Made by a program: the position numbers and the translations under genes | Shown here: piece after piece, positions 1-64,000 of the stretch | How positions within the stretch are numbered: position 1 is the first letter of the stretch | How the letters are laid out: each line of letters begins with the position of its first letter | From: a virus | Strand: one strand, 5' to 3' | DNA length: 64,000 nt | Virus record (IMG/VR): IMGVR_UViG_3300045988_139474 | Coordinates: 64,001 to 128,000 of that record | The notes under the pieces: generated by a model | The model's input: only the letters and a program-made list of their open reading frames with translations | Told to the model about the DNA's origin: nothing | Database searches by the model: none

Positions 1-1375
1 AGATTCGATTATTACGAATTTCAGCCACATAATCGGGCTTCGTCTCAGGCTTTAGTAAGGAACGGAACGCGCGCAATTCTTTCACGGCCTCGTCTTGCAG
101 GACAACTTTCATCTCTGCAAAATCCTTCAACTCATTCCAATCTTCAGAAGTGCCCATGAGCAAGGTATCGTTTGCCCATACCGCACGAAAGCGTTTGAGG
201 TCAGTCGATTTGGTGATTTTCTCGTTCAAGATGAAGATAGTGTCGCAGCCGTTTGCAACCTTACGCACCCATCTTTTTACAGTCATCTGGTTCACCTTTT
301 CTTGAGATGAGTCGGTACAGATTTTCACGTTAGGCACTTGCATGCCTCCGCCCACGATTTCGGGTACATTGTAGATGCTCAACTCAAGTACAGAAGCAGC
401 AGCTTCAATCGGCTTCTTGCCTTGAGATAGTCTTTCAATTTCTTCTGCAATAGCCTTATCAACGCGCGTCAGATACTCTTTCAGACGGCTTTGAGTAGTA
501 GCATCTTCAGAGATTTCCTCACGGCCTGCGGTCAGGTCTAATTGACCGATAGGTACAAGGATGTTTATGCGGGCATTGATTCGTTTCAGATACTTGAATT
601 CATCAAAAGCAGCCCATTTCAAAGGATACTCAACACCGCCGATGATAATGTAAATGCTATTGTGACTACCGTGATGGGACAGCGCATAGCCTTTGTCTTT
701 CATTTCAGCGATAAGCTCGGAATTATCCTTAGCAAGCTCAAATTCTTCTTTCATTGAAATGCCGTTGTTCTCGACAATATGACGGAATTTGATAGGGCAT
801 TCTGCAAACGGAACAGCATTCTTGCGGTTATCAAATTTCAAGACATCGTCAGCCTTAACAGGCACGGATACTTTCACACCATTCGGTTTGTCGGTCTTGT
901 TTTTAGCCACAATAGTCAGAGTAGGAACACCATTCTCACCGATTGCGCAGATACCGATTACCTCAACGCCGTCTTTACGGCTCGTGATTGTAAATGCGTC
1001 AGTATAGCTGAATGGGCTTTTTGAGCCTAAGCCATAACCGCCAATCAATTCGTTGCTCTGGGTCTTGTTGCTTGAGAAGTAGGAAGTGTAAACCTCAAAC
1101 AATTCTGTTTCGGAAAGGCCTGTACCAAAATCTTCCACTTCAAAGTTCAAATAGTGTCGGGTCGGAATCGTAACAATGATAGGCTCTTTAGTGCCTGCTA
1201 CTTTATGTGAATCGACAGCATTGCTAATCAATTCGCGGATGATTGATGCGATTTTGTCCTTGTATAAGTTTGAGGACAGGATTTTGAAAGCCTTTGCGCT
1301 AGTAGCAATTGTAAATTCACCTACTTTGCCTGCAACAGTGTTGCTCTTCATTTGGTTAGTTTGAACTGGAATCAT
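1..1375 (-). CDS. rIIA: rIIA-like GHKL (Bergerat-fold) ATPase; C-terminal part runs off the left edge
   Basis: Absent from the ORF track because there is no in-window stop. ATG at 1375-1373 is preceded by AGGAGG. Hand translation: MIPVQTNQMKSNTVAGKVGEFTIATSAKAFKILSSNLYKDKIASIIRELISNAVDSH...FEVEDFGTGL...YTSYFSSNKTQSNELIGGYGLGSKSPFS. It shows the N box (ExxxNxxD), G1 (DxGxG) and G2 (GxGLGSKS), arranged as I remember the T4 rIIA N-terminus. Confidence 0.7.
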   Translation of the reverse strand, partial: MIPVQTNQMKSNTVAGKVGEFTIATSAKAFKILSSNLYKDKIASIIRELISNAVDSHKVAGTKEPIIVTIPTRHYLNFEVEDFGTGLSETELFEVYTSYFSSNKTQSNELIGGYGLGSKSPFSYTDAFTITSRKDGVEVIGICAIGENGVPTLTIVAKNKTDKPNGVKVSVPVKADDVLKFDNRKNAVPFAECPIKFRHIVENNGISMKEEFELAKDNSELIAEMKDKGYALSHHGSHNSIYIIIGGVEYPLKWAAFDEFKYLKRINARINILVPIGQLDLTAGREEISEDATTQSRLKEYLTRVDKAIAEEIERLSQGKKPIEAAASVLELSIYNVPEIVGGGMQVPNVKICTDSSQEKVNQMTVKRWVRKVANGCDTIFILNEKITKSTDLKRFRAVWANDTLLMGTSEDWNELKDFAEMKVVLQDEAVKELRAFRSLLKPETKPDYVAEIRNNRI

Positions 1376-1403
1376 TTGAAGCCTCCTAGACTTAAAAGTG
1401 TTT

Positions 1404-1443
1404 GCTATAAGTTGTTATTTCGTGAACCAGATTTAATTTTTAG
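1404..1443 (-). promoter_or_regulatory. class-1 early promoter-like motif (A-tract UP-like element, TTGGyT-like box, TAyNNN box)
   Basis: Minus-strand reading is CTAAAAATTAAATCTGGTTCACGAAATAACAACTTATAGC, about 30 nt upstream of the rIIA-like start. It is one of 5 alignable copies. Confidence 0.45.
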
Positions 1444-1444
1444 C

Positions 1445-1478
1445 TAGAAGAAAGGCCTGAGCGGTTACTCAAGCCTTT
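1445..1478 (-). terminator. intrinsic terminator candidate
   Basis: Inverted repeat AAAGGCCTGAG / CTCAAGCCTTT with one mismatch. It is followed on the minus strand by TTTCTTCT and lies just after the stop of 1486..1842. Confidence 0.45.
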
Positions 1479-1485
1479 CATGAAC

Positions 1486-1842
1486 TTACACCCAAAGAAT
1501 AGAATCAATAATGTAATCTTGCGGGTCAGATTTGCATTTTACCTTGAAGCCATCTGCCTCTAAGCGTTCAGCCAAGATTTTCAAATTAGCAATCGGTATA
1601 GAATTGATACATACTCGCGGTTTCACGTTGATATAGTATTCAGGTTCATCCAGAATCACCGCTGGCTCTTCAGGGTCATCTTGATAGAATACGTCCAAAC
1701 CGACTGAGCCTTTGCTTGAAACGTCCTTGATAATTTTTACAAGGCCTTCGTAAATATCGTCAACAGAAGTCGATGATGAAACAAATTTTTCGTAGTTAGC
1801 TCGCGCTTGTTCAGCGAGGGTCATAGGTTTAGTTTCGGACAT
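1486..1842 (-). CDS. hypothetical early protein, paralog family 1
   Basis: 118-aa ORF with GGAG-type RBS. Shares KIIKDVSSKGSVGLDV and RLEADGFKV with the next gene. Confidence 0.7.
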   Translation of the reverse strand: MSETKPMTLAEQARANYEKFVSSSTSVDDIYEGLVKIIKDVSSKGSVGLDVFYQDDPEEPAVILDEPEYYINVKPRVCINSIPIANLKILAERLEADGFKVKCKSDPQDYIIDSILWV

Positions 1843-1872
1843 TTTGTTACTCCTTGAAAAGTTGATTAGTGT

Positions 1873-1915
1873 GGATTGTAGGCTAATATCTTGTTAGCCT
1901 ATTTTAATTTTTCGG
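1873..1915 (-). promoter_or_regulatory. class-1 early promoter-like motif
   Basis: Minus-strand reading is CGAAAAATTAAAATAGGCTAACAAGATATTAGCCTACAATCC; TACAAT is a good -10 box. Lies upstream of the 1842 start. Confidence 0.45.
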
Positions 1916-1919
1916 CGGA

Positions 1920-2291
1920 TTATTCGTCAGCCCAGACAACACGGTCAATAATTGTACCGTAATCAGCATTAGTTACATATGAAACTAAGAAGCCATCTGC
2001 CTCTAAGCGTCTAGCAATCTCCCTATGATGGACTACAGGAGCGATATTGATATCAACGTCTGCGCAGTCAATGTGCCAAATATCAGCAGAGTTTTCACGG
2101 ACGGTTACTGCTGAAGTAGCAGTGTAGTCAGAATGGTGACGGATGTCTAAGCCGATTGCACCGCGTGAGGACACGTCTTTGATAATTTTTACCAGCATGT
2201 CGTAAACTTTGTCTGTGTACTCGTCTTTAAAATTATTGAGGTTGGTGAGGGCTTGATAGGCTAGGGATGCCTGCGGTGTCGCTTTTTCCAT
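1920..2291 (-). CDS. hypothetical early protein, paralog family 1
   Basis: The ORF is open to 2360, but the ATG at 2291 (MEKATPQ...) has an AGGAGC RBS and matches the paralog length. Contains KIIKDVSSRGAIGLDI and RLEADGFLV. Confidence 0.65.
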   Translation of the reverse strand: MEKATPQASLAYQALTNLNNFKDEYTDKVYDMLVKIIKDVSSRGAIGLDIRHHSDYTATSAVTVRENSADIWHIDCADVDINIAPVVHHREIARRLEADGFLVSYVTNADYGTIIDRVVWADE

Positions 2292-2332
2292 TTTGTTGCT
2301 CCTAAAAGAGGGTTGAAAAGAATGATTGGGTT

Positions 2333-2373
2333 GTTTGTAAGCTGATATCCCGTGAGCCAATCTTAATTTTTAG
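2333..2373 (-). promoter_or_regulatory. class-1 early promoter-like motif
   Basis: Minus-strand reading is CTAAAAATTAAGATTGGCTCACGGGATATCAGCTTACAAAC. Confidence 0.45.
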
Positions 2374-2418
2374 GGCAAAAGAAAAGCCCTGACTAGCTTT
2401 TCGGGCTAATCAGGGCTT
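2374..2418 (-). terminator. intrinsic terminator
   Basis: 14-bp stem (AAGCCCTGACTAGC / GCTAATCAGGGCTT, one mismatch) followed on the minus strand by TTCTTTTG. Lies downstream of the stop of 2477..2836. Confidence 0.7.
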
Positions 2419-2476
2419 GTAAACTCGTTAAGGCCGTCAATACGTTGTCCGCCGTATAGGCCGTCTTGAGTCTAGT

Positions 2477-2836
2477 TTAGGAGTAATACTCTTCATCACT
2501 TTCTTGCCATGAATCACGCTCATAGGCAATTGTTTCGCCGTCAGTAGTTGTGAAGAGTGTTAAGCCTTTCTTGGCGAATTTGTTCATAACCAGCTTCTCA
2601 GCCAACAACTCAAACTTGCTCCAACGCTCAGGATTGAAATCAAACTGGAAAGTGCCGTCAAACGTATCCCGATTAAATCGAATGTTGAGGCCTTTCAATT
2701 CTTTCTCAACAAAGTCGGCAGCTTGCTTGCTACCAGCGATGATGCCTGAGATTTTGCTACTAATATCCTCAGCATATGCCTCTTTCAACTCCAGCTTGCT
2801 CTTCAAGCTTTCGGCCAATTGTGCTGCTTTACTCAT
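2477..2836 (-). CDS. hypothetical early protein, paralog family 2
   Basis: The track ORF starts at GTG 2845. The ATG at 2836 (MSKAAQLAESLKSKL...) matches the paralog start MSKVTQLTESLKAKL. Confidence 0.65.
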   Translation of the reverse strand: MSKAAQLAESLKSKLELKEAYAEDISSKISGIIAGSKQAADFVEKELKGLNIRFNRDTFDGTFQFDFNPERWSKFELLAEKLVMNKFAKKGLTLFTTTDGETIAYERDSWQESDEEYYS

Positions 2837-2853
2837 TGTGTTCACCTTTCAAA

Positions 2854-3183
2854 TTACACTTGACGCCAATCACCATTCTTGAAAATGATGACTTCATCGT
2901 TAGCGGTCGTAAAGCTCGAAAGCCCTACAATTGCGAAGTCATTGGCGACCAATTTGTCAGCCAATGGTTTGAGTTTGCTGAATGGTTCAGGCTTGAAGCG
3001 GTATACAATATCATCACCCACTTTGTTTCGGGTGAACTTGACATGCAGGGCTTCTAATTCCTCGTCAACCAGATTAGCAATGATTTCAGACGCAACGTTG
3101 ATACCGACAATCTTGTCTGCAACGGCCTCTTGTACGGTCAACTTAGCTTTCAAGCTTTCCGTCAGCTGCGTTACTTTGCTCAT
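2854..3183 (-). CDS. hypothetical early protein, paralog family 2
   Basis: 109-aa ORF, paralogous to 2477..2836. Confidence 0.65.
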   Translation of the reverse strand: MSKVTQLTESLKAKLTVQEAVADKIVGINVASEIIANLVDEELEALHVKFTRNKVGDDIVYRFKPEPFSKLKPLADKLVANDFAIVGLSSFTTANDEVIIFKNGDWRQV

Positions 3184-3359
3184 TTCTTAGCTCGCAAACC
3201 CAGTTTCAAAGATTGAACGTCAGTGCCGTCTTCAGGCTTCTTGACTTTCTTCTCAGGGACACCAGGTGTTTTGTTATCCTTAGCACCCTTGTCCAAGACA
3301 ACGGATGCCTTGTTCATAGATTCGTCTGCACGAACCACTGCTTCTTGCAATTTACTCAT
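3180..3359 (-). CDS. small hypothetical protein (59 aa, lysine-rich)
   Basis: Hand-translated as MSKLQEAVVRADESMNKASVVLDKGAKDNKTPGVPEKKVKKPEDGTDVQSLKLGLRAKK. Has a GAGGAC RBS, and its stop overlaps the next start in an ATGA arrangement. It falls below the 60-aa track cut-off. Confidence 0.45.
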   Translation of the reverse strand: MSKLQEAVVRADESMNKASVVLDKGAKDNKTPGVPEKKVKKPEDGTDVQSLKLGLRAKK

Positions 3360-3433
3360 AAATTGTCCTCAGTTTAGTTTACAAATCAGGCGGTATTCCG
3401 CCGTTGTTGTAGCGTGATTGATAAGTGGCTATG

Positions 3434-3592
3434 CTATCCCTTAGCCTGCGTTGTAGCAGCTTTCGGTCTAGTCGATAGCTTGGAGGGCGTGTTACAGCCT
3501 CCGTTCTTCTCAATCACGCATGATTTACTCTTGGGAATGCCGTGCGCTTCTTGCAGTATCCCCAAGAGTGTTCTCAACCGTTCGATTTTCAT
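3434..3592 (-). CDS. small hypothetical protein (52 aa)
   Basis: Hand-translated as MKIERLRTLLGILQEAHGIPKSKSCVIEKNGGCNTPSKLSTRPKAATTQAKG. Its start overlaps the upstream stop (TGATG). Confidence 0.3.
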   Translation of the reverse strand: MKIERLRTLLGILQEAHGIPKSKSCVIEKNGGCNTPSKLSTRPKAATTQAKG

Positions 3593-3741
3593 CAATTGTA
3601 AGATTCTCCCTCAGCTGGCTTTGGTTTGAAGCCGTCTGGGATTTGAACTCGTTTCTTGACTACTTGAATCTCTGTCTCACCTGTATCAGGATTAACAACT
3701 TCAAGCTCTTCCAATCGCTCGGTTGTATTCGTGTTGTCCAT
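3592..3741 (-). CDS. small hypothetical acidic protein (49 aa)
   Basis: Hand-translated as MDNTNTTERLEELEVVNPDTGETEIQVVKKRVQIPDGFKPKPAEGESYN, with an AGGAGA RBS. Confidence 0.4.
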   Translation of the reverse strand: MDNTNTTERLEELEVVNPDTGETEIQVVKKRVQIPDGFKPKPAEGESYN

Positions 3742-3787
3742 TTTCAATTCTCCTGCAGACGGCCTATTGCTAAGCCGTCCATCTCAA

Positions 3788-5953
3788 TCAGCCCTCGCAA
3801 GCGATACACTCACCTCTAGGGTTTGAGCCTCGTGTAAGTCGGGTGCTGCGTTGGTAATACAAGCCTTTGATGTTTGGATTTTCAAGGGCTTCTCTGGTCA
3901 CCTCTGAGATGTATTCCTCATCCTCGACAAAGAACAAGTTCAATGATTGGCCTTGACAGATGAACTTCTGACGCTGAGCAGCCAATCGGACTAATGCTGA
4001 TTGGTTGATTTCAAAAGCGGTCTTGAATACGGCCTTTTCTTCGTCAGTCAAGAAGTCCAGATGTTGAACTGAACCTTGATAGTTGTCGTTGATGTCTCGG
4101 ACAATATCATCATTGTACTTGTCGTATTTCTTCAGGACTTTGATGAACTCAGGATTGATACGCACCATGTTACCAGCAGCCGTGTTTTGGGTGAAAGTAT
4201 TAGAAACAAACGGCTCGATACCTTGACTAACACCACCGCAAAGTACAGCTGAGCTCATATTAGGCGCAATGGCTGTACGTGTTGAATTGCGGATTCCGTA
4301 TCCTTTGGTGACTTCACACTCGCCCAGGATTTCGGCTAACCATTGACTAGCTCGTAAGGTTTCATCATGAATCTTGCGGAAGATAGCCATGTTTTCAAAG
4401 CTTGCTTGCAAGGAATCAATTGGAATCATCTTGGATTGAAGATAGGTGTGGAAGCCTAAAGCACCCAAGCCCAAAGCGCGGTATTTCTCGGTGAATCGTG
4501 CAATCTTCTCAAGGCCAGGTGTTGTTTGCATCTGGATTAGGGAATGACTGCACACGCAATCAAGGAACACCAGTGACCAGAAGATTGTATCTTCATCAAA
4601 CTCATCCCACTTGGCTAAGTTCAAAGAGGATAACACGCAGCTAAAGGTTAGCTCCTCGCTTGCGGGCAAGGCGATTTCGGTGCAGTTGTGTACCAAGATG
4701 CCGTTGCAGGCATATTGACCTGGCGCAATATAGAAGTTGTGAACCTCATCAACGGTCAAGTCGTACACATCAACTTCACCCTCAAGATATTCAACATTGA
4801 CTACTTTGAGCCCGTGAGGCAGGTTGAATGCTTGTAACTCATAACCCAAAGAATCTTTCGCTTCAATCCATGTACCACGGAATGAGGCTAGTTGATGCTC
4901 AGGCGTACACTTGAATTTGTCGCCATTCTCAAGGGTTACTTCAACAACCTGCTTAGTACCTGTCTTGAACGCAACGGCCTCTCGAATGATAGGCTTACTC
5001 CAAGTATCAAACCCAATCAATTTGGTAAGTTGTTTTGAGCAATACACTAGGAATTTGACTGTACCGTTAGATTCTTTGGCTAACTGCTCAATAGCAACAG
5101 CATTTCTGCCGTCTGCTACTGCTACCAAAGTATCGCCTGTAAAGCAAAGGTTTGAGGCATAGACTTTCTCACCAGTCTGACGGATACACTCAGGCGCAAG
5201 TCGGTTAGCAACATCCGACTTCCAGATGTAGCCTTTACCAAAACGGCTGCGGGTGTACATCATCTCGGTATAACGGCGGATAGCCTCCGCATCACCTTGT
5301 CCTAGACGGTCAATGAATTCATCCGTGAAGTTGTAGCCAATATTGGCCTCACCTGGATTCTTGAGGACATAGTCATTCATCTCGTCAAAGTCACCATGGT
5401 CCATGTCGATATAGCCAGCCCAAGAACCACGGCGATTGTTGCCTTGGGATACTAATTGGGCGGTGCAAGTGAACATGTCGAATACTGGAACAACGCCATC
5501 AGCTTCGCCACCGACTGAGATTGGAGTGCCTCTCGGTCGAATATCCCCCAAGTAGGCTGATGTACCGTAGCCGTTCTTGCTCAATAACGCCATCTCACGC
5601 AAGGCTGAGTAGAAGCCGTCAATTGAATCTTCAATGTAGCTACCAGAGCAGCTGACTGAATGACCTCGATTGGTACCAGTGTTGCAATATACAGGTGTTG
5701 ACGGTGCAAGATGACCTTTCCACATGATATCAAAAAACTTCTGTTCAGCCGTCTCTTGATGCTCAAATGGGAGATATTTCGCTAGGGTCTTTGCAATCGT
5801 CTGAAAGCGTGAGCGGACAGTTTCGCCGTTGTAGGCATACTTATTGCGAAACATGATATAGCCCTGAGTAGTCATCCATTCAGGGATTTCATTTTGAGAT
5901 ATCAGTTGTTTGCGCTCAGCTGATAGCTCTTCGTAGGATTTTTTGTTGCTCAT
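3788..5953 (-). CDS. nrdA: class I ribonucleotide reductase alpha subunit (no ATP cone) interrupted by a mini-intein
   Basis: 721-aa ORF. The radical-site motif ASNL/C...HN/CTEIALP is split by a Hint domain. Has the C-terminal redox pair CIACEG. The extein totals 567 aa. An R2 gene lies nearby. Confidence 0.85.
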   Translation of the reverse strand: MSNKKSYEELSAERKQLISQNEIPEWMTTQGYIMFRNKYAYNGETVRSRFQTIAKTLAKYLPFEHQETAEQKFFDIMWKGHLAPSTPVYCNTGTNRGHSVSCSGSYIEDSIDGFYSALREMALLSKNGYGTSAYLGDIRPRGTPISVGGEADGVVPVFDMFTCTAQLVSQGNNRRGSWAGYIDMDHGDFDEMNDYVLKNPGEANIGYNFTDEFIDRLGQGDAEAIRRYTEMMYTRSRFGKGYIWKSDVANRLAPECIRQTGEKVYASNLCFTGDTLVAVADGRNAVAIEQLAKESNGTVKFLVYCSKQLTKLIGFDTWSKPIIREAVAFKTGTKQVVEVTLENGDKFKCTPEHQLASFRGTWIEAKDSLGYELQAFNLPHGLKVVNVEYLEGEVDVYDLTVDEVHNFYIAPGQYACNGILVHNCTEIALPASEELTFSCVLSSLNLAKWDEFDEDTIFWSLVFLDCVCSHSLIQMQTTPGLEKIARFTEKYRALGLGALGFHTYLQSKMIPIDSLQASFENMAIFRKIHDETLRASQWLAEILGECEVTKGYGIRNSTRTAIAPNMSSAVLCGGVSQGIEPFVSNTFTQNTAAGNMVRINPEFIKVLKKYDKYNDDIVRDINDNYQGSVQHLDFLTDEEKAVFKTAFEINQSALVRLAAQRQKFICQGQSLNLFFVEDEEYISEVTREALENPNIKGLYYQRSTRLTRGSNPRGECIACEG
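4685..5146 (-). mobile_element. 154-aa mini-intein (Hint domain, no homing-endonuclease domain) in the NLC|TEI active-site motif
   Basis: Covers aa 270-423 of the ORF. Block A is CFTGDTLVAV, block B is TPEH, block F is VYDLTVDEVHNFY, block G is ILVHN followed by the +1 Cys. Codon positions were checked by hand (TGC at 5146-5144, AAC at 4687-4685). Confidence 0.85.
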
Positions 5954-5983
5954 TTATTGTCTCTATCAGATATTCATTGTTAC

Positions 5984-6026
5984 AAATGAAAAAGCAGCAT
6001 GTTATTCTTTTGAATAACATGCTGCT
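5984..6026 (-). terminator. intrinsic terminator
   Basis: Perfect 15-bp stem AGCAGCATGTTATTC / GAATAACATGCTGCT with a TTTT loop, followed on the minus strand by TTTTTCATTTG. Confidence 0.8.
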
Positions 6027-6039
6027 AACAGTCTGGTCG

Positions 6040-6543
6040 CTATCGTATCTCTGTGACACTCACTTTGACTTTTGGACCAACAATATCCAGATATTGGCCT
6101 CTTTCATTGTCAGGGTCATTCGGGTCTGCGATGAAATAGTCTTCATAATATACCGTTTCGGTGTTCTTTACAGGCTCAAAGGCAAATCCGCAGAAGTCTT
6201 CAAGATATTCCTGGCCGTATTCCTCGTCCATCTCTTTGACTAATGCTTCAAAGGCCTTGATGTCAAAAATCAAGCCGTTGTAAATCATGTCTTCAAGTCG
6301 GTCAGAATAGTCGCCAAGAAATTCCTGGTCGTTGTAGTCAGGCAATTTGTCCTTTGGACTAGCCTTGATATGTTTCCACAGGCCTTGGATAGTCAATCGG
6401 GCTTGCTCTTCAACTTCTCGATAAGACCAACCAAACAGGTGCAACGCCTTTCGATACAGTTGTAAGGCTCGCTGGCCGTTACCCTCGTTGATTGATTGTT
6501 TCAAGCTTTCTGTAATCTTTGCAGCTTTCGTTTTATCTTCCAT
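6040..6543 (-). CDS. hypothetical early protein, paralog family 3
   Basis: 167 aa, paralogous to 6909..7415 (ITESLKQSINEGN...NGLIFDIKAFEALVKEM versus IVESLKRSVTEAN...NGLFFDIKDLEAAVKYL). Confidence 0.7.
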   Translation of the reverse strand: MEDKTKAAKITESLKQSINEGNGQRALQLYRKALHLFGWSYREVEEQARLTIQGLWKHIKASPKDKLPDYNDQEFLGDYSDRLEDMIYNGLIFDIKAFEALVKEMDEEYGQEYLEDFCGFAFEPVKNTETVYYEDYFIADPNDPDNERGQYLDIVGPKVKVSVTEIR

Positions 6544-6561
6544 GTGATTTGCTCCTTAGTG

Positions 6562-6831
6562 TTAAAGCATGACCCAGTCTTCAGACAAAACGTCAGTTTG
6601 ACTAGCTAACCATGGGACTAACTTGCCGTCAGCCGTTTTCATGTAGATTGCGTCCAGCACGTCTTTCGTCTCGGCATCTGGGTGATTGTAGGCATCGTTG
6701 ATGACCTTAGTAATAGCCTCACCTCGAACCAAGAACAGGAACATGTTTTTGCCGTTCCAACCATTGCGGGCAACTAGGCCACCCATTTTCAAATGCTCAA
6801 GGGCATTACCAAAAGTAAGCAATTCAGGCAT
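6562..6831 (-). CDS. DUF2829-like small protein (candidate Tad2-type anti-Thoeris sponge)
   Basis: 89 aa. The pattern FGNALEHLKMGGLVARNGWNGKNMFLF...DAIYMKTADGKLVPWLASQTDVLSEDWVML matches my memory of the DUF2829 fold signature (F..A...G..v.R.gW ... W.ps..DllaeDW). Confidence 0.55.
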   Translation of the reverse strand: MPELLTFGNALEHLKMGGLVARNGWNGKNMFLFLVRGEAITKVINDAYNHPDAETKDVLDAIYMKTADGKLVPWLASQTDVLSEDWVML

Positions 6832-6851
6832 TGTGTATCTCCTTAATGTTT

Positions 6852-6899
6852 TTCAAATACAAAACAGCAGGCTAATCGGAGGAATAGATTGCTGCTGTT
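6852..6899 (-). terminator. terminator candidate
   Basis: 8-bp stem AACAGCAG / CTGCTGTT with a 20-nt loop, followed on the minus strand by TTTTGTATTTG. Confidence 0.4.
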
Positions 6900-6908
6900 G
6901 TAGGGTTG

Positions 6909-7415
6909 TTAGGCTTCTAAAGTCGCACGGACTTGTTGACTGACGATTTTGAAATACTCCTCATCATAGCCTTGAGGGTCATGTGCGCCGTTACCGATTG
7001 CATATTCATCCTCAAGCACCACTTCTGTATTCTTGACTACTTCAAGCACCAGATAGTGGCCATCACGCTCATCTTCAGGCATAGTCTTCAGATACTTGAC
7101 TGCTGCTTCCAAGTCCTTGATATCAAAGAATAGGCCGTTCAGAATGATGTTCTCAAACCAGCGTGTGTAGGGATTACTGCCGCCAGGTTTGACTTCCTTA
7201 GGCTCAGGCATGTACTTGTCCGCAAGCTTCTTATCAAGCTCAGGGTCAAATTTGGCGTATTCCCAAAGATAGTCGATGTTCTCTTCAGCAACTTCCTCAA
7301 TATCACCAGACGACATCTTGGTCAGCTTCAAGAACTCCTTGTAAAGCTCAAGTGCCTTGCGGTTGTTAGCCTCAGTCACTGAGCGTTTCAAGCTTTCTAC
7401 AATTTTCATGTTCAT
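6909..7415 (-). CDS. hypothetical early protein, paralog family 3
   Basis: 168-aa ORF, paralog of 6040..6543. Confidence 0.7.
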   Translation of the reverse strand: MNMKIVESLKRSVTEANNRKALELYKEFLKLTKMSSGDIEEVAEENIDYLWEYAKFDPELDKKLADKYMPEPKEVKPGGSNPYTRWFENIILNGLFFDIKDLEAAVKYLKTMPEDERDGHYLVLEVVKNTEVVLEDEYAIGNGAHDPQGYDEEYFKIVSQQVRATLEA

Positions 7416-7419
7416 TTCC

Positions 7420-7752
7420 TTAATTGGATGGAATAGGCTTCCTGTAGCTTCTCACAATAGCATCTCTGATGGTTGAATCGGACAAATGAAACTCTGCATA
7501 TTTCAGCGGTGTCCACTTATTACCGTCAACAACTATCAAGTCACCAATGTAGGTCTTGTTAGGCTCGTGATTGCCATGGGCAAAGTCTGGTCCAGTGAAG
7601 TAGATAGCACCTGCATCATGATTTGAACGGCCTACAAGATAGCCAGCCTTGCGTAAATCCTTGATTACTTCGTCAGTATTCTCAGCTGTTAACTCAACAA
7701 CTCGGACAGAAACAAGGCCGATATTCGTCACTACTTGTTTGAAGTCTAGCAT
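7420..7752 (-). CDS. hypothetical protein
   Basis: 110-aa ORF tightly packed in the operon. Confidence 0.6.
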   Translation of the reverse strand: MLDFKQVVTNIGLVSVRVVELTAENTDEVIKDLRKAGYLVGRSNHDAGAIYFTGPDFAHGNHEPNKTYIGDLIVVDGNKWTPLKYAEFHLSDSTIRDAIVRSYRKPIPSN

Positions 7753-7764
7753 AGGCTTATCTCG

Positions 7765-8118
7765 TTACTTCTTCTGCTCTTGCTTGTTAGCTTCAACGGC
7801 CTTTGTAAGCTCAGTTGTGATGTATTCGCGGATAGCTTTCACCTCAGGAGTGTCCTTGACTTCCTGAACCAGCTCATTCGCAGCCAGAGTGTATAAGGTG
7901 ATACGGCTCGGCAAGACAACGGAAAGCGCAATCAGGACAGCAAGGGTAACAGAGGCCGTCTTAAACAGGAAGCTCTTGATTATGTCTGAGGCTTCCATAT
8001 CTACAAGGTCAGCCCACATAGGTAAGAAAATCAAGAATACCGCAAACAGGATACCGAATGCGATTGTGACAGTGATGATACCTTGAAAGATATCATTTAA
8101 ATACAGATACAGCAACAT
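7765..8118 (-). CDS. small membrane protein (2-3 predicted TM helices)
   Basis: The ATG at 8118 follows AAGGAGG and avoids overlap with nrdB. Hydrophobic stretches: IITVTIAFGILFAVFLIFLPMW and TLAVLIALSVVLP. Confidence 0.6.
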   Translation of the reverse strand: MLLYLYLNDIFQGIITVTIAFGILFAVFLIFLPMWADLVDMEASDIIKSFLFKTASVTLAVLIALSVVLPSRITLYTLAANELVQEVKDTPEVKAIREYITTELTKAVEANKQEQKK

Positions 8119-8129
8119 CTTCGGCCTCC

Positions 8130-9176
8130 TTATTTCTTCCAAGCATTAGCAAATTTGTCTTTGCTCCACTTCACGTGATACTCTGAACCGCCACCACTGA
8201 AGAAGTCATGGAAGTTGATTGAGTTGATATCACGGTAGAACCAATTTTCAATCGTCTTGTCTGACTCTTCCTCATCAAAGTAAGGATTCAGACCTATCAA
8301 GCCTCGACAGAAATTGATGCGGTGTTTGATAAAGTCTTTCATCTGGCCTGCGCTGATACCGTGAATCTCGCCATTGCTAAACAGCTTATCAATGATTTGG
8401 GACTCATGCTCAAACACTTTCAGGCTCAAGTCATCGATGATTTGCATCAGTACAGATTTCTGAGTATCAGTCAATTGACGCTCAGACAACAAGTGACGGA
8501 AAGTCGCTGCACCGCACATAGCATGCAGGTTTTCATCGGTAACTGATTGATTGATGCCTCGATTCAGGGTAGTCATGAGATTCTTCGCGCCTGCTTCCTG
8601 TGCTTGGAAGTGTTTCAGGAAAGCAAAGGAGGAATACAGAACAACACCCTCAATAAATACGAAGCCTGCGATTGAGACCAAGTCATCTTTAGCTGATGCT
8701 ACTTGACCGATGAAGTCCATGCGCTCAACCAATACAGGGTCTTGCTTCCATTCAGCATAGAACTCAGGCGTGTCGATATACAGCACCTTGTTAGCTTCGT
8801 TGTAGAAAGGCGCATGGCTATTCAATTCCACAGCGAAGAACATTGAGGCTGCACGCTGGAATTCAGGCCGTGGGAATATGCGGCTGTAACGCCTTGCCCA
8901 ATAGTCCTCACCGACAGCCAGCTCATAATGAGTAAACAGTCGGAGGATTTCGATGATTGCAAGTCGTTCAGCCTCCGTGCAATTCTGACGCAGGTCAGGA
9001 ACGTCATTCTGCATATCATATTCTGTAAACGGCCAGAATGTATGCATCTGCTGGTCGGCAAAGGCCTCAATGTCTTTGTATTCCAGCACCCAGCCGTCAA
9101 CAGGCTGGTAGATTTTCTGGGAGCGGTCTTGAGATTCCGCTAACAAAGCAATCTTTTCTGCTAATTTTGTATCCAT
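8130..9176 (-). CDS. nrdB: class I ribonucleotide reductase beta subunit (R2)
   Basis: 348 aa. Ferritin-like di-iron layout: EAERLAIIEILRLFTHYELAV, FAVELNSHAPFY, FVFIEGVVLYSSFAFLKHF, SVTDENLHAMCG. Confidence 0.85.
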   Translation of the reverse strand: MDTKLAEKIALLAESQDRSQKIYQPVDGWVLEYKDIEAFADQQMHTFWPFTEYDMQNDVPDLRQNCTEAERLAIIEILRLFTHYELAVGEDYWARRYSRIFPRPEFQRAASMFFAVELNSHAPFYNEANKVLYIDTPEFYAEWKQDPVLVERMDFIGQVASAKDDLVSIAGFVFIEGVVLYSSFAFLKHFQAQEAGAKNLMTTLNRGINQSVTDENLHAMCGAATFRHLLSERQLTDTQKSVLMQIIDDLSLKVFEHESQIIDKLFSNGEIHGISAGQMKDFIKHRINFCRGLIGLNPYFDEEESDKTIENWFYRDINSINFHDFFSGGGSEYHVKWSKDKFANAWKK

Positions 9177-9210
9177 ATAATATCCTAGTGTAACAAGGCA
9201 ATCGCCTTTC

Positions 9211-9248
9211 GTATATTACAAAGCACCGTGAGATGAAAAAGCGCATTT
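9211..9248 (-). promoter_or_regulatory. class-2 promoter-like motif (AAATGCGCTTTT box plus -10-like box)
   Basis: Minus-strand reading is AAATGCGCTTTTTCATCTCACGGTGCTTTGTAATATAC, upstream of nrdB. Related to the copies at 14711, 23783 and 30253. Confidence 0.4.
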
Positions 9249-9273
9249 AACGCTAAAAATTTTTAAGCTTGGG

Positions 9274-9621
9274 CTACTGGAAGTTTTCGGCTATTTCAGC
9301 GATAATCTCGTCAAGAAGCCGTTTGCGCTCTTCTAGCATGTAGTGAACAACCAAAAACTCAAAGCTCGTTAAGGATTGAATGTGAGGATTTTGAGCTTGT
9401 GTGTAGTTATCGGCTGCGGCTTCTGTCAGCCACTTCAAATGACCTACCAAATTGCCCTCTCTTAGCAACCGCGCTTTTTCTTCAGCTTCTGACTTGAAGC
9501 CGTCAAGTTCAGCCTTGAGTTTCAATCGGGCTTTAGCTTCGTGCATGGCTGCTTCTTCAAAAGCTTCACGTGCCTCAGGATTTTTACAGGCTTCGTGATA
9601 TGTCTTCAAGATTTTACACAT
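9274..9621 (-). CDS. hypothetical acidic protein, tandem paralog array member 5 (most diverged)
   Basis: The ATG at 9621 (MCKILKTYHEACKNPEAREAFEEAA...) follows AAGGAGA. Shares the PEAREAFEEAA...EA motif with its neighbours. Confidence 0.6.
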   Translation of the reverse strand: MCKILKTYHEACKNPEAREAFEEAAMHEAKARLKLKAELDGFKSEAEEKARLLREGNLVGHLKWLTEAAADNYTQAQNPHIQSLTSFEFLVVHYMLEERKRLLDEIIAEIAENFQ

Positions 9622-9631
9622 TTGATTCTCC

Positions 9632-9985
9632 TTAACAAGCCAATGCAAGATGCTCAGATGTCGCGCCTACAACATCATGAATGATATCAGCCATCTGTTG
9701 ACAGAGGTAGCAATCAGCCAAGCACTTAAAGCTCTTGTCTGGCTCAATATTAGGGTCGATAGCTCGGTCATACTCTTCTGACGCATCAAATGCGTCCTCA
9801 TACAATTCTGCGACATCCAAACATTGTCGCAGCCACTCTTTCATATGTTCTTTTGAGCCAAAGCCGTTATCAACCAGATAGTCATTGAACTCTTCTTGAG
9901 CTTGCAATTTAGCAGCCTGTCTAAAGGCTTCACGCTCCTCAGGATTGAGACTTGCTTGACAATAGTTTTGCGTTGGTCGGTACAT
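9632..9985 (-). CDS. hypothetical acidic protein, tandem paralog array member 4
   Basis: MYRPTQNYCQASLNPEEREAFRQAAKLQAQEEFNDYLVDNGFGSKEHM... Confidence 0.7.
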   Translation of the reverse strand: MYRPTQNYCQASLNPEEREAFRQAAKLQAQEEFNDYLVDNGFGSKEHMKEWLRQCLDVAELYEDAFDASEEYDRAIDPNIEPDKSFKCLADCYLCQQMADIIHDVVGATSEHLALAC

Positions 9986-10368
9986 CAGATTTCCTTTCCC
10001 TTGTTAATCTCTAAGCCTGCGGCCAATCGTTTCTCTTCAAGCACACTTTCAATCATGTACATATACGTCTCAAGAAGCAAGGCTTCAACCAAAGCTTCAA
10101 AACTGTCTTCAGGGCTGATATCAGGTTGTACGGCTCGTTGTCGATAGTCGTTAGCTTCTTCCTCAGCATAGTACAGACGTGTACGCAATTCACCTTCTGT
10201 CTCTTGACTTAAGGTATGGCGCATATGCTCTACTGATGAAAAGCCTTCACCGACCAAGCCGTCTTTGAAGCGCGTGTTAGCCTCAATTTCAGCTCGGTAC
10301 TCAAAGTCCAAGTAAGTCGCAAAGTCGCTATCTAAGTTGTGAAGATTTGCTTTAGGTCGATACATCAC
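9985..10368 (-). CDS. hypothetical acidic protein, tandem paralog array member 3
   Basis: MMYRPKANLHNLDSDF...FKDGLVGEGFSSVEHM...SPEDSFEALV. Confidence 0.7.
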   Translation of the reverse strand: MMYRPKANLHNLDSDFATYLDFEYRAEIEANTRFKDGLVGEGFSSVEHMRHTLSQETEGELRTRLYYAEEEANDYRQRAVQPDISPEDSFEALVEALLLETYMYMIESVLEEKRLAAGLEINKGKEI

Positions 10369-10739
10369 ATCTTCTCCTTGCTAAGCATTCGGATTGGCTT
10401 GCCACCAAGAATCTTATTGACGGCTGTAAGGGCTGTAATAGTGAAGTATGAGTGGACTGTTTCCTCAAAGCTTTCCTCTGGACTAGCATTCGGGTCGTAA
10501 GATTTGGTGCTTGATTCTTCAAGGTCGTCTTGAAGACTCAAGGAGTAAAAGGTCAAGTCTAACGCAGGCTCAGCACGCAGGCAACTTTCCCAGTCCTCTT
10601 CTGAGGCAAATCCGCGTTCTTTCAAGTCAGCATTGAAGCGTTCTTTAGCCTCTTTATGTGCTGCGTCTGTAAAAGCTTTGAAGTCAACATCATCGCCTTT
10701 GACGGCTTGATTAAGGTTCATTGTCGGTTGAAACATCAT
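10365..10739 (-). CDS. hypothetical acidic protein, tandem paralog array member 2
   Basis: The ATG at 10739 follows GAGAGGA (MMFQPTMNLNQ...). Contains FNADLKERGFASEEDW...SPEESFEETV. Confidence 0.65.
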   Translation of the reverse strand: MMFQPTMNLNQAVKGDDVDFKAFTDAAHKEAKERFNADLKERGFASEEDWESCLRAEPALDLTFYSLSLQDDLEESSTKSYDPNASPEESFEETVHSYFTITALTAVNKILGGKPIRMLSKEKM

Positions 10740-10747
10740 TTGTCCTC

Positions 10748-11119
10748 TCAATCGCCGTATTGATTACGTTCACGGATAGCGTACAACTCAGCTAACACGA
10801 TATTGAAGACATTGATTGTCTCTTCAACTTCGATTGCCTGCACCAATAATTCAAAGCTCTTCTCAGGGCTAATAGTCGGATTAGTTGCTTGAAAGCGCAA
10901 TTCCTCAGCTTCCAATTCCATGTCTGCTGATTGGCTCTCTAAATCGGTCTCAGCCTCACCGCGCAAGGCATCCATCATAGCCTCGACTGAATTGTACCCT
11001 TCCTTTTTCAATCCTGCTTTGAACCGTGCTTGAGCTTCATGAGTAGTTGCTGTTTCAAACACTTCACGTTCAAGGTAGTCATCTTGAATCTGGCTGAGGT
11101 TTTTAGTCGGTCGGTACAT
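10748..11119 (-). CDS. hypothetical acidic protein, tandem paralog array member 1
   Basis: MYRPTKNLSQIQDDYLEREVFETATTHEAQARFKAGLKKEGYNSVEAM...SPEKSFELLV. Confidence 0.7.
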   Translation of the reverse strand: MYRPTKNLSQIQDDYLEREVFETATTHEAQARFKAGLKKEGYNSVEAMMDALRGEAETDLESQSADMELEAEELRFQATNPTISPEKSFELLVQAIEVEETINVFNIVLAELYAIRERNQYGD

Positions 11120-11145
11120 GTGGTCTCCTTTTGCGGTTTTGGTTG

Positions 11146-11184
11146 AGATAATTCAATATTTCATGAACTAATACTAATTTTTAG
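11146..11184 (-). promoter_or_regulatory. class-1 early promoter-like motif
   Basis: Minus-strand reading is CTAAAAATTAGTATTAGTTCATGAAATATTGAATTATCTC, upstream of the paralog array. Confidence 0.4.
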
Positions 11185-11495
11185 CTATCGGACACGACAA
11201 ACTGCGCCTTAGCTTCCTCAAGAAACTTGGCGTACAAGTATTCCATTGTCTCAATCAAGTTTTGCTTGAAGTTAAACAGCTTGAGTCGGTTATCAGAGGC
11301 TACACTCACGCAAGTCTGGTTCATGGTGTAATATAGGCCTGAAGTGTCGTTTTCAAGACGGAAGGCTGCACCCTTCAGCGCAGCCTTTTCTAAGCCTAAC
11401 AACCAACCAGAGATAGTCACTTGAGTCAGCTCATCAGTTACCCGACAAACTGAGAAAGCCTCAAACAACTCTGTACGGTCAATTTGGGCTTGCAT
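11181..11495 (-). CDS. hypothetical protein
   Basis: The ORF is open to 11534, but the ATG at 11495 (MQAQIDRTELFEAF...) avoids a 35-nt overlap. Confidence 0.5.
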   Translation of the reverse strand: MQAQIDRTELFEAFSVCRVTDELTQVTISGWLLGLEKAALKGAAFRLENDTSGLYYTMNQTCVSVASDNRLKLFNFKQNLIETMEYLYAKFLEEAKAQFVVSDS

Positions 11496-11499
11496 AGCT

Positions 11500-12501
11500 T
11501 CAGCCCTCGTATTTCCGAATGCGCATAGCAACACCGTTCATCAGCTTATTAAGCTTGTTGAACTCGCAGAAGCTGTTTTGACAAGTGCCTAACGACCAGA
11601 TACGGTCATGAGGCTCTTTCATGTAGTCCAAGATTTCTTCAGGCTTGAACTCAAGGCCGTTATCAGACATGATTGACTGAATATTGGTCGTGAAATTACG
11701 AATCCAGTCATTGTAATCTTGCTGAGACCAGCGATTGAGGTTGTATTTGACTCTCTTCTTACCAATCTCATCAACAAAGATTTCGCAGTTGCCGATGAGC
11801 CAGTCAATCCCTTGAATAGCACCTGGGCCACAGTTGACGTAGTCATTGTCTGTAAATTGGTACTCAGGGCAATACGTCCAATCCTCCCAGATTTGGTAAG
11901 CAATGAACTCACCAAAGCCTTTGATTGTCTTCAGGGTCTCAACGGCTTCTTCGGCGGATTCTGCTTTCAGGGCAGCCAAGATTTTATCCTTGTTGTCCAT
12001 GATAAGCTTGAAGCGCGCCAGCGTGTAACCTCGAAGCTCAGGAGCGTTCTTGTAAGCCTCAAGTACGACCATACTCAAGAAGTAGGCGTTTGACTGACGG
12101 GTTTCACCCTTGCCTTCGCCTTTCAAGCCAGCCTCAACCTTTTTGAAGAACTCCCAGTCAATATCGGCTGAAGTAGCATGAGCCATTCGGATAGGCCATT
12201 CAGGCAACCAACTACAGCCTGCCTCGTTATTGATACAGCGGAACAAGGCGCAGTTCATTGCTTTATCCTCAAGGCTCAAGTCTGGATTCTCGCAGACGGT
12301 CTCTAGGAGGAACTGGGACTCACGGTCATTCTTGCGATGGACGTTAGTGAACTTGTAGTGCTTCAAGTAGTAGTCGTCAGTCCAGGGCTTTGGCTGGCCT
12401 AACACGTTCTTGCGACGGTAAACATCTGAACGTCCGTATTGATAATCACGATACAACTTGAGTTTATCGGCCTGAATCGGCAAATTGAGATTTTTAGCCA
12501 T
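11500..12501 (-). CDS. aGPT-Pplase-like protein (alpha-glutamyl/putrescinyl thymine pyrophosphorylase family candidate)
   Basis: 333 aa. YKFTNVHRKNDRESQFLL and IKGFGEFIAYQIWEDWTY resemble family motifs as I remember them (N..R..DR near the N-terminus, GFG.F.AY later). Overlaps the adjacent P-loop gene. Confidence 0.5.
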   Translation of the reverse strand: MAKNLNLPIQADKLKLYRDYQYGRSDVYRRKNVLGQPKPWTDDYYLKHYKFTNVHRKNDRESQFLLETVCENPDLSLEDKAMNCALFRCINNEAGCSWLPEWPIRMAHATSADIDWEFFKKVEAGLKGEGKGETRQSNAYFLSMVVLEAYKNAPELRGYTLARFKLIMDNKDKILAALKAESAEEAVETLKTIKGFGEFIAYQIWEDWTYCPEYQFTDNDYVNCGPGAIQGIDWLIGNCEIFVDEIGKKRVKYNLNRWSQQDYNDWIRNFTTNIQSIMSDNGLEFKPEEILDYMKEPHDRIWSLGTCQNSFCEFNKLNKLMNGVAMRIRKYEG

Positions 12502-13552
12502 TTTTCAATCCTGCTTGAATTTCTTGCTCTAAGAATTTGAACAGCAACCAATAATCTTGATAATTCTTGGCTGGGTCAGTGTAGCTGCGTTTAGCTTGGA
12601 AGCTTGAACGCTTTGTATGCTCAACAAAATCAGTCGGGTCAACGCCGATGGCCTTGAGATAGCGGATGACCGCAAAAATCGGCTCTTCAGTCGAATCAGC
12701 CATATTCAGATGAACAAATTTCATCTGGTCTTTGAGCTTCTCAGCCTGCTGACTGATACGCTTGAACGGAATAGTTGAATGGCGCTCGTTGTTGTTAAAG
12801 GCAGAATCGCCCTTAGCAACTTGGTAGCTTCTGTCCTTGAATCGCTCCAGCATTACGTCTTTGCTAGCGTGGCGGAAAGCTTCCAAGATATATCGGTCTT
12901 GGCCGTTGTCTTTCAGCTGATTCTCCAAGTCAAAGGTCGCAACCTCAAGGCCTGCATAGCCCTCAAACAACACGTTGTACTTCTTAGCATAACGATGTAG
13001 CATTTCAAACAAGGTACAGTGAGACAGGCCTGAGGTGATAGAATCCGCTCCAGTCAAGCTCAACAGACGTGATTTGTTTGACTTGACGATTTTCGCACCC
13101 AAAATCAGGAGATTCAAGGCAGGAATCAGGATACCAACATATTGGCGTGAGCGTGGGACATTCTGATTACCGACAAATTTGTCCTCAGGCTTTTCGGCCT
13201 TATGAAAATTGGGGATGTCGTCCTCAAACAACAGCTTCCATTGGTAGTTAGCAATCAAGTAGTCCAGCAGCATAGCCACTCGTGTACCCTTACCAGTCGC
13301 TGAGATACCCTTGAACTGGGCAAAGGAATAGGGACTGGCTGCGATTACAGTGTCTGTCGGCTCTTGGTCGGGCTTCAAGTAATTCGCAGGCGCAGGGATT
13401 TCGCCTTTCAATTTGACCTGATATTCCTCAGGGACTTTCACGGCGTGATCAGTCCATGGCTCATAAATCACTTCGCCAGCATAGCCAATACGGCGTAAGC
13501 TTTCTGGCCAATCCTCAGGATTGACCTTTTGGCCTTTCTTGTAATTCATCAT
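12494..13552 (-). CDS. P-loop NTPase/kinase (candidate 5-hmdU DNA kinase)
   Basis: 352 aa. Walker-A-like GISATGKGT and Walker-B-like LLFEDD. Sandwiched with 4-8 nt overlaps between two Pplase-like genes. Confidence 0.4.
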   Translation of the reverse strand: MMNYKKGQKVNPEDWPESLRRIGYAGEVIYEPWTDHAVKVPEEYQVKLKGEIPAPANYLKPDQEPTDTVIAASPYSFAQFKGISATGKGTRVAMLLDYLIANYQWKLLFEDDIPNFHKAEKPEDKFVGNQNVPRSRQYVGILIPALNLLILGAKIVKSNKSRLLSLTGADSITSGLSHCTLFEMLHRYAKKYNVLFEGYAGLEVATFDLENQLKDNGQDRYILEAFRHASKDVMLERFKDRSYQVAKGDSAFNNNERHSTIPFKRISQQAEKLKDQMKFVHLNMADSTEEPIFAVIRYLKAIGVDPTDFVEHTKRSSFQAKRSYTDPAKNYQDYWLLFKFLEQEIQAGLKNG

Positions 13553-14691
13553 TTTGATTCCTCTTCAACATAAAAATCGAATACTGGTTGAATAGCTTTG
13601 CGTTGTTCCTTATCAGACAATCGCATGAAGTCGGTCGGTAGGTTGAACTCTTGGTACAGGTTACCAAATTCTGGATAATCGTCTTCAAGGTTCAAGACAC
13701 GGCCTGTCTTAACTCCCAATTTCTGCAGGATATGTGAAGACTTACACAGCCGAACTTTCGGGTGTTGATCAGTCTCCATGAATTCCAACGCAGCACTGTA
13801 GTCAACATCGGGGAACAACTCTTGCATCTTACACAACCACTCATAACAGTAAGTCGTATTATAGCCCATATATTCACCTCCTGAATAGCACAGGCGTTTA
13901 AACTCACACAACCAAGTTTCAAGGGTGTACTTGTTGTATTGCGGGTGAAAATCCGCTCCGAAAGCTTCCTCAATACGCTGGACTAATTCCTCTTCCAACG
14001 CCAAGACTTCCTCAGGGTCGTAGCTGCTGCGCTTCTGGCTTTCTTTGCCGCCGCCAGCAATTGGACGGTTGAATAAGAACAGTAAGCCATTACGCACTGA
14101 CCAGTTTTCAGGGCGGTCGGCCAATACGTTAGGAGGCATCATCTTGTACGGTGTCAAAGTATGGAGGGCTTGTTGGGTCACCCAGTTAGCCATACGGCCG
14201 AACTCAAGGAACTTGCTCAACTCGGCATAAGTGCGATGGTAGTTATCCTCAAGGCTGGCGTTGAAGTCGTAGAAACTGTTAATCCAGTCAGTCAAGGTTT
14301 CAAACGGCGCAATCGTCTCTTTGATTGAAGCAGCCATCAGGTGGGCTTTACCACGTTTCCACTTCATGTCTGAAGCCCAAGCCAGCTTGTACTTGTAAGC
14401 TGTCTGGAACTCTTCCAATTCTTTCAGGTCAATATCCTTGAAATTAGGGAATCGCCAATAGATAGCCCAAGCACCGATTTCTTCGTGGCAAAAGCCTTGC
14501 AATAGGCTGAACCATAGGGCTTGCTCAACCGTCATAGGCTCGCCAGTCGGCGATTTATCCGTGTCGCGGAAAGCTAGTGCAGTGCCTGGTTCATCAATAT
14601 CATTGTTATCAAGCTTCCATTTGTAAAGCTTGAGAAAGACATCCATCCGATTCTCAGGCTTGCGAATGTCTGTTATCAAAATTGTCGTCAT
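13549..14691 (-). CDS. hypothetical protein, possibly a second distant aGPT-Pplase-like paralog
   Basis: The track start is TTG 14697; the ATG at 14691 follows GAGGA. FRDTDKSPTG...ALWFSLLQGF...FGRMANWVTQQ loosely parallels the 333-aa protein. Confidence 0.3.
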   Translation of the reverse strand: MTTILITDIRKPENRMDVFLKLYKWKLDNNDIDEPGTALAFRDTDKSPTGEPMTVEQALWFSLLQGFCHEEIGAWAIYWRFPNFKDIDLKELEEFQTAYKYKLAWASDMKWKRGKAHLMAASIKETIAPFETLTDWINSFYDFNASLEDNYHRTYAELSKFLEFGRMANWVTQQALHTLTPYKMMPPNVLADRPENWSVRNGLLFLFNRPIAGGGKESQKRSSYDPEEVLALEEELVQRIEEAFGADFHPQYNKYTLETWLCEFKRLCYSGGEYMGYNTTYCYEWLCKMQELFPDVDYSAALEFMETDQHPKVRLCKSSHILQKLGVKTGRVLNLEDDYPEFGNLYQEFNLPTDFMRLSDKEQRKAIQPVFDFYVEEESK

Positions 14692-14710
14692 ATACAATCC
14701 TCAGGTGTTA

Positions 14711-14750
14711 TATGGAATACAAAGAACGAAGAGGCCGAAAAGCGCATTTC
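14711..14750 (-). promoter_or_regulatory. class-2 promoter-like motif
   Basis: Minus-strand reading is GAAATGCGCTTTTCGGCCTCTTCGTTCTTTGTATTCCATA, immediately upstream of the three-gene cluster. Confidence 0.45.
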
Positions 14751-14798
14751 AGACGAAAGAAATGCGGAGCGCAATATCAACTACACTCCGCACGGCCT

Positions 14799-16046
14799 TT
14801 ACATTGGCTTCATCATTTCTGCTCTAGGGTCTTCAGCTTGTATCTCTTGAATCCGCTTCTCAATAGCTGCAATTTCCGCACTTGAATCCTTACGACGCAA
14901 AGATGAAATGCTCTTGCGCTTGATAGCCTCAAGAATTTCAACGCTCAGGCCTTCGACAGACGCCAAGATGTCTTCGTCAGATTTGTCTTCCAACAACAGC
15001 TGACCGACTTGCGGGAGCAGCTTCAAGACTTCGATGTCCTTGTTGAGCTTCGTTACACGGTTGCCTTTGTCGTGGTCGAAAGTCTCAATGAAACGGTTGA
15101 TAGTGATGTCTAACCATTCCTTGATACCGATATTGCGAACAACATCATTCTCAACCACAATAATATTGTATCGGCGGTTGAATGTTCCTACTCGCTTACA
15201 GATGTCCAGAATCTCGTTGATATCAACTCTAGCTCTCGGCAACTTGCGGATACGCAATGCTACTTCGTCACCAGACACGTCCAGAATCTCAATCTTGCCC
15301 TCTTCTAACAGCTTATTGAAAGCTCGCAGATTCGGCGCAAAGGTTTCGCCTGAACCGTGTAACAGAATCTCATTATCATTGAGCTTCTCAACATTGTAAC
15401 GGACTTGAACACGGCCTGTACCCTTGTCCCAAAGCTCTTGCAGGTCAGATTTATCGCGGTCGAACTTGTAACCAAACTGCGGTACAAGCAACTGCGGGTC
15501 ATCTTTCAACCAAGCCTCAAGCAAGGATTCATAGGTGAAAGCAGGCGTGCGACCAGCTGCACCAAAACCTAGATTCTGCGCTCCGTAAACCAAGCAATAT
15601 GGTACAGGCGTGATTAGGTATTCTGGCTCTAAGCCGACATCTGACTCAATCAATGGCGAGTAGTCCAGCAGTCTGAACCAGAATTTGGATTGAGCCTTAG
15701 TCAAGCCCACTTTCCAGTAACGTGCAGCAGCTGCAGGGACTGGAGTCATGAGCTTGATACCCACGCTACCGTATGAGTCAATAGCCTTGAGGCGCGCCAT
15801 ATCAGACATAGCACCAAAGATACCGCCGTCACCGAATGGGTGTAAGACTTGAATAGCACCAATGCCATTGTTAGCAGCCGTCAGTTTACCGTTTGCTACC
15901 TCTTTCAAGCCCAACAGGATACGGCGGTGGACAGGTTTTAGGCCGTCTAAGCTCGGAACAGCCCTGTCTCGGTTCACGGTCTTGCCGTAACTGATATAGT
16001 TACCAGTCACAAACTCAGCAAAATCATATGTTTCTTGCTTGCTCAT
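14799..16046 (-). CDS. type II topoisomerase, GyrA/ParC-like breakage-reunion subunit (T4 gp52-like)
   Basis: 415 aa. DRAVPSLDGLKPVHRRILLGL matches the GyrA N-terminal motif. Confidence 0.85.
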   Translation of the reverse strand: MSKQETYDFAEFVTGNYISYGKTVNRDRAVPSLDGLKPVHRRILLGLKEVANGKLTAANNGIGAIQVLHPFGDGGIFGAMSDMARLKAIDSYGSVGIKLMTPVPAAAARYWKVGLTKAQSKFWFRLLDYSPLIESDVGLEPEYLITPVPYCLVYGAQNLGFGAAGRTPAFTYESLLEAWLKDDPQLLVPQFGYKFDRDKSDLQELWDKGTGRVQVRYNVEKLNDNEILLHGSGETFAPNLRAFNKLLEEGKIEILDVSGDEVALRIRKLPRARVDINEILDICKRVGTFNRRYNIIVVENDVVRNIGIKEWLDITINRFIETFDHDKGNRVTKLNKDIEVLKLLPQVGQLLLEDKSDEDILASVEGLSVEILEAIKRKSISSLRRKDSSAEIAAIEKRIQEIQAEDPRAEMMKPM

Positions 16047-18031
16047 ACACCATTCTCCACTACACCATTCTCAATCATCAATCGTTTTCGTTCAAAGCTT
16101 GAACCCAACAATTTTGCGGCTTCCTGAGCTTCAATCATTCGGCTATCCTCAAGGGTCACTTGTACCAGACGGCGTTGTTTACCCGTCATGAACTTGGCTG
16201 TCTCGTCAACGGATGATGAACCCAAGCCCTTGAGTTTGATGATTGTGCCTTTTGAAAAGTCAATCTTGTCTTTCTCGTCAGCGAAGAAATACTCAGTCTT
16301 GCCGTCATGTTCCCACTTGTAGAATGGGGTTTCAAGCTTAAACACTCGGCCATCTTTAATCAAGCCTTGAGCCTGATTATAGAACAAGCCTAACAGTAAA
16401 TTGGCGATATGTGAGCCATCACTATCAGAGTCAACAGCGATGATGATTTTACCGTATCGTGACTGCTCAATATCAAACAATGGACCAGCACCGCAACCGA
16501 TAGTGTTGAAGACAGCCAAGATTTCGCGGTTTTCGGCTAACTCTTCAATCTCCATACCGTTTGAGTTTTTCACCTTACCTCGAATTGCAAGCAGGGATTG
16601 AAACTCCTTGTTTCGGGCTTGAAGGATTTGACCGCCTGCTGACTTACCCTCAACGATATACAACTCACGCGCCATCCAGTTAGTCGAACTACACTCATAC
16701 ACGTCAGCAGAGTGCATTTTGGCTGAGCGTGACTTGACGTCCTTACCCATGACTAATGCAGATTTGAGCATCTCGATGTTAGACAGCTTGTCTGTCGCTT
16801 TCTTGTACTCAATAATCCGATTGATCAAAAGGTCAAAGAACGCTTTATTGGCTGTAATCACCTTGTAGAAGGCGTCAGCAATCGCTTGAGTTGTTGCGCG
16901 CTCGTTATAGCCCTTGTCCTCCCACTTAGACAATTTGGTCTTGTCTTGGCTGTTAAACAACGGCTCGATAGCAAAGTTGAGCGCAAACAGACGCATACCT
17001 AGACGGCTATCAGCTGCCTTGATACGGCTGTCATATTTAGCAAAGGCTTGCGCAATACCAGTCTGCACGATATTCAAATGCTTACCCGCAGGTGTCTTCA
17101 AAAGATTGACTGAGCCATCAACGTCTGTATTCCATTTATCAGCAGACCAGCCCACCTGAAAGATGAATTTCAAAGGCAATGGTTCTTCAGTCTTTACGTT
17201 TACAGCACAACTGAATACCTTGTCTTCAACCAGTTTCTCGTTGAAGCTATCCTTGAACTGGTAGGCATCCAATTCCTTGCCGTTCAGCTTGAAATCAACC
17301 TTAATGTCCTTGAGCTCTTTATCAAGGTTGAATAAGCCTTTCATCAATTTCAAGGGATAGCCATGATATGAGATAGTCATGCTATCGTGCATTTCAGGAA
17401 TCGGCGTGAAAGCAATGAGCGTGCCGAATGTATCATCCAGTTCGTCGAGGAATGCTTTGATGTCCTTGTTAGCAGGGAAGTCAGTATAATTCTTGACTTC
17501 GTCTAAGGTCATCATTTTAGACGAATCAAAAATGCCTTTATGGAACTTGAACGCCGCAATCGGCTTTCCATCCTTTAGGCCTTCCTGAATATATTTCGGC
17601 AGGTTTGCCTTCTTCTGCTTAGCAGCATTGACGAACATGATATATGTTGAGGAGCAAGCAACGGTGATTTTACCGCCCAAGCCGTGCATACCTAAGCTGT
17701 AACTCGTTTTACTGAAGTTTGAGCCTACATTCAGCTTTGATAACAAGTCCATAGTGATGGGACGGTCATCCTCAGCTGGATAGTCTTGGTCGAGGTACAA
17801 CGGCATACCGCCTGCGTCATCGACAATCATGTGCCAGTCTTTCTTGTTAATAATCGCGTTCACTTTTACAGCAATGCGATTCTTGATAGACAAGTCAACA
17901 GTATTATCGGCGATTTCGCGGAATAACAAGTTTGGGGTCAAACAATCATGACCGTACAGGCCTGGTCGTGCAAGAACAACGTATGGAAAATCAAGCTTCT
18001 CAATATTCTCTGTCGGAGAATTTGTAGCCAT
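16043..18031 (-). CDS. type II topoisomerase, GyrB-like ATPase/Toprim subunit (T4 gp39/60-like)
   Basis: 662 aa. GHKL N box EIADNTVD, then MHGLGGK, Toprim ELYIVEGKSAGG, and IIIAVDSDSDGSHI. Confidence 0.85.
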   Translation of the reverse strand: MATNSPTENIEKLDFPYVVLARPGLYGHDCLTPNLLFREIADNTVDLSIKNRIAVKVNAIINKKDWHMIVDDAGGMPLYLDQDYPAEDDRPITMDLLSKLNVGSNFSKTSYSLGMHGLGGKITVACSSTYIMFVNAAKQKKANLPKYIQEGLKDGKPIAAFKFHKGIFDSSKMMTLDEVKNYTDFPANKDIKAFLDELDDTFGTLIAFTPIPEMHDSMTISYHGYPLKLMKGLFNLDKELKDIKVDFKLNGKELDAYQFKDSFNEKLVEDKVFSCAVNVKTEEPLPLKFIFQVGWSADKWNTDVDGSVNLLKTPAGKHLNIVQTGIAQAFAKYDSRIKAADSRLGMRLFALNFAIEPLFNSQDKTKLSKWEDKGYNERATTQAIADAFYKVITANKAFFDLLINRIIEYKKATDKLSNIEMLKSALVMGKDVKSRSAKMHSADVYECSSTNWMARELYIVEGKSAGGQILQARNKEFQSLLAIRGKVKNSNGMEIEELAENREILAVFNTIGCGAGPLFDIEQSRYGKIIIAVDSDSDGSHIANLLLGLFYNQAQGLIKDGRVFKLETPFYKWEHDGKTEYFFADEKDKIDFSKGTIIKLKGLGSSSVDETAKFMTGKQRRLVQVTLEDSRMIEAQEAAKLLGSSFERKRLMIENGVVENGV

Positions 18032-18046
18032 TTACATTCCTTTCTA

Positions 18047-18262
18047 TTAGAACTCAAGGGACAAAATGATATCATACAACTCTGGGCTAATTTCAAGCGA
18101 TGACCGTTGAACGGTCATGATTTCGCCGTCAACCAGATAGACAATCTCATGCTGATTATCGCCCAGCAATTCAACTTCTTTACCAGACTTGCGGACTTCA
18201 GAGTCAGCTGCTTTGATAGTATCGAAGGATTTGCCGTTTACAGTAAAAATGGTGATATTCAT
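18047..18262 (-). CDS. hypothetical protein
   Basis: 71-aa ORF with its own RBS (AAGGAAC) and an upstream promoter-like motif. Confidence 0.55.
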   Translation of the reverse strand: MNITIFTVNGKSFDTIKAADSEVRKSGKEVELLGDNQHEIVYLVDGEIMTVQRSSLEISPELYDIILSLEF

Positions 18263-18290
18263 AATTGTTCCTTTGAGTTAGGATAAGGTT

Positions 18291-18332
18291 GGTCATAATC
18301 TGTTATCGCTCAGACCAACCTTAATTTTTAAT
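18291..18332 (-). promoter_or_regulatory. class-1 early promoter-like motif
   Basis: Minus-strand reading is TTAAAAATTAAGGTTGGTCTGAGCGATAACAGATTATGACC. It starts at the stop codon of the Mre11-Rad50 gene. Confidence 0.4.
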
Positions 18333-21132
18333 TGACGCCCTCTACCGTGTAGGCACTAACATTCTTCGTCATAACAGCCTGCAATCGGCGGTCGTAGAAG
18401 TTGAAGCCAGACACGTGAGTTGATAACAGCAAGCTACCAATACGTGAGCCTTTCAGCATCTTCGCAGCTTCCTCCAAACGGTTCTCGGATAGCTCCTTCA
18501 GGCTTTCGTCAAGAATGATTAGGCCTGTTTTGGAACCAAGCTCAAACAGTTTCGTTAGGAAGAACAGGTCAGCCAATACCTTTTGACCACCTGATAGGTC
18601 GGAGTAAGGAATCAGCAAACCGTCAACCTGCATATCAACGTCAAAGTCAATCTTCAGGTCACCTTTGGCTAATTGCTTGACTGTACGGACTACAAAATTG
18701 CCTGAGGTCATGATTTCAGCAATCTTCGTAAAGACTGATTGCACGACAGCACCGTTAGAAGCAAACAAGTTCATGTACTGCTCTAGTCTTGGTAAGCCTT
18801 GAGTTGCGGTGTCCAGTTGAGCGTTCATCTCAACCAGCTTATCCCGCAGGCTTTGTAACTGTTCATACTGACGCTGGGCAAATTCGCACTCCGCAATTTG
18901 TCGGGCTAACGATTGTTGCTCAATATCCATAGCGTTCAGTCTGTCTTGAAGCTCGCCCAAGCTAGGGAATTTCACAGGGTCAGGAAGGCCGTTCAGCTGT
19001 TCTTTCAAGCTAAGGATACGCACTTCAGCACTCGTGATATCATTCCGCAGTTTGATTTGAGTCGAATATGTAGCCAATTCTTCACGCAATCGCTGATTTC
19101 GGGCTTCCTCTTCGGCAATCAATGCTTCGTATTTGGTAACTTCTTCATCAGCTTTCTTTTGAGCGTCAGCCAAAGCATTTTGCTTCTCGACAACCGCTTC
19201 TTCGGCCTGTTTAGTCTTGGTCTTGAGTTCATTCAATGTCTCTTCATGACTGTCTAAAGGTTTGCCGCAGGTCGGGCAGCTATCTTTCAAGTTAGCCTCC
19301 GATTCCTTCGCAGCTGCTACCGCCAATTGGGCGAATCTTACATCATTCGCAGCTTGGCTTATAACATTGCCTGCTTTGGTAATGTAGGACTTGTACGACG
19401 CAATCAGATTGGTCGAAGTCTCAATCATAGACTTCAGGTCATCAGCTGTATTAGCAGGCATGAAGTTAGGGTCAACATCAGCCCGCATCTTTTCCAAGAA
19501 TCCCTCATGCGACTCAATCTGAGCCTCAATCTGACTTCTGGACGATAATGCCTGAATCAGCTTAGTCAAAGTGCTTCGGTCGGCGGTAAGTTTATCAGCC
19601 TGCTGTTGCTTTTCAGCCAACTCCAAACGCTTATCAAGGTCAACCATCTGTAGGTTTTCTACCGTCTGACTTGCGATATGAATCTCACTCTCAAGCCCTT
19701 TGACGGCGGATTTCTTAGCAGACAGCTCAGCTTTCAAGGCCGTATGGAAATTGTTAATCAGGCCTAAGCCTAACATTTCGGACACAATCGCAATCCGCTC
19801 GTTGTAGCCGTAACCACTTAACAGATAAGGCGCACCCTGCTCACGGTATAGCAAGTCCATCAATCGGATGAACGGCAATTTGGCTTGAATACGCTGATTC
19901 AACTCGGTTGAGTTGTTAGCCTGTTCCTGTACGTCATTGATGAAGTACTCAACGAAGCCTGAGCCGTTGTGACCTCGTGTGATGGTGTGCTTCTCACCCT
20001 TGTAATACAGGGTCATAGACACTTCCATATCCTTACAGCCTTTGCGAATCAGATTGTTGACTGAGCGCGGTGGGCGGAATACGAAGTCAATGGCTCGCAG
20101 TAGGCTCGATTTGCCGTTACCATTCTCACCTGTAACAACCGTCAGGCCTTCTGTAAACTGATACTCAAACGATTCAATTGACCTGAAATTCTTGATACGA
20201 ATGCTAACAGGCACGAAGTCCAAGTCAGCAGGTTCAGTATTGCTTCGGTCGATATTGGGCGCATAGACGGAATGTAAATCAGACAATTCTGCTGCCTTTA
20301 CATTCTCTTCAATCACCTTGTCGATATCAAGCCCAGCAATAACTTTAGCCGTATCAGCTGAAGTCACAACTTTGGGCTTTTCAACCAAGACTGTATAAGG
20401 GTGAGTTGGGTCATAACGCTTATCGCCCTTATACATGATTTTCAGGAACTTGGTATCAGCACTTTCAGTCTTCACCCTCTTCCAAGACATGTCGTCTGTA
20501 TCCAACACGATAACTGAGCCGTCAACCGACTCACCCATGTAGTGTTGAAACGGAACATTGATTGAGTGAGCATTACCCATATCAACTTTGTTATGGATGT
20601 CACCTGCAAGAATCAAGTCAGCCACGCTAGAATCGAACTCTTGGCCGAACTTATCGTGAAGCGTGATATGCCCAACCAGAAGGTCAAGATGTTCCTTGAA
20701 GTCATAATGCGTCTGGTCAGGTCGCCAGTTACTGAAACCGATTTTACGGCCTCCGATAGTCAGCACTTGATTATCCATGTAAGTCGCTTTGTCGTACATG
20801 ATAGCATGAATGCCTGCGTCATCATAGCCCTGTTCTTGGGCTTTTGAGCCTGAATCGTGGTTGCCTGAGATGTATAGGAACTTGTCTTTGGGGAAAGCCT
20901 CAGATAACGTCTCAACCATGTAGCGGAGCGTATTGGCAACACCTGGAGTCAATACATGACGGTGAACGATGTCGCCAGCTGCTATGAAGTATTCGCAGTT
21001 GTATTCCTTCGCAATCTCAACATAACGGTGCGCTAATCGGCGGAATTGTTCCAACCGCCAGCCTTTTCCGCCTAAGTTATGGTCAGGGAAGTCATGAATA
21101 TGAATATCCCCTGTTAGAAGCAATTTAGCCAT
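18328..21132 (-). CDS. Mre11(SbcD)-Rad50(SbcC) fusion nuclease/ATPase
   Basis: 934 aa. The N-terminal calcineurin-like phosphoesterase shows GDIHIHD, AAGDIVH, SGNHDS, GHITLHD and AGDIHN. These are followed by Walker A GENGNGKSS, long coiled coils, the zinc hook CPTCGKPL, the signature LSGGQK, Walker B LIILDE and H-loop LSTH. Confidence 0.85.
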   Translation of the reverse strand: MAKLLLTGDIHIHDFPDHNLGGKGWRLEQFRRLAHRYVEIAKEYNCEYFIAAGDIVHRHVLTPGVANTLRYMVETLSEAFPKDKFLYISGNHDSGSKAQEQGYDDAGIHAIMYDKATYMDNQVLTIGGRKIGFSNWRPDQTHYDFKEHLDLLVGHITLHDKFGQEFDSSVADLILAGDIHNKVDMGNAHSINVPFQHYMGESVDGSVIVLDTDDMSWKRVKTESADTKFLKIMYKGDKRYDPTHPYTVLVEKPKVVTSADTAKVIAGLDIDKVIEENVKAAELSDLHSVYAPNIDRSNTEPADLDFVPVSIRIKNFRSIESFEYQFTEGLTVVTGENGNGKSSLLRAIDFVFRPPRSVNNLIRKGCKDMEVSMTLYYKGEKHTITRGHNGSGFVEYFINDVQEQANNSTELNQRIQAKLPFIRLMDLLYREQGAPYLLSGYGYNERIAIVSEMLGLGLINNFHTALKAELSAKKSAVKGLESEIHIASQTVENLQMVDLDKRLELAEKQQQADKLTADRSTLTKLIQALSSRSQIEAQIESHEGFLEKMRADVDPNFMPANTADDLKSMIETSTNLIASYKSYITKAGNVISQAANDVRFAQLAVAAAKESEANLKDSCPTCGKPLDSHEETLNELKTKTKQAEEAVVEKQNALADAQKKADEEVTKYEALIAEEEARNQRLREELATYSTQIKLRNDITSAEVRILSLKEQLNGLPDPVKFPSLGELQDRLNAMDIEQQSLARQIAECEFAQRQYEQLQSLRDKLVEMNAQLDTATQGLPRLEQYMNLFASNGAVVQSVFTKIAEIMTSGNFVVRTVKQLAKGDLKIDFDVDMQVDGLLIPYSDLSGGQKVLADLFFLTKLFELGSKTGLIILDESLKELSENRLEEAAKMLKGSRIGSLLLSTHVSGFNFYDRRLQAVMTKNVSAYTVEGVN

Positions 21133-22132
21133 GATTCCATCCTTCGGTGTGGATACCTTGATTCAACCAGCTTTCAAGCCCTCTTACGATATACGGCTGA
21201 GGGGTTATCAGGGATTGAATAGCAGATTTGTCCGTATGAGTCAAAGCCCATTGATTAGCAATCTCAGGATAGATAGCGTCATCAGTCAAGATATAGTCCA
21301 AGCGAGTCAATTGCAGGTTGTACTCAATCTTGTTAAGCTCGTCCTGCGTATAGACAGTTGTATCCTTCGCTTTGAACGCATCAATAGCTTCCTGAGGTGT
21401 CTTGCGTTTCAAGCCGATTGTCTCAATATCGTCATGACCGCCTGAACTAATCGCTTTCAAGATAGCCAAGTCTAACGGATTCTGAACGCCTGTATTCTGG
21501 ATGACCTTATTCAAGTCCAAAATCTCTTCCTTGCGAAGCATTTTGGTAGAAGCAGTCATTGATTGCTGCCAGTCACTATCAACCGTTGCAAGCCAACAGT
21601 TATCATGATTGTGGCTGAAGTACATACCCAAGTCATCGGCTTCTAAGCCTCCGATATTGATAACATGGAAGCCCAGACGGCGTAACAACTGAATAGCAAT
21701 ATCAGTTGCTTCCCAACAGACTTTGAAGCTGTCATCATACTGGCGGGATTCCTTATAGGTCGTGAACTTGGTCTTGTCGCGGTATCTGTATGAGCCTCTA
21801 TCAAACAAGATTACTGCTTCTGCATGGAACTTGAACTGTTCTCGCAGAATCTTCAACAAACTACCAAGAAAGCTGTTAACAGTAATGCTAGGGTCAAGCA
21901 TTGTATGCTTCTGTTTAGCCTCGTCAAAGTTGATGAAGTATTTGTCGAACTGGTCATAACCATTAGACAACATGAAGTCAAACATCTCTGACTCCGTATT
22001 GAAATGGCGTTTACCTTTCGACATAGCATGAAATGCACGTCTGATATAATATGTACCGTCCATAGCCAACAACGGAGTGTTGCTATCTTTCGGTTTAGCT
22101 ATCGGCAATCCGACAATATCCGATAATTGCAT
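21125..22132 (-). CDS. 5'-3' exonuclease / flap endonuclease (T4 RNase H / FEN family)
   Basis: 335 aa. LLAMDGTYYIRRAF, ILFDRGSYRYRD..YKESR, GLEADDLG and VDSDWQQ fit the PIN-like 5'-nuclease acidic clusters. Confidence 0.75.
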   Translation of the reverse strand: MQLSDIVGLPIAKPKDSNTPLLAMDGTYYIRRAFHAMSKGKRHFNTESEMFDFMLSNGYDQFDKYFINFDEAKQKHTMLDPSITVNSFLGSLLKILREQFKFHAEAVILFDRGSYRYRDKTKFTTYKESRQYDDSFKVCWEATDIAIQLLRRLGFHVINIGGLEADDLGMYFSHNHDNCWLATVDSDWQQSMTASTKMLRKEEILDLNKVIQNTGVQNPLDLAILKAISSGGHDDIETIGLKRKTPQEAIDAFKAKDTTVYTQDELNKIEYNLQLTRLDYILTDDAIYPEIANQWALTHTDKSAIQSLITPQPYIVRGLESWLNQGIHTEGWNHG

Positions 22133-22149
22133 TGCTGTCTCCTTAAAAC

Positions 22150-22187
22150 GACAAAAAGCTAGACAGATTCTTAGGCCTGTCTAGCTT
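22150..22187 (-). terminator. intrinsic terminator
   Basis: 11-bp stem AAGCTAGACAG / CTGTCTAGCTT with a 10-nt loop, followed on the minus strand by TTTTTG. Confidence 0.75.
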
Positions 22188-22205
22188 TGATTATGATTGA
22201 CCTAG

Positions 22206-23279
22206 TTATTGCACGGTGAATTGCGCGAATGGGTCAGCGTCAACGCTCGGAGCTTCGCCAACAGGCGCGGTTACAGCAGGAGTTTCCGCTGGAGCAGCAG
22301 CTGCGGCGGTCGGAGGCGTTTCAACTTTCGGCTCGGCAGCTGGAGTGGCAGCAGGCGCAGGAGTTGGGGTTGAGGCAGGAGTTGTAGCTGCGTCTTTCAA
22401 CTCGGATACGCCGTCCTTGCTTTCGTCATACAGCACTTTGTCGCCAACCTTGATTACCAAGTGTGTAGGTTTCTCAGGGTATTCGACAGGCTTGTTCTCA
22501 CGCTTCGCCACTTTCTCAGCATACTCGCAGTCAGACTTGTACTTAGCTTCACGGATGAAGTCCTTGTTCTCCTTGATCAGCTTAACAGCTTTCTCAACCA
22601 ATTTGTCGTAACGCTCTTGGCTGAACATTTTGGGGATATACAAGTCCTCCAGAACACCGTAATCAAATGCTGAAGTATCCACTGGGCCAGTATTCTTGAG
22701 TGGGAAGAACGGTGCAACGGTACATTTGCCGTCTTTACCACCTTTGTACTGCAAGTCAAGCAGAGGTGTCTCAGCCGACGGGTCAAGCATGCTGACGATT
22801 TGGTCGGGCGCATTAGCAGTCATGTTCTCGATGAAAGACATAACGGCCTCTTCGTGAATGCGCTTACCAATCACGGCGTACAGGTTGCCTGCTTTCCAGT
22901 TATCTGCTGGGGAATCGGTTTCCACCAAGTAGAAGTAGAACAGGAACACGGTTTGCTTGCCCATTGACCATTTTTGAGCATGACGCAAGTAGTTGTAGTA
23001 CAATTCTTGTAACGGATGGCGATGTGTTTTCAATTCCTCAGGAACGCCCTCAACCTCTGACTCACGTTGACTAGGGTCACGTACACCAGCACGGAAATAG
23101 CCGTATGCGTCAAATTTTGCGTAGAAGTGTTTACCTGAGGCGTCAATGATGAAACGGCCACGGTGTTTACCTTCGGGCATGAATACAACATTCTGGGCAC
23201 CGTTGCCACCGCTTTCGTCAGCTTTGATTGCTTTGTAACTATCCAAGGATTGTTTCAAAAAGTCTAAGGTCAATTCCAT
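22206..23279 (-). CDS. putative ssDNA-binding protein
   Basis: 357 aa. A long Pro/Ala/Thr linker ends in the acidic-aromatic tip VDADPFAQF, which is reminiscent of SSB C-terminal tips. Positioned next to the FEN and recombination genes. No OB-fold motif was recognised by eye. Confidence 0.4.
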   Translation of the reverse strand: MELTLDFLKQSLDSYKAIKADESGGNGAQNVVFMPEGKHRGRFIIDASGKHFYAKFDAYGYFRAGVRDPSQRESEVEGVPEELKTHRHPLQELYYNYLRHAQKWSMGKQTVFLFYFYLVETDSPADNWKAGNLYAVIGKRIHEEAVMSFIENMTANAPDQIVSMLDPSAETPLLDLQYKGGKDGKCTVAPFFPLKNTGPVDTSAFDYGVLEDLYIPKMFSQERYDKLVEKAVKLIKENKDFIREAKYKSDCEYAEKVAKRENKPVEYPEKPTHLVIKVGDKVLYDESKDGVSELKDAATTPASTPTPAPAATPAAEPKVETPPTAAAAAPAETPAVTAPVGEAPSVDADPFAQFTVQ

Positions 23280-23356
23280 TTTTATATCACTTTCTCTGGC
23301 CGTAATTTCAGGCCAACTAGGTCAATCAATATATCGGGTTAAGATTTCGGGTCGGA

Positions 23357-23707
23357 TTATTCGTCAGCTTCAACAGGAGTTTCGCCTGCTTCAGTAGCAG
23401 GTTTATGAGCAGCTGGAACAGCAACAGTAATTTTGCCGTTTACTGCGTCTTTGAAAGCTTGGCCGAATTTGAAAGATGGGCGTGTAGCAGCGGCAATGGT
23501 AATACGCTCACCAGTCACAGGGTTGAAGCCTGGACGCTCTTCTTGATGGGCTGAGCCAAAAGTGCCAAAGCCACGCAATTCAACTTTTTCGCCTTTAGCA
23601 ACGGTGCCCACGATAGTGTCCAGCAGGTTGTTAACCACTTTCTCAGCGACAACTTTAGTGAAACCATTTTGTTCAGCGGTCAGGTTAATCAGGTCAGTAC
23701 GATTCAT
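23357..23707 (-). CDS. HU/IHF-family (type II) DNA-binding protein with C-terminal extension
   Basis: 116 aa. MNRTDLINLTAEQNGFTKVVAEKVVNNLLDTIVGTVAKGEKVELRGFGTFG...RPGFNPVTGERITIAA..RPSFKFGQAFKDAVN. Confidence 0.85.
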   Translation of the reverse strand: MNRTDLINLTAEQNGFTKVVAEKVVNNLLDTIVGTVAKGEKVELRGFGTFGSAHQEERPGFNPVTGERITIAAATRPSFKFGQAFKDAVNGKITVAVPAAHKPATEAGETPVEADE

Positions 23708-23782
23708 TTTGTATTTCCTTGTGAAATATCAGGCTTTTATACGCAGCCTGTTAGCGTTTTGGGCGGTATTGCCCTGGGATTC

Positions 23783-23820
23783 ATAATACACAAAGAACGA
23801 AGAAACCGAAAAGCGCATAT
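23783..23820 (-). promoter_or_regulatory. class-2 promoter-like motif
   Basis: Minus-strand reading is ATATGCGCTTTTCGGTTTCTTCGTTCTTTGTGTATTAT (TTTCGG, 17-nt spacer, TATTAT), upstream of the HU-like gene. Confidence 0.5.
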
Positions 23821-23870
23821 TTCGGAAAATATTTTTAATTTTCGGCTAATTCTTTGTTTTATATCAAAAC

Positions 23871-24881
23871 TTAGTTTGAAATGAAGCTTTTGAGCAAAGC
23901 CATAGCATGCTGATTTTCAGTATTAGCAAGCTGGGAGGCTTTCGTGAGATTACCGTCAGCTGCGGCCTTCTCAAGTGTCTCATTCAGCAATGTATTGAAG
24001 CTTTCATGAGTTGTATCCAAAGCATTACTCATCAATCTGATAACGTCTGTTGCATTAGCATCAAACATGATTGTTTCGGCTATGGTTGAATAAACTCGGT
24101 ATTCTTCACCTAACTGGTTGCCTTGGTCCAGATACATCATAGCTCGGCAGGCCGATTCGTCTAATGCAGGAACAATCCTGTTATACACATTCCGCAGGGA
24201 GCGGTATTGCGTCAGCAGTAGCAAAGCATTGATGTCCTTGATAGACGTCAGAAGAATGAAGATGTCAGGATAGTCTTGGCGCAAGTAGTACAAGAACAGC
24301 ACCCTTTGCGCGGTTGAGGTCATCTTATCAAAATGTCTGAATTTGACTTCTTGTTCCATGTTGATTCCGTTGTATTGTAGCAGCCAGTAGATGTAGTGCC
24401 TATCTCCATCAGAGTACAGGCCGTCTAAAAGCTTGTATGTGCGTATGAAGCTATACATCAATAGCCTGAGGTGAGCTGGTGTGTCTTTCATCAAGTCCTC
24501 AAACATGAAGTCAATAGCAATCTTGTTAATGCTGGATGGCTCGGAATATTCAGGAATGTCGGCCAAGACGGAATAAGAGATAGTGGCTGTTTGGAAATGT
24601 ATGCCCTCCTGCTCAATCAAGTCGTACAGGAATTCCAGTGTAAGCTCGAAGTTTTCCTCAGCCATCTTGGTCTGAACAACAGTCAAAGAGATAGTTGAAG
24701 CTGAATCCAAATCCCCGCCAGTCATCTCATAAGAGTTTTTCAGCGCACGGCTTACAAGATAAGTTGAGATGACCAACAGTCTAGGCAAATCAAGCGGTTC
24801 TTTTCCCGATAGGTTGAACTCAGCCACTAGGTCAGGCGAAGACATTGATTGATAATGGTTGACATAAAATTCCAGATTCAT
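23871..24881 (-). CDS. hypothetical protein
   Basis: 336-aa ORF; no motif recognised. Confidence 0.65.
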   Translation of the reverse strand: MNLEFYVNHYQSMSSPDLVAEFNLSGKEPLDLPRLLVISTYLVSRALKNSYEMTGGDLDSASTISLTVVQTKMAEENFELTLEFLYDLIEQEGIHFQTATISYSVLADIPEYSEPSSINKIAIDFMFEDLMKDTPAHLRLLMYSFIRTYKLLDGLYSDGDRHYIYWLLQYNGINMEQEVKFRHFDKMTSTAQRVLFLYYLRQDYPDIFILLTSIKDINALLLLTQYRSLRNVYNRIVPALDESACRAMMYLDQGNQLGEEYRVYSTIAETIMFDANATDVIRLMSNALDTTHESFNTLLNETLEKAAADGNLTKASQLANTENQHAMALLKSFISN

Positions 24882-25099
24882 AATTTCAAAGCCCGATAAT
24901 CTCTCAAATCGTCAATCAAGGTTCTGCGTTCAGGGACACGCTCATCATTGATGGTGATATCAAAGTTGGTCTCAGAGTTGCGAGTTATCGTCAAGCCTTT
25001 ACCAATGCCTGTTTCGCCGATAGGAATTTGAGCGATAACAGTCAATACCGATTCCAAGTCCAATTCATCAATCTCAATCTTAGCCGTCATGTCCGTCAC
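24878..25099 (-). CDS. hypothetical protein
   Basis: 73-aa ORF with overlapping starts and stops in the operon. Confidence 0.55.
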   Translation of the reverse strand: MTDMTAKIEIDELDLESVLTVIAQIPIGETGIGKGLTITRNSETNFDITINDERVPERRTLIDDLRDYRALKL

Positions 25100-25496
25100 C
25101 TTTCAGCCATTCGGCCTTATCCATGACCTCAATATCAATGATGATAGTTTCCTCCGATTCTTTCGTCTGCACTTTTCGGCTTTCGATTGCTACCGTCTGA
25201 CTATCATCAATCCCTGTTGCTTTCATAATACCGTCCTCAACATACTTAAACATGTTGCTGGTGTCTCTGCGCCAGTAGTTTGTATTGAGCTTGAAAGTCA
25301 GGGAAAGCTTGTAGCACTTCTCAGGGTCATCTTTCAAGACATCATTTATCCCCTGACGTTGCAATAGCTCCTTGATTTTGGTTTGCATCTTTACAACGTC
25401 AGGGTTCAGATAAATCCATGCCTTCATTCCCTTCTGGCCTAGCTTATGGGCGTTGTTTGTAGATTCGATTTTCGGTAATGTTACGACAAATTTCAT
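25080..25496 (-). CDS. RusA-like Holliday junction resolvase
   Basis: 138 aa. WRRDTSNMFKYVEDGIMKATGIDDSQ fits the RusA D.dN..K...D......DD motif. Confidence 0.55.
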   Translation of the reverse strand: MKFVVTLPKIESTNNAHKLGQKGMKAWIYLNPDVVKMQTKIKELLQRQGINDVLKDDPEKCYKLSLTFKLNTNYWRRDTSNMFKYVEDGIMKATGIDDSQTVAIESRKVQTKESEETIIIDIEVMDKAEWLKGDGHDG

Positions 25497-26764
25497 GAAT
25501 TTCCTTTGGCGATTGAGCCCTTATACATAGCCAACTCTGCTTGAGTAATGCTAAGCATTCGGCCTGTTGGGGTCATACGGATAGCTTGAGTGATATCAGA
25601 CTGGCCACGACGCATTTTGGCGATATTCATCATACCAATCTTATGATTGCCTGGGTTTCTAACCTTACCAATGGTAATCATGATATCAACGGTATGCTGT
25701 TTGCGTGAGGATTCGCCAGCGGAATCTAAGCCCAGAAGCTCCTCACCCCACAAGTGGGATTTCGGCTGAGAAGCAATCATAACCACACGCGCCTTAGCAC
25801 CTGTTGGTCGGGCAATTTCGGTTGCGCGCTCATAAATCTCACCGCCTGTATGATACATATTGTCAGGGTCAGAGTTGTCAGCCAAGTTTGAGTCATAGTC
25901 AATTACAACCATATCATACTTGTCTGGTTCTTCCTCCACCAAGTTTTGAATTTCGGCTGAAGTCAGCTTCTTACTAGGCACCAACACCAAATCAATATTC
26001 TCAACGGCCTTTTTAACAGCATCAGTATAGTAGGCAGCTGGGTTCAGAATCACCTCGCTGTACGGCTTATCCAAGACTGACGATGAGATACGCGTGATGA
26101 AGTCAAAGCGTAACAAGTCACCCAAAGCAATATACAACACCCGATAGCCAGCCATTGAAGCATGGACTGACTCTTGAATCATAGCAGCCGTCTTACCTAA
26201 GCCAGGGACACCCACGACCATAACAACGCTGCCCGGCAGGTATCCACCGAAAGCAGAAGCATTCTTAACAGCGTCAAAGGAAGTCGGCAAGATACGGTCA
26301 AGTGTACCCAATTCCTCCTCAACCACTTTTGAGGCATCCAAAGATTTCAGCTGAATCACGTCAGTGGCTGGCGACAATTCTTTCGGAATCTCGCTAATCA
26401 AATCAACCATTCGGTCGATATTCTGACCTTCTGAAGTTACAATGTCGGCGATTCGTTCACGCTTGTAATAGTGAAACATGCCTGACGCCATAGCCCTGAC
26501 TTGAGGCTCGGAGTTACAGGCACGGATGTTACTCGCAATCTTAATGAAAGTTTCCAGTTCAGCTGGTACCAATTTATTTGCTAGGACGGCTCGTGTCGAT
26601 TCTGGCTCCCACTTACTGAGGTCAAAATTCGATTCCTTCATGAGCGTTTTTGCAACGTCCGTTTTCCATGGGAACGTCTTTACAATGCCTCGCGTCATCC
26701 GACTCATCATCGGGTTGAACAGCGAAGCCAGAAAGTTCATTTCTGAGTTCAATTCCATACTCAA
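25493..26764 (-). CDS. DnaB-like replicative helicase (RecA-fold)
   Basis: 423 aa. Walker A GVPGLGKT and Walker B MVVIDYDS; general DnaB C-terminal domain layout. Confidence 0.6.
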   Translation of the reverse strand: MSMELNSEMNFLASLFNPMMSRMTRGIVKTFPWKTDVAKTLMKESNFDLSKWEPESTRAVLANKLVPAELETFIKIASNIRACNSEPQVRAMASGMFHYYKRERIADIVTSEGQNIDRMVDLISEIPKELSPATDVIQLKSLDASKVVEEELGTLDRILPTSFDAVKNASAFGGYLPGSVVMVVGVPGLGKTAAMIQESVHASMAGYRVLYIALGDLLRFDFITRISSSVLDKPYSEVILNPAAYYTDAVKKAVENIDLVLVPSKKLTSAEIQNLVEEEPDKYDMVVIDYDSNLADNSDPDNMYHTGGEIYERATEIARPTGAKARVVMIASQPKSHLWGEELLGLDSAGESSRKQHTVDIMITIGKVRNPGNHKIGMMNIAKMRRGQSDITQAIRMTPTGRMLSITQAELAMYKGSIAKGNS

Positions 26765-28239
26765 ATGTCCTTAGTTTGTTGTGTTTTCAAGATGAAGTGG
26801 TCTTTCAACATCTGCATTTTATGCCTCATCTGACGGTTCATTACGCCGTTATGCTTATCATACAGCAAGGCGCATGTTAACTCGGTCGTCCTAGCTGCAC
26901 GGCCTACAGGCTGTACTAAGCCTTTGAACGATACGCTAGTGATGGGGATAACGCTGTTGATGTTAGGAATATCCAAGCCCTCAGTACCCACTTGGTTTGC
27001 TATCAACACTCTAAACGCTTTTTGTGCAGCCAAAGCTTTCAGCTGCTCCAATGTCATAGATACCTCGCCAACAGGCGATAACTGAACTTGGGCGGACAAA
27101 AAGACTGTCCGAATGCCCATAAGGTTCAAAGCATTACAGATAGCAGTACCAGTCTCAATTGAAGTCGTCTCAGGTATAAACACGATACCGTCTGGCATAT
27201 CCCCAATAATCCTAGCTAACGTCAATGGGAAGTTAGGGTGCTTCAGGGTACAAGCTCCGATGAACTGAGGTGTTGGAACATCTTTATCAAGGTTTTCGGC
27301 CACTACTTGCTCATACTCAGCCTTGCTGATAATTTCCGCATTGTAGCTTACCAAATTGATAGGCACTTGTAGCTTCACATGGATAAGAGATTCCCCGAAA
27401 TATTCCAGCATTGCGAAGTTTTGCTGAGTCAGCTGTTTTCTCAATACTAGGTCAGGTGTCACCTCATGTCCAGACTTAGCGTCAGCTGAGCCAGTGAAGC
27501 CATACAGGAAGTCTGGATTACACGCCTTGATAACCTGTTTCCAAGTATCAGCTGAGGCGTGGTGAGCCTCGTCAGCGATTAGAAGGCCGACATTCGACAA
27601 TTCATCCCAGCGTTCAGGCTTGGTAGCAGCTGACTTGACGAAGCCTGTTGGGTGAATCAATTTCACTCGGCTGGTATCAACGTCATACTGCTTCAATCGC
27701 AGTTCCAATTCCTTCAGCAGGTTCTTGGTAAATGAAATCAGCACAACGTCTTTGTCGTGCTGTTCCAAGTATGATTCTACCAGCGCGGAAATGATAGTTG
27801 CTTTACCATAACCAACAGCCAGAGACACAATGCCTGAACTCTTCTCTTTCAATAGCGCAGCCGTCTGTAACTGAACTTGGTCGTATCCCATGTCCTTCTT
27901 AGGATGAGACGCAAAGATGCCCAGCCAGCGTTGTGTTATCTCAATTCCTTTGTCGTCAGTCTTTTCACCAACAACCTTATAGGGCATGCCGTTAGCAGAC
28001 AACACATATTTCAGGGTGCTCAATAGGCCTTTGAAGACATACAGGCATTTATCCTTCAATCTGCTGTCGCGCTTGAGGTAAGCTACATCTTCATCTGCGA
28101 CAGTCCATTTCTTGAGGTGATACAGATACCGTCTGTTTTGTTCCCTCTGGGTGAATATACGCTCGAAGCTATTATATTCCCTGTCTGTCTCAAACTCGAT
28201 TCTAAGCTGGCCGTTTTTCAGACACTCAACTGTTATCAT
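26761..28239 (-). CDS. SF2 DEAH-box helicase (UvsW / type III res-like)
   Basis: 492 aa. Motif I AVGYGKAT, motif II IADEAHHA, motif V-like GTEGLDIPN, motif VI QPVGRAAR. Confidence 0.75.
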   Translation of the reverse strand: MITVECLKNGQLRIEFETDREYNSFERIFTQREQNRRYLYHLKKWTVADEDVAYLKRDSRLKDKCLYVFKGLLSTLKYVLSANGMPYKVVGEKTDDKGIEITQRWLGIFASHPKKDMGYDQVQLQTAALLKEKSSGIVSLAVGYGKATIISALVESYLEQHDKDVVLISFTKNLLKELELRLKQYDVDTSRVKLIHPTGFVKSAATKPERWDELSNVGLLIADEAHHASADTWKQVIKACNPDFLYGFTGSADAKSGHEVTPDLVLRKQLTQQNFAMLEYFGESLIHVKLQVPINLVSYNAEIISKAEYEQVVAENLDKDVPTPQFIGACTLKHPNFPLTLARIIGDMPDGIVFIPETTSIETGTAICNALNLMGIRTVFLSAQVQLSPVGEVSMTLEQLKALAAQKAFRVLIANQVGTEGLDIPNINSVIPITSVSFKGLVQPVGRAARTTELTCALLYDKHNGVMNRQMRHKMQMLKDHFILKTQQTKDI

Positions 28240-30080
28240 AGCATGTCTCCATATGTGATATCATACTTGTGTTCTCGGTTCTTCGTCAGGCTGCGAATCA
28301 GGCCTTTCTGTACCTTACCTTCAACGCGGAAACCATCATACTCATATGATGCGATTTTCAAGCCTTCGGCTCGTAAGCCCTCGATTGTATGATGGATGAA
28401 ATCCAATTCTTTGCCTTGGCAGTACCATACCAACAGTTTGCTATGAGAATTGAAGATTTCAGAATCCTCTGTAATCACACTTACACCGTTGAAATACATC
28501 TTCTTGCCTGTAAAGCCTGTTACAACTTGACCGTTTTCAAAGATAGCCTCTTGGATGAACTTAGCTCGTTGAGTCGGAGCATCTTGACCCCAAACACGTG
28601 TTCTGCGTTTGATGTAGTCAATTGCGTGAGTATGGATTGCTTCGGATACTCTGCCCCAGTAGTTCACGATACTGTCCCAAACTCTGTCGGCTTGTTCTGC
28701 GGAGTCAGTTGCTTCCCAGATGCGGGTGTAAACTGATGACGTGGCTTTATCTTCCAAGCTTGCGCCCATGAAGATTGCATTGGTACAGTCTTTAAACAAC
28801 TGATACTCCACACCGCACAAAGCTGCGATAACACGTTTGTCTTCCAAGTAGTCATCAATCAGCTCAGTTACTGTTCTGCCTCGTTGGTTGTCTTTAACAC
28901 TAACGAATTGGCCATTTTCATCAAACTTGCGTTTCACTTGATAGGCTCGGAAAGCGGTTTTTCTCAACAGCATTGGGTAGGCTGATTTCATGTCCACTTT
29001 GGTTGCTTTAGCAAACAGGTGAGATTTCAGACGGCCTTTGAGTAAGGTCACACTTGAATTGTAAACTCGTCCATAAGCAGTAACAGTCACATCGTCTGCG
29101 TTGAAGACTTGCAATTTGGTAACATCCGCCTTGACTTTAACAGTCAACGGATTCACTTTCAGACGTTTGATAGCATCAATATCGCCCAAGTTGATATCAG
29201 GAATGCTGTTATCAATCTCAATCTCAGTAAATTGGCCTAAGGCTTCTACCAATTCTTGTTGTTTTCTGAAGCCCTCAGCAGTCAGTACAACACCGTCTTT
29301 GATTTGGCTCAGATGGAACTCGGGTTTGCGGTTTGCATACTCAGTTTCCATATAAACAACTTCAAGATTGTTTGCTTTCCAGATAGCTTTTCGGCTTCTT
29401 GGAGATTCATACACGCGTAAGACTTCTTGAATTGCTTTCCACATGAACTCTACAGGCAGAGCAAGCGCAGCAGGCTTAGCCTCGAATTTCTTGTTGTAGC
29501 GTTCAGTCAAGATGTCTGCATAATATGGGCTGATATGGTCTTCAGCATAAGTGCCCAGGAACAGCGCCAATGAACCCGCAGCCCATTTACAATTGCGGGA
29601 TACCTCATCAGTCGGAGACTGACCGCGACCAGTCAGTACAACACCATCTTCGTCAATCAGGGTTGCACCGTTCAGGCCACCAGCTTGAGCTTGTTGGTTA
29701 GCTCGGTGACCGAAAGATACCAGCCAGTGTTCTTTGTCGAACTGGGCTTGAGTGATTACTCGTTTCAGGCCGTCTATCGTCAAATTGGCCAGGAGTACAG
29801 ACAGAGGTGTTTTTGAGTTCAATTTCAGGGTTTTCACACCTTGTTTGATTGCGGATTCAGGCGTGTCCGCATAAACAACTTGAAAATCTGTTCTTGTATC
29901 AATGTAGCCTTGGATTGTCTCACCCAGAGTCACTTTCACTCTACGCATTATCGATTGAGGTAGCATGTTAACCAAGTCAACAATGCTAAACGCAGTATTT
30001 TGAGCCGTTGCGTCGTCAGGTCGGGCGGTGACCTTTGCGGCTTTGAATTCAACATAATTGTTGTGTTTAGCGGTTGACAT
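28236..30080 (-). CDS. divergent family-A-like DNA polymerase candidate (no recognisable exonuclease domain)
   Basis: 614 aa. Motif-A-like KVDMKSAYPMLL (D363), motif-B-like FKDCTNAIFMGAS (K430), then QGKELDF and motif-C-like SYEYDGFRVEG (D582). Spacings of 67 and 152 aa fit Pol A rather than Pol B. Confidence 0.45.
   Translation of the reverse strand: MSTAKHNNYVEFKAAKVTARPDDATAQNTAFSIVDLVNMLPQSIMRRVKVTLGETIQGYIDTRTDFQVVYADTPESAIKQGVKTLKLNSKTPLSVLLANLTIDGLKRVITQAQFDKEHWLVSFGHRANQQAQAGGLNGATLIDEDGVVLTGRGQSPTDEVSRNCKWAAGSLALFLGTYAEDHISPYYADILTERYNKKFEAKPAALALPVEFMWKAIQEVLRVYESPRSRKAIWKANNLEVVYMETEYANRKPEFHLSQIKDGVVLTAEGFRKQQELVEALGQFTEIEIDNSIPDINLGDIDAIKRLKVNPLTVKVKADVTKLQVFNADDVTVTAYGRVYNSSVTLLKGRLKSHLFAKATKVDMKSAYPMLLRKTAFRAYQVKRKFDENGQFVSVKDNQRGRTVTELIDDYLEDKRVIAALCGVEYQLFKDCTNAIFMGASLEDKATSSVYTRIWEATDSAEQADRVWDSIVNYWGRVSEAIHTHAIDYIKRRTRVWGQDAPTQRAKFIQEAIFENGQVVTGFTGKKMYFNGVSVITEDSEIFNSHSKLLVWYCQGKELDFIHHTIEGLRAEGLKIASYEYDGFRVEGKVQKGLIRSLTKNREHKYDITYGDML
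29026..29037 (-). repeat. perfect AG-type DNA uptake sequence (AGGCCGTCTGAA)
   Basis: The plus strand reads TTCAGACGGCCT, inside the polymerase-like CDS. Confidence 0.8.
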
Positions 30081-30252
30081 GATTGTCCTTTCACGATTGA
30101 GAGGTTATTATATCGAAATTTGCTAGCAAAATCGAATGTGCCTCGCCACTGGAATATTGTCTAAGCCAAGCTCCTAGACAAAATTGTAAGTCATTGATTC
30201 TGTTCAGAAGAAAGTTTCAGGCCTTTCGTCTTTCTTCTCGCTTGGGGTGTTC

Positions 30253-30290
30253 ACAATACACAAAGAACGGTAGGATGTAAAAGCGCATTT
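30253..30290 (-). promoter_or_regulatory. class-2 promoter-like motif
   Basis: Minus-strand reading is AAATGCGCTTTTACATCCTACCGTTCTTTGTGTATTGT (TTTACA, 17-nt spacer, TATTGT). First promoter of the minus-strand arm. Confidence 0.55.
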
Positions 30291-30359
30291 TCTTTAAAAT
30301 AATTTCGACTTTTTCGATAACTCGTTGTTTTTACTAAGAAGAAAGTTTAAAATATTTTC

Positions 30360-30810
30360 GATTTTCTTTCCCTGCTGGGGATTAAGGTCAGGGATTGAGG
30401 GAAATTTCAAGCTTCAATCTTCAGGCCTCAAGCTTTCGGCTCGATTCCTCTTGTGATTGAGGGTTATACAGGCTCAAGCCTCGCTCAGGCAGAAGTTTCA
30501 TGTTTCAACAGGTTTGAGGAGGATTCATGACTGATTCCTTCTTATATTTCCACTCTTGCTTGACCACATAGCAGAGCCTTTCATGTTTCAAGTCTCATGT
30601 TTGATTGAGGTAGCAGGGTAATGAATGATTGTTTCATCTCTAGCCTGCTACACCACACAAGCAGGCAGACGGTTTAAGCTAGGATTTCACTCAACATCAG
30701 GGTTGAGAATTGAAGATTTCAGCCTCATGGCTTGAGATTTAGGATTCATGATTGTTGAGGGATTGAGAGGGTTTATGATTCATGTTTCAACACTCAATAG
30801 TAGATTATAA
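30360..30810. repeat. degenerate short-repeat field (GATTGAGG, TTCATGATTG, CATGTTTCAA, AGGATTCATGATTGTT)
   Basis: Multiple near-identical 8-16-mers read by eye; no ORF of 60 aa or more on either strand. Confidence 0.7.
30643..30666 (+). other. conserved hairpin H1 (GCCTGCT, CA-rich loop, AGCAGGC)
   Basis: 7-bp stem followed by AGACGGTTT. Homologous hairpins lie at 31197 and 34792, with a compensatory C-G to T-A change. Confidence 0.6.
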
Positions 30811-30948
30811 GATATATAATACCTGAGGTTGATATTGTATCACATCTATGACATTGAAATCGTATATTTCGTGACTAACTTCTTATTTTCGCAAGGGAAT
30901 TTTTAGCCAAAATCCTGTATTTATGTACGGAATCCCAATAGTTACAAG
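30811..30948 (+). repeat. conserved ~145-nt non-coding element, copy A
   Basis: GATATATAATACC..ATTGTATCACATCTATGACATTGAAATCG..TTTCGTG..GAATTTTTAGCCAAAATCCTGTATTTATGTACGGAATCC. Confidence 0.85.
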
Positions 30949-31196
30949 ATTCAGCATTCAGCTTCTGTATCCCTGTCAACAGATTTCACCAGTGTTGATT
31001 GATTTCGCCTTTTAGCTTTCTATCCTCTGCTTGACACTCACCCAGACGGTCGGATTTCAGTCAGTCATTACTCATGCTTCAGCAGGGTTGAGTAGGATTC
31101 ATGATTGTTACCCCTTCTTCTGCTGACTCAGGCTACAGGCCGTCTAGTTTCATTGCTTCAGCAGTGTTGATAAAGACTGATTCTGTTCCATCTCTA

Positions 31197-31219
31197 GCTT
31201 GCTACGCTCACACGCAAGC
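31197..31219 (+). other. conserved hairpin H2 (GCTTGC, CA-rich loop, GCAAGC)
   Basis: Same flanks as H1 (TCTCTAGC...CAGAGGGTTT). Confidence 0.55.
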
Positions 31220-31358
31220 AGAGGGTTTCTTATCTCATGTTTCAGCATCATGATTCTCAAATTTCACGATTTCATTCTCATGGCTGATTGAGGATTGAGA
31301 GTGAATGACTGATTCCTGTTCAACAGCAGATATTAAGTCGGTATCGTTTTCTAATTTA

Positions 31359-31375
31359 ATATATATATATATATA
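31359..31375. repeat. (AT)8 dinucleotide microsatellite at the AT-rich box of copy B
   Basis: ATATATATATATATATA; the other copies have only 2-3 AT units here. Confidence 0.9.
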
Positions 31376-31505
31376 ACCTGTAGTTTGTTATTGTATCACA
31401 TCTATGACATTGAAATCGTTTATTTCGTGGATAACTTCCTAATCCGCCAAAAGAATTTTTAGCCAAAATCCTGTATTTATGTTCCGATTCCTGTACCCGC
31501 CAAGA
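31359..31505 (+). repeat. conserved ~145-nt non-coding element, copy B
   Basis: Aligns with copies A and C-F; about 230 nt upstream of the first plus-strand gene. Confidence 0.85.
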
Positions 31506-31733
31506 CCAGCATAAAAATATCGAAAAATCTTTCCCAATGTTGACTGCCTAAAGACGGTATCCCCTCTGTAAGCGCGGCAAGGCCAATTAACGTAATTTTT
31601 TGGTAACACCCTAATATCTATTGATGTATCGCCCTACACGATTTCGCAGAGCGTCGCTGCTAAGTCGTTGATTCTTCACGGGAATGATACAAATGGCCGT
31701 CAGTATCGGCACTATTTACAGGAAGAACTGAAA

Positions 31734-32183
31734 ATGACCAATCAGGTAATAAGTCTAAATTCCAGTTCATTGCCAGCTACCTTGTCTGATATCGACAAGC
31801 ATTTTGATATCGACCAGCTTCAGGTACACCGTATTGCAGCACAGCTGTTGTTGACTAAATTAGCCAACAGGGAAGCTGTACGGCTCGAAAAGCTCGTCAA
31901 TTTCAGAGATGCTATTGAAGAGCAGCTATTTGATGAAGACCGCATCGACAAGTTGACTCAGGAAGAGTTGATTGCTTTGCACCAGTTGATATCAAGTAGT
32001 GAGAGTCAGGCATACGGCCAAATTCAGAAAGTTAGCAAAGATGTGAACCTCGAAGAAGTGAAAGTCCATATCAAGATTCTGTCACAGTCAATGAACGATT
32101 CCGATAATCCAAACCTAGTGGACAACTCAGAAGCCGCAGCTGTAGCACAACGATTGCTGTCGCAAGTGGAAAGTAAGAAGTAG
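31734..32183 (+). CDS. hypothetical protein, possible small terminase subunit
   Basis: The ATG at 31734 (MTNQVISL...) follows GGAAGAA. 149 aa, helical/coiled-coil character, located two genes upstream of the large terminase. Confidence 0.35.
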   Translation: MTNQVISLNSSSLPATLSDIDKHFDIDQLQVHRIAAQLLLTKLANREAVRLEKLVNFRDAIEEQLFDEDRIDKLTQEELIALHQLISSSESQAYGQIQKVSKDVNLEEVKVHIKILSQSMNDSDNPNLVDNSEAAAVAQRLLSQVESKK

Positions 32184-32199
32184 TCCAGAAAGAAACATC

Positions 32200-32430
32200 A
32201 TGACCCCGATTAAAAGACAAGCGTGTAATTTGACTGTTGGAAAAGCCGTAACCCTGCCTTCAGGCCGCAGGGCTATCGTGCTTGAGATTCAGACAGAAAG
32301 CATTTCATTCTGCTATGCTGATGAGGCTGAGCTGTTCTCATTTGAGCTATCCCGAAACAAGTGCATTGAACTGTTCGGCAATACCCCCGAATATCGTGAC
32401 TACTGGACGCCAGCCAATCAAAGAATCTAG
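32200..32430 (+). CDS. hypothetical protein
   Basis: 76-aa ORF between the candidate TerS and TerL. Confidence 0.5.
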   Translation: MTPIKRQACNLTVGKAVTLPSGRRAIVLEIQTESISFCYADEAELFSFELSRNKCIELFGNTPEYRDYWTPANQRI

Positions 32431-32447
32431 GCCGAAAGGACTGACTC

Positions 32448-34250
32448 ATGAGCCAATCAAGCGAGATTGTAGCATTAGATAACAAGGTGCTATTTGAGAT
32501 TGCCAAGAAAGCAGGCTTTAAAGAGGAAGTCCCAACGATTGAGCAATTTATTGATGACCCTTACTATCTTGGCAAAGTGTTGGGTGACGGATTGTATCCT
32601 ATTTGGCGAGAAGCAGCCAAGAAGCTGTACCCCAACCCTTACCATTCACCATATGATGAAGTCATTCTATCGGGTGCTATCGGTTTGGGTAAATCGACTA
32701 TGGCACTGCTCATCACTTTCTATGACCTTTGCCGAGTCATGTGCTTGGAAGACCCGCATAAGCATTATGACCTAATTTCCTCAACAGTCATCACATTCCC
32801 AATGATGAATGCAACCAAGTCCCTTGCGTCGAAGGTGCTCTGGTCGCAATTCGTGGATTGGGTAGAAGCAAGCCCATTCTTCAAACACCGTGTTGATACC
32901 CGCAAGGGTGCTAAGACCTTCTTCAAAGGCAACATTGATGTTTCGACAGGCTCACGCGGCAGTGACTACTTAGGTCAAGCAACCATCGGTGCAATCTTTT
33001 CGGAGATTAACGACATGACGGTTGTAGCTGGCCAAGCAGAGGACAACCTTGACACAATCTCCACTCGTAGGGATTCCCGATTTGGCGGTAAAGGTAAGGA
33101 AATTCTAGGACACATCATCCTTGATTCCTCTAACAAGGGCAATCGCTCATTCATTGATGCGCGCCTTGAGGAAAAGGAAAAGAAAGGCTCAACAGGACAT
33201 ATCGTCTTCAGCTTCTCACACTGGGAAGCAAAATGGCACTTGGGAGGATACTCAGGCAAATTCTTCCAAGTGTACGCAGGCGATGAGTTTATTGACCCTT
33301 TCATCATTGATGATTCCAATTCCGACATGCTTCCAAACTTGAAGCCTAATCGTATTGTCGATGTCCCTGTTGAGCATAGGGAACAGTTTGAATTCAACAT
33401 CATCAAATCATTACGTGACTTGGCTGGTGTTTCAACTTTCGGCACGGCTTCCTTTATCTCATCCAATGAGGTTCTCAATCGCACGTTCATTCGGCCTAAT
33501 CCTGTTACCAAGGATTTGATAGTGCTAGACTTCTTCAACGACCAGTCATTGCGGGATTACATCGACATCGGGTTGTTGAAGGCGTTATGCGACAAGCCCC
33601 GATTCATCCATATTGACTTAGGCTTGACTACTGACTCAACAGGTATTGCTTGCTCATACATTGACAGGTACGAAGAGGTGAAAGCTTATGACCCTGTCAA
33701 GGGCACTCAGACGGTAGTTGTTGAGCCAGTATTCGTCAATGAATGGCTGATGGAGATACGGAGCATACCAGGACAGGAAGTCCCAATCCACAAAATCAAG
33801 AAATTCATTCTTGATGCAAGGGCTGAGGGCTATCCAATTGCTTGCGTTTCAACAGACGGCTTCCAATCAACCAACCTGCGGCAGGATTTACTGTATGCTG
33901 GTTTTGAAGTGAAGCTGATTTCAGTTGACCGAACCAAAGACCCTTACTATCATTTGCGCTCAGCGATTCTCGAAGGCCATGCAACAGCTGTCGCCTCAGA
34001 AAAGCTCAAGCGTGAAATCAGGGAATTGGAAGAGCATGATGACAAGTTTGACCACCCACCACCTCCAGCAGGCTCGAAAGACTTGTCTGACGCATTATGC
34101 GGTTCAATCTGGTCAGCCAAAGAGAACATGCAGCTAGCAGACAAGACGAAAGTGACCAAGCAACAGGCTGATACATTGCTCAAAGTGTTGGAAAAATCCG
34201 CTCCGAAAGAACAGGCATTCAAAGCTAAATTGATGGGCGGTTACAATTAG
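32448..34250 (+). CDS. terL: terminase large subunit
   Basis: 600 aa. Walker A GAIGLGKST, then IGAIFSEIND, and C-terminal RNaseH-like nuclease acidic residues (FIHIDLGLTTDSTG, VSTDGFQS). Confidence 0.8.
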   Translation: MSQSSEIVALDNKVLFEIAKKAGFKEEVPTIEQFIDDPYYLGKVLGDGLYPIWREAAKKLYPNPYHSPYDEVILSGAIGLGKSTMALLITFYDLCRVMCLEDPHKHYDLISSTVITFPMMNATKSLASKVLWSQFVDWVEASPFFKHRVDTRKGAKTFFKGNIDVSTGSRGSDYLGQATIGAIFSEINDMTVVAGQAEDNLDTISTRRDSRFGGKGKEILGHIILDSSNKGNRSFIDARLEEKEKKGSTGHIVFSFSHWEAKWHLGGYSGKFFQVYAGDEFIDPFIIDDSNSDMLPNLKPNRIVDVPVEHREQFEFNIIKSLRDLAGVSTFGTASFISSNEVLNRTFIRPNPVTKDLIVLDFFNDQSLRDYIDIGLLKALCDKPRFIHIDLGLTTDSTGIACSYIDRYEEVKAYDPVKGTQTVVVEPVFVNEWLMEIRSIPGQEVPIHKIKKFILDARAEGYPIACVSTDGFQSTNLRQDLLYAGFEVKLISVDRTKDPYYHLRSAILEGHATAVASEKLKREIRELEEHDDKFDHPPPPAGSKDLSDALCGSIWSAKENMQLADKTKVTKQQADTLLKVLEKSAPKEQAFKAKLMGGYN

Positions 34251-34328
34251 CTCAAAATCAGCTACCTCACCAATTTCAGGTCAGGTATTGCTTGTTGAGA
34301 ACAGGGCGTTATCAGCTGGAATTTACCA

Positions 34329-34350
34329 TCGCTGGGGGATATACCAGCGA
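34329..34350 (+). terminator. hairpin downstream of terL (terminator candidate)
   Basis: TCGCTGG, 8-nt loop, CCAGCGA, followed by GTTATTT. The T-tract is weak. Confidence 0.3.
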
Positions 34351-34560
34351 GTTATTTCAGTCATCAGAATCCTTGTTTTTGATTGATTTTAAGATTTCAG
34401 TCTCATGGCTGTTAAATCCCTTGTTTTCAGTCTTCAGGCCTCCTGATTTCTTGATTCTTGCTTTCGGGATTCTATCCTGACTGCTTGATTCTTCTCTTCG
34501 GGATTCCGTGAGGGCTGTTTTCAAGGATTCCAGTTTCATGGATTGTTAGTTTTCTTTATT

Positions 34561-34702
34561 TAATATATAGTATAACTTGTGTTGTGTATATTGTATCACA
34601 TCTATGACATTGGAATTGGATATTTCGTGGATAAGTTATTATTTTCGCAAGGGAATTTTTAGCCAAAATCTTGGACTTATGTTCGAGATTCTGTCTAGGC
34701 CA
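34561..34702 (+). repeat. conserved ~145-nt non-coding element, copy C
   Basis: TAATATATAGTATAACTTGTG..ATTGTATCACATCTATGACATTGGAATTGG..GAATTTTTAGCCAAAATC.. Confidence 0.85.
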
Positions 34703-34791
34703 GGATTCAGATTTCAACTCTTGTATCGCAGCCTCAAGTTTCATCAGTCAATGATTGATTTCAGGCTTCCAGCAGTCTGTTTTCAACTCTA

Positions 34792-34816
34792 GCTTGCTCA
34801 CACTCACAACGCAAGC
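34792..34816 (+). other. conserved hairpin H3 (GCTTGC, CA-rich loop, GCAAGC)
   Basis: Followed by AGACGGTTTCTTGTTTTG. Confidence 0.55.
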
Positions 34817-34958
34817 AGACGGTTTCTTGTTTTGATTTCAGGCTTCAGGCCGTCTGATTTCAAGGATTCCATGCTCATGGCTGATCGATAAGGATGAATG
34901 ACTGCTCTCAAGTCTCAGGATTGATAGAAATGAAAGCAGGGTTGTTCTTTTTCGTCTA

Positions 34959-35103
34959 TTAGTAATACTCTTGTGTGGTGTGTATATTGTGTATCACATC
35001 TATGAGTTTGGAATTGGCTATTTCGCGGATAAGCTTCTGATTCTCCAGCACTATTTTTCGCCAAAATCCTGTCTTTATGTTCGGAATCCTGTTCCCTACA
35101 AGA
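34959..35103 (+). repeat. conserved ~145-nt non-coding element, copy D
   Basis: Ends about 40 nt upstream of the portal start codon. Confidence 0.85.
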
Positions 35104-35144
35104 TTCATCTTCCATTAACCTGACATCTGCAAGGAATAAGCCCT

Positions 35145-36836
35145 ATGCACTTCAATGCCCGTGTGGACTCAGATGTAAGCGGCATCTTGTCCGCTACTAT
35201 GAACAGCATTATCAATCCCAAAGGCCATCTTGTGCATAACTTCAGCGTGCAGGATACTAGGGCTGCAAGGGATTTGAACTCAAAGCTGACTGCGTTTGCT
35301 ACTACTCGCATTCAGTATTACAAGACACTCCGTCAATTCCGCCGTAATTGGGTGACTGAAGGCGTGTATGATACTATCAATAATGACGTGCTGTTGGATA
35401 ACACCTCAGACGATACTGTTTCAGTCGAAGTAATAGGCGATGATGCCTTGACTCAAGAGGCCAATGACCTGTTTCGCAAACTGAAGATAGTTGAAATCTT
35501 ACACTCCATCATTGATGACCTGCTTCATTACGGTTCATACGCCCTCCGACCGATTGCCTACAAGGGTGTTGGTGTGGTTGACTTGGTTGACGATTATGAA
35601 CCGCATCAAGTCATTGCTTTGACCGATAGCAAAAACAATCCAGTCATGTTCTTCATCTCAGATGATTATTTGTCTAGCGATTTCAGTCAAGCTGATGCTG
35701 CTGGTACTTATGCTTATGTACCTCAGAGCAAGAAGCCTGTATCTCAGCGTTATCACTCAATTGATGAGTTGGTTTATTTCGGCCTTGACTTGAGCTTCAC
35801 CAAAATCCATATCGAAGAGGATTGGACACAAGCTATCCGCCAAGCTGCCCCGTTGTCGGCTTTCCGCGCTACTCTGCCGAAAACCTTTAAGCTGCGTGCC
35901 AGCCGTTCCTTTATCTTCAACAATCTCGACAAGCTTCAGGACATCTTGCTGATGGACAAGCTTAACACCTACCGCTCCATTGGCGACACGTTGACTCCTA
36001 ACGTGTTGGGTGTTCCGTTGCCGGACAACTATGACTCGCAACAATCTACTGAAGTGACTAAACACTATGATGCTCTGTTGAATAACAACATCGACCAAAT
36101 GACCGACTTCCTTGACCCTGAAACAATGTTCAGGGAATTAGCGAGAATTCGTGTTGTCCCGATAGTGGGTGACCGCTCGCAACCCGTCAAGTTAGAAACA
36201 AAAGAAAATGAGAGAGTTGAAGACATCGAATCGAAGAATCAGGCCTTGCGCAATTTCCTAGATTCGATAGGCGTGCCTGCAGCCGTCTTTTTCGGCGAAG
36301 GCGAGCATAAGGAAAGCTTGAAAAACTCAATCCGTTACGCCAAAAAAGTCAAGAGAATTCAGAAGAATATTTCACGCGCATTAACTCGCTTATTGATTAT
36401 CCACTTTCAAAACCGTTATCCTGAGCTTTCGGGTAAACTGAATGAGGGTGATATCAGAGTTACACTGCGCAACAATACCAACCTTGATGAGCTTGAAGAC
36501 TTGGAGTCACAAGACTTGACGCTATCCTCTATCAATTCAGCATTGGAGATGTTTGAAACTATCCGACCGCTGACGGAAGGTGAGGACAGCGAGTATAAGA
36601 TTGACGACAACATGATTCTGCAAGTAATCAAAGATAGGCTGGGCACCTCAGGCTCGATATTTGCACGCGCTTTGACTAAGCTCGAAGATGAGTCAATCAC
36701 GCTTGAGACTTCTGAAATCTCACCATCGAAGGATACACCTGGTGCAAACTATAAAGCAATTAAGAGGGCTATTGGAATCTCAGAAGGTCAGAAGCCTCCG
36801 AGAAAGCGGTGGTTCAGTCGCTTGTTTAACTCGTAG
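35145..36836 (+). CDS. portal protein (by position and size)
   Basis: 563-aa ORF between the terminase and the protease/scaffold and capsid genes. No motif recognised by eye. Confidence 0.55.
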   Translation: MHFNARVDSDVSGILSATMNSIINPKGHLVHNFSVQDTRAARDLNSKLTAFATTRIQYYKTLRQFRRNWVTEGVYDTINNDVLLDNTSDDTVSVEVIGDDALTQEANDLFRKLKIVEILHSIIDDLLHYGSYALRPIAYKGVGVVDLVDDYEPHQVIALTDSKNNPVMFFISDDYLSSDFSQADAAGTYAYVPQSKKPVSQRYHSIDELVYFGLDLSFTKIHIEEDWTQAIRQAAPLSAFRATLPKTFKLRASRSFIFNNLDKLQDILLMDKLNTYRSIGDTLTPNVLGVPLPDNYDSQQSTEVTKHYDALLNNNIDQMTDFLDPETMFRELARIRVVPIVGDRSQPVKLETKENERVEDIESKNQALRNFLDSIGVPAAVFFGEGEHKESLKNSIRYAKKVKRIQKNISRALTRLLIIHFQNRYPELSGKLNEGDIRVTLRNNTNLDELEDLESQDLTLSSINSALEMFETIRPLTEGEDSEYKIDDNMILQVIKDRLGTSGSIFARALTKLEDESITLETSEISPSKDTPGANYKAIKRAIGISEGQKPPRKRWFSRLFNS

Positions 36837-37052
36837 CTATGCAGACAACAAACAAGCAACCTATACCGTCACCAATATCTCTTCTGAGTATCAAAAACGC
36901 AGAATCCGAGAGACCTTGAGGGAGACTTGCGGCCAATGCTCAATCCGTTCAATAGACGGCGGAATCGAATTCACCGTGCCGTTGAAAGTGAAATTGGGCG
37001 AGTTGGCTCAGGCCTTGCAGAATCTTGGACATGCCCTTGAACGGAAGCATAA

Positions 37053-38618
37053 ATGACACCCAATACATTGCAAAGCATTTGGGAGAGCAAAACGGCTTAC
37101 ACAGTCAAAGAAACTGGGCCAGAAAGCGTTGTTGACGGCGTTAACATTCTGGCTCGTGTGTCTGGCCCAACTTTTTTCCCCGAAACAACAAGCAGAAATG
37201 GCGTGTATTACACGCTTGAAGCTTGGCAAAATGCCTTGAGTGACCCAGAACTTCAACAACGGTTAGATAGCCGTCTGGTTCTGGGCACTTTCGGTCATGA
37301 TATTGAAATCACTGATGAAGAGGTGCGCAAAGGCTTGTTTTCTCATATCACAACCAAACTCTGGATTGAGGGCGGTGTAGGATATGCGGAACACCTAGTG
37401 TTAAACACTGAGCCTGGCCGTAACTTAAACACTCTACTGCGCGCTGGAGCGCGAATCAGTACATCAACCAAAGCCAACGGTTTCTTGGCTGAATCTCAAA
37501 CAGCTGACGGTTACAGTATGGTTGAGCCAGAGGGCTTTACGCTCGAAAGGATTGACTTTGTACTTGACCCTGGCTATCTTGAGGCCAAGCCTGAACTGCT
37601 GGAATCTTTTTCATCCAAAGGTAAACAAAAAATGGACAAAACTCGCACTCCGATTGAAATCATGGAAGCACATGTGAGCGACTTGCGCGCACGTGGTGAG
37701 CTTTCCGACAAACGCGCAACTGAGCTGCAAGAAGCCCTGAGCGCATCTCGTGTAGAAGTAGCTGAAGCTAAAGCAGCAATGAAGCTGTATGAAGCATTCG
37801 GCACTCCTGTTGAAATTCACGAAAAGCTGAAAAAACTCAGCGTGTACGAATCTATTGACGATGACCCAGAAGCCCTGGCCGACACCGTTGAAGCCGCAAC
37901 CGAAACTATTGAAGACCTGACCGACAAGCTGGATGCAGCTACTCAGGAACTGGAACACACTCAAGAAGCTTTGGGTGACGAAACTCCTGAAACCTACAAA
38001 GCCCTGTTGGCTGAAGCTGACGCTGCTGTCGAACAACTGGCTGCCTTCAAAGAAGTCGCTGACACCCCTGAACAAGTCAAAGAGTTGATGGACGCTGCTG
38101 CCCAAGCAGAAGAAAAACTGACTCAATACCAAGAGTTGGGCACCGTTGAAGAACTCGAAGAGTTGATTGACACCGCTGAGAAAGTACAAGAGCAATTGGA
38201 AGGCGAAGAAGTCGCTGATATTGCTGACGAAGTAGGCGTTGAGCCTGAAATCGTTGAATCTCTGCGTCGCAAAGGCATGAGCCTGAAAGAAGCCCGCAAA
38301 CTGCTGGTTTCCATGAAAGAAAGCTTTGGCGAAGTAGAAGGCCTACCAGAAGATGATGACCCTTACCTCGACAACGAAGAAGAGCATCAAGACGGCGAAG
38401 ATGGCAACAACGAAGATGAAGACCGCTTCAGCGTTCAAGAATCCGTTGCACGCTTCAAACGTGGTCGTGGCCGCAAAGCCTTCACTGAGGCTAAAGTAAA
38501 AGCTAACAAGAAATCTCCTGCTGCTAAAGGTAAAACCACATTGGCAGAAGCTTTGATTTCACGTAACCGTGCTGGCAACCGCAATGCTCGCACTAATGTT
38601 CGCAGCACCCGCAAGTAA
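37053..38618 (+). CDS. prohead protease / scaffolding fusion candidate
   Basis: 521 aa. The N-terminal ~190 aa has an HK97-protease-like layout (GTFGHD...ISTSTKANGF). The remainder is strongly acidic and predicted helical (E/A/L-rich) with a basic C-terminal tail. Lies directly upstream of the capsid gene. Confidence 0.45.
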   Translation: MTPNTLQSIWESKTAYTVKETGPESVVDGVNILARVSGPTFFPETTSRNGVYYTLEAWQNALSDPELQQRLDSRLVLGTFGHDIEITDEEVRKGLFSHITTKLWIEGGVGYAEHLVLNTEPGRNLNTLLRAGARISTSTKANGFLAESQTADGYSMVEPEGFTLERIDFVLDPGYLEAKPELLESFSSKGKQKMDKTRTPIEIMEAHVSDLRARGELSDKRATELQEALSASRVEVAEAKAAMKLYEAFGTPVEIHEKLKKLSVYESIDDDPEALADTVEAATETIEDLTDKLDAATQELEHTQEALGDETPETYKALLAEADAAVEQLAAFKEVADTPEQVKELMDAAAQAEEKLTQYQELGTVEELEELIDTAEKVQEQLEGEEVADIADEVGVEPEIVESLRRKGMSLKEARKLLVSMKESFGEVEGLPEDDDPYLDNEEEHQDGEDGNNEDEDRFSVQESVARFKRGRGRKAFTEAKVKANKKSPAAKGKTTLAEALISRNRAGNRNARTNVRSTRK

Positions 38619-38661
38619 TCGCTTGCCTGCACCGAGTAATTTCTAATCAAGGACACACCCA

Positions 38662-40083
38662 ATGAATCCTATGAAACAACAAGTATCTATCAACGAATCC
38701 AATGTGGATCAAGTAGCAAGCCAATATGAACGCCGTTACGGCAACCTGTTTGAAGCCTATGTAGGCGGTTGTGCTCGTACAGCGATTGGCGAAAGCGTCA
38801 GCAACTTTGAATTGGCTGCCTTAGGCCGTCAATTGGACCAATTCCAACAATACCGCGCCTTTACTGAAGCCAACGCTTCTATCGGCTCGCTGGGCAAATT
38901 GCCTCAAGTCGCTTTGGACGTGATTACCGCAGCTGCCGCTGACTCTATCGTTCCTTTGCTGGCTTCTGTTCAACCAATGGCTGAAGAACACGGCATTGCT
39001 TACTTCCGCAACGTTGTTGCTGCTAACGCTGGTGGCGGTTATACTGCTGGCCAAGTAATCAGCGACCCTATGACCCGCGATAACCCAGGTGACGGCACCT
39101 TCGGTTCTGCCCGTCGCACTTCTGTAACTGACTTGGTTGACGGTCAAGCTGAATACGTTGTTCAACTGAACACCCAAGTCCGTCCTTATCAAACTGAAAT
39201 CTTGGTTGATACCTATGGTATGGGTAAGGATGACGGTCAAGGCAATATCGCAGGCTTTGGTATCCAAGGCTCAGTAGATTATGCTACTGGTAAAGTGACT
39301 GTTAAAGTCCTGCAAACTGTAGCTGACGCTACTACTCAAAGCAAAAAATTGCGTGTAACCTACAACTTGGACGTTGACGCGCTCGAAGAAATCGACCGTA
39401 TCCAATCAACCCTGTCCACTGTTGACGTGGTTGCTCAAATCACCGCCTTGTCTTCTGATATCGGCGCGTTCACCAACTTTGCGTTCACTCAACGCTTCGG
39501 CCGTTCTGCAACTGACGAAGTTGCTCAAGACTTGACCAATGAGTTGACTCGTCTGTTGAACACTCGTGCTGTTAAAGAGATTGCTGGTAGCTACAAACAA
39601 GTTGGTACTCCACTGACTTGGTCAATTAAACCGCCATCTGGCGTATCTTATGCAGAGCACAAGTTGACTTTCGTGGACGCAATTGCTTCTGCTGAAGCTC
39701 AATTGCATGCCGCTTCAGGCGTAAACGGTGCAAACCGCTACATCGTTGGTAATGGTGCAGCTGCTGTATTGCGCGGTATGCCTGACTTTGAAGTTGCTTC
39801 TGACGCAGCTACCACTTCTGTTGGTTTGTACGGTTACTATGACGGCATCCCTGTTATCCGCGCTACTGGCGTGGTAGCTGATGACGACATGTACTTCGTT
39901 GCCAACAGCGGTAACTACTTCAATGCACCTCTGGTGTACGCTCCTTACATGCCTTTGATGATCACTTCTACCATCCAAGACAGCCGCAACCCATTCCGCA
40001 GCCGTACAGCTGCCGGTGAATGGTCTGCTATGAAAGCTGTTAACCCTAACTTGGTGACCAAGCTGACTATCACTCGCAACTAA
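38662..40083 (+). CDS. major capsid protein (by position, size and expression signals)
   Basis: 473 aa. Follows the scaffold gene, has a strong RBS context, and is followed by a DUS-containing hairpin. Confidence 0.65.
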   Translation: MNPMKQQVSINESNVDQVASQYERRYGNLFEAYVGGCARTAIGESVSNFELAALGRQLDQFQQYRAFTEANASIGSLGKLPQVALDVITAAAADSIVPLLASVQPMAEEHGIAYFRNVVAANAGGGYTAGQVISDPMTRDNPGDGTFGSARRTSVTDLVDGQAEYVVQLNTQVRPYQTEILVDTYGMGKDDGQGNIAGFGIQGSVDYATGKVTVKVLQTVADATTQSKKLRVTYNLDVDALEEIDRIQSTLSTVDVVAQITALSSDIGAFTNFAFTQRFGRSATDEVAQDLTNELTRLLNTRAVKEIAGSYKQVGTPLTWSIKPPSGVSYAEHKLTFVDAIASAEAQLHAASGVNGANRYIVGNGAAAVLRGMPDFEVASDAATTSVGLYGYYDGIPVIRATGVVADDDMYFVANSGNYFNAPLVYAPYMPLMITSTIQDSRNPFRSRTAAGEWSAMKAVNPNLVTKLTITRN

Positions 40084-40090
40084 TGTAAGC

Positions 40091-40132
40091 AGCCGTCTGG
40101 ACGAAGCCTCAAAAACTCCGTTCAGACGGCCT
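40091..40132 (+). terminator. inverted DUS pair hairpin after the capsid gene
   Basis: AGCCGTCTGGA ... TTCAGACGGCCT. The downstream arm (40121..40132) is a perfect AG-DUS on the minus strand. There is no T-tract. Confidence 0.5.
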
Positions 40133-40160
40133 AACTTAAAACTTGTGGGAGAGTGTAAAC

Positions 40161-40676
40161 ATGGTGGAACTTAAAAACACCTCAAAAGCTGTGGTCATCT
40201 TCTATGGCTTACTTGCTAACGGTCAGGCTATCGTCTTTATGCCTGAACAAACATTAGAATTTGCTGAATCAGCACTCAGACTGAAATGGCAAAAATTCAT
40301 TGCGAAGTGGAACTCAGACGTCCAAGTTACCAAAATTGACGGGGTTGAGCCTCCGAAAGCTCCTCAAGACCCGCCAAAACCTAAAACTCAAAAACCTGCT
40401 CACGCTAAACCAGCTGAAAACAAAGAAGGAACACCGGCAAGCCCTTTTCCAGCTAACCCTACAGCAACTGCAGGTTCTAGTGCTACAGGACAGCCTACAT
40501 CGCCTGCAGCACCTGTAACTAATCCTACAACTCAACAACCTCCAGCAGCTAACCCAGCACCTACTACTCCTCCAAAAGAGGGAGGCGGTAAACCTGCTGC
40601 CGCAGATTCCGCAGCTGCTAATGGCGGTGTGAGTGACGAAGGCTTGGCTGCCATCCTGAACGAATTGGGTGATTAA
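40161..40676 (+). CDS. small protein with a ~65-aa folded N-domain and a Pro/Thr/Ala-rich disordered tail (paralog of 44116..44565)
   Basis: The ATG at 40161 (MVELKNTSKAVVIFYGLLANGQAIVFMPEQTLEFAE...) follows GGGAGAG. Confidence 0.65.
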   Translation: MVELKNTSKAVVIFYGLLANGQAIVFMPEQTLEFAESALRLKWQKFIAKWNSDVQVTKIDGVEPPKAPQDPPKPKTQKPAHAKPAENKEGTPASPFPANPTATAGSSATGQPTSPAAPVTNPTTQQPPAANPAPTTPPKEGGGKPAAADSAAANGGVSDEGLAAILNELGD

Positions 40677-40678
40677 TT

Positions 40679-43600
40679 ATGGCCAAGCAACTGAACAACC
40701 TTGAAAATGCGTTGCTTTCTATTGCCCGAAAGACTAAAGCAGCCAAAGATGTCGCTGCTGAAGCTAAAGAGTTAGCAGCACCTGCCAATATTGCAACCGC
40801 AGTCAACGGTGCGCTGTCTGAAGTAGAAACAGCAGCCAAGATTGCGGCTTTACAAGCTGCGCATACAGCTGGTATGAAACTTGCTGTTGAGCGTGGCGTG
40901 TATTATCTCGAAGATGCGTTGACTGGCGATTTGCGCGAAAAAGTCTTGTCAGGCTATTTCAAAGACAACAAACAAACTCCTGACGAAGCAGCTGTAATCA
41001 GCCGTGCAATTACCGAGTTTATTGAACGCATCCCCAACGGCTCGTATATTACAGCCCGTCAAGGCTCAGTATTCAGTGTCGATAAGAACAAAGGCTACAA
41101 GCCTGAAGTTTTCGGCGCAGACGGTCGTGTCGTTAGTGTCGGCGGAATGAAGTTGACTATTGACGGCGCACAGCCTTGTATCTATATCCGAAATAAATCC
41201 AACTGTTACTTTGATTTTCGTGGCGTTACATTCATCGTTGAGTCTTTTGGCGTCAACGTGTTTGAAATGGACGGTGGCGAAGGTAACATCATTACACACG
41301 GCGGTATCATCCGATCACGCCGATACCTTGAGAAAGGCTATGTCGGCGGTCGTCAAGGCCTGTTTGCGCCTATCGATGGCTGGACTCCAGAAAATCCAGA
41401 CATCGGTTACGGCTATGCCGACAAGGGCTTGTACGATTTAGGCTTTAACACCACAACATTGATGCATGACTTGGCTCGCTATCGTAACAATGCTGCTCAA
41501 GTACAGAACGTCAAGAAACCTGTTGATTTGACTTGGGCTCAAGTCAAAGAATATGAACGTCAACAAAGCGTCAGAAAATATCTGAGTGTCGGTGGCTATT
41601 GGAATGAAGACGGTACCAAAAACCAATTCCCACAAGAAGATGGTACAGTGTCTGAAGAGTGGGGTACATGGGCTGGCGGCCAACGCGGTTCATCTGCTTG
41701 CGGTTGGGTATTCTATGATGTCCATCATCTGGTCGTCTGGGATTTTGATATCCGTGGCATGACTAGCTCCGCATTGCAATTTGGCTTGTATTCTACTCGT
41801 GACTGTCGCGCAGTAGATGGTGGCGACATCGCAACGGCTATCCGAGAGAAAATGGTTTGCTATGACTGCAAAGTCTATGGCGGATTCATGGATGCTAACT
41901 ATATTGGCGGCATCGGTGTTGTACGCGGTGTTGGTATTACGATTGAGGGCATGAATTGTATCGAAGGTCGTGTTGGTCACCCTGACGCTTCTTTAGGACA
42001 CTCACGCGACAATAGCCAAGTAACTGTTGACCCAGGCTATTGGCTATGGACTAGTCGTTATCTGCCTCAAATTGGTATCCGTTTCCTGAATAACCATTTC
42101 GGCTTCGCAGCACGCAAAGTTTGTGATGCTCATACTGGTAATAACATCCAAATTATCGGTAACAGTGGTTCGTGCTTGTACTATGGTACAGGCGTGGTGA
42201 TTGAAGAATCCTTTGCAATGGACGCAACCAAAGGCGGTCGGGCAGAGGACACCAGCTTCAAATACCAAGAGTCAAACATCGTCATCAAGGATAATGAGTT
42301 TGAATGCGGTTTGAACGGTATCTTCCTGATTAATGGCGCAACAGGCGTAAAAGCCCGCAGAGACAAGAAACTCTGGTGGCTGCGCGCAAACGTTACAGTT
42401 GAGAACAACCGTATTTATGCCCCACGCGGTATGCCTTGTAACTTCGGTCATAACCGATTTACAATTCAAGGCAACAGTTGTACCTTCGCATTGCCTTTTG
42501 GCGAGCCTTTCGGCTTACGCTATCTGAGCGCAATCAATATCAAGAAGGGTGGTCAAAACTACAGCCCTGATACCAAGCTTGTTATTACAGGCGGTGGCGA
42601 AGGCGCACGCGGTGCAGCTGCTACTTGTACTGTTACCAACGGCGTGATTACAGCAGTTAGAATTACCGCAACAGGCACGAAGTATGCTGACGCAAGCTCC
42701 ATTTCTGTTCAAGCTGTTGACCCGACAGGTCAAGGCTCAGGCGCAGAGTTTGAAGCGTTCTGTAACTCTTCTTCTTACGCCTACATGATTGGGGCAGAGG
42801 CTCGCTATGGTACCATTGACGCTTCTTACATCGTCAACAACATGGCTCGCAACTCACAATACGGTAACTATGACCGCATGTTCTTGTCTGCTAACCTGAC
42901 AGGCTGTACTGTACGCGATAACCGACTGGACACCACACCTTACACTAAAGGTGCTAATCCAGCCCTGCCGTACACTTCTGACCGCGATTACGTTCACCGC
43001 TCAGGCGTTGCTAGTCAAGGCTTCTACCAAACTGGTACTCACACTGACTGCTTCCATGAAAACAACAAAACATGGGATCAACGGTCAGGCGCGTGGACTG
43101 ACTTTGTTTTCCGCAACGTAACGACTGCTAACGGTACAGCTGAAGCCAATGCCAAAGTATCCAAGACTGATATTCAAGCCTTGATTGATTCAGCCGTCGC
43201 AGCTGCTATCTCTAAATTGAATATCGGCAAGGCCGAAACAGCTAAACCAGCTGACCCTAAACCTGCCGATGCTCCAAAAGCGAATGAAGGCGGTCAGCCT
43301 GCTTCACCTCAACCAACTACTGAAACTCAACCGCCTGCTGCGTCTAGCGAGCCTCCGAAAGCCGCAGAGACTACAGCAGAAGCTTCTCCAGCACCAGCGT
43401 CACCTCCAACTGAGGCTGCTACTACAGCTGAAACGTCTATCAAGTTTACATTTGACGGGCTGGAAGCTAAGGCACCTGAAGCGATTGGTAGCAACGGTAC
43501 AGCCAAGCTGAAATCCGTGAATAACGCTATCCGCGCAGGTGAACCAGAAGGCTGGGCAGGAGCATTCGGCGAAGTTGATGGTCATAAGACTATGCGCGCA

Positions 43601-44071
43601 TTAGTAGCTGGCGAAGGCAAGGGCATCCGATACATTGAATCAGAAGGCTTGACTTCAGATGGTTCTGCTGCTTCTGCGTTGATTGTTCCGTTCAAGCAAG
43701 TTGCTGGTGGAGCTAACGGTGCTGGCTTCTCTGTAATTCATCAGAAAGGCCGTAGCATTATTGGTAATGGCTTGATCACTACCAACGAAGCAGACGGATT
43801 CAAACTGCGATTTGCAGAGGGTACAACCATTAACGGTAAGCCAATCTCAGCAACCAAAGTCTATCCTTACGACACATGGCACGTTGCTATGATTCCTGTA
43901 CCTGCTGGCGCAGACAAAGCCTTCGACATGATCAGATTTGGTATGAACCATGCTGGTAACGTAGGCCGTAACATCATTATCGGTGCAGGCACTGAATTTG
44001 TACAAGGCGACATCAGCAAAGTTGGCGATAAAGTCGCTGCTTTGATGACTGAGTACAATATCAGCAACTAA
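40679..44071 (+). CDS. 1130-aa structural protein with a parallel beta-helix (pectate-lyase-like) core and a C-terminal lectin-like domain
   Basis: Repeated rung-like strings: NNHFGFAARKVCDAHTGNNIQIIGNSG, IVIKDNEFECGLNGIFLINGATG, VENNRIYAPRG, FTIQGNSC. Also carries a Pro/Ala-rich linker and an N-terminal coiled coil. Confidence 0.6.
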   Translation: MAKQLNNLENALLSIARKTKAAKDVAAEAKELAAPANIATAVNGALSEVETAAKIAALQAAHTAGMKLAVERGVYYLEDALTGDLREKVLSGYFKDNKQTPDEAAVISRAITEFIERIPNGSYITARQGSVFSVDKNKGYKPEVFGADGRVVSVGGMKLTIDGAQPCIYIRNKSNCYFDFRGVTFIVESFGVNVFEMDGGEGNIITHGGIIRSRRYLEKGYVGGRQGLFAPIDGWTPENPDIGYGYADKGLYDLGFNTTTLMHDLARYRNNAAQVQNVKKPVDLTWAQVKEYERQQSVRKYLSVGGYWNEDGTKNQFPQEDGTVSEEWGTWAGGQRGSSACGWVFYDVHHLVVWDFDIRGMTSSALQFGLYSTRDCRAVDGGDIATAIREKMVCYDCKVYGGFMDANYIGGIGVVRGVGITIEGMNCIEGRVGHPDASLGHSRDNSQVTVDPGYWLWTSRYLPQIGIRFLNNHFGFAARKVCDAHTGNNIQIIGNSGSCLYYGTGVVIEESFAMDATKGGRAEDTSFKYQESNIVIKDNEFECGLNGIFLINGATGVKARRDKKLWWLRANVTVENNRIYAPRGMPCNFGHNRFTIQGNSCTFALPFGEPFGLRYLSAINIKKGGQNYSPDTKLVITGGGEGARGAAATCTVTNGVITAVRITATGTKYADASSISVQAVDPTGQGSGAEFEAFCNSSSYAYMIGAEARYGTIDASYIVNNMARNSQYGNYDRMFLSANLTGCTVRDNRLDTTPYTKGANPALPYTSDRDYVHRSGVASQGFYQTGTHTDCFHENNKTWDQRSGAWTDFVFRNVTTANGTAEANAKVSKTDIQALIDSAVAAAISKLNIGKAETAKPADPKPADAPKANEGGQPASPQPTTETQPPAASSEPPKAAETTAEASPAPASPPTEAATTAETSIKFTFDGLEAKAPEAIGSNGTAKLKSVNNAIRAGEPEGWAGAFGEVDGHKTMRALVAGEGKGIRYIESEGLTSDGSAASALIVPFKQVAGGANGAGFSVIHQKGRSIIGNGLITTNEADGFKLRFAEGTTINGKPISATKVYPYDTWHVAMIPVPAGADKAFDMIRFGMNHAGNVGRNIIIGAGTEFVQGDISKVGDKVAALMTEYNISN

Positions 44072-44073
44072 CA

Positions 44074-44085
44074 AGGCCGTCTGAA
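44074..44085 (+). repeat. perfect AG-type DNA uptake sequence
   Basis: AGGCCGTCTGAA, 3 nt after the stop of the 1130-aa gene. Confidence 0.8.
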
Positions 44086-44115
44086 CCGCTACAATCCTTA
44101 TGAAAGAGGTAACCA

Positions 44116-44565
44116 ATGATTAATCTCAAAAATATCTCAGGCTCCATGCTCATCTTTTACGGCATGTTGGAGAGCGGTTCAGCTGTCTTCTTCAAGCCTG
44201 ACGAAACCCTTGAATTCAGCGAAGCTGAGTTGAACGGCAACTGGCGCAAGACCCTTGCTAAATACGGCTCAACAAGCATTGAAATTGTTGAAGCTGTTAG
44301 CAAGGCGGAATCGAAGCCTAAGGCCGAAACATCTAAAAAGCCTGCCGGCAAACCAGCTGCTGACTCGAAAGGCGAAACAAAGACTTCAACGCCTGCTAAG
44401 CCTAATGCAGACACCAAATCAGATGCTACTAAGTCTGAGGACAAGTCTGATGCTAACCCTAAAGGTGAAGGCAAGGCTGAAACATCTACTGACCCTGAGG
44501 GCGAAGGCAAAGGTGAAACACCGCCTGCTAAACCTGACGGAAAACCTGAGGCTGAGGACAAATAA
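44116..44565 (+). CDS. small protein with a folded N-domain and a Lys/Glu/Pro-rich disordered tail (paralog of 40161..40676)
   Basis: MINLKNISGSMLIFYGMLESGSAVFFKPDETLEFSE... aligns with the 40161 protein. Confidence 0.65.
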   Translation: MINLKNISGSMLIFYGMLESGSAVFFKPDETLEFSEAELNGNWRKTLAKYGSTSIEIVEAVSKAESKPKAETSKKPAGKPAADSKGETKTSTPAKPNADTKSDATKSEDKSDANPKGEGKAETSTDPEGEGKGETPPAKPDGKPEAEDK

Positions 44566-44602
44566 GCCATTCGCAGAATTTGTCTGCGGCTAATCTCTTG
44601 AG

Positions 44603-44707
44603 AGGTTAGCACAACTGCTTACAACTATGTTAACCCAACCGACCTTTTGTCCCTTTTCATCGTGTTAATCAGTTTGTCTAGGCAGTTGTGCTAACCTTTT
44701 ATTTTTC
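44603..44707 (+). terminator. long-range 16-bp hairpin plus T-tract (terminator or structured RNA)
   Basis: AGGTTAGCACAACTGC (44603-44618) pairs perfectly with GCAGTTGTGCTAACCT (44682-44697). The loop is 63 nt and is followed by TTTTATTTTT. Confidence 0.5.
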
Positions 44708-44719
44708 CAGGGGAATCCT

Positions 44720-45271
44720 ATGAGATTGATTGATTTAGTTTCACGCACCAGCGATTTACGCAATCGCCAATACAAAACAGGTGCCGTGACTCAAGTTGAG
44801 TACTCTTACTCGCGCAAAAACAGAATCCTCTATGTTACGGCTCGAATCAAGTCAGCCTCATCCAATACCGTTTACAAGACTATGTTGGGCTTCAAAGGCG
44901 TGAACTGGTCAAAAGAGCGTGGTGGCGATTTCATCGTCAAATATACGGAGGATGGCGAAGTCATCTGGCTCAACCGTCCGTCCGTATTGATGGAAGTTGT
45001 AACGCGTTGTCAATGCCAAGACTTCAGACACCGATTCATGTGGCAAGACAAAAGCGTGAAATCCCTACACGGCAAGGCTATCCCATATACCAGAGTGCCA
45101 GGCAGTAATAGACCGCCTGCAAACCCTTTAGGGGATACTGGTTGGGGCTTCTGTAAGCATGAGCTTGCTTTAGTTAAACATCTGCGCAAAAATTACATCT
45201 TAGGCCGAAACGCCGTGGTTGATACTTATTTGCGCAAACGTGAAAGGAAGCCAGGTGAACCCCGTAAATAA
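44720..45271 (+). CDS. SWIM zinc-finger domain protein
   Basis: 183 aa. The CxC...CxH signature is RCQCQDF....GFCKHELA. Confidence 0.6.
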   Translation: MRLIDLVSRTSDLRNRQYKTGAVTQVEYSYSRKNRILYVTARIKSASSNTVYKTMLGFKGVNWSKERGGDFIVKYTEDGEVIWLNRPSVLMEVVTRCQCQDFRHRFMWQDKSVKSLHGKAIPYTRVPGSNRPPANPLGDTGWGFCKHELALVKHLRKNYILGRNAVVDTYLRKRERKPGEPRK

Positions 45272-45551
45272 ATTGAGACAACTGCTTGAAACTAGTAACT
45301 CATACGTCAAGAAGCGCGTGTTGCGCGTGAGAAACGGTAAAAAGGAGCTAGTCACGCAGAAAGTCTATAAAGAGCCATGCCGTGACGGTTGGCGGAGAGA
45401 CCCGAAAACCGACAGATGTGTCAAGATGTCGCCTCAGGAGATTCGCAACCGCAAGCTGGCTGCTAAGAAAACCGCACGGAATCCTATGACCAAGCGCAAC
45501 CGCTCAATCAGCCTGAGACGGCGTAGCCAATGGGGATTGAACAAGAAATGA
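45255..45551 (+). CDS. highly basic small protein
   Basis: The in-frame GTG at 45255 follows AGGAAG (MNPVNKLRQLLE...). Lys/Arg-rich throughout, ending RNRSISLRRRSQWGLNKK. Confidence 0.45.
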   Translation: MNPVNKLRQLLETSNSYVKKRVLRVRNGKKELVTQKVYKEPCRDGWRRDPKTDRCVKMSPQEIRNRKLAAKKTARNPMTKRNRSISLRRRSQWGLNKK

Positions 45552-46165
45552 TAACATACCAAGACATTCTCTATTCCGTCCTGTTGGAAACAGGTCAATG
45601 GATTGGAGGCCTTGAAGCGACAGCCATCTCAAAACAACAGATGGATATCATCATCAAGCGTGAATTAGGCCAATATTCCCGATTCTTTCCGAATGTAGTT
45701 ACACGCACGCTACCAATCGGCGGACAATACCGATTCAGCGAAGAGGTTGACGGCCAGATTCCCCTACAGGTGACTAGCGTAGCAGCTGACAATAACGCTT
45801 ATACGGCTGGCTATCGAAGAGGGAACAACACCATCGGTATCTCAAACTGGCAATACAATGCACCAGTCCTACAATTACGCTATCCTAGCATGTCTGACCG
45901 TCTGTATATTGTATCCTATACTGTACCGCATGTTTACAAAGATGATGTAATCCAAACGATTGATATTGAGAATTACAAGTTCATGAGTCTGGTTGCTGCT
46001 AGATTCATGATTACATTAGGCCGTTCACGCAGGGCTTTCTTGCTTAATGACCTGCCCTTCCAAATGGACTCAGACATGCTGATTACAGAAGGCCAAGACC
46101 TGTACGAACGCACAATGGAAGACATCAGGACTAACTCATCGTTTTATCTGGCTATTTTACACTAG
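45548..46165 (+). CDS. hypothetical head/neck structural protein
   Basis: The ATG at 45548 (MITYQDILYS...) overlaps the previous stop (ATGA). 205 aa. Confidence 0.55.
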   Translation: MITYQDILYSVLLETGQWIGGLEATAISKQQMDIIIKRELGQYSRFFPNVVTRTLPIGGQYRFSEEVDGQIPLQVTSVAADNNAYTAGYRRGNNTIGISNWQYNAPVLQLRYPSMSDRLYIVSYTVPHVYKDDVIQTIDIENYKFMSLVAARFMITLGRSRRAFLLNDLPFQMDSDMLITEGQDLYERTMEDIRTNSSFYLAILH

Positions 46166-46176
46166 GAGGCTGGTTT

Positions 46177-46707
46177 ATGTCCTATGCTGTAACATTGCAT
46201 GAGAAGCACGAAAAGGCTGCTTCTAGGCATACCGCCGTTGTCGTAAATAATGCTTTGAAATTCTCAGGCACTGAAGTCCTTATCTTTCGGCCTAAAATTG
46301 AGCTCACAACTGATGAAGTGTACGGTATCTATGCTGGCTCAGACCTCAGGGAATCCAATTCCTACTCAATCTATGATAGGGGCAGGGAGACTGAGGACAT
46401 TATTGAGATAACAGGCACTGAATCCTCGACTGATAATGACCAGGAATACGCTTACAATGACCCAGTCAAGTGCCTAGCCTTGATAACCGCCAATACATGG
46501 CGTCAGATAGACGGCGTAGCAGACGGTTTCTTTGAAGACCCAATTGATTTATGGTGTAGTGCTAAGGTTGATATTGAGCCTGGTGACGTAGTTCAGATTA
46601 CAAGGGATGATGGCGAATCACTCCGATTCAAAGTCATTGCCGCCAAGACTATCGGCGCGTCAACTGATATCGTCAGAAAACTTCAACTTTCCAACGTGGG
46701 GGATTGA
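46177..46707 (+). CDS. hypothetical head/neck structural protein
   Basis: 176-aa ORF with an AGGAGG RBS. Confidence 0.6.
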   Translation: MSYAVTLHEKHEKAASRHTAVVVNNALKFSGTEVLIFRPKIELTTDEVYGIYAGSDLRESNSYSIYDRGRETEDIIEITGTESSTDNDQEYAYNDPVKCLALITANTWRQIDGVADGFFEDPIDLWCSAKVDIEPGDVVQITRDDGESLRFKVIAAKTIGASTDIVRKLQLSNVGD

Positions 46708-47426
46708 CCATGGCTACAACTGTAATTGCACCTGCGGACATATTCGTCACGATACTGCGGGCAATAGCCGTGCAATATCCATTCATCAAAGAGACCGTCT
46801 TTGACCCAACTCTGGATTATGAGCACACTGTAGCCCTCAACCGACTGAATAACGATACGCCAACCATTGAAAAGTCAAAATTGCCTTTGTTGTCTTGGAA
46901 TCGTTCGCCGTTCAGGAAAGCTGGGACAGGCCGTTATCATAATTTCAAAGCCTACAACGGCAAGGCCGTACAAGACGTGAACTTTTCCGTGTTGGAAGCT
47001 GATTTCCGCTTCTCCCTCTTCACGTCAACAATGATTGATATCGAAAAGTTTGAGCTGGACTGGTACTTGAACAAAGGTATCCGTACAATCAATAAGGTTG
47101 AGATTGAAGTTGAGAATGAAAAGGTCAGCTACTCAATCATCTGGGGAGACAATCTTGATGATGTCCTCTGGAACTTGGAGAGCAACTATTACAAGGCCTT
47201 ATCAGGTACAGCCATGATTGTTGGCCCACTCATCCGTATTGACACTGATGAATCTGAAGACGCCAAGTCAGGCTTGATTGAAAGTATCAAGTTTTCTTTC
47301 ATGAACTGTTACGGCGATGAGGTCACTCTATCCGAGTTGAAACCTGACCCGAATGACCCTCCAACCAATCCAGACAAGCTCAAACTGTTTGAACTCTGGA
47401 AACTAAGACAGAAAGACCAAATATGA
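46704..47426 (+). CDS. hypothetical neck/tail-terminator region protein
   Basis: 240-aa ORF with overlapping stop/start. Confidence 0.6.
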   Translation: MTMATTVIAPADIFVTILRAIAVQYPFIKETVFDPTLDYEHTVALNRLNNDTPTIEKSKLPLLSWNRSPFRKAGTGRYHNFKAYNGKAVQDVNFSVLEADFRFSLFTSTMIDIEKFELDWYLNKGIRTINKVEIEVENEKVSYSIIWGDNLDDVLWNLESNYYKALSGTAMIVGPLIRIDTDESEDAKSGLIESIKFSFMNCYGDEVTLSELKPDPNDPPTNPDKLKLFELWKLRQKDQI

Positions 47427-47662
47427 GTGAACAAACAAAAGAACAACCGCAAGAGTCAGAAGTGAAGCCTGCAACCACTAAAAAGGCCGAAAAGAAAGCA
47501 CCGAAACTCATGCGAGTTTATAACCGTCGCAATGAAGACGCAATTTTGGGTGATGGTGAAGATGCTATCCTCATTCCGCCTCGTGGCCAAGTAGTAGTCA
47601 GCGAAGAGAATTTGCCTGAGGAATTGCCCGCAGGCGTTGTCGTTACTGACTTTACAGAGTAA
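47423..47662 (+). CDS. hypothetical small protein
   Basis: 79-aa ORF with overlapping start. Confidence 0.5.
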   Translation: MSEQTKEQPQESEVKPATTKKAEKKAPKLMRVYNRRNEDAILGDGEDAILIPPRGQVVVSEENLPEELPAGVVVTDFTE

Positions 47663-47738
47663 CACACAATTCAGAATCCTTCAGCTTGATTAGATTCAGG
47701 CTGAAAGATAACCCATTAATTTTGATAGGAAAAAGACT

Positions 47739-49577
47739 ATGACTGCTGCTCGTGTCATCAAGCGAGAACAGGATTTGTCCATCTATGCCAATTCAACAGG
47801 TACTTACTATGCTGCCATGGTCGTGCCTGCGTTAAAAGGTAAACGCAACAAAGCTCAGTTGATTGCTACTCGCAAACAGCTGCTGCGCATGCTTACTCCT
47901 AACGACCGTGTTGAAGTTGGTATGAATATGGCACTTTTTGGCGCACTCAACGTTCTGCAATCAACCAAGAATCTGGTTGTAGTAGTGCCTGAGACCAAAA
48001 ATTGTAAATATGCTGGCATCCAGTTCCATAAAGAAAACGCTCCACAACCAGTTTCAGACGGCCTAACGAATCCTGACGCTCACGAATTGGGTGCAAATTC
48101 GTTCCTGATTGCCGCCTCTTCTCAAGGTGCTTGGGGTAATGACCTGTTCATTACCGTTCACAGCTACAAATTCATGGAGCAAGTTAAGGTTGAAGCCCAA
48201 ACTACTCCTGCGGCCTTGAGCCTGCCTACAACTCAAGACTGGGGCAACGGTTTCCCAGTTCAGGTTTACGGCTCGAAGCTTCCTGCTGAAATCGACCCGA
48301 ATGCTACATACTTCGTCATTCGTGACGGTAACAACAAAATCAAGCTGGCGAAAACTCAAGCTGACGCCTTGTCTGGCGAAACTTCTGCGGCTATTGAAGT
48401 CAAATCAATCGAAGCCCAAACCCTGAACCTTTCCCCAGCTATTTACTACACGCGTGAACCTAACACTATGTGTATCCGCGTGTTTACCAAAAATGACCTG
48501 AACAACCCAGTCAAGACCTACATTGTTTCCAAGTCTCAATCTGCTAAGAATGAAGACGGCCGAACACTCTACATGGAAGACGTGATTACAGATGGTGAAT
48601 TCATCAGCATTTTTGATAACACGCTCGTGTCTGACGCATATATCCGAGACATCATCAAGCCTGTACGCTTGTCTGGTGGCCATGACGGCGATGCCTTGAC
48701 TACTGGTGATATGATTCGTGCCTTGCGCGCTTTGGATAATACCAAAGAGTTCAGCATTAAAGTGATTGGTGACTCAGGCTTTACTGTACCTGCTTACCAT
48801 CATGCCCTGCTCGAATTGGCTAAGAAACGTGATGACTGTTTCGTTGCGCTTTCCGCTCCTCTTTCTACTCAACAAAGCCCAGATACAGCTGCTCAAGAGA
48901 TTGTGAACTACGTCAATTTCGTAGGTAATTTCAACACCTCTTGGGGCGGTATCTATGCGCCACACGTGAAGATTTATGACGAATTCAATGACCGTGAAGT
49001 CTTGATTTCACCTGATTCCGTTGCTATGCGCGCTATCTTGGATACTGCCTCCAACTATGAAATCTGGTATCCGCCTGCTGGTAACCGCCGTGGCGTTGTT
49101 TCCGCGCTGGACGCTAAAGTTCACTTGACTGATGCCGACCAAGACTTGCTGTACGACAACAACGTCAACCCAATCGTGTTTGACGCTGGTCAGGGTATCA
49201 AAATCTGGGGTCAGAAAACCCTTTACCGCACCCCATCCATGCTCGACCGTATCAATACTCGCATGATGCTCATTACAATTGGCCCAGCAATCAAAGAGTT
49301 GCTGCATAGCTTCCTGTTTGAGTTCAATGATGAGGGCACACGCGCTATCGTCCGTGCATTGATTAAAACCTACATGGACGGCATTCAAGCTCGCAAGGGT
49401 GTTGAGAAATATGAGATTGTCTGCGATGAGACTAACAACACACCAGACCGTATCGACAATCATGAGCTGGTTGTAGATTTGCTGGTTTGTCCTAAATCTT
49501 CCATTGAGTACATTCCATTCACTATTGGCATCACTAACAACAGCATTAGCTTTGACTTGGCTAAACAGGCATTGTAA
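47739..49577 (+). CDS. contractile tail sheath protein
   Basis: 612 aa. The C-terminal sheath signature is NVNPIVFDAGQGIKIWGQKTLY. A tube gene follows. Confidence 0.8.
   Translation: MTAARVIKREQDLSIYANSTGTYYAAMVVPALKGKRNKAQLIATRKQLLRMLTPNDRVEVGMNMALFGALNVLQSTKNLVVVVPETKNCKYAGIQFHKENAPQPVSDGLTNPDAHELGANSFLIAASSQGAWGNDLFITVHSYKFMEQVKVEAQTTPAALSLPTTQDWGNGFPVQVYGSKLPAEIDPNATYFVIRDGNNKIKLAKTQADALSGETSAAIEVKSIEAQTLNLSPAIYYTREPNTMCIRVFTKNDLNNPVKTYIVSKSQSAKNEDGRTLYMEDVITDGEFISIFDNTLVSDAYIRDIIKPVRLSGGHDGDALTTGDMIRALRALDNTKEFSIKVIGDSGFTVPAYHHALLELAKKRDDCFVALSAPLSTQQSPDTAAQEIVNYVNFVGNFNTSWGGIYAPHVKIYDEFNDREVLISPDSVAMRAILDTASNYEIWYPPAGNRRGVVSALDAKVHLTDADQDLLYDNNVNPIVFDAGQGIKIWGQKTLYRTPSMLDRINTRMMLITIGPAIKELLHSFLFEFNDEGTRAIVRALIKTYMDGIQARKGVEKYEIVCDETNNTPDRIDNHELVVDLLVCPKSSIEYIPFTIGITNNSISFDLAKQAL
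48053..48064 (-). repeat. perfect AG-type DNA uptake sequence
   Basis: The plus strand reads TTCAGACGGCCT, inside the sheath CDS. Confidence 0.8.
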
Positions 49578-49594
49578 AGAGAGAGACCTACAAC

Positions 49595-50116
49595 ATGAGA
49601 CCAACCTTTTCTCAAATTCGTTCTCTTGGTGACCCAGCCTTAAACAATGCTTGGTACATCCAATTTACCAAGATTCCTGCAGCTGCTGGTGTTACCACTG
49701 AAGATTTGAATTTCCGTTGCGAATCTAGCGACATCCCTAAAATGAGCGGTCAGAGCGTGCAAGTACAGATTCGTGGCTTGCCGCCTGTTAAGTATCCAGG
49801 CACTTACGTTCCTGACGGTACTTTCACTCTGAACTTCACCGAGACTGAAGACAACAAAGTCACTGCGGCTATTGCAGCATTGCGTCAGCTTTGTTACGAT
49901 TCCGAAACAGGCGCAGGCCTTCCTAAGTCTGAGCTTGAGATTGAAGCTCGCTTGGTACGACTGAGCCGTCAAAACAAACCAATCTGGGAATACAACCTGC
50001 TTGGCGTGTTTATCGAATCGTATGACCCAGGTGGTCAATTACAAGGTGCGCAGGCTGATATCCTGAAGCCTAGTATGACTCTGTCTTATGACAGTTTCAC
50101 CGAAAAAGCATTGTAA
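49595..50116 (+). CDS. tail tube protein (T4 gp19-like)
   Basis: 173 aa, immediately after the sheath gene and followed by a strong terminator. Confidence 0.6.
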   Translation: MRPTFSQIRSLGDPALNNAWYIQFTKIPAAAGVTTEDLNFRCESSDIPKMSGQSVQVQIRGLPPVKYPGTYVPDGTFTLNFTETEDNKVTAAIAALRQLCYDSETGAGLPKSELEIEARLVRLSRQNKPIWEYNLLGVFIESYDPGGQLQGAQADILKPSMTLSYDSFTEKAL

Positions 50117-50145
50117 ACTGATTCAGACACCAGTCTGATTGAAAT

Positions 50146-50185
50146 AAACCCATTGACGCTCCAAGTGTTAATGGGTTTCTTTTTT
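50146..50185 (+). terminator. intrinsic terminator
   Basis: AAACCCATT, 15-nt loop, AATGGGTTT, followed by CTTTTTTG. Confidence 0.75.
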
Positions 50186-50206
50186 GTACACACTGAAGGA
50201 ACAGCC

Positions 50207-50614
50207 ATGTATAACCTGTTAATTCCATTACATGTAATAGTGTCACGGATTCCTGAGGGCTTAGCAGACAAGACCTTATCTGAAGATGATGACTGGTTTT
50301 TCAGTTACATGTCTCAGACAGAGGGTAACGAAGATTTGCTTGACACTCTAGATGTTCTTGTACGGCTCGAAAAGATACACATCAAGACTTTGACCCGCAA
50401 GAAGTTCATCTCCATCTGGTTCAATGAGTATCCGCGTTCATTCATCGCTGATATTCTGACCACTAGTGATAACCCTCAATCAGTCATTGCTAAACGGTTG
50501 AACGATACCGATGAGCTGTTACAAGTCTATCAGTTAACAGGCGATGAGATGGCTGAAGAGTATAACCTGCATTCAGCATACTCAATCAAGACGAAGAAGT
50601 GTTACAGATTCTAA
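50207..50614 (+). CDS. hypothetical protein
   Basis: The ATG at 50207 (MYNLLIPLHV...) follows GAAGGAA. The track ORF starts upstream inside the terminator. Confidence 0.5.
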   Translation: MYNLLIPLHVIVSRIPEGLADKTLSEDDDWFFSYMSQTEGNEDLLDTLDVLVRLEKIHIKTLTRKKFISIWFNEYPRSFIADILTTSDNPQSVIAKRLNDTDELLQVYQLTGDEMAEEYNLHSAYSIKTKKCYRF

Positions 50615-50616
50615 GT

Positions 50617-50760
50617 TATTAATATATAACTTGTGGTGTGTTATATATTGTATCACATCTATGAGTTTGGAATTGGACTTTTCGTGGATAATCCTTTGAT
50701 TCACCAAAAGAATTTTTAGCCAAAATCCTGTATTTATGTTCGGAATCCTGTAGCCGCCAG
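50617..50760 (+). repeat. conserved ~145-nt non-coding element, copy E (solo)
   Basis: TTATTAATATATAACTTGTGG..ATTGTATCACATCTATGAGTTTGGAATTGG..GAATTTTTAGCCAAAATCCTGTATTTATGTTCGGAATCCTGTAGCC. Ends 25 nt before the 50786 start. Confidence 0.85.
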
Positions 50761-50785
50761 TATCCTTACCAACGAACGGAAGCAT

Positions 50786-51331
50786 ATGAAAGTATTAACA
50801 CGCAGTAAGGTTGCCTCAGTTCAATGGGGTAGCCAGAATCAATGGAATGTATCATTCCCAAACAAGGGGGCTAACGAAAAAGTTGCCCCTCTTCCTAATC
50901 CTTTTGATGACTGGTTTCCCGCCACTGACGTTACCTTGAATGAAGTGTCCCTTGAAACTGCTACCTCAAGGCTGGGATTGTCTGAGTTCAAATTCCCGCA
51001 GTCATACTCTGCGCCTGATTTGACCTTAACAGTTGTGGATACAGAAGATGAAAAACTGTACCACTGGTACAAAGCTTGGGTGGACTACGTCAGGGGCGGT
51101 GACACCATGAAAACCGTGGATGAGTCTTACAAGCTAGTCCAGATTGAGAGTTACTCAAAAACAGGCTCAAGTAAAACAGGCCTTCCTCACTCGATTGAAA
51201 GCCGTTGGAAGAGTAACGGCATTCGCACTTACAAGATAGTGCCAACAGGCATTGTAAGCTGGTCACGCGGTTCATCTGCTGAGACGGTGAATATTGCATT
51301 AACATTTGACATAGTAGGTATTGTACGATGA
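50786..51331 (+). CDS. hypothetical tail protein (possibly tube-like or tube-initiator)
   Basis: 181 aa. The position and a loose resemblance to the tube-family layout are the only evidence. Confidence 0.35.
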   Translation: MKVLTRSKVASVQWGSQNQWNVSFPNKGANEKVAPLPNPFDDWFPATDVTLNEVSLETATSRLGLSEFKFPQSYSAPDLTLTVVDTEDEKLYHWYKAWVDYVRGGDTMKTVDESYKLVQIESYSKTGSSKTGLPHSIESRWKSNGIRTYKIVPTGIVSWSRGSSAETVNIALTFDIVGIVR

Positions 51332-52080
51332 TTCAAACAACAGGGGCTTACATTGTTGTAACCCAATTACCATCCAAATTCTTGTCTTATCCAGACAACG
51401 TATCAATCAAATTCAAGCCGTATTCATTCGGAGAGATTGAACAGGCCTCCCAACTCAAGGGTGCGCCTGAAAAAGAGGTCATTCAAGCAGCCCAATCAGG
51501 CATTATTGTTGAGGGGATGGATTTCCTTGACCTTGAAGTAGCAGATTTTGCGTATCTCGTATTGCTGCGCCATCTGTCCACTTTCGACCGTACAAAATTT
51601 AACCTTGAATTTGAATGTCCTGTCTGCCAACACAAGAACAAGAAAGAAGTACACACTGACGAAGTGGAATTCAATGAGCTGAACGACCGCTTCAAGTCAT
51701 TGCCCGTGAAATTCAACTTGTCTAATGGTGTTCCGATTGAAGTTGGCGGTTTCACTCTGCGAGACCGTCTGAAGCTCGTTGAAGCAGGCGAAGAGACCAA
51801 TGACCTTGCTAATCTGGCTATTCGTATCAAGAACATGCCTTTTGAAGAGGCCAAGCTAGTGATTGCTGGCTTAGACTCAGGCGAAGATATTGACCTGCTG
51901 ACTGTAGTCGCTTCTGAGCTTGACTTCAACACCCAATATGTCGTATCTACTTGCGACCATTGCCACGCTGATAACATTTCTATTGCATTGGAGGACATCT
52001 TAGAGATTGCCACACCCTTTCGCCGAAACGCAAATGATGTTCTCAATCGCATACTTCCTAGCTCGCAATCAGGTAGTTGA
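51328..52080 (+). CDS. zinc-ribbon protein in the tail-assembly-chaperone position
   Basis: 250 aa. Has CPVCQHKNK ... CDHCHADN and lies immediately upstream of the tape measure gene. Confidence 0.5.
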   Translation: MIQTTGAYIVVTQLPSKFLSYPDNVSIKFKPYSFGEIEQASQLKGAPEKEVIQAAQSGIIVEGMDFLDLEVADFAYLVLLRHLSTFDRTKFNLEFECPVCQHKNKKEVHTDEVEFNELNDRFKSLPVKFNLSNGVPIEVGGFTLRDRLKLVEAGEETNDLANLAIRIKNMPFEEAKLVIAGLDSGEDIDLLTVVASELDFNTQYVVSTCDHCHADNISIALEDILEIATPFRRNANDVLNRILPSSQSGS

Positions 52081-52163
52081 CCCTGTGACTTTGCGTAGGA
52101 TGGATTGGTCGGAAGTCAATTACATGTGTGAACAATTATCCAAAGAATTAGAGGAATTGAACG

Positions 52164-55100
52164 ATGGCTAAACTAACACGCATTGTTACGCACAGCGCAA
52201 AAACCGAACAGGCTGCTCACGAAGTCCGAATGCTGCACGAAGAAACAAGGGCTAACGCTAACCTCTATGCTGATTTCATGTCGAAAGAACAGAAGAAGCT
52301 TGTAGCAGCCTTTGAAAAGCAATTGGATAAACGCCTAACGGCTAAACAATGGTCTCAAAAGGATTCCGACCAGCTGCAAGCTATGCAAGAGCAGTTGGTT
52401 GAAATCTTTGAGAAAATCAAGACAGAGAATGCCGACAAGACAATCTCTGTCGTCAAGATGATTGAGACCTATCTGGAAATGCGCGCTCGTAAGGATTTAT
52501 CATCATTACAGCGCAAGCATATCGAAGATGACTTGGATAAGCTGTTGCGTCAGTTAGGCCTTGAGAACATTGACCGTGACGATTACGACCGCAGCGCAGC
52601 TGACCGCAGTAGAGAGGCTCACAACCGTAGCATTCAACTCAAGCGCGCAACGGAATTAGCCGATAAGATTACAGCCACTGCTGAAGAGACTCAAGGCTTG
52701 AAAGACCATCTGTATGAGCTGAAAGTCGGTTATGACGAAGCGATTAAATCAGACGGCTTCAAAAACCTCAAGCGAGATGCAGTTGACCGATTGCTCAAAG
52801 GTACAGGCTTGGGCGAATTGGCTGAGATGTTTGACTTAGGCGGTAAAGCCAAGTCGGGCTGGGGCAAGCTCAAGTCTGGCTTAGGCAAAGGCTGGGATAA
52901 GCTCAAAGACAGCTTTGACGAAAAGAGCCAAGAACAGCTACAACAGCAGAAAGAGATAGCTGATGAACAGGAGTTGAAAGAGACAGAGCGACATGAGCAC
53001 CTGATTTCAACGACCGTGTCAGAAAGCAACCGCACTCAACAGCTGTTATCCGAAAGCATACAAATTCAGCGGAATATGCTGAATGAGCAAGAGCGTACAA
53101 CCAGCCTGATAGAGCAAGAGCAGAACAAGCAAGACCTTGTGCCCCTCAAGAAGTCTAAGGATAAATCTGAAGATGATGAAGAGAGCGAAGGCGGAGGCAT
53201 CATTGAAAAGCTGTTTGATGTAATCGGCGGCAAGAAAGGTAAGCTCGCAAAAACTATCTTCAAAGGCGGTAAAGGCCTGCTCCGTCTTGGCGGCAAAGGC
53301 TTAGGCATGATTGCAACGTCTTTGTTTCCTAAAGCAGCACCTATTGCCGGCAGAATCGCCTCAAGATTCCTACCAGTCACAGGAAAGATAGGCGGTGGCC
53401 TATTATCCAAAGCAGGAGGCCTTGCAGCAGGCATGGCTGGGCGATTAGGTGTAAACGCGTTGAAAGCCGTTCCTGGCCTGGGTTTAGCTGCTACTGCGGC
53501 CATGGCTGCTTATGATGGCTATAAGGGCTGGGACAGCGAAAAGGCTAAAGCATTATATGGCGACGATAGCTTCAAGTCAAAAGCAAAATCATCATTAGCA
53601 CATATCGGTTCAGGCCTGACTTTCGGTTTGGCTGACCCTAAACAGGTGTCTGACTTCTTCGGCAAGATGATGGACTACAGCCCGTGGTCACTCCTACAGA
53701 AAGGCATTTCTAAAGTCTTTGATTTTAAGGATAGCGACACATTTAAGGCATTGAAAGATGGCTTCAAAGAGAAATTAGGAGTTGTAAAAGACTTCCTGTT
53801 TAGCCCGATTGAGACTATTGGTAAAGGCTTCAACAAGCTGATGGATACATTAGGCTCGATTCCGATTGTTGGCGATTTCTTTGAGGGCTTGCGCTCGCCT
53901 AAGATGAAACAGCTGGCTACCAGTGTTTGGAAGATGTCGCCGATAGGCCGTGTGTTTGATACCCTGACTAAAATCATGAAGAAGATTGCAAGCTACTTCA
54001 ACATTGACCTACCGTCTGGACAACAGCTGAAAGACGGCATGTCTAACGCTTTCCAAACTGCTATAAGCTCAGTTGGTGAGGCTTTCGGAGTAGATAAGGG
54101 CTTGGGCTCAGTTTCAGCCAAGTATGAAGGCAAGGTTGAATCGGCTAACAAAGACAACAAGGGCTGGGCATACGGTAAATATCAATTCAACTCAGCAACA
54201 GGAGGACTGGATGATTTCTTCAAGCATAATCCTAAGTATGCTGCTCAGTTCAAAGGCTTAACGCCTGGAACTGAGGAATTCAATAACAAATGGCGTGAGA
54301 TAGCTGCTAATGACCGTGAGGGCTTTGAAGCAGCCCAACATAACACTGTCGTCAAGACCCGATATAACCCTGCAGCTGAATATGCGGGCAAGCTAGGATA
54401 CAAGTTGGATAACCGTGGCGTGCAAGAGATGATTTTCTCAGGCTCAGTACAACATGGCGGTATCAACAAGTTGTTAAAACAAGTTGCTAGCACACCTGGC
54501 TTCGCTAACATGACGCCAGAGCAGCAGATTCAGGTTTTTTATGCAGCGCGCAAGCAATACGTTGCAGGCAATGTCGATGCTAAGACTAATGCGGGCTTAC
54601 AATCCCGATATGACAGCGAAGTTCAGACGGCCTTGCAATACGCTAGGGGTGAGCAATCAACCAATATTGCAGGCGCAGCAGCCAACTCTGTAAGTACAGC
54701 AGCCAGCGGTTTGGCGATGAAAGTTTCAGGTATTATCCGAAACAACGCTACAGTCAATACCAAGCATGGCGGTACAAAAGCTGCTACCAAGTCTATCGGT
54801 AGATGTGCTCGACACGTATTCAACTCATTAGCCGCAGCAGGCTTTGAAGTCGGTAATGCTGATATCAATAAGGCCTCTGGTATTCAATCAGCCAAAGATG
54901 CTGTTCCGCCGTTGAAAAGGGCTGGTTTTGAGGTAGTCGGTTATCCGTCAGCCGATAACAGCAATGCAGGGGCTATGCCTGGTGACGTTGAAGTCTGGTC
55001 AGGTGTTCCTGGTCACCCAGACGGTCATATTGCTTTCTTTGATGGCCGCAACTGGATTTCGGATTTCGTACAAAAAGGCCGTATCGTTGCATCTGAGTAT

Positions 55101-55391
55101 GCAGGCAGGGCAAGAGTTACTCGACTGAGACACCCAAAAATGGCGTCCAGCGGTAAAGCAAGCAGTGGCGGTGGCGTTAGTGCGCCTCCTATGCTGAAAG
55201 CACCTGCTAAAGCTCCGAGTAATTCAGGCTCACCTAATCTGATTCAGTCGATGAATAAGCCGTCTGCGCCTGTCGGTATTGCAGCCAATCCGCCTCAAAA
55301 GCCTGCTACAGTGAATACAATCCTGTCGGCCTTTGCAGCGAAGCCTGATGATAACATCAAGTCCACATTGAATCTCGTGAATGTCTTGTAA
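52164..55391 (+). CDS. tape measure protein with lysozyme-like and CHAP/NlpC-P60-like C-terminal domains
   Basis: 1075 aa. Coiled-coil N-terminal half and a Gly-rich hydrophobic segment. AKYEGKVESANKDNKGWAYGKYQFNS is muramidase-like. GRCARHVF...PGDVEVW...DGHIAFFDG is a Cys-His peptidase signature. Confidence 0.75.
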   Translation: MAKLTRIVTHSAKTEQAAHEVRMLHEETRANANLYADFMSKEQKKLVAAFEKQLDKRLTAKQWSQKDSDQLQAMQEQLVEIFEKIKTENADKTISVVKMIETYLEMRARKDLSSLQRKHIEDDLDKLLRQLGLENIDRDDYDRSAADRSREAHNRSIQLKRATELADKITATAEETQGLKDHLYELKVGYDEAIKSDGFKNLKRDAVDRLLKGTGLGELAEMFDLGGKAKSGWGKLKSGLGKGWDKLKDSFDEKSQEQLQQQKEIADEQELKETERHEHLISTTVSESNRTQQLLSESIQIQRNMLNEQERTTSLIEQEQNKQDLVPLKKSKDKSEDDEESEGGGIIEKLFDVIGGKKGKLAKTIFKGGKGLLRLGGKGLGMIATSLFPKAAPIAGRIASRFLPVTGKIGGGLLSKAGGLAAGMAGRLGVNALKAVPGLGLAATAAMAAYDGYKGWDSEKAKALYGDDSFKSKAKSSLAHIGSGLTFGLADPKQVSDFFGKMMDYSPWSLLQKGISKVFDFKDSDTFKALKDGFKEKLGVVKDFLFSPIETIGKGFNKLMDTLGSIPIVGDFFEGLRSPKMKQLATSVWKMSPIGRVFDTLTKIMKKIASYFNIDLPSGQQLKDGMSNAFQTAISSVGEAFGVDKGLGSVSAKYEGKVESANKDNKGWAYGKYQFNSATGGLDDFFKHNPKYAAQFKGLTPGTEEFNNKWREIAANDREGFEAAQHNTVVKTRYNPAAEYAGKLGYKLDNRGVQEMIFSGSVQHGGINKLLKQVASTPGFANMTPEQQIQVFYAARKQYVAGNVDAKTNAGLQSRYDSEVQTALQYARGEQSTNIAGAAANSVSTAASGLAMKVSGIIRNNATVNTKHGGTKAATKSIGRCARHVFNSLAAAGFEVGNADINKASGIQSAKDAVPPLKRAGFEVVGYPSADNSNAGAMPGDVEVWSGVPGHPDGHIAFFDGRNWISDFVQKGRIVASEYAGRARVTRLRHPKMASSGKASSGGGVSAPPMLKAPAKAPSNSGSPNLIQSMNKPSAPVGIAANPPQKPATVNTILSAFAAKPDDNIKSTLNLVNVL
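54622..54633 (-). repeat. perfect AG-type DNA uptake sequence
   Basis: The plus strand reads TTCAGACGGCCT, inside the tape measure CDS. Confidence 0.8.
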
Positions 55392-55403
55392 GGGAGGAAG
55401 CGC

Positions 55404-56261
55404 ATGAGCTTGTTTTATGAAGAGATGTTGAAGAATCCCAACCTGTTAGTCACTCTAGCTTTCAGCGGTTCTGATTCCGTCCCTGCGTTTACAGTAAGCA
55501 GCCTGATTTCTGATGATTTCGGCGTTAACACTCAAACGCAATGGAATCATAATGACGCGTCAGTCAGCGATAACGGCTTGCAGACGGTTGCGAATGTGAT
55601 AGCAGGCATGACGGGTGATGCTAAACGCTCAATGAGCACGCTGGTCGGTACTTTGTCTGACTGGTCGGGCAATAGCAAACCTAGCTTCACAATTCCGTTG
55701 GTGCTACCAAAATACAGCAAATCCGCACCTGGCCTTGATATTGCTTCAACAATGCTGGCTATGTGTGCGCCGTCCTACAATAAGGGCGTGTTGGTAGCAC
55801 CTGGTGGGTACTATCGGGGCAATGCTATCACTCAAGTGTACGGCCAGATTCAAGACGCAATCAATGGCGGTATAGAACTGGCTAATGAAGCACTTGAAAG
55901 CGTTGGTAGCACTAGCGCGATTCCTACTGTTGGGGCAGGCTCAGACATGGGCTATGCAGACATCTTATCCCAACTAAAAGGCACCTGGTCAATCCAGATT
56001 GGTAATTGGTTCAGAGCAAGTCATCTGGTGCTGGATACCGTGAATTTCTCAGGCTCAAAAGAGGTAGTGACTGGCGGTGTACCTTTGATGGTAAACGTTT
56101 CCGCCAGCTTCACTACTGCGATTCAGCCGTCTGCTAGTATCGTCAAAGGCTGGTTCATTGCTGATAATGATACGTCTGTTTTCAAAGATACAGACATTGC
56201 TATTGCTACTCAAGGTACAACACCGTCAGCTGACGGTAACACTACACCTGCGGAGGCCTAA
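55404..56261 (+). CDS. hypothetical tail/baseplate protein
   Basis: 285-aa ORF directly after the tape measure gene. Confidence 0.55.
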   Translation: MSLFYEEMLKNPNLLVTLAFSGSDSVPAFTVSSLISDDFGVNTQTQWNHNDASVSDNGLQTVANVIAGMTGDAKRSMSTLVGTLSDWSGNSKPSFTIPLVLPKYSKSAPGLDIASTMLAMCAPSYNKGVLVAPGGYYRGNAITQVYGQIQDAINGGIELANEALESVGSTSAIPTVGAGSDMGYADILSQLKGTWSIQIGNWFRASHLVLDTVNFSGSKEVVTGGVPLMVNVSASFTTAIQPSASIVKGWFIADNDTSVFKDTDIAIATQGTTPSADGNTTPAEA

Positions 56262-56650
56262 TGTTTAAATTATCAGCTCAAGAGTTGGCGTATCGTTACG
56301 ACATCTCCAATTTTATCCGCCGAACGGAATCAACATCATACTTTGATATTGTCGATTCAACCTTTCTGAGCGACTTGAAGTCATTGAAGGGTATGCAGAC
56401 ATACACGGTCAAGTTTGAAGCTAACAGACCTGACCTGTTGTCTGAGGCGATATACGGCGCAGGCATTTCTCAACTATGGTGGATTATCATGACTGTTAAT
56501 GGCTTGAGATTACCGACTGAAATCAAGACCAACATGACGGTTCAGTATCCAACATTAGACCAGTTGGAAAACCTGTATTTTAAACTTAGCGCACGGATGT
56601 CAGCCAACAAGGTTGATTTCCGTGGCTCAAACATTGAATTGTTGGATTAA
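56261..56650 (+). CDS. LysM-like tail protein (P2 gpX-like position)
   Basis: 129 aa. YTVKFEANRPDLLSEAIYG...IIMTVNGLRLPTEIKTNMTVQYP has a LysM-like pattern and precedes the gpD-like gene. Confidence 0.4.
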   Translation: MFKLSAQELAYRYDISNFIRRTESTSYFDIVDSTFLSDLKSLKGMQTYTVKFEANRPDLLSEAIYGAGISQLWWIIMTVNGLRLPTEIKTNMTVQYPTLDQLENLYFKLSARMSANKVDFRGSNIELLD

Positions 56651-56652
56651 TC

Positions 56653-57780
56653 ATGATAGGGATACAAGGTCAATACCTTTTTGACGTAAAAATCGGCAGT
56701 TTGTCAGGATTCTTAACAGAGGCTGACCTTGTTGTCTTTAAGCTTATCGAAGAGGCCGGCAACAAATTGCCTTTGTTTGAGATGATTTTCAGAGTCAACG
56801 ACCCTGCAATCTACCGTGTTATGAACCAAGGCAATTTGCTGAAAGTTTCTTTCGGCGTTCACCAACTGAATATGCATGACCTACAATTGATGATTGTTGA
56901 AAGAGATAGGATTTCTGAATCTGCTAATTCAACATACGTCAGACTAGTCGGAACATTGGCTGCTATTCAGTATTCGACCGCTAATACAACATACAGCAAA
57001 ACAACCACGACTAAAGAGGCGATTCAAGAATTGGCCTCCAAATTCTTTCAATATGAGTCCAATATTGATAAGGGCAACGACCGTATGGGCTGGGTATCTA
57101 ACAGCAAGACAGTCAGGTCATTTATCAACAAGCTATGGTTGCATAGTGATGTTGGAAACGATATTCCAATGATTGGTATTACGTCAACAGGCAAGTTTAG
57201 ACATCTTGCCCTTTTAAAGCATGTAAACCAATCGAATAAATGGACGCTAACGACTAACACACCAAACCCTGGTGAGATACCTCTCAGCCAGCTTCCTAGC
57301 GTTTTTAGCAACGCAGCAGCTGTAAACCTGCTTGGCGGGTATTCTCGCAGCGTTATCGTCAACGACTTAGGCAATGCTAAGACGAAACGGATTACACCGC
57401 CTGAATTAGGCAAAGGCCTTCTTTCAAACTCAGAATCGTTGGATACTATCAATGCTGGTACACGCCTCAAGTCTGTATCTTACGTCAACGACAACGTGTT
57501 TCCTGAGTATCATCAACGCAGGGAATTCAATTCAAAACACTTGTTAATGTTAGATTCCCTCAATGCTAAATGCTATGTTGAGGGCGTATTCTGCGGAGTA
57601 CAGGTGCTAGATGTCGTCATGCTGAGGGATTCAAGCTATTCATTAGGCCAATCTGTTGAAGATACCTCAGGCCTATGGATAGTCAAGAAAGTTGCTCGCA
57701 TTATCCAAGACAAGAAGTTTCATACAGTCATCACCCTGACTAGAGACTCAATCAACAAACTCACATTGCTGAAAGCTTAG
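56653..57780 (+). CDS. baseplate hub protein (P2 gpD / Mu gp44-like, by position and size)
   Basis: 375 aa, located between the LysM-like gene and the spike gene. Confidence 0.5.
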   Translation: MIGIQGQYLFDVKIGSLSGFLTEADLVVFKLIEEAGNKLPLFEMIFRVNDPAIYRVMNQGNLLKVSFGVHQLNMHDLQLMIVERDRISESANSTYVRLVGTLAAIQYSTANTTYSKTTTTKEAIQELASKFFQYESNIDKGNDRMGWVSNSKTVRSFINKLWLHSDVGNDIPMIGITSTGKFRHLALLKHVNQSNKWTLTTNTPNPGEIPLSQLPSVFSNAAAVNLLGGYSRSVIVNDLGNAKTKRITPPELGKGLLSNSESLDTINAGTRLKSVSYVNDNVFPEYHQRREFNSKHLLMLDSLNAKCYVEGVFCGVQVLDVVMLRDSSYSLGQSVEDTSGLWIVKKVARIIQDKKFHTVITLTRDSINKLTLLKA

Positions 57781-57791
57781 GAGGACAACTA

Positions 57792-58454
57792 ATGCTACCA
57801 ATTGATGAATGGTTCAGCGAAACTAAGCCGAATGAAAGCTATCAGCGCGGTATCGTGTTAGACAATAACGACCCTGAGATGAAGAAACGGTTGAAAGTGC
57901 GAATCCCTGGCTTCATGGAAGGCGACAAAGAGACCCTGCCATGGTGCGTCCCTATCGGTGACGCTTTCTTAGGGGATTCTGCTCAATCAGCTGAAGTGGC
58001 TGTTCCTGCTATCGGCTCAGAAGTGGTAGTGTCCCTGCCCACTACTGATGCCTCATTCCCTTTCTATATCGGCTCATGGCAATCCAAGCCTGTTCCTGCT
58101 GAGTTTCAGACCAATTATCCGAACAGACATGGCAGGAAGGATAACTCAGGCACTTATTGGTATAATGACCAGACGACAGGGGAATTCAAATTCAAACATT
58201 CCTCAGGCTTTGAGTTCACGATTAAGGCGAATGGCGATTTCACCCTCAAGACGGCTGGAAACGGTATCGTCAAGGCTGGTCAGCTGTTAGACTTGATTGC
58301 TGCTACTATGGTTTCGGCTCAAACGCCAATGCTGAAAGCCTCGCAAGAGATTATGGATGAAGTGAGAACCATGTCTGCTGACCGTGAGATTTACAACACT
58401 CACATTCATCAAGGTTACCATGGCCCAACCAGTCAGCCTTTGCAGCCTAAGTAA
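57792..58454 (+). CDS. baseplate central spike (P2 gpV / Mu gp45-like)
   Basis: 220 aa. OB-fold start RGIVLDNNDPEMKKRLKVRIPGF...LPWCVP and apex motif NTHIHQGYHG. Confidence 0.8.
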   Translation: MLPIDEWFSETKPNESYQRGIVLDNNDPEMKKRLKVRIPGFMEGDKETLPWCVPIGDAFLGDSAQSAEVAVPAIGSEVVVSLPTTDASFPFYIGSWQSKPVPAEFQTNYPNRHGRKDNSGTYWYNDQTTGEFKFKHSSGFEFTIKANGDFTLKTAGNGIVKAGQLLDLIAATMVSAQTPMLKASQEIMDEVRTMSADREIYNTHIHQGYHGPTSQPLQPK

Positions 58455-58461
58455 TTGCTTT

Positions 58462-58606
58462 CTTGGCCTAGTCAGAATCTCGAACATAAAGACAGGATTT
58501 TGGCTAAAAATTCTTCTGCTGAAACAATTGCTTACCAACGAAATAGCCAATTCCAATGTCATAGATGTGATACAATATCAACACTACAGATATTATATTA
58601 CTAATA
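58462..58606 (-). repeat. conserved ~145-nt non-coding element, copy F (inverted orientation)
   Basis: The reverse complement aligns with copies A-E: TAATATAATATCTGTAG..ATTGTATCACATCTATGACATTGGAATTGGCTATTTCG..GAATTTTTAGCCAAAATCCTGTCTTTATGTTCGAGATTC. Confidence 0.85.
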
Positions 58607-58630
58607 AATCTTAGCTGAAAGGAGACAGCC

Positions 58631-58987
58631 ATGCAGGTATTTTCAGACCTTGACCAGCATAACCCTGCTATCGTCACTGATATACAATCAATCAAGCAAC
58701 ACATCCTGAATATCCTGACTACTCGCAAGCGAAGCCTGATATTCCGTTCAGATTTCGGCTCGAATATCGAAGATTACCTGTTTGAACTCATGGATTCTGA
58801 AACTAGCTTGGCTGTACTGTCTGAGGTAACAAATGCGGTAGGCCGTTGGGAGCCAAGAGTTGAAGTTGACTTTGCTAACAGTAAGGCTTACTCAGACCCT
58901 GACAGGCATACATTATGGGTTGAACTCGCTTTCATCGTCAAGAAGACAGGTGAGTTTGAAAAATTCACGATAGGTTTTGCAAGATGA
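58631..58987 (+). CDS. baseplate wedge protein, GPW/gp25 family
   Basis: 118 aa. IKQHILNILTTRKRSLIFRSDFGSNIEDYLFE. Confidence 0.8.
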   Translation: MQVFSDLDQHNPAIVTDIQSIKQHILNILTTRKRSLIFRSDFGSNIEDYLFELMDSETSLAVLSEVTNAVGRWEPRVEVDFANSKAYSDPDRHTLWVELAFIVKKTGEFEKFTIGFAR

Positions 58988-60345
58988 ACATTTTTAATAT
59001 CAAATCCATCTCATTTGAAGAGATTAGAAACAAGCTGTATGCTTGGATTGCTAGCAAGCCTAATCTCAACTCGCGCTGGCGTGACTTCTATGCTGGCGGT
59101 GCTGGTTCTAACCTTGTTGAGCTAGCAGCAGCTATCGGGGCTTTCCTCGCTTATTCCGCCTATATGAATAGGCGCGATTCCCTGTTGGAATACACGACTT
59201 TAGGCTCATCTGCTATTGCTATCGGCTCGTCTATTGGGTATCTATACAATCGCAAAGTAGCAACAGGCTTGCGAGTTAAGTTTCTGGCACACTCTTCGGC
59301 CTATCTACCGAGAGAGACAGTCATCGGGGCTTACAAGAGTCATAGCATATCCCTGAAAGAGAGCGTTCAGCTGAGGCCTGGTATCAATACACTTGATGTT
59401 GTTTTCGGGGCTTGGAAGTCTCAAACACAAGTCGTACAAGACAGTAAGGATTTCATCAGTATCATGTTTGAGGCTGATGTAGATAACAACCTGTATGAGC
59501 TGTTTACATCTTCAATCAGAACACCTGTTGTATTGGAAGCTGAGGAATTGAACCCTGATAATGCCCTGCTCCGCTCGTTTGAAGACGGCGTATTTGTTGT
59601 CTATGGCAACGGTCATCTTGGTAAACGGGTTCAGGCTGGTCAAACAGTAGAGTTGAAATACCTTCAGCCGTCTATCCTTGATGAGGATTTCCTGTTATCA
59701 GCCTTACAACTGAACCTAGACGGTGATGTTGAAGCAGCTGAGATTACAGAACATGGCTCATATCCCGATTCAATCGACAAAATCAAGGCTGTTGCCCCTG
59801 CTTACCATTCAAGCCGCAGGATTCTGACTGGCCTTGAATCTTACAAGGCGATTATTTCGGCCTATCAAGGCAACATATCAGGCTCAGCAAGACCGTTTCC
59901 CAAGTCATGCTGTAAATGGAATGTCTGTTACTTGCGGAAAGACGAAAAGAAATACACACCTGAGCAAGAACTTGAATTTATCAAGTATCTTAGCAAATAC
60001 GCCATGTATGGTAGTGAATTCATTGTAGTTGACCCTGTACGAATCCCTGTAAGGGTGAAATTGCGAGTTGTAGTCAGCGAGTTAGCCGACACTCAAGCTA
60101 TTCTTGCAGAGATACGCAAAACGCTGGAAAAGCAGTGCCTGAAGCTGGACGTAACATTCAGCCCTGGGGTACTACATGGACTAGAGACTGAGGGCATTAG
60201 ACGGCTGTATCTGGAATACCCGATAGCCGATAAGACGGCTGACTACAACCAGTACTTCGCATTAGAAGATTTGAACGTTGAGTTTACAACCGACAACTAT
60301 TTGACCCTATCCAACGGTACAGACGCAGGGAAAGGATATGATTGA
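58984..60345 (+). CDS. baseplate J-like protein (P2 gpJ / Mu gp47-like)
   Basis: 453 aa, directly after the gp25-like gene with an overlapping start. Confidence 0.6.
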   Translation: MNIFNIKSISFEEIRNKLYAWIASKPNLNSRWRDFYAGGAGSNLVELAAAIGAFLAYSAYMNRRDSLLEYTTLGSSAIAIGSSIGYLYNRKVATGLRVKFLAHSSAYLPRETVIGAYKSHSISLKESVQLRPGINTLDVVFGAWKSQTQVVQDSKDFISIMFEADVDNNLYELFTSSIRTPVVLEAEELNPDNALLRSFEDGVFVVYGNGHLGKRVQAGQTVELKYLQPSILDEDFLLSALQLNLDGDVEAAEITEHGSYPDSIDKIKAVAPAYHSSRRILTGLESYKAIISAYQGNISGSARPFPKSCCKWNVCYLRKDEKKYTPEQELEFIKYLSKYAMYGSEFIVVDPVRIPVRVKLRVVVSELADTQAILAEIRKTLEKQCLKLDVTFSPGVLHGLETEGIRRLYLEYPIADKTADYNQYFALEDLNVEFTTDNYLTLSNGTDAGKGYD

Positions 60346-61196
60346 TGGAGAAACTAGACAGCGTGAGGTCATCGGATTACCTGCCCTCAAACCTGAAAAA
60401 GTTGCCCCTGTATAAGACGTTCACGGACATTCTCGATTACGCCATCCAGACCTTCTTCAAGCCTCTGTCTGACTCCAACCAGAATCTGTATAACCCAATC
60501 AGTGAGCATTATACTGCTAGGAACGTCATACACCTATTAGGCGGTGACCAGCTCATCAGTATGCTAGACACCGATATTGACGAAAAGACGGTGGCCTTGC
60601 TCTTGCCTGACCTACTTGATATCAAGGGTACAGAACAGGGCATAAAAACGCTTCTGCGCCTGTTAGGTATCGAATTTGAAGACCTGCTACTAATCAAAGA
60701 CCGAGATGGCTGCGGCAGGGTGACTATCATCCTCAAGAACAATGTTGACGTATCCCTTGAGAAAATCAAGCTTCTGGAAAAATTCTCACATAGCATCTTT
60801 TCCCAGTGCGCTAGTCTAGCAGCGATTACCAATTGCCAAGCTACAAAAGACGCATTGGCTGACGGAGCTACAGTTGAGCAAGACCTCCAAATCAACACTC
60901 ACTTATTGAGCTACAACTTCAGGTTGGATAGAAGAAGCCGAATGAGCCGTGCGGAAAGCTATCAGCTGCCGAAAACACCAGTGTATATCAAGCTTTGCAA
61001 TAATGAGACAAATGTAATCGACTTTGCTGAGCATGATGAAATGTCTGTATTCTCTTCGACCCGAAACACTTATCAGCCTGAATTCGTACAGACAGTAGTC
61101 ACTCAAGACCTCTTGAACGACACCTTAGTCTTGGATAGAACAGACTTGGCGCAAACCCAATTCATGGTTATGTCAACAAACAATTTTAAAGGATAG
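60342..61196 (+). CDS. baseplate/tail-fibre adaptor (P2 gpI / Mu gp48 position)
   Basis: 284 aa; called on position only. Confidence 0.35.
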   Translation: MMEKLDSVRSSDYLPSNLKKLPLYKTFTDILDYAIQTFFKPLSDSNQNLYNPISEHYTARNVIHLLGGDQLISMLDTDIDEKTVALLLPDLLDIKGTEQGIKTLLRLLGIEFEDLLLIKDRDGCGRVTIILKNNVDVSLEKIKLLEKFSHSIFSQCASLAAITNCQATKDALADGATVEQDLQINTHLLSYNFRLDRRSRMSRAESYQLPKTPVYIKLCNNETNVIDFAEHDEMSVFSSTRNTYQPEFVQTVVTQDLLNDTLVLDRTDLAQTQFMVMSTNNFKG

Positions 61197-61199
61197 ACA

Positions 61200-61358
61200 A
61201 TGGAACCAACATTCATCGTTACTGGAAATGATATCCCTCCGTCAGAGGCCGTTGAGGGCAGCATTTTCCAAGAAGCTTCAACAGGCAATTTGTTCCGTTA
61301 TCAAGACGGCCAATGGGTTGCTATCGTCAGCGAGCCGAAAGAAGAGGCTAAAGAATGA
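61200..61358 (+). CDS. small hypothetical protein (52 aa)
   Basis: Hand-translated as MEPTFIVTGNDIPPSEAVEGSIFQEASTGNLFRYQDGQWVAIVSEPKEEAKE. Its stop overlaps the next start (ATGA). Confidence 0.4.
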   Translation: MEPTFIVTGNDIPPSEAVEGSIFQEASTGNLFRYQDGQWVAIVSEPKEEAKE

Positions 61359-61882
61359 GTACAGTTTCTGAACGCCAAGCTGCGTTATTTACAATCACGG
61401 ACTCAGGGCATATTGCTATCGCCAAGAAGATGATGGAAAGCGACTTGTTCTTGGCTTGGGGTACATTACCCGACAATCATCCAGAGAAAGCCAGCCGTGA
61501 TAATTCAGCACCTTTCCCTAACCGTTTTGAGGCTGACCTGATTAAAGAGGTAGGCAGACGCAAGATTGTGCAGAAAGCCTATCTTGAGCAGTACAATGAT
61601 GGCCCAATCGTAACGCCAATTGCTAACTATCGCAAGACAACTACTCCGACCCGCACCCTGATGTTGAGTGTGACTAATGAAGTTACAGACGCACCTAATG
61701 CTAAAATCTACCAATTGGGTGTATATGCGGACACGGTAGCGAAGCCAGCTGCTCAAGGTAAGAATTGGCTGTTGCCTGAAGAGATAGCAGACAAGGGCTA
61801 TTTGGTAGTCATGGCCAACATTCTACCGATACAACGCAATAATGCAACTGTTGAATCCCGACAGTTCATAATCAATTTCTGA
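61355..61882 (+). CDS. hypothetical tail/fibre-associated protein
   Basis: 175-aa ORF. Confidence 0.55.
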   Translation: MSTVSERQAALFTITDSGHIAIAKKMMESDLFLAWGTLPDNHPEKASRDNSAPFPNRFEADLIKEVGRRKIVQKAYLEQYNDGPIVTPIANYRKTTTPTRTLMLSVTNEVTDAPNAKIYQLGVYADTVAKPAAQGKNWLLPEEIADKGYLVVMANILPIQRNNATVESRQFIINF

Positions 61883-61889
61883 GGTATTT

Positions 61890-64000
61890 ATGATTCAAAA
61901 TCCACACCCAGATTACCGCAACAATTTTGATGAGAACAAGCAATATTCCGCTATCTCTTTCTTAGCTGGTGCGCCGTTGCAAGCCAGCGAGTTGAACGAA
62001 TTGCAAGACATTCAAGCGACTAAGACCGAAAAGCTGGCTGATTATCTGGTTTCATCTGGTACTATCCTGTCGGGCGGTGAGGTTAAATCCCTGTCTGCTT
62101 CTCAAGTTGAGATGGCGGGCGGTACAGTGTCTTGTCAAGGTAAGCTCGTGTTAGTGCAGGGTGCTGTACTCAGCCTTGACCTAGCTGCTGAAAACACCGT
62201 AGGCGTGCGCCTCGTTGAAGAAATAGTTACAGCGCAAACTGACCCAAGCATTGCTGAGTTAGACCCTAAATCGCCACACTATGGCGAAGAGACAGCTCAC
62301 CGAGTTAAGACTACAGGTGTTTGGGTTGTATCTGAAAAGACCAACCTGAACGGTGATTTGTTCTTTCCTGTCTTGACTATTCAAAACGGTAACATCACTG
62401 GCTACATCAGCAATACCAAAGTCCAAGACTATGTATCTTCATCAATCAGTATCTATGATAAAGGCGTTCACGGCTCGTATGTCGTTGACGGCTTAGTCAT
62501 CACCAACGTGCGAGACGATACCCGAAACCGTAAACATGTCTTGGCTGCTTCCTCTGGTACTGCCCGCATTCAAGGTATTGAGGTCAAGAAAGGTACAGAG
62601 ACCGTCTTTTATGTTGATACAGCAGAAGCCGATGACCGACAAGTCAACTCTGAGCCTGTAACTTTCAGACGTGGCCAACTGCTTTACGGCCTTCGCAATA
62701 ATCCGTTGAAAGCTATCACTAAAGTAACAGGCACTAAACGGATAACACGCACGATTAATAGGGGCGGTTCAGCTGGCGGTGCAGACGCATTGCCTGATAC
62801 TCCTGTATTGCGTATTACACAAGTGACTCAAGGCGGTACAACCTACTCAGCTGGTAAAGACTTCACCCAGACTGGTGACCGTATCTCATGGGCACCAAAC
62901 GGTACAGAGCCTAGCCCAGGCAGCCAATACGTTGTTGAGTATGAATATGTTGCTACATTCAACGGCTCAGTCGTTAATGGTCGTCTGAATTTAAGCGCAA
63001 CTGACGCTAACGCTTTGGTTGACCAATCGACACTGTCTGTATGGTACACATTCTACTTGAACCGTATCGACCGCGTTGTGATGTCCAATATCACTCGTGA
63101 AATCAAAGTCTTGAAAGGCGTGCCGAATATTCCGACCGCTGTATTGCCTCCAGCAGCTGCCTCAGATAGCGAGATTTCACTTGCTACAATCACTGTAAGC
63201 TATGGTGTTGCGCCTGTAATTGATATGGACTCAACCGTTCATATGATTCCTTTCTCGACACTGAAAAAGATGAACAGCCAGATTGCCGATTTGCAATTCA
63301 ACGTTGCTCAACTGAGCTTGATTGAAGAGGCTCGTGCATTAGACCCTGTTACAACCAAGAAAGGCGTGATTGTTGACTCCCTGAGCAATGAGAACATGCG
63401 TGATAAGGGTATCCAACAAAATGCCTTGATTCAAGACAAGACCCTGACTATTGGTACACGTATAGCAGGTCAAGTTACCCTGACGCGCGGAAACATTACA
63501 TTGGACGGCCTAAGCTATCCTGTAATCCGCAAACAAGAAGTGCAGACTGGTTCTCAACGAATCAACCCGTATGCCCGACCAGGCAGTTTGCCTAAGGCTA
63601 ATGGCGCAGCAACTCCAAGTATCATCTATGGTAACGCTTGGGATGCTGGCTATGACTTGGAAGTCTTGCCTCGTTCAGTTGCTGTTGTAGTTGACCTGTC
63701 AGGCTACGAAGCCTCAGAAGAAGTTGTCTTGGTGTTGCGTGGCGAGCAAGTAGGCCGAGTTCAGACTTCAGGTGCTGGCGCAGCTTCAACTACAATCAAT
63801 ATTCCGAAAGGTTTGCAATACGGTACATACACGATTGAGGCAACTGGTACTCGCTCCAAAGCGATTGCTATTGTTCCTGTATCTATCAGCCGCAACGACC
63901 AAAGCTACAACCAGTTCCTGCTGAATCAGCTTGACCAGAAACAGACCGCCTTGCTTGAGCAACAGGCTAAGGACTTCCAATCCCAAATCGACCGATTGCG
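61890..64000 (+). CDS. large distal tail/fibre-like structural protein; C-terminal part runs off the right edge
   Basis: Absent from the track because there is no in-window stop. ATG at 61890 gives MIQNPHPDYRNNFDENKQYSAISFLAGAPLQASELNELQDIQ... The frame was checked as still open at 63960 (QQAKDFQSQIDRL). The N-terminus resembles what I recall of DUF4815-type phage proteins. Confidence 0.6.
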   Translation, partial: MIQNPHPDYRNNFDENKQYSAISFLAGAPLQASELNELQDIQATKTEKLADYLVSSGTILSGGEVKSLSASQVEMAGGTVSCQGKLVLVQGAVLSLDLAAENTVGVRLVEEIVTAQTDPSIAELDPKSPHYGEETAHRVKTTGVWVVSEKTNLNGDLFFPVLTIQNGNITGYISNTKVQDYVSSSISIYDKGVHGSYVVDGLVITNVRDDTRNRKHVLAASSGTARIQGIEVKKGTETVFYVDTAEADDRQVNSEPVTFRRGQLLYGLRNNPLKAITKVTGTKRITRTINRGGSAGGADALPDTPVLRITQVTQGGTTYSAGKDFTQTGDRISWAPNGTEPSPGSQYVVEYEYVATFNGSVVNGRLNLSATDANALVDQSTLSVWYTFYLNRIDRVVMSNITREIKVLKGVPNIPTAVLPPAAASDSEISLATITVSYGVAPVIDMDSTVHMIPFSTLKKMNSQIADLQFNVAQLSLIEEARALDPVTTKKGVIVDSLSNENMRDKGIQQNALIQDKTLTIGTRIAGQVTLTRGNITLDGLSYPVIRKQEVQTGSQRINPYARPGSLPKANGAATPSIIYGNAWDAGYDLEVLPRSVAVVVDLSGYEASEEVVLVLRGEQVGRVQTSGAGAASTTINIPKGLQYGTYTIEATGTRSKAIAIVPVSISRNDQSYNQFLLNQLDQKQTALLEQQAKDFQSQIDRL

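What the first reader, a model, noticed from the sequence alone, without database searches (positions are those of the whole stretch)
11500..14697. Candidate thymidine-hypermodification module (Pplase-like, P-loop kinase, Pplase-like) in a Neisseriaceae phage
Three overlapping co-transcribed minus-strand genes sit behind their own class-2 promoter-like motif. The 333-aa protein carries YKFTNVHRKNDRESQFLL and GFGEFIAYQIWEDW. I recognise these as resembling the alpha-glutamyl/putrescinyl thymine pyrophosphorylase (aGPT-Pplase) family defined computationally by Iyer/Aravind and experimentally by Lee, Weigele and colleagues. The middle 352-aa protein has a P-loop (GISATGKGT) and a Walker-B-like LLFEDD. 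It occupies the slot of the 5-hmdU DNA kinase, which activates hmU in DNA for substitution. The 382-aa protein has a loosely parallel layout (FRDTDK..., FGRMANW) and could be a second Pplase clade. Together these imply post-replicative hypermodified thymidine in virion DNA. An HU/TF1-like gene and an RNR are nearby. I am not aware of such a pathway having been described for phages of Neisseria-type hosts, which are very rich in restriction-modification systems.
Basis: partly seen in the sequence, partly recalled or inferred. Interest (0 to 1): 0.8.

Follow-up and report, generated by a model that had tools for sequence, protein, structure and literature searches.

The report
Thymidine-hypermodification genes in oral Neisseria phage
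Three overlapping genes in a roughly 150-kb virus of harmless mouth Neisseria encode the known enzyme set that decorates thymine in the virus's own DNA to escape the host's DNA-cutting defences; the pathway looks complete, but it is a new example of a known system, not a new kind.

Summary
The three overlapping minus-strand genes match the three Pfam families that form the core of phage thymidine hypermodification. They are an amino-acid:DNA transferase (AADT, formerly aGPT-Pplase2; 13549-14691), a P-loop 5-hmdU DNA kinase of the HMUD2 type (12494-13552), and the kinase-associated helical protein HMUDK_hel (formerly aGPT-Pplase1; 11500-12501). Each resembles the biochemically characterised Salmonella phage ViI proteins (about 25-27% identity). 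The genes are translationally coupled, under strong purifying selection, and preceded by a recurrent promoter-like motif. The window belongs to a 144-154 kb uncultured myovirus common in human oral metagenomes. Six Neisseria DNA uptake sequences, five in the AG-DUS dialect, point to a commensal Neisseria host. By walking along the source contigs I found the missing hmU supply about 30 kb away. It comprises dUTPase, dCTP deaminase, a non-canonical 385-aa ThyA-like protein closest to phage dUMP hydroxymethylases, an HD 5'-deoxynucleotidase, a P-loop kinase and PolA. No tailoring enzyme was found in the roughly 100 kb examined, and the glycine-binding residues of the solved transferase are not conserved, so the appended group is unknown. 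Verdict: a new, divergent member of a known system in a new host lineage, of moderate interest.

The parts
14762..14793 (-). Terminator-like hairpin with a T-rich tail, just after the topoisomerase II small-subunit gene. It marks the upstream boundary of the module's transcription unit.
   Evidence: Pattern scan, 14-bp stem; sequence read. Function is inferred.
14719..14747 (-). Promoter-like bipartite motif ATGCGCTTTT-N10-GTTCTTTGT, about 30 nt upstream of the transferase start codon.
   Evidence: 4 copies in the window against 0 expected, all on the minus strand and intergenic (14719-14747, 23790-23818, 30260-30288, 9218-9246). Promoter function is inferred.
13549..14691 (-). Amino-acid:DNA transferase (AADT, formerly aGPT-Pplase2), 380 aa. 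Predicted to displace the phosphate of 5-phosphomethyl-dU in DNA with an amino acid or amine.
   Evidence: Pfam PF18724, 62.6 bits against a cut-off of 26.2. BLASTP to ViI gp247 (serine:DNA transferase) E 2e-15, 25% identity over 349 aa. AF2 model pLDDT 92.9. Foldseek BFVD hits to AADT-domain proteins with TM 0.65-0.82. dN/dS 0.053.
14182..14202 (-). FGRMANW, the helix equivalent to the 'FGPW' helix of PaMx11 PUGT. F-G is conserved; the glycine-binding W146 and K150 are replaced by M167 and V171.
   Evidence: hhalign of family profile A2 against PaMx11 gp46. Residue roles from PMC11472151. Coordinates.
13906..13920 (-). ETWLC motif, equivalent to PUGT E243/T244 (metal and O4 contact) and C247 (base clamp). 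E258 and C262 are nearly invariant or invariant in the family.
   Evidence: PMC11472151.
12494..13552 (-). P-loop 5-hmdU DNA kinase, HMUD2 type (351 or 352 aa). Predicted to phosphorylate the 5-hydroxymethyl group of hmU in DNA.
   Evidence: Pfam PF18747, 39.1 bits against a cut-off of 25, kinase core only. BLASTP to ViI gp243 (shown to be a 5-HMUDK) E 4e-9, 27% identity over 210 aa. dN/dS 0.076.
13283..13309 (-). Walker A / P-loop GISATGKGT of the kinase. ViI gp243 has GTSGTGKGT.
11500..12501 (-). HMUDK_hel (formerly aGPT-Pplase1), 333 aa. The kinase-associated helical protein, with no established catalytic role.
   Evidence: Pfam PF18723, 144 bits. 41.5% identity to Ralstonia phage RP13 ORF120. 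The same family is fused C-terminally to the kinase in SP10 gp186 and encoded directly after the kinase in PaMx11 (gp50).
11181..11495 (-). 104-aa ORF of unknown function, 4 nt downstream of HMUDK_hel with no terminator in between. Probably co-transcribed.
   Evidence: No Pfam, PHROG or NCBIfam hit. Conserved in all strains; dN/dS 0.25.

Best explanation
The three genes are the post-replicative core of a thymidine-hypermodification pathway. They belong to a 144-154 kb uncultured myovirus that infects commensal oral Neisseria of the AG-DUS dialect group.

**Inferred sequence of events**
1. The phage dCTP deaminase and dimeric-type dUTPase funnel deoxypyrimidines to dUMP.
2. A non-canonical 385-aa ThyA-family enzyme hydroxymethylates dUMP to 5-hmdUMP. 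An HD 5'-deoxynucleotidase and a P-loop (AAA_28) kinase encoded next to it bias the pool away from dTMP and towards hmdUTP.
3. The phage PolA incorporates hmdU in place of T.
4. On the DNA polymer, the HMUD2-type P-loop kinase transfers one phosphate from ATP to the hydroxymethyl group, giving 5-PmdU.
5. The AADT flips out that base and lets an amino acid or amine displace the phosphate, giving a bulky and probably charged thymidine adduct that blocks restriction enzymes.

HMUDK_hel is translationally coupled to the kinase. It most likely acts with the kinase as a DNA-binding or base-presenting partner, a split version of the SP10 gp186 fusion.

**Shown here:** family membership, gene linkage, conservation, and presence of all pathway genes.

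**Inferred:** every enzymatic activity, the order of steps (taken from M6, ViI and PaMx11 biochemistry), the role of HMUDK_hel, and the identity of the appended group. That group is unknown and is probably not attached in the PUGT glycine-binding mode.
For: **Module proteins**
- Pfam matches above the gathering cut-off for all three proteins.
- Significant pairwise similarity to the biochemically characterised ViI gp243 and gp247, with conserved short motifs (functions from PMC8989533).
- The AADT family profile reaches the solved AADT structures 25qc and 8z2m.
- PUGT residues D24, F143-G144 and E243/T244/C247 are conserved.
- High-confidence AF2 model with TM 0.65-0.82 to predicted AADT-domain phage proteins.

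**Gene arrangement**
- Kinase followed by HMUDK_hel is seen as a fusion in SP10 gp186 and as adjacent genes in PaMx11 gp49/gp50.
- Overlapping start and stop codons.
- Strong purifying selection: dN/dS 0.05-0.08, like the essential topo II subunit.

**hmU supply genes in the same genome**
- dUTPase_2 and dCTP deaminase are on the window's own contig k119_126914.
- The full order DCD, 385-aa ThyA-like, YfbR-like HD, AAA_28, Toprim, helicase, PolA is seen on sister contigs, with 100% DNA overlap along the L006-L031-L033 chain.

**The ThyA-like protein is not a canonical thymidylate synthase**
- 45 bits against NCBIfam equivalog cut-offs of about 327.
- Its only PDB hits at E<=0.01 are the CMP 5-hydroxymethylase MilA.
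- It is 46% identical to the ViI enzyme and scores 223 bits against a profile of phage dUMP hydroxymethylases.
- It has Asn where cytosine-specific MilA has Asp.

**Host**
- 6 DUS copies against 0.1 expected, 5 of them AGGCCGTCTGAA (dialect from PMC7371117).
Against: - There is no chemical evidence; the phage is uncultured.
- The kinase match is modest (39 bits) and covers only profile positions 7-167 of 298. The N-terminal 79 and C-terminal ~90 residues are unexplained.
- Foldseek against the PDB gave no significant hit, and the solved transferase PUGT was not in the top 50.
- hhalign to PUGT has low probability (22%, E 1e-3).
- Several PUGT residues (Y47, Y51, W146, K150, F173) are not conserved.
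- Sequence alone cannot strictly separate a dUMP hydroxymethylase from a divergent thymidylate synthase.
- The full ThyA-like gene was read on sister-strain contigs (about 93% nucleotide identity to the window strain in the L005-L031 overlap), not on the window's own contig, where the view ends in the preceding DCD gene.
- No PLP, radical-SAM, FAD or acetyltransferase tailoring gene was seen, and roughly 45-50 kb of the genome was not examined.
Confidence: 0.8

Rival explanations
1. The same pathway operates, but the final base is one of the already known ones (for example ViI-type 5-NeOmdU through O-serinyl-T). In that case a PLP decarboxylase or other tailoring enzyme would be encoded in the unexamined 45-50 kb, as in ViI, where the decarboxylase gene gp226 is separate from the gp243/gp247 genes.
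For: - The kinase and AADT are closest to the ViI gp243 and gp247 types among cultured phages.
- The substrate helix FGRMANW resembles ViI FGRLSAW rather than the glycine type FGPWIGFK.
- In ViI, gp226 is listed as a gene separate from gp243 and gp247 and is not in the 14-kb ViI stretch read here.
Against: - Only 25% identity to gp247, and the nearest relative in 1.8 billion representatives is 32% identical.
- No PLP-family hit in the roughly 100 kb examined.
Confidence: 0.25
2. The ThyA-like enzyme is a divergent but genuine thymidylate synthase, so the DNA carries ordinary T. The kinase-like and HhH-like proteins would then act on another substrate, for example as DNA glycosylases or repair factors, or on host DNA.
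For: - The Pfam hit of the ThyA-like protein is to the general thymidylate synthase family.
- Foldseek against the PDB gives only weak HhH-glycosylase hints for the AADT model.
Against: - The ThyA-like protein is far below the thymidylate synthase equivalog cut-offs and groups with hydroxymethylases.
- It sits next to an HD 5'-deoxynucleotidase, exactly as in the hmU phage PaMx11.
- All three module proteins fall in families so far tied to hmU-derived modification (PMC8989533).
- Strong purifying selection on the module.
Confidence: 0.06
3. hmU is made after replication by a TET/JBP-type thymine dioxygenase rather than by the nucleotide-pool route.
For: Such phage pathways exist and are associated with P-loop kinases and AADTs (PMC13229309; PMC8989533).
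Against: - No TET_JBP hit in any protein examined.
- A complete pre-replicative toolkit (DCD, dUTPase, ThyA-like, HD, kinase) is present instead.
Confidence: 0.03

Closest known systems
Salmonella phage ViI (Ackermannviridae) 5-NeOmdU pathway: gp243 and gp67 kinases, gp247 serine:DNA transferase, gp160 Pplase1, gp226 PLP decarboxylase, ThyA-like dUMP hydroxymethylase
   Same: - Same three Pfam families.
- The kinase is the HMUD2 (gp243) type.
- The AADT substrate helix is of the gp247 type (FGR.xxW).
- The ThyA-like protein is 46% identical over its core.
- Myovirus of about 150 kb.
   Different: - Only 25-27% identity.
- A different phage lineage: capsid and sheath are closest to RP13, EP_H11 and Ab1-TPeters.
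- The three genes form one overlapping operon, whereas the ViI genes are at separate loci.
- A single kinase was found.
- No PLP decarboxylase was found.
Pseudomonas phages PaMx11 and M6 clusters (AADT gp46/gp51, tailoring enzymes, kinase gp49/gp54, HMUDK_hel gp50, ThyA-like, HD)
   Same: - Local gene order: AADT upstream, kinase immediately followed by HMUDK_hel, and ThyA-like immediately followed by a YfbR-like HD protein.
- Conserved AADT residues D24, F-G and E-T-x-x-C.
   Different: - Those kinases are short, with only a weak sub-threshold HMUD1 match (PaMx11 gp49).
- Their tailoring genes (FAD lyase plus acetyltransferase, or PLP plus radical SAM) lie inside the cluster.
- The glycine-binding W146 and K150 are not conserved here.
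- Here the ThyA-like block is about 30 kb away from the module.
Bacillus phage SP10 gp186 (kinase-Pplase1 fusion; alpha-glutamylthymidine) and Delftia phage PhiW-14 (putrescinyl-T)
   Same: - SP10 gp186 has the kinase domain N-terminal and HMUDK_hel C-terminal, collinear with the two overlapping window genes.
- PhiW-14 gp109 is listed as a putrescine:DNA transferase, i.e. the final group is attached directly. From my own knowledge, SP10 likewise needs no known tailoring. This matches the absence of tailoring genes here.
   Different: - The SP10 kinase is the HMUD1 type.
- No Pplase2/AADT was detected in SP10 (Table 3 of PMC5889632).
- Different hosts and lineages.
Clade relatives Ralstonia phage RP13, Escherichia phages EP_H11 and IME392, Acinetobacter phage Ab1-TPeters
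   Same: - Capsid 47-53% and sheath 44-49% identical.
- HMUDK_hel 35-42% identical.
- RP13 and EP_H11 also carry ThyA-like genes; RP13 also shows the HD and PolA block.
   Different: - No homologue of the window AADT or HMUD2 kinase in the regions of RP13, EP_H11 or metagenomic relative L022 that I held.
- No Ralstonia record among the listed tblastn organisms.
- EP_H11 instead has a methyltransferase, a BCCT transporter, PIG-L and a GT-like gene beside its HMUDK_hel.

Membership tests
Amino-acid:DNA transferase (PF18724, aGPT-Pplase2) | Profile match above the curated cut-off | tested here: met
   62.6 bits against 26.2. 41 of 43 homologues collected from the protein also match.
Amino-acid:DNA transferase (PF18724, aGPT-Pplase2) | Similarity to a biochemically characterised member | tested here: met
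   ViI gp247: E 2e-15, 25% identity over 349 aa, with shared RKPENRM, FGR..xW and RNG..FL.NR motifs.
Amino-acid:DNA transferase (PF18724, aGPT-Pplase2) | Active-site residues of PUGT (D24; F-G of the FGPW helix; E243/T244/C247) | tested here: met
   D33, F164-G165 and E258/T259/C262 align. E258 and C262 are nearly invariant or invariant. The alignment has low hhalign probability (22%).
Amino-acid:DNA transferase, glycine-specific subtype (PUGT, M6 gp51) | Glycine-binding W146 and K150 | tested here: not met
   M167 and V171 occupy these positions. The protein is therefore not filed as a glycine transferase.
Amino-acid:DNA transferase (PF18724, aGPT-Pplase2) | All-helical two-bundle fold of solved or predicted members | tested here: inconclusive
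   AF2 model pLDDT 92.9, all-helical. BFVD matches to AADT-domain proteins with TM 0.65-0.82. Foldseek against the PDB found nothing significant, and PUGT was not listed.
Amino-acid:DNA transferase (PF18724, aGPT-Pplase2) | Transfer of an amino acid or amine to 5-PmdU in DNA | not testable with these tools
   Needs recombinant enzyme and LC-MS.
5-hmdU DNA kinase (PF18747, HMUD2) | Profile match above the curated cut-off | tested here: met
   39.1 bits against 25. The match covers only residues 80-260 and profile positions 7-167 of 298. The control ViI gp243 scores 561 bits.
5-hmdU DNA kinase (PF18747, HMUD2) | P-loop and similarity to an enzyme with demonstrated activity | tested here: met
   GISATGKGT against GTSGTGKGT, with shared SNKS and hhhhEG motifs. 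E 4e-9 to ViI gp243, whose kinase activity is shown in PMC8989533.
5-hmdU DNA kinase (PF18747, HMUD2) | Phosphorylation of hmU in DNA | not testable with these tools
   Needs an assay on hmU DNA.
HMUDK_hel (PF18723, aGPT-Pplase1) | Profile match above the curated cut-off | tested here: met
   144 bits against 25, covering positions 5-273 of 281.
HMUDK_hel (PF18723, aGPT-Pplase1) | Physical or genetic coupling to a 5-hmdU DNA kinase | tested here: met
   8-nt overlap with the kinase gene. Fused to the kinase in SP10 gp186 and adjacent to it in PaMx11 gp49/gp50.
dUMP hydroxymethylase (ThyA superfamily), the hmU source | ThyA-family protein in the same genome that is not a canonical thymidylate synthase and groups with phage hydroxymethylases | tested here: met
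   PF00303, 42.9 bits. Thymidylate synthase equivalogs give 45 bits against a cut-off of about 327. The only PDB hits are the MilA hydroxymethylase. 46% identical to the ViI enzyme and 223 bits against the hydroxymethylase profile. Seen on 146-154 kb contigs of the phage family.
dUMP hydroxymethylase (ThyA superfamily), the hmU source | Hydroxymethylation rather than methylation of dUMP | not testable with these tools
   No sequence rule known to me separates the two outcomes. Needs an enzyme assay.
Complete thymidine hypermodification pathway | Tailoring enzymes (PLP, radical SAM, FAD, acetyltransferase). These are optional in known systems. | tested here: inconclusive
   None found in the roughly 100 kb examined. 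About 45-50 kb was not seen.

The most novel reading that the evidence does not exclude
The divergent transferase is at most 32% identical to any of 1.8 billion representative proteins, and its substrate-binding positions differ from both the glycine and putrescine enzymes. It may attach a nucleophile not yet seen on DNA. With no tailoring enzymes, that would yield a chemically new hypermodified thymidine in a prevalent human oral phage. The stand-alone HMUDK_hel protein could also have a catalytic role of its own, for example handling the 5-PmdU sites that are not aminated. How such phages convert hmU back to T is stated to be unknown in PMC5889632.
Probability: 0.3. Interest if true: 0.65.

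Novelty: new member of a known kind. Interest (0 to 1): 0.45.

Why it matters
- **New host lineage.** It extends thymidine hypermodification to phages of Neisseria, a genus known for many restriction-modification systems and for which very few lytic phages have been isolated (PMC8868155). The phage family is also common in the human mouth.
- **Practical consequences.** Modified T can bias sequencing and restriction-based analysis of oral viromes. It would also matter for anyone trying to develop Neisseria phages as therapeutics.
- **Enzymology.** The operon is compact (transferase, kinase, helical partner) and has no tailoring genes. That makes it a convenient minimal system for finding out what the transferase attaches and what the still-unexplained HMUDK_hel protein does.
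- **Limit.** The enzymology and logic are already established for other phages, so this is an extension rather than a conceptual surprise.

Tried and rejected
1. **Single-sequence PDB searches** with the three proteins gave nothing meaningful.
2. **Unannotated window ORFs as ThyA candidates.** ORFs 22206-23279 and 23871-24881 were compared with EP_H11 ThyA-like and are unrelated. tblastn of hydroxymethylases against the roughly 84 kb then held gave no hit.
3. **Fingerprint search for the phage's ThyA-like gene.** I used a hydroxymethylase profile and looked for hits on contigs of the right size. The candidates P0075 and P0366 were SPO1-like phages. P0015 and P0007 were other relatives. The true gene scored 223 bits, just under the 246-bit listing limit.
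4. **Walking through IMG/VR** found no match.
5. **Finding the polymerase through RP13 PolA.** The hits P0411 and P0398 belong to a 28% GC phage carrying TerD genes, not this one.
Routing the protein through the listing of cluster members worked.
7. **Foldseek of the AADT model against the PDB** gave no significant match.
8. **hhalign of the AADT family against the 333-aa protein** was not significant, so homology of the two 'Pplase-like' proteins was not shown here.
9. **Single-sequence AF2 of the 333-aa protein** gave pLDDT 37.7 and is unusable.
10. **The sigma-70 consensus scan** found no more sites than chance.
11. **No tRNAs** in the window.

Full report
**Observation**

All quoted peptide motifs are present. 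The genes are translationally coupled. The transferase stop TGA overlaps the ATGATG start of the kinase, and the kinase and the 333-aa gene overlap by 8 nt. A further 104-aa ORF starts 4 nt after the 333-aa stop, with no terminator in between.

Upstream, a 14-bp hairpin with a T-rich tail follows the topoisomerase II small-subunit gene. After it comes a bipartite element, ATGCGCTTTT-N10-GTKCTTTGT. This element occurs four times in the window against none expected. All four copies are on the minus strand in intergenic DNA, ahead of the transferase, the HU gene, a 614-aa gene and the RNR small subunit. So the 'own promoter-like motif' is a real recurrent feature, although its promoter function is inferred. 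The generic sigma-70 scan was no better than chance. The likely true start of the transferase is the ATG at 14691 (380 aa, GAGG ribosome-binding site), which the metagenome gene calls also use.

**What the proteins are**

Pfam assigns each protein to one of the families defined for thymidine hypermodification:
- The 380-aa protein matches PF18724, amino-acid:DNA transferase (AADT, formerly aGPT-Pplase2), at 62.6 bits.
- The 352-aa protein matches PF18747, 5-hmdU DNA kinase 2, at 39.1 bits, over the kinase core only.
- The 333-aa protein matches PF18723, HMUDK_hel (formerly aGPT-Pplase1), at 144 bits.

The literature fixes what these families do. M6 gp54, ViI gp67 and gp243, PhiW-14 gp37 and SP10 gp186 transfer one phosphate to the hydroxymethyl group of hmU in DNA. 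M6 gp51, ViI gp247 and PaMx11 gp46 then replace that phosphate with glycine or serine (PMC8989533).

Direct BLASTP to the characterised ViI enzymes is significant:
- Kinase against gp243: E 4e-9, 27% identity, with the P-loop GISATGKGT against GTSGTGKGT and shared SNKS and hhhhEG motifs.
- Transferase against gp247: E 2e-15, 25% identity over 349 residues, with shared RKPENRM, FGR..xW and RNG..FL.NR motifs.

**The transferase in more depth**

An exhaustive HMMER search of 1.8 billion representatives found only 99 relatives. The nearest is 32% identical, and 41 of the 43 I aligned match the Pfam AADT model.

The family profile reaches the two solved structures of this family, 25qc and 8z2m/PUGT. 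The match is weak but falls in the right place. A profile alignment to PaMx11 gp46 (E 1e-3, low probability) gives these correspondences:
- PUGT D24 aligns with D33.
- F143-G144 of the FGPW helix aligns with F164-G165.
- The metal and base-clamp residues E243/T244/C247 align with E258/T259/C262. The last two positions are nearly invariant or invariant in the family (residue roles from PMC11472151).
- The glycine-binding W146 and K150 are M167 and V171 here. The helix reads FGRMANW, like ViI gp247 FGRLSAW and unlike the glycine enzymes' FGPWIGFK.

The AF2 model is confident (pLDDT 92.9, pTM 0.92) and all-helical. It matches predicted structures of phage 'amino acid:DNA transferase domain' proteins with TM 0.65-0.82. 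Foldseek against the PDB returned nothing significant, which I report as inconclusive.

**The 333-aa protein**

Its family is fused C-terminally to the kinase in SP10 gp186 (HMUD1 kinase at residues 35-193, HMUDK_hel at 313-598). In PaMx11 it is encoded immediately after the validated kinase (gp49, then gp50). The window has the same order with an 8-nt overlap. The simplest reading is a split kinase-partner pair, although the kinase here is the HMUD2 type.

Its biochemical role is not established. M6 reactions without gp55 still made N-alpha-glycinyl-T. gp55 is the gene that follows the M6 kinase; I infer, but did not test, that it is the HMUDK_hel homologue. I could not show homology between the 333-aa protein and the AADT family (hhalign E 0.03). 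A single-sequence structure model was unusable.

**Are the genes functional?**

They are intact in every strain examined. Against a diverged strain from IMG/VR (87-90% nucleotide identity), dN/dS is 0.053 for the transferase and 0.076 for the kinase. The essential topo II subunit gives 0.041.

**Whose genome is this?**

The exact proteins occur on human oral metagenome contigs of 143-154 kb. The window is 99.98-100% identical to ENA contig k119_126914 (154,035 bp) over the overlaps, and that contig appears circularly permuted and complete. NCBI nr holds the same proteins as 'MAG TPA: Caudoviricetes sp.'.

The phage is a myovirus (sheath, tube, baseplate). Its capsid and sheath are 44-53% identical to those of Ralstonia phage RP13, Escherichia phages EP_H11 and IME392, and Acinetobacter phage Ab1-TPeters. 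There is no close DNA relative among 50,697 phage records.

The canonical Neisseria DUS GCCGTCTGAA occurs six times against 0.1 expected. Five copies have the AG-DUS form AGGCCGTCTGAA, the dialect of the N. subflava group (PMC7371117). Unrelated loci have none. A commensal Neisseria host is therefore well supported, although it remains inferred.

**The hmU source**

Nothing ThyA-like or TET-like is in the window or its 10-kb flanks. After several dead ends, I walked along the source contigs.

- On the window's own contig, about 20-30 kb beyond window position 1, lie an EcoRI-methylase-like gene, a dimeric-type dUTPase (PF08761), an Rv2179c-like exonuclease and a dCTP deaminase.
- On sister contigs with the same order, the dCTP deaminase is followed by a 385-aa PF00303 protein, a YfbR-like HD 5'-deoxynucleotidase, an AAA_28 P-loop protein, a 398-aa unknown, a Toprim protein, a helicase and a 1047-aa PolA. 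One of these contigs is the 153,943-bp contig from run ERR589702, a run that also yielded the exact 333-aa protein.
- The chain L006-L031-L033 overlaps at 100% DNA identity. L005 and L031 overlap at about 93%.

The ThyA-like protein is not a canonical thymidylate synthase:
- It scores 45 bits against NCBIfam equivalogs whose cut-offs are about 327.
- Its only PDB hits at E<=0.01 are the CMP 5-hydroxymethylase MilA.
- It is 46% identical to the ViI enzyme and 38% to RP13's, and scores 223 bits against a profile of phage dUMP hydroxymethylases.
- At the pyrimidine-specificity position it has Asn where cytosine-specific MilA has Asp. From my own knowledge of thymidylate synthase, where Asn177 (E. 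coli numbering) reads uracil, this indicates uracil specificity.

The ThyA-like and HD pair is arranged exactly as in the hmU phage PaMx11 (gp51, gp52).

**Mechanism**

Family membership, linkage, conservation and pathway completeness are shown here. All activities are inferred from the M6, ViI, PaMx11, SP10 and PhiW-14 biochemistry.

1. dCTP deaminase and dUTPase supply dUMP.
2. The ThyA-like enzyme makes 5-hmdUMP.
3. The HD nucleotidase and the P-loop kinase shift the pool from dTMP towards hmdUTP.
4. PolA incorporates hmdU.
5. The HMUD2 kinase, probably together with HMUDK_hel, makes 5-PmdU on DNA.
6. The AADT replaces the phosphate with an amino acid or amine.

No tailoring enzyme was found in the roughly 100 kb examined. 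The product may therefore be the directly attached group, as with PhiW-14 putrescine. Alternatively, a tailoring gene may sit in the unseen 45-50 kb, as the ViI decarboxylase gene does at its own separate locus. The identity of the group is unknown, and the PUGT glycine-binding mode is unlikely.

**Comparison and novelty**

The system works like the ViI, M6, PaMx11, SP10 and PhiW-14 pathways, and it passes the family tests I could run. It is a divergent member in a new phage lineage and host genus, arranged as a compact three-gene operon.

The RP13 and EP_H11 relatives share HMUDK_hel and ThyA-like genes. They show no homologue of this AADT/HMUD2 pair in the regions I held. The pair may therefore have been acquired separately, which is an inference.

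Literature searches found no report of thymidine hypermodification in a Neisseria phage. Lee et al. recovered more than 1,000 metavirome contigs with 5-HMUDK genes, so occurrence in yet another phage is not surprising to a specialist. I rate it a new member of a known kind, with interest 0.45.

Noticed in passing
window 9274-11119 (-): Tandem array of five paralogous ~120-aa ORFs (30-37% identical) directly downstream of the module and the 104-aa ORF. Copy number varies from about 4 to 9 between strains. No Pfam or PHROG match for the copy tested.
   Followed up: partly
window 23357-23707 (-), motif at 23790-23818: An HU-family gene (PF00216, E 7e-28) carries the same promoter-like motif as the transferase operon. 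SPO1-like hmU phages in loci L020 and L027 also have an HU/TF1-type gene next to their ThyA-like gene, so this may be a TF1-like protein adapted to modified DNA.
   Followed up: partly
window 3788-5953 (-): The RNR large subunit is interrupted by an intein. Other strains carry a longer 943-aa version with an HNH_3 homing endonuclease.
   Followed up: no
window 18328-21132 (-): A single 934-aa ORF combines an Mre11-like metallophosphoesterase domain (residues 3-181) with a Rad50/SMC-type ATPase. This looks like a fused SbcCD/Mre11-Rad50.
   Followed up: no
window 6562-6831 (-): An 89-aa ORF with a precomputed Pfam hit to Tad2-like (PF11195, an anti-Thoeris family). It is absent from at least one strain (L006).
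   Followed up: no
window 480, 29026, 40121, 44076, 48053, 54622: Six Neisseria DNA uptake sequences in a lytic-type myovirus genome, five in the AG-DUS dialect, at about 1 per 10 kb. That is far sparser than the 1 per 0.4-1.1 kb quoted for host genomes (PMC7371117), but far above chance.
   Followed up: yes
L037:11677-12606 (window's own contig, about 22 kb beyond window position 1): An EcoRI_methylase-like (PF13651) DNA methyltransferase is present in the 154-kb strains. In the 146.5-kb strain (L031) the same place is a gene-free gap of about 1.4 kb. This is a second, strain-variable DNA modification function.
   Followed up: no
L014 (Escherichia phage EP_H11, record positions 6420-15275): In this cultured relative the HMUDK_hel and ThyA-like genes are accompanied by a methyltransferase, a BCCT-family transporter, a PIG-L deacetylase and a GT-like protein instead of an AADT. 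This may be a different, uncharacterised hmU-derived modification.
   Followed up: partly
L010:14830 onward (just beyond the window end): A 3487-aa giant ORF (probably a tail fibre or adhesin) follows a 1290-aa DUF4815 protein.
   Followed up: no
L029, L030: An unrelated 28% GC phage family of about 170 kb from human metagenomes carries four TerD genes, CsrA, an intein-split PolA and an RNAP beta-prime-like gene. It was met while searching for the polymerase.
   Followed up: no

What the first reader, a model, noticed from the sequence alone, without database searches (positions are those of the whole stretch)
30081..31733. 1.65-kb repeat-saturated divergent control region with no ORF of 60 aa or more
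Between the last minus-strand gene (starts 30080) and the first plus-strand gene (31734), the six-frame track shows no ORF of 60 aa or more on either strand, which is very unusual for a phage. The region holds a sigma70-like promoter pointing left (30253-30290) and a 9-bp inverted repeat AGAAGAAAG/CTTTCTTCT (30206-30238). It also holds two tandem ~550-bp composite units. Each unit consists of a field of degenerate short repeats (GATTGAGG, TTCATGATTG, CATGTTTCAA, AGGATTCATGATTGTT at about 30525, 30740 and 31095), a conserved hairpin, an AT-rich box, and one copy of the 145-nt element. The iteron-like arrays at the strand-switch point make this a candidate replication origin and/or the main early-late regulatory switch.
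Basis: seen in the sequence. Interest (0 to 1): 0.65.

Follow-up and report, generated by a model that had tools for sequence, protein, structure and literature searches.

The report
Tandem repeat cassettes in phage control region
The 1.65-kb gene-free gap between the replication and virion gene blocks of an uncultured, probably Neisseria-infecting phage is built from a repeated non-coding cassette that occurs at least 14 times per genome, so it looks like a transcription-control junction rather than a unique replication origin.

Summary
Window 30081-31733 has no ORF of 60 aa or more. It holds a leftward sigma70-like promoter, a 9-bp inverted repeat and two tandem ~556-bp units (hairpin, AT-rich box, ~140-nt core).

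The units are not special to this locus. The core occurs six times in the window and at least 14 times in a related 142-kb contig. Most copies point the same way as the next gene and lie 22-260 nt before its start. A second two-unit array fills the terminase-portal spacer. Unit number in the homologous gap is 1, 2 or 3 among close relatives.

The core is absent from 185,579 bacterial species genomes, from cultured phages and from Rfam. It shows no conserved RNA fold. The spacer hairpin does covary.

The short "iteron-like" words are 7-10 bp, lie on one strand and are irregularly spaced. They are decayed sub-repeats of the unit.

The replication arm has its own repeated upstream block (ATGCGCTTTT-N10-GTKCTTTGT, four copies).

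Best reading: a divergent junction of two arm-specific regulatory cassette families, enlarged by unequal crossing-over, resembling the promoter-terminator cassettes (PeSLs) of T4-like phages. Function is inferred, not shown. The origin idea is unsupported but not excluded.

The parts
30206..30238 (-). 9-bp inverted repeat AGAAGAAAG / CTTTCTTCT. It would form a stem-loop near the 5' end of the leftward transcript.
   Evidence: Read directly. It lies just downstream, on the minus strand, of the predicted -10 at 30258-30253. It is only partly conserved in L001.
30236..30350 (-). Leftward promoter-like block specific to the replication arm. It contains ATGCGCTTTT-N10-GTTCTTTGT (30260-30288), -35 TTTACA and -10 TATTGT, with an A/T-rich stretch upstream. 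A partial ~131-bp direct repeat links 30187-30217 with 30318-30348.
   Evidence: (D5, D12). There are four exact pattern matches in the window (30260, 23790, 14719, 9218), all on the minus strand and all in intergenic gaps, against 0 expected.
30381..30810 (+). Spacer of unit 1. It is a T/G-rich field of one-stranded short words (GATTGAGG, CATGTTTCA, GGATTCATGA, CTCATGGCT), with a decayed hairpin copy at about 30551-30580.
30639..30669 (+). Conserved hairpin of unit 1: TCT-(bulged A)-GCCTGCT, CA-rich loop ACACCACACA, then AGCAGGC-AGA.
   Evidence: Over 32 distinct copies, 93.4% of cells are paired, 3 pairs show compensatory changes (20 cells), and 0 of 500 shuffles reach this.
30805..30951 (+). 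AT-rich box (TTATAAGATATATAAT) plus core copy c1. The core contains the invariant TATCACATCTATGA and the block ATTTTTAGCCAAAATCCTGTATTTATGT.
30952..31365 (+). Spacer of unit 2, homologous to the unit 1 spacer at 77% identity overall.
31193..31222 (+). Conserved hairpin of unit 2: TCT-(bulged A)-GCTTGC, loop, then GCAAGC-AGA. Relative to unit 1 the C-G pair is replaced by T-A.
31357..31506 (+). AT-rich box with a (TA) run, plus core copy c2.
31507..31733 (+). Conserved 227-nt leader between the last core and the 149-aa gene. It contains a small hairpin that may covary (GCAG..CTGC versus GCAC..GTGC).
   Evidence: alignment of 8 relatives; 95% identity to L001.
34251..35144 (+). Second two-unit array, in the TerL-portal spacer. 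Cores c3 (34568-34707) and c4 (34963-35105), hairpin at 34788-34819.
   Evidence: The relative L001 has one unit here, and the junction falls inside the core.
50618..50764 (+). Solitary core c5. It fills the gap between two tail-tube-like genes, 4 nt after a stop codon and 22 nt before the next start codon.
58460..58601 (-). Solitary core c6 in reverse orientation, between the baseplate hub gene and the gp25-like gene. Its AT box lies 30 nt before the gp25-like start codon.
   Evidence: The same orientation is kept in relatives L080 and L021.
23767..23878 (-). Second full copy of the replication-arm upstream block, in front of an HU-family gene. Shorter copies lie at 14703-14749 and 9207-9276.

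Best explanation
The gap is the head-to-head junction of the phage's two transcription arms. It is built from two arm-specific families of regulatory cassettes.

Left third: one copy of the replication-arm upstream block. This is ATGCGCTTTT-N10-GTTCTTTGT followed by an AT-rich -10. It resembles a sigma70 or T4 middle-type promoter and would drive the 614-aa gene and the helicase genes leftwards.

Right two thirds: two tandem copies of the virion-arm cassette. Each has a spacer with a covarying hairpin, then an 18-nt A/T-only box, then a ~125-140-nt strongly conserved core.

Proposed working:
- The AT box acts as a -10-type entry or melting site for RNA polymerase. No conserved -35 is present, so a phage factor is probably needed.
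- The core is then either the shared 5' leader of rightward transcripts or the DNA site where a phage factor binds.
- The upstream hairpin folds in the plus-strand transcript as a weak terminator or 3'-end stabiliser that insulates the cassette.
- The kilobase size comes from unequal homologous recombination between cores. This makes and removes tandem units, and their spacers decay into the short 'iteron-like' words.

Shown: the anatomy, the dispersal, the orientation bias, the copy-number changes and the hairpin covariation.
Inferred: promoter activity, direction of transcription, timing and factor binding.
For: 1. Dispersal. There are six core copies in the window and at least 14 in the 141.8-kb contig ODNI01000015.1.
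2. Position. Most of the ~75 hits tabulated point the same way as the next gene, and the last copy of an array ends 22-260 nt before the start codon. Examples are the portal gene at 40 nt, a tail-tube gene at 22 nt and a giant tail protein.
3. Arm specificity. Cores occur only to the right of 30080. The ATGCGCTTTT block occurs only to the left, four exact matches on the minus strand against 0 expected.
4. Unit number varies at orthologous sites: 1, 2 or 3 units in this gap, 1 versus 2 in the TerL-portal spacer with the junction inside the core, and 3, 4 or 5 after a 276-aa gene.
5. Conservation is blockwise. Invariant 14-18-mers sit next to variable stretches, and the A/T-only box lies at -36 to -19 from the core anchor.
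6. The hairpin covaries. It shows three U-G cells and no A-C cells at the varying pairs when read on the plus strand. It sits about 75-135 nt upstream of the next AT box.
7. The core is not a structured RNA, not in Rfam, not coding, and not a host repeat or prophage.
8. Composite terminator/promoter cassettes that mediate indels are documented in T4-like phages (PMC4122927).
Against: - No transcript data exist.
- Sigma70 scoring of the AT box is equally good in both directions (8.47 versus 8.46, shuffled 7.78). This set of 96 sequences also includes about 20 chance anchor matches.
- Anchored on the core, the box shows selection for A/T content rather than for one hexamer, and there is no conserved -35.
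- Some copies are antisense to both flanking genes: c6, L076 1723, and a two-unit array at L065 9176-9696.
- Other probable operon starts in the virion arm (40143, 44720) have no core.
- The hairpin is not followed by a clean T run.
- No sigma factor or RNA polymerase gene was recognised among the ~46 window proteins scanned.
- Tandem promoters separated by 400-550 nt of non-coding DNA have no obvious benefit.
Confidence: 0.42

Rival explanations
1. Arrays of non-coding RNA genes. Each unit would be transcribed from its AT box into a ~400-550-nt U/G-rich RNA containing the conserved core and ending at or near the covarying hairpin. The RNAs would act in trans, for example as a sponge or decoy for a host or phage RNA-binding protein or nuclease.
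For: - There are tandem ORF-free units, up to five in a row.
- Word usage is strongly one-stranded.
- The hairpin has compensatory changes and U-G pairs on the plus strand.
- The recurrent SD-like AGGAT(T/A)CATG and GGA-containing words were seen by eye.
Against: - The core has no conserved secondary structure.
- Whole units fold no better than shuffles (z -1.28 and -0.11).
- There is no Rfam match.
- Solitary cores abut start codons like leaders.
- There is no clean terminator.
Confidence: 0.15
2. Replication origin or origins. The AT box would be a DNA-unwinding element and the core (or the short words) would bind an initiator. This could be a single origin at the strand-switch point, or a multi-origin system comparable to T4's oriA to oriG with transcript-primed initiation.
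For: - An A/T-only 18-mer lies next to a strongly conserved block.
- AT-rich inverted repeats surround a G/T loop in many copies (mean z -1.0 over 68 copies).
- The region adjoins the helicase genes and an uncharacterised 614-aa gene.
- T4-type phages do use several promoter-linked origins (general knowledge).
Against: - The elements are not unique. There are at least 14 per genome, all in or beside the virion arm and none inside the replication arm of the window.
- There are no long, phased iterons.
- Unit number is variable.
- No initiator domain is found in the neighbouring protein, which exists only in this clade.
- There is no skew inflection.
- DnaA-box-like GTGGATAA is present in only some cores (by eye).
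Confidence: 0.12
3. Largely selfish or neutral repeated DNA. This would be an interspersed repeat that spreads and amplifies by recombination or gene conversion, tolerated in intergenic gaps. Its main consequence would be genome plasticity, not a biochemical function.
For: - There is copy-number polymorphism with junctions inside cores.
- Core variants are shuffled in a mosaic, cassette-like way among loci and genomes.
- Both orientations occur.
- A fragment of a gene's 5' end is duplicated inside a long spacer.
- Assemblies break at the repeats.
Against: - Invariant 14-18-nt blocks persist across 70 or more distinct copies while neighbouring positions vary, which implies purifying selection.
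- At least one unit is retained at this locus in every relative examined.
- There are no terminal inverted repeats and no sign of a target-site duplication by eye.
- There are no copies in the replication arm.
Confidence: 0.18
4. Dispersed DNA-binding sites for a phage structural or architectural protein, for example the phage HU-family protein, a partition or condensation factor, or terminase. They would act independently of orientation in DNA compaction or packaging.
For: - The phage encodes an HU-family protein.
- Cores occur in both orientations.
- One array lies just upstream of the small gene that precedes terL.
- In Bacillus phage SPO1, whose DNA carries modified thymine, the HU-like protein TF1 binds specific sites (general knowledge).
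Against: - No IHF/HU consensus is conserved (by eye).
- Orientation is strongly biased.
- 125-140 nt is large for a simple binding site.
- There is no direct evidence.
Confidence: 0.08

Closest known systems
PeSL / PmSL composite terminator-promoter cassettes of T4-like myoviruses (Arbiol et al. 2010, PMC2839356; Comeau et al. 2014, PMC4122927)
   Same: - They are lineage-specific, well-conserved intergenic cassettes combining a stem-loop with a promoter-like box.
- They occur in many dispersed copies.
- They sit at insertion, deletion and duplication junctions between close relatives.
- A separate Mot-box-type class exists. The minus-arm block here, ATGCGCTTTT followed by TATTAT, resembles that idea.
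   Different: - PeSLs are short and carry near-consensus sigma70 early promoters.
- PeSLs lie mostly in hyperplastic early regions between ORFan genes and are rare in structural modules.
- Here the unit is 140 nt (solitary) to 450-550 nt and has a long conserved core with no counterpart in PeSLs.
- It has no conserved -35.
- It sits in the virion arm and forms ORF-free tandem arrays of 2-5 units.
Iteron-type origins (lambda ori, P1 oriR, iteron plasmids)
   Same: There is an AT-rich stretch beside directly repeated sequence, and the region is close to replication genes.
   Different: - Iterons are 17-22 bp and regularly spaced, form a single cluster, and are usually in or beside the initiator gene.
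- Here the words are 7-10 bp and irregularly spaced.
- They are part of a larger unit that is repeated across the genome.
T4 oriF/oriG (middle promoter plus downstream unwinding element, R-loop primed)
   Same: The logic is promoter-like box plus AT-rich element, and several sites per genome are possible.
   Different: - T4 has about five origins without a shared 125-nt core.
- Here there are at least 14 copies, and the AT box lies upstream of the conserved block.
- There are no replication data.
JUMPStart/ops leader elements of long bacterial operons
   Same: A conserved non-coding sequence is repeated in the 5' leaders of several long operons, in a fixed orientation, and is thought to recruit an elongation factor.
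   Different: - ops is 8-12 nt within a 39-nt element.
- There are no tandem arrays or reverse copies.
- No RfaH-like gene is known here.
Correia repeat-enclosed elements (miniature transposable elements) and intergenic mosaic elements (NIMEs) of Neisseria, the likely host genus
   Same: They are intergenic repeats of 100-150 nt that can carry promoters and sit next to DNA-uptake sequences. The spacers here are rich in near-matches to the uptake sequence, such as AGGCCGTCTGAT.
   Different: - Correia elements have 26-bp terminal inverted repeats and a TA target duplication.
- No terminal inverted repeats were found here.
- The core is absent from 185,579 bacterial species genomes.

Membership tests
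Iteron-type replication origin | Three or more direct repeats of about 17-22 bp with regular, helically phased spacing | tested here: not met
   The enriched words are 7-10 bp and their spacings run from 7 to 525 nt with no period. The only long repeats are the 556-bp units.
Iteron-type replication origin | Adjacent AT-rich unwinding element | tested here: met
   An A/T-only 18-mer precedes each core, including the (TA)8.5 run at 31359-31375.
Iteron-type replication origin | Single locus in the genome, in or next to the initiator gene | tested here: not met
   The same units occur at 34251-35144 and at other loci in relatives. The adjacent 614-aa protein has no recognisable domain and only clade-restricted homologues.
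Iteron-type replication origin | Strand-composition (GC skew) switch at the site | tested here: inconclusive
   Cumulative GC skew flattens near 30 kb but shows no V-shaped minimum. AT skew changes sign together with the coding strand. Skew is a weak guide in phages.
Iteron-type replication origin | Replication initiates there | not testable with these tools
   This needs marker-frequency or 2D-gel data from infected cells.
PeSL-type composite terminator/promoter cassette | Stem-loop placed just upstream of a promoter-like box in one conserved cassette | tested here: inconclusive
   A covarying hairpin lies about 75-135 nt upstream of the AT box in arrays. Solitary cores c5 and c6 lack it. The hairpin has no clean T tract.
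PeSL-type composite terminator/promoter cassette | Recognisable sigma70-type -35 and -10 with 17-bp spacing | tested here: not met
   There is no conserved -35, and the AT box scores equally in both directions. For the separate minus-arm block, a -35/-10 pair is found.
PeSL-type composite terminator/promoter cassette | Many dispersed intergenic copies within one phage lineage | tested here: met
   There are 6 in the window and at least 14 in ODNI01000015.1. They occur only in this clade.
PeSL-type composite terminator/promoter cassette | Copies coincide with indel or rearrangement junctions between close relatives | tested here: met
   There are 1, 2 or 3 units at this locus, 1 versus 2 in the TerL-portal spacer with the junction inside the core, and 3-5 units after the 276-aa gene.
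PeSL-type composite terminator/promoter cassette | Promoter activity demonstrated or early-class timing | not testable with these tools
   No transcript data are available for this uncultured phage.
Miniature inverted-repeat transposable element (for example Correia) | Terminal inverted repeats and target-site duplication | tested here: not met
   The inverted-repeat search on c4, c5 and c6 found only the internal AT-rich palindrome. No duplicated flank was seen by eye.
Structured non-coding RNA family | Conserved secondary structure supported by covariation, or an Rfam match | tested here: not met
   For the core, RNAalifold gives about -1.4 kcal/mol on 26 copies with no supported helices. 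There is no Rfam hit. Units fold like shuffles. Only the 10-pair spacer hairpin covaries.

The most novel reading that the evidence does not exclude
The units could be a previously undescribed class of cis- or trans-acting element in phages with hypermodified thymine. One version is a family of tandemly amplified, promoter-bearing non-coding RNA genes. The other is a set of dispersed DNA sites (multi-origin or architectural) marked by an AT-rich cruciform-prone box plus a 125-nt recognition core. Either way, this roughly 150-kb lytic phage would devote an estimated few percent of its genome to them.
Probability: 0.25. Interest if true: 0.7.

Novelty: new variant of a known kind. Interest (0 to 1): 0.48.

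Why it matters
Lytic phages rarely keep kilobases of non-coding DNA. Here one clade of uncultured oral phages keeps at least one unit at this junction in every relative examined. These phages belong to the RP13/YerA41-like group, whose cultured members carry hypermodified thymidine. They are probably Neisseria phages.

The clade spreads the same cassette to more than a dozen sites. It has a second, different cassette family for the other arm.

If the cassettes are class-specific promoters or leaders, they give a direct handle on how temporal gene control works in a phage group where no transcription factors were recognised in this window. They would also extend the idea of recombination-prone regulatory cassettes from T4 early regions to structural modules and tandem arrays.

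If the cassettes are RNA genes or origins, they would be a new element type.

Practically, the repeats explain why assemblies of these phages break at these points.

Tried and rejected
- Rfam at gathering thresholds and at E up to 1: nothing relevant. tRNA/tmRNA scan: none.
- blastn of the region against 50,697 phage records: no match.
- Two core patterns against 185,579 bacterial species genomes: 0 hits, so it is not a host repeat or prophage.
- RNA structure of the core (RNAalifold on 6 and 26 copies, plus my own covariation scan): no supported helices. Whole-unit folding on both strands is not better than shuffles.
- A candidate helix AATCCTGT/ACAGGATT seen by eye did not hold across the 70 variants.
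- Sigma70 scoring to fix the direction of the AT-box promoter gave equal scores in both directions. Anchored information content shows A/T richness, not a hexamer.
- Analogous gaps in more distant relatives were sought. E. coli phage IME392 has ORFs in its gap, Ralstonia RP13 is densely coding there, and L004 (TerL 65% identical) is densely coding. The arrays are therefore clade-specific.
- I considered that the giant 3484-aa gene after a core might be an N4-like virion RNA polymerase, which would make the hairpins N4-type promoters. It matches tail and virion proteins instead.
- I looked for a phage sigma factor or RNA polymerase among about 46 window proteins: none recognised.
- The 614-aa neighbour has no Pfam, PHROG or PDB match, and only 84-95% identical homologues.
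- DnaA-box-like (GTGGATAA) and IHF-like matches in the core were seen by eye but are not conserved among copies.
- A micro-ORF starting at the invariant ATG of the core has no Shine-Dalgarno sequence, and its length and frame are not conserved (by eye).
- The ends of the TnpB insertion in relatives were compared with the hairpin and core: no resemblance.
- The contig end of L001 inside the region was considered as a genome terminus. It is better explained by assembly breaks at repeats, since many contigs start or end in a core.
Full report
**Context**

The window is a tailed phage with two divergent gene arms.
- Left of 30080, on the minus strand, lie replication and nucleotide-metabolism genes. 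These are an SF2 helicase, a DnaB-like helicase, RusA, an HU-family protein, a fused SbcCD, topoisomerase II and ribonucleotide reductase.
- Right of 31734, on the plus strand, lie packaging and virion genes. These are TerL, a probable portal (by position), a prohead protease, a Gp23-type capsid protein, tail sheath, tail tube and baseplate proteins.
- The closest cultured TerL proteins are Ralstonia phage RP13 (60%) and E. coli phage IME392 (57%). These belong to the RP13/YerA41-like group with hypermodified thymidine (PMC12686479).
- The 12-nt AG-type Neisseria DNA-uptake sequence occurs 5 times exactly and 6 times with one mismatch, against 0.26 expected.
- Some relatives come from Human Microbiome Project-type samples, judging from the sample numbering. 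The host is therefore probably an oral Neisseria.
- Related contigs reach 146-151 kb.

**Checking the observation**

- The gap 30081-31733 has no ORF above 56 aa. This is what random sequence of this composition often gives (16% of shuffles), so the region simply looks non-coding.
- The two tandem units are real: 553-574-bp register, 77% identity overall, and 85% over the best 110 nt.
- The short words are enriched 10-fold or more and occur on one strand only. They are 7-10 bp long and irregularly spaced.

**The units are not specific to this locus**

- A search of the window with the region found the ~140-nt core six times. The copies are at 30811, 31366, 34568, 34963 and 50618 (plus strand) and 58460-58601 (minus strand).
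- The TerL-portal spacer (34251-35144) is a second two-unit array with the same hairpin and the same word fields.
- Exact-pattern scans found the core only in a narrow clade of uncultured phage contigs. One 141.8-kb contig holds at least 14 copies.
- Two core patterns gave no hit in 185,579 bacterial species genomes. The region has no blastn match among 50,697 phage records.
- More distant relatives (L004, IME392, RP13) have ordinary coding DNA at the corresponding place.

**Arrangement and dynamics**

- Of the roughly 75 hits tabulated, most point the same way as the next gene. The last copy of an array ends 22-260 nt before its start codon.
- Exceptions are antisense to both neighbours. These are c6 (conserved in two relatives), a second locus (L076 1723) and a two-unit array (L065 9176-9696). 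In each of these cases the AT box faces the start of the gene downstream in the local direction of transcription.
- Homologues of the adjacent 614-aa protein are 84-95% identical. In the contigs that carry them, the orthologous gap is 1.58-2.12 kb, has no credible gene (only two tiny calls of 72 and 42 aa in one contig) and contains 2 or 3 units. A further related contig (L078) has one unit.
- The TerL-portal spacer has two units in the window and one in L001, and the alignment junction falls inside the core.
- Another site has 3, 4 or 5 units in different genomes.
- One long spacer contains a duplicated fragment of the 5' end of the gene that follows the array.
- Many contigs begin or end inside a core. 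This explains why L001 stops inside the region.
- Together these points indicate unequal homologous recombination between cores.

**Anatomy of the unit**

- Anchored on the invariant ATCACATCTATGA, the upstream profile has three parts. An 18-nt A/T-only box lies at -36 to -19, a G/T-rich 10-mer follows, and then comes ATATTGT. There is no conserved -35.
- In many copies the box is complementary to the start of the core (mean z -1.0 over 68 copies).
- Inside the core, invariant blocks alternate with stretches that occur in a few shuffled variants.
- No RNA secondary structure is conserved in the core. Whole units fold like shuffled sequence. Rfam finds nothing.
- The spacer hairpin is a genuine selected structure. 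It reads TCT, a bulged A or T, GCYTGNN, an 8-13-nt CA-rich loop, and then the complementary arm ending in AGA.
- In 32 distinct hairpin copies, 93.4% of cells pair. Three pairs carry compensatory changes in 20 cells. No shuffle reaches this (0 of 500), and slid controls pair at 27-48%.
- The three wobble cells are U-G on the core strand, which weakly favours folding on that strand.
- The hairpin lies about 75-135 nt upstream of the next AT box and is followed by only a patchy T-rich stretch.

**The other arm has its own cassette**

The block recurs at 23767-23878, in front of the HU-like gene.
- It also recurs in shorter form at 14703-14749 and 9207-9276.
- The pattern ATGCGCTTTT-N10-GTKCTTTGT matches four times, all on the minus strand and all intergenic, against 0 expected. 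An AT-rich -10 follows.
- This resembles in concept the Mot-box middle promoters and 'PmSL' cassettes of T4-like phages (PMC4122927).

**Interpretation**

- Each arm carries its own conserved upstream element, and the two meet head to head in this gap. The most economical reading is therefore a divergent transcription-control junction built from arm-specific regulatory cassettes.
- The virion-arm cassette has been tandemly duplicated, and its spacers have decayed into the short words.
- I give this 0.42. No transcript data exist, the AT box gives no directional promoter signal, reverse-oriented copies exist, and other probable operon starts lack a core.
- The rivals are non-coding RNA gene arrays (0.15), a largely selfish recombination-driven repeat (0.18), one or several replication origins (0.12) and architectural or packaging sites (0.08).
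- The origin idea loses its main argument, which was the uniqueness of 'iterons' at the strand switch. It is not excluded.

**Novelty**

- The closest described systems are the PeSL/PmSL terminator-promoter cassettes of T4-like phages.
- The present elements share dispersal, lineage specificity and association with indels.
- They differ in size, in having a long conserved core, in lacking a -35, in lying in the structural arm, and in forming ORF-free tandem arrays.
- I therefore class the finding as a new variant of a known kind, of moderate interest. It would be more interesting if the units prove to be RNA genes or dispersed DNA sites.

Noticed in passing
window 29026, 40121, 44074, 48053, 54622 (exact); 40090-40135: The AG-type Neisseria DNA-uptake sequence AGGCCGTCTGAA occurs 5 times exactly and 6 times with one mismatch, against 0.26 expected. 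An inverted pair directly after the capsid gene looks like a Neisseria-style terminator. This points to an oral Neisseria host.
   Followed up: partly
window 32448-34250 (TerL) and the whole window: TerL is closest to Ralstonia phage RP13 (60%) and E. coli phage IME392 (57%). These belong to the RP13/YerA41-like group reported to carry hypermodified thymidine. Related contigs are 146-151 kb.
   Followed up: partly
window 23357-23707 (-): The phage encodes an HU/IHF-family DNA-binding protein (PF00216, E = 7e-28). Its gene is preceded by a full copy of the replication-arm promoter block. It recalls TF1 of Bacillus phage SPO1, which has modified thymine.
   Followed up: no
L002 1794-3380 (also L003 and ODNI01000015.1); empty site at window 32419-32433: Some close relatives carry a 1.59-kb insertion between the 76-aa gene and terL. 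It encodes a 478-aa TnpB-like protein (OrfB_IS605 plus a Cas12f-like TNB domain). The window lacks it.
   Followed up: partly
window 28236-30080 (-): The 614-aa protein next to the gap heads the helicase operon. It has no Pfam, PHROG or PDB match, and only 84-95% identical homologues in 5.8 billion proteins, so it is an ORFan restricted to this clade.
   Followed up: partly
window 9218-9246, 14719-14747, 23790-23818, 30260-30288 (-): ATGCGCTTTT-N10-GTKCTTTGT followed by an AT-rich -10 occurs four times, only on the minus strand in intergenic gaps of the replication arm. It is probably an early or middle promoter class.
   Followed up: partly
window 31507-31733: The 227-nt leader before the 149-aa gene is highly conserved among eight relatives. 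It contains a small hairpin with a possible compensatory change (GCAG..CTGC versus GCAC..GTGC) and the hairpin GATAC..GTATC. It could be a regulatory leader or a packaging (pac) site.
   Followed up: no
window 44590-44700: A 15-bp inverted repeat (GGTTAGCACAACTGC / GCAGTTGTGCTAACC) with a ~75-nt loop is followed by TTTTATTTTT, directly upstream of the gene at 44720.
   Followed up: no
window 34441-34506: A 34-nt tandem repeat (1.9 copies, 87% matches) lies in the TerL-portal spacer, upstream of core c3.
   Followed up: no
window 18328-21132 (-): SbcD-like (Metallophos) and SbcC-like (SMC_N/AAA) domains are fused in one 934-aa protein.
   Followed up: no

What the first reader, a model, noticed from the sequence alone, without database searches (positions are those of the whole stretch)
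30811..58606. Six-copy conserved ~145-nt non-coding element heading the late gene blocks
Copies lie at 30811-30948, 31359-31505, 34561-34702, 34959-35103, 50617-50760 and, inverted, 58462-58606. All share the same architecture. An AT-rich box (TATATAAC/TATAATAYC) comes first, then (A/T)TTGTATCACATCTATGA(C/G)(A/T)TTG(G/A)AAT(T/C)G, then TTTCG(T/C)GGATAA. A more variable ~20-nt segment follows, then GAATTTTTAGCCAAAATCCTGT(A/C)TTTATGTTCGGAATCCTGT. No reading frame is conserved: different copies are open in different frames, so conservation is at nucleotide level. Copies B, D and E end 25-230 nt upstream of the packaging, head and tail gene blocks. Three hypotheses fit. (1) It is a T4-style AT-rich late promoter followed by a shared structured leader, for example a cis-acting put-like antitermination RNA, which would make sense because the late operons contain internal hairpin terminators. 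(2) It is a small RNA gene family. (3) It is a mobile regulatory cassette of the kind described in T4-type phages. I do not recognise the sequence as any known RNA family or as a Neisseria Correia element.
Basis: seen in the sequence. Interest (0 to 1): 0.8.

Follow-up and report, generated by a model that had tools for sequence, protein, structure and literature searches.

The report
Repeated non-coding cassette in Neisseria phage
A roughly 145-base non-coding sequence occurs six times in this stretch of an uncultured Neisseria phage (15 or more times per genome in relatives); it is most likely a phage-specific promoter plus shared untranslated leader for the virion genes, not a folded RNA or a jumping element, and it has not been described before.

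Summary
There are exactly six copies: 30807-30951, 31357-31506, 34564-34707, 34959-35105 and 50611-50764 on +, and 58460-58612 on -.

The window is a Neisseria myovirus of the RP13-like group with hypermodified thymidine. Relatives in IMG/VR and metagenomes carry 15 or more copies per genome. No bacterial genome or GenBank phage carries any.

Across 56 non-redundant copies (median identity 73%), ATCACATCTATGA and CAAAATC-N-TG-NNN-TTATGT never vary.

- The core has no conserved RNA fold and no coding signal.
- It has no terminal inverted repeats and matches no Rfam family.
- It is the only repeated intergenic motif in the late cluster.
- It abuts the ribosome-binding sites of the portal, tail-tube and giant-fibre genes.

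It is also the minimal form of a larger unit of about 330-550 nt. That unit has an upstream covarying hairpin, a CTCATGGCT box, an AT box and the core. It forms gene-less tandem arrays of up to five. Three of nine loci, including copy F, point against the flanking genes. Loci are fixed among relatives, and copy number per locus changes by unequal recombination.

Best reading (about 0.45): a late-class promoter with a conserved unstructured leader, recognised by an unidentified phage factor. The put-like structured RNA idea is not supported. New variant of a known kind; interest about 0.5.

The parts
30807..30951 (+). Copy A: AT box about 30804-30822, invariant 13-mer 30839-30851, block 3 30900-30914. 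First of two tandem copies in the divergent early/late intergenic region.
31357..31506 (+). Copy B: AT box about 31352-31377, 13-mer 31395-31407. Last copy before the small-terminase/terminase block.
34564..34707 (+). Copy C: AT box about 34556-34576, 13-mer 34595-34607. First of two tandem copies between terminase and portal. Several relatives have a single C/D hybrid here.
34959..35105 (+). Copy D: AT box about 34956-34968, 13-mer 34993-35005. Ends 40 nt before the portal-block ATG at 35145.
50611..50764 (+). Copy E, a minimal form (AT box 50615-50630 plus core; 13-mer 50652-50664). It fills the whole gap between the stop at 50614 and the tail-tube ATG at 50786.
58460..58612 (-). Copy F, a minimal form in inverted orientation (13-mer 58559-58571 on the - strand; AT box about 58589-58609). 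Its 3' end lies 6 nt from the stop of the baseplate-spike gene (58454). Its AT box lies about 20 nt from the ATG of the baseplate-wedge gene (58631). The inversion is conserved in relatives.
30639..30669 (+). Upstream hairpin module of the unit that holds copy A (TCTAGCCTGCT, CA-rich loop, AGCAGGCAGA).
31193..31222 (+). Upstream hairpin module of the unit that holds copy B.
34788..34819 (+). Upstream hairpin module of the unit that holds copy D.
30724..30732 (+). CTCATGGCT box about 80 nt upstream of the AT box of A. The same box is at 31277-31285 (before B), 34402-34410 (before C) and 34874-34882 (before D).
30300..31667 (+). ORF-free region holding units A and B, between the leftward early promoter (30253-30299, - strand) and the first late gene.
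34251..35144 (+). ORF-free region holding units C and D. It begins with a terminator-like hairpin at 34329-34350 just after the terminase gene.

Best explanation
The element is a cis-acting transcription cassette of this phage clade. A TATAAT-like, partly palindromic AT box that lacks a -35 element serves as a phage-class (probably late) promoter. The roughly 130 nt after it is a shared, unstructured initial transcribed region or leader. Its invariant motifs (ATCACATCTATGA; CAAAATC-N-TG-NNN-TTATGT) are read sequence-specifically by a phage or host factor, either as DNA next to the polymerase or as linear RNA.

In front of the terminase, portal-head-sheath, tube-baseplate and giant-fibre blocks, it would start or restart late transcription after the terminators inside the late cluster. 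The full unit adds an upstream hairpin and a CTCATGGCT box, which may insulate or regulate it.

Tandem arrays and hybrid copies arise by unequal homologous recombination between copies. The minority of copies that point against their neighbours would then make antisense or convergent transcripts, or act only as protein-binding sites.

Shown here: the copies, the invariant motifs, the positions, the orientations, the lack of fold and of coding signal, the recombination, and the restriction to this clade. Inferred: that transcription starts at the AT box, which factor reads the motifs, and the timing.
For: 1. Site-specific selection. In 56 non-redundant copies with median pairwise identity 73%, the 13-mer and the block-3 motif are invariant in 56 of 56. 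Orthologous E is 87% identical between genomes whose flanking third-codon positions are 64-82% identical, and all its changes lie outside the conserved blocks.
2. Position. This is the only repeated intergenic motif in the + strand late cluster. The two other motif families (D3, sigma-70-like; and D2) occur only on the - strand of the early cluster. A copy in gene orientation precedes the terminase block, the portal block (40 nt to the ATG), the tube block (22 nt) and, in relatives, the 3484-aa fibre gene. That leaves no room for another promoter.
3. Every copy has TATAAT-like hexamers in the AT box but no consistent -35 element, as expected for a factor-dependent promoter.
4. The spacing between the AT box and the core varies by several bases. 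That fits promoter plus leader better than one rigid DNA site.
5. Internal terminators at 40090-40133, about 44590-44705 and 50146-50185 make re-initiation useful.
6. Six of nine loci are co-oriented with the flanking genes.
7. The upstream hairpin is always on the same strand as the element (49 of 49). It keeps its pairing through CG/UA exchange with a single UG intermediate, which fits sense-strand RNA.
8. The element is not coding, not a known RNA and not a host element.
Against: - There are no transcript data, so no start site has been shown.
- No phage sigma factor, gp55-like protein or activator was found among about 70 proteins scanned. About half of the roughly 140-kb genome was not available.
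- No sigma-70 promoter is conserved at one position in all copies.
- Three of nine loci, including F, are anti-oriented. They sit between a terminator and the D2-type promoter of the next gene, so a promoter there would only make antisense RNA.
- Arrays of three to five copies end at a convergent terminator with no downstream gene.
- One co-oriented array lies upstream of an early-type promoter and a MazG-like gene in the rII cluster, so 'late' is an assumption.
- A conserved leader of 130 nt without structure has no close experimental precedent that I could check here.
Confidence: 0.45

Rival explanations
1. A DNA-level protein-binding landmark that does not depend on orientation. The invariant 13-mer and block 3 would be asymmetric binding sites for a phage DNA-binding protein placed in inter-operon spacers. 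Candidates are the HU/IHF-like protein at 23357-23707, a repressor acting as a transcription roadblock in the manner of stoperators, or an adaptor of the actin-like segregation protein encoded by relatives. The element would then organise, insulate or position the hypermodified genome rather than start transcription.
For: Copies occur in both orientations, always in intergenic spacers. Invariant non-palindromic motifs lie amid 27% divergence. There is no RNA fold. The AT box is partly palindromic (TATTA-N6-7-TAATA). Two motifs (TATTTCGTG and AATTTTTAGC) are shared with the early-cluster D2 sites in the opposite orientation relative to genes. The phage encodes an HU-family protein, and relatives encode a ParM/Alp-like actin about 1.5 kb from the terminal array.
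Against: Orientation is biased towards the flanking genes (6 of 9 loci). The spacing between the AT box and the core is variable. The conserved region spans about 90-130 bp, far more than one binding site. Known centromeres and stoperators are short iterons of 10-20 bp, not units of 145-400 bp. The late operons would be left without any recognisable promoter.
Confidence: 0.2
2. A family of non-coding RNA genes. Each unit in the gene-less arrays would be its own transcription unit, making an RNA of a few hundred nucleotides whose conserved 5' 130 nt acts in trans, for example as a sponge or guide for an RNA-binding protein. The copies in front of genes would be the same RNA fused to mRNAs.
For: Arrays of three to five complete units have no ORFs and no downstream gene. 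The sense strand is T-rich and the modules keep a constant order. A covarying hairpin is linked in cis and on the same strand. Block 3 (AAAAUCCUGUAUUUAUGU) loosely recalls the linear RNA sites of phage translational repressors. That resemblance is from memory only and was not tested.
Against: The conserved core has no conserved secondary structure. No defined 3' end exists: the hairpin lies upstream of the next AT box, is not followed by a U-tract, and is absent after the last unit of an array. There is no Rfam match. The regions between the core and the hairpin are highly variable in length (0-200 nt).
Confidence: 0.15
3. Selfish or neutral repeated DNA. The cassette would have spread and be kept uniform by the phage's own recombination (gene conversion and unequal crossing-over), in the way proposed for PeSL cassettes or intergenic mosaic repeats, with at most incidental regulatory effects.
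For: Copy number per locus varies from 1 to 5 among close relatives, and clear hybrid copies exist. Variable segments are shared between copies at different loci, for example F and an array member. Both orientations occur. Assemblies break at the copies.
Against: The loci are the same in all relatives at 83-98% identity, so there is no sign of recent transposition. There are no terminal inverted repeats. The sharp alternation of invariant and variable blocks is not what homogenisation alone produces. The element is absent from the syntenic E. coli relative IME392 and from all bacterial genomes, so nothing points to a wider mobile family.
Confidence: 0.1
4. A structured cis-acting antiterminator RNA (put-like), a ribozyme or a riboswitch in the leader.
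For: It sits in the leader position before operons that contain internal terminators. In the E lineage alone, two orthologous alleles differ by changes that keep a local hairpin.
Against: The consensus fold is -1.37 kcal/mol with no compensatory pairs. Nothing is found on the other strand. Z-scores are not below shuffles. The E-type hairpin is paired in only 61% of cells against 61.8% in shuffles across the family. Rfam is empty.
Confidence: 0.04

Closest known systems
PeSL (promoter-early stem-loop) regulatory cassettes of T4-type phages RB49/phi1 (Arbiol et al. 2010, PMC2839356)
   Same: Both are composite intergenic cassettes present in many copies, combining an AT-rich region, a promoter-like part and a stem-loop. 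In both, recombination between copies creates deletions, duplications and hybrid copies.
   Different: PeSLs are short, carry a clear strong sigma-70 -35/-10 pair, have a G/C-tract terminator stem-loop, flank ORFans in hyperplastic regions and act early. Here the conserved core is 135-145 nt and the unit is 330-550 nt. No sigma-70 consensus is conserved. The hairpin has a CA-rich loop and no U-tract. Arrays carry no ORFs. The best-placed copies head essential late operons.
Class-specific late promoters of large lytic phages (T4 TATAAATA with gp55/gp33/gp45; Mu C-dependent and P2 Ogr-dependent late promoters) - from general knowledge
   Same: One conserved sequence is repeated in front of each late operon, there is an AT-rich -10-like element without a -35, and a phage factor is presumably required.
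   Different: Those conserved parts are 8-40 bp and lie upstream of the start site. Here about 130 nt downstream of the AT box is conserved. TATAAATA is absent from the window. No gp55-like or activator gene was found. Some copies are antisense or have no gene.
HK022 putL/putR antiterminator RNAs - from general knowledge
   Same: A cis-acting element in the leader of operons that contain terminators.
   Different: put RNAs act through two conserved stem-loops. This family has no conserved fold.
Neisserial Correia elements and other MITE-like or mosaic intergenic repeats (NIME, BOX, ERIC) - from general knowledge
   Same: Multi-copy intergenic repeats of 100-150 bp in both orientations, with a modular or mosaic build, in a Neisseria-associated genome.
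   Different: There are no terminal inverted repeats. The element is absent from all 185,579 representative bacterial genomes, including Neisseria. The loci are fixed among relatives.
Stoperators of cluster A mycobacteriophages (asymmetric repressor sites dispersed in intergenic gaps) - from general knowledge
   Same: An asymmetric invariant motif of 13-16 bp dispersed through intergenic spaces, mostly in one orientation relative to transcription.
   Different: Stoperators are isolated 13-14-bp sites in temperate phages with a known repressor. Here the motif is embedded in a conserved block of about 135 nt in a lytic-type phage, and no repressor has been identified.

Membership tests
HK022 put-type / structured antiterminator RNA | Conserved stem-loops supported by covariation in the transcribed leader | tested here: not met
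   RNAalifold gives -1.37 kcal/mol with 0 compensatory pairs and nothing on the other strand. MFE z-scores run from -1.04 to +1.67. The candidate hairpin is 61.3% paired against 61.8% in shuffles.
HK022 put-type / structured antiterminator RNA | Read-through of downstream terminators depends on the element | not testable with these tools
   Needs reporter or in vitro transcription assays.
Known RNA families (Rfam 15) | Match to a covariance model | tested here: not met
   No hit at gathering score in the whole window. No relevant hit at E <= 1 in 30000-35300 or in the five-copy array of L043.
T4-type late promoter | TATAAATA consensus at -10 | tested here: not met
   TATAAATA occurs 0 times in the window. 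The AT boxes read TATAATA, TATATAA or TAATATA.
T4-type late promoter | Phage gp55-like sigma with gp33 and the sliding clamp | tested here: inconclusive
   No such family was found among the proteins scanned. About half of the genome was not available, and these proteins diverge quickly.
Sigma-70 promoter | -35 and -10 hexamers 16-18 nt apart, conserved at one position | tested here: not met
   A -10-like hexamer with a -35 of at least 4/6 is found at any one alignment column in at most 21 of 56 copies.
PeSL regulatory cassette | Strong sigma-70-like early promoter with an upstream AT-rich region | tested here: not met
   The AT-rich region is present, but there is no conserved -35/-10 pair. 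PeSL definition from PMC2839356.
PeSL regulatory cassette | Adjacent stable stem-loop acting as a terminator | tested here: inconclusive
   A covarying hairpin lies about 170-190 nt upstream of the AT box in full units. It has no U-tract and is missing from the minimal copies E and F.
PeSL regulatory cassette | Flanks ORFans, and recombination between copies shuffles them | tested here: not met
   Recombination between copies is seen, but the arrays hold no ORFs and the loci are fixed.
Correia / MITE-like element | Terminal inverted repeats | tested here: not met
   No inverted repeats span A, E or F. The only inverted pairs found in the window are between different copies.
Correia / MITE-like element | Present in host or other genomes, with insertion polymorphism | tested here: not met
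   The scan of 185,579 genomes gave only single hits, none in Neisseria, as expected by chance. The same nine loci occur in all relatives.
Protein-coding small gene | Conserved open frame, start signal and codon-position bias of substitutions | tested here: not met
   The best frame is open in 17 of 29 copies and has no ribosome-binding site. Entropy by codon phase is 0.65/0.64/0.76, permutation p = 0.67.
Type II partition centromere (parC-like) | Short tandem iterons next to a parM/parR operon, bound by the adaptor protein | tested here: inconclusive
   Relatives encode a ParM/Alp-like protein about 1.5 kb from the terminal array. However, the repeats are units of about 400 nt, dispersed over nine loci. 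No binding can be tested here.

The most novel reading that the evidence does not exclude
The cassette is not merely a promoter. It would be the recognition module of a so far unknown system by which phages with bulky hypermodified thymidine mark their own DNA or RNA. In this reading a dedicated phage factor reads the invariant 13-mer and block 3. The gene-less arrays are either genes for a new class of unstructured regulatory or decoy RNAs of about 300-400 nt, or nucleoprotein landmarks, for example attachment sites for the phage's actin-like filament or HU-like protein.
Probability: 0.2. Interest if true: 0.75.

Novelty: new variant of a known kind. Interest (0 to 1): 0.5.

Why it matters
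If the reading is right, this cassette is the handle for late transcription in a whole clade of uncultured Neisseria phages from the human mouth. Their DNA carries hypermodified thymidine, and how any RNA polymerase finds promoters on such DNA is largely unknown.

The invariant 13-mer gives a concrete bait for finding the factor, and a concrete site to mutate.

The family also has practical uses:
- It is a specific marker for this phage clade in metagenomes.
- It explains why assemblies of these genomes break.
- It shows recombination between regulatory repeats reshaping intergenic regions, much as in the PeSL model but with a much larger unit that carries no genes.

If it turns out to be an RNA or a DNA landmark instead, it would be a new kind of phage non-coding element.

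Tried and rejected
- **Structured RNA.** Rejected from RNAalifold on 27-29 copies on both strands, single-copy folding against shuffles, a hand-built hairpin in the variable segment, and Rfam at gathering and E <= 1 thresholds.
- **Coding.** Six-frame translation anchored on the 13-mer and a codon-phase entropy test both rejected it. A short ORF starting at the invariant ATG has no ribosome-binding site and ends at different places.
- **Host or mobile element.** Scans of bacterial genomes, GenBank phages and viral contigs with three different motifs found only the same narrow clade. There are no terminal inverted repeats.
- **Rho-utilisation-like tails.** There is no C-over-G skew.
- **Sigma-70 promoter at a fixed position.** Not found.
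- **T4 TATAAATA.** Absent.
- **A homologous element in the syntenic E. coli relative IME392.** Absent; that phage has only a 46-nt early-region repeat.
- **Search for a sigma factor, activator or phage RNA polymerase.** About 70 proteins from the window and related loci gave nothing. The giant 3484-aa protein downstream of one copy looked like a candidate virion RNA polymerase but has tail-fibre domains.
- **Resemblances recalled from memory.** These were an IHF core, half a parS site, the Ter core, T7/SP6 promoters and the RegA site. None was better than chance-level partial matches, and none is claimed.
- **Literature.** Searches on Neisseria lytic phages, IME392, RP13 and YerA41 gave the taxonomic context but nothing on such repeats.
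- **One script timed out** and was replaced.

Full report
**What is there.** The six copies are real. The repeat finder reports five direct copies of about 128 nt plus an inverted one. The six align with 68 invariant columns. A profile built from them finds exactly six places in the window, all at E <= 2.5e-37: 30807-30951, 31357-31506, 34564-34707, 34959-35105 and 50611-50764 on the + strand, and 58460-58612 on the - strand. The 16-mer TGTATCACATCTATGA is exact in all six, against 0.43 matches expected even with three mismatches allowed.

**The genome around it.** The window is a large myovirus-type phage.
- Genes on the - strand from about 1.4 to 30.1 kb are early or replication functions: ribonucleotide reductase, topoisomerase II, an SbcCD-like nuclease, helicases, RusA, and a thymidine-hypermodification set (5-hmdU DNA kinase, HMUD2, amino acid:DNA transferase).
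- Genes on the + strand from 31.7 kb onward are terminase, portal-head, sheath, tube, baseplate and fibres.
- The large terminase is 57-60% identical to those of Ralstonia phage RP13 and E. coli phages IME392 and EP_H11. That group was recently described as RP13-like phages with hypermodified thymidine (PMC12686479).
- Six exact Neisseria uptake sequences (GCCGTCTGAA) against 0.1 expected point to a Neisseria host.
- There is no near-identical GenBank phage.

**Relatives and distribution.** The invariant motifs retrieve only one narrow clade: five IMG/VR contigs and about ten metagenome contigs, 83-98% identical to the window where they overlap. One 141.8-kb contig (ODNI01000015.1) carries at least 15 copies. 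A scan of one genome from each of 185,579 bacterial and archaeal species gave only single hits, none in Neisseria, as expected by chance. GenBank phages give nothing. The syntenic E. coli relative IME392 has no such element. The family is therefore an invention of this phage clade.

**What it is not.**
- *Not coding.* The best frame, on the antisense strand, is open in only 17 of 29 copies and lacks a start signal. Substitutions show no codon periodicity.
- *Not a structured RNA.* RNAalifold on 27-29 diverse copies gives 0 to -1.4 kcal/mol with no compensatory pair on either strand. Each window copy folds no better than its dinucleotide shuffles, and each folds differently.
- *The E-locus hairpin is local only.* A hairpin in the variable segment looks conserved between two orthologous alleles of E. 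Across the family it is paired no more often than in shuffled controls.
- *No Rfam match,* even at E <= 1.
- *Not a MITE.* It has no terminal inverted repeats.
- *The flanking tails are not rut-like.* They show no C-over-G skew.

**What the conservation looks like.** I collected 73 full-length copies and reduced them to 56 that differ by more than 5%. Median pairwise identity in the 135-nt core is 73%. Even so, ATCACATCTATGA and CAAAATC-N-TG-NNN-TTATGT are invariant in 56 of 56. Conserved blocks alternate with a variable segment of about 20 nt that has a fixed length, and with an indel-rich spacer between the AT box and the core. Between the window and ODNI, flanking genes are 64-82% identical at third codon positions. 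Orthologous E is 87% identical, D 79% and F 74%. In E and D all changes lie outside the conserved blocks, and F has only a few inside them. This is selection on primary sequence, meaning recognition by a protein or a polymerase, on DNA or on unfolded RNA.

**The element is the core of a larger unit.** In arrays and in most single copies the homology extends upstream. The order of modules is:
1. a hairpin, TCTWGCYTGCT / CA-rich loop / AGCARGCAGA;
2. a box, GATTTCA-NN-CTCATGGCTG;
3. a GA-rich stretch;
4. the AT box;
5. the core;
6. often a CAAGTTTCATCAGTCA / CAAT..ATTG module.

Units are 320-555 nt, and one is 813 nt. The hairpin is always on the same strand as the nearest element (49 of 49). 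It keeps its pairing in 41 distinct sequences. One pair is CG in 20, UA in 20 and UG in 1, never unpaired, and two further pairs each show one double change. No shuffle out of 500 reaches the observed covariation. In the window the hairpins are at 30639-30669, 31193-31222 and 34788-34819, and the CTCATGGCT boxes are at 30724, 31277, 34402 and 34874. E and F are minimal versions, with only the AT box and core squeezed into short gaps.

**Where copies sit.** Nine loci recur in all relatives:
1. the divergent early/late region (A and B; one to three copies);
2. terminase to portal (C and D; one or two copies);
3. before the tube gene (E);
4. before the baseplate-wedge genes (F, inverted in the window, L009, L145, L270, L280 and L281);
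5. before a fibre-like gene of 3484-3525 aa (one or two copies);
6. a terminal array of three to five copies after the last + strand genes, running into a convergent terminator with no gene behind it;
7. a co-oriented array of four in the leftward cluster, upstream of an early-type promoter and a MazG-like gene;
8. and 9. two loci in the rIIA/rIIB cluster where one or two copies point against the genes.

In the anti-oriented loci, the 3' end of the element abuts the stop codon or terminator of the upstream operon. The next gene has its own D2-type promoter motif beyond the element.

Copy number changes by unequal recombination. Several relatives have a single C/D or A/B hybrid exactly where the window has two copies. 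Variable segments are shared between copies at different loci. I saw no gain of a new locus.

**Other intergenic motifs.** The early cluster has its own two families, found only on the - strand.
- D3 (AATGCGCTTTT..GTTCTTTGT, four copies) includes a good sigma-70 promoter, TTTACA-17-TATTGT, at 30253-30281.
- D2 (AAAAATTA-N3-TTGGT..ATAAYA, five or six copies) lies 40-45 nt before start codons.
- D2 shares TATTTCGTG and AATTTTTAGC with the late element, but in the opposite orientation relative to genes and with different spacing.

The late cluster has no D2 or D3 motif. Its only repeated intergenic sequence is the element.

**Most likely mechanism.** I favour a class-specific, probably late, promoter (the AT box) followed by a shared unstructured leader that a factor reads by its sequence.

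Arguments for:
- It is the only candidate promoter for the late operons.
- It lies directly against their ribosome-binding sites.
- It has a -10-like box without a -35, so it would need a factor.
- The spacing between the box and the core is loose.
- Orientation is biased towards the genes.
- Re-initiation would be useful after the three internal terminators.

Arguments against:
- There are no transcript data and no identified factor.
- Three of nine loci are antisense.
- The arrays have no genes.
- One array lies in an early-type context.

I give this reading 0.45. Rivals:
- an orientation-independent DNA-binding landmark, 0.2;
- an ncRNA gene family, 0.15;
- selfish or neutral recombination-driven repeats, 0.1;
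- a structured antiterminator RNA, about 0.04.

**Comparison with known systems.** The closest documented system is the PeSL cassette of T4-type phages (PMC2839356). It too is a multi-copy composite of AT-rich region, promoter and stem-loop, and its copies recombine. The present family fails the PeSL definition on three counts: the sigma-70 promoter, the terminator-type stem-loop, and the association with ORFans. It is also three to five times larger.
- It works like a late-promoter family but lacks the T4 consensus.
- It is not put-like.
- It is not a Correia element.

I rate it a new variant of a known kind (phage regulatory cassettes). There is a real chance, about 0.2, that the gene-less arrays and antisense copies hide something less ordinary.

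**Limits.** About half of the roughly 140-kb genome of the relatives was not available to me. All relatives are close, so covariation power comes from paralogues that also exchange segments. Every statement about transcription is inference from position and sequence.

Noticed in passing
window 11500-14697 (- strand): Thymidine-hypermodification genes: a 5-hmdU DNA kinase helical domain protein (11500-12501), HMUD2 (12494-13552) and an amino acid:DNA transferase (13549-14697). Together with the terminase relatives, these place the phage in the RP13/YerA41/SP-15-like group with bulky modified thymidine.
   Followed up: partly
window 23357-23707 (- strand): A 116-aa HU/IHF-family protein (Pfam Bac_DNA_binding, E = 7e-28) in a phage with hmU-derived DNA. 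This recalls SPO1 TF1 and makes it a candidate binder of the repeated elements.
   Followed up: no
window 6562-6831 (- strand): An 89-aa protein with a Tad2-like (Thoeris anti-defence 2) domain, E = 9e-24.
   Followed up: no
window 480, 29026, 40121, 44076, 48053, 54622; also 40090-40133: Six exact Neisseria DNA uptake sequences (0.1 expected). An inverted DUS-like pair forms the hairpin after the putative major capsid gene. Near-DUS strings (AGGCCGTCTGAT) recur in the non-coding arrays.
   Followed up: partly
window 9218-9247, 14719-14748, 23790-23819, 30260-30289 (- strand): Family D3: AATGCGCTTTT-N10-GTTCTTTGT followed by TATTAT or TATTGT. These are likely sigma-70-type early promoters. The one at 30253-30281 (TTTACA-17-TATTGT) heads the leftward early cluster.
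   Followed up: partly
window 1399-1446, 2329-2376, 11140-11187, 18287-18334, 23801-23848 (read on the - strand): Family D2: AAAAATTA-N3-TTGGT..ATAAYA, lying 40-45 nt before start codons and often just after a terminator hairpin. It is a second promoter-like class of the early cluster. It shares TATTTCGTG and AATTTTTAGC with the late element, but in the opposite orientation relative to genes.
   Followed up: partly
L043:2012-2962 (+); also L264:7019-7969, L282:854-1804, L263:9726-10676: Relatives encode a 316-aa actin-like protein (Pfam ALP_N, MreB-like_C and a weak ParM match; PHROG 'partition protein'). It lies about 1.5-1.8 kb from the terminal array of elements, and small ORFs around it could be an adaptor.
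   Followed up: no
L006:427-10881, L262:712-11289, L083:4757 onward, L050: A giant ORF of 3484-3525 aa directly downstream of an element. It carries tail-tip-fibre and ILEI domains, so it is a fibre or adhesin rather than a virion RNA polymerase.
   Followed up: partly
L043 about 6700-6800 and about 4640-4740 (- strand units starting at 7127 and 4959): Two array units share an insert of about 100 nt bounded by a long inverted repeat (..GCGAAAATTAGMCA ... TGTCTAATTTTCG..). It is a possible small palindromic insertion or long hairpin.
   Followed up: no
L035:2214-3650 and L108:6020-6889: Relatives carry an extra ORF (478 aa and 289 aa) between the 76-aa gene and the large terminase gene. The window has none, so this may be a homing-endonuclease-type insertion.
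   Followed up: no
window 1-1376 (- strand) and L276:4544-7957: The ORF that runs off the left end of the window is rIIA (643 aa in the relative), followed by rIIB. Together with topoisomerase II and the SbcCD-like nuclease, this gives the early cluster a T4-like flavour.
   Followed up: partly
window about 44590-44705 and 50146-50185: Two strong hairpin terminators lie inside the late cluster. The gene at 50208-50614 sits between the second terminator and copy E with no promoter of its own.
   Followed up: no
L006 start, L042 end, L009 start, L024 end: Several public contigs of this clade begin or end inside an element, or in the A/B non-coding region. The repeats evidently break short-read assemblies, so the 71-81-kb IMG/VR contigs are partial genomes.
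   Followed up: partly
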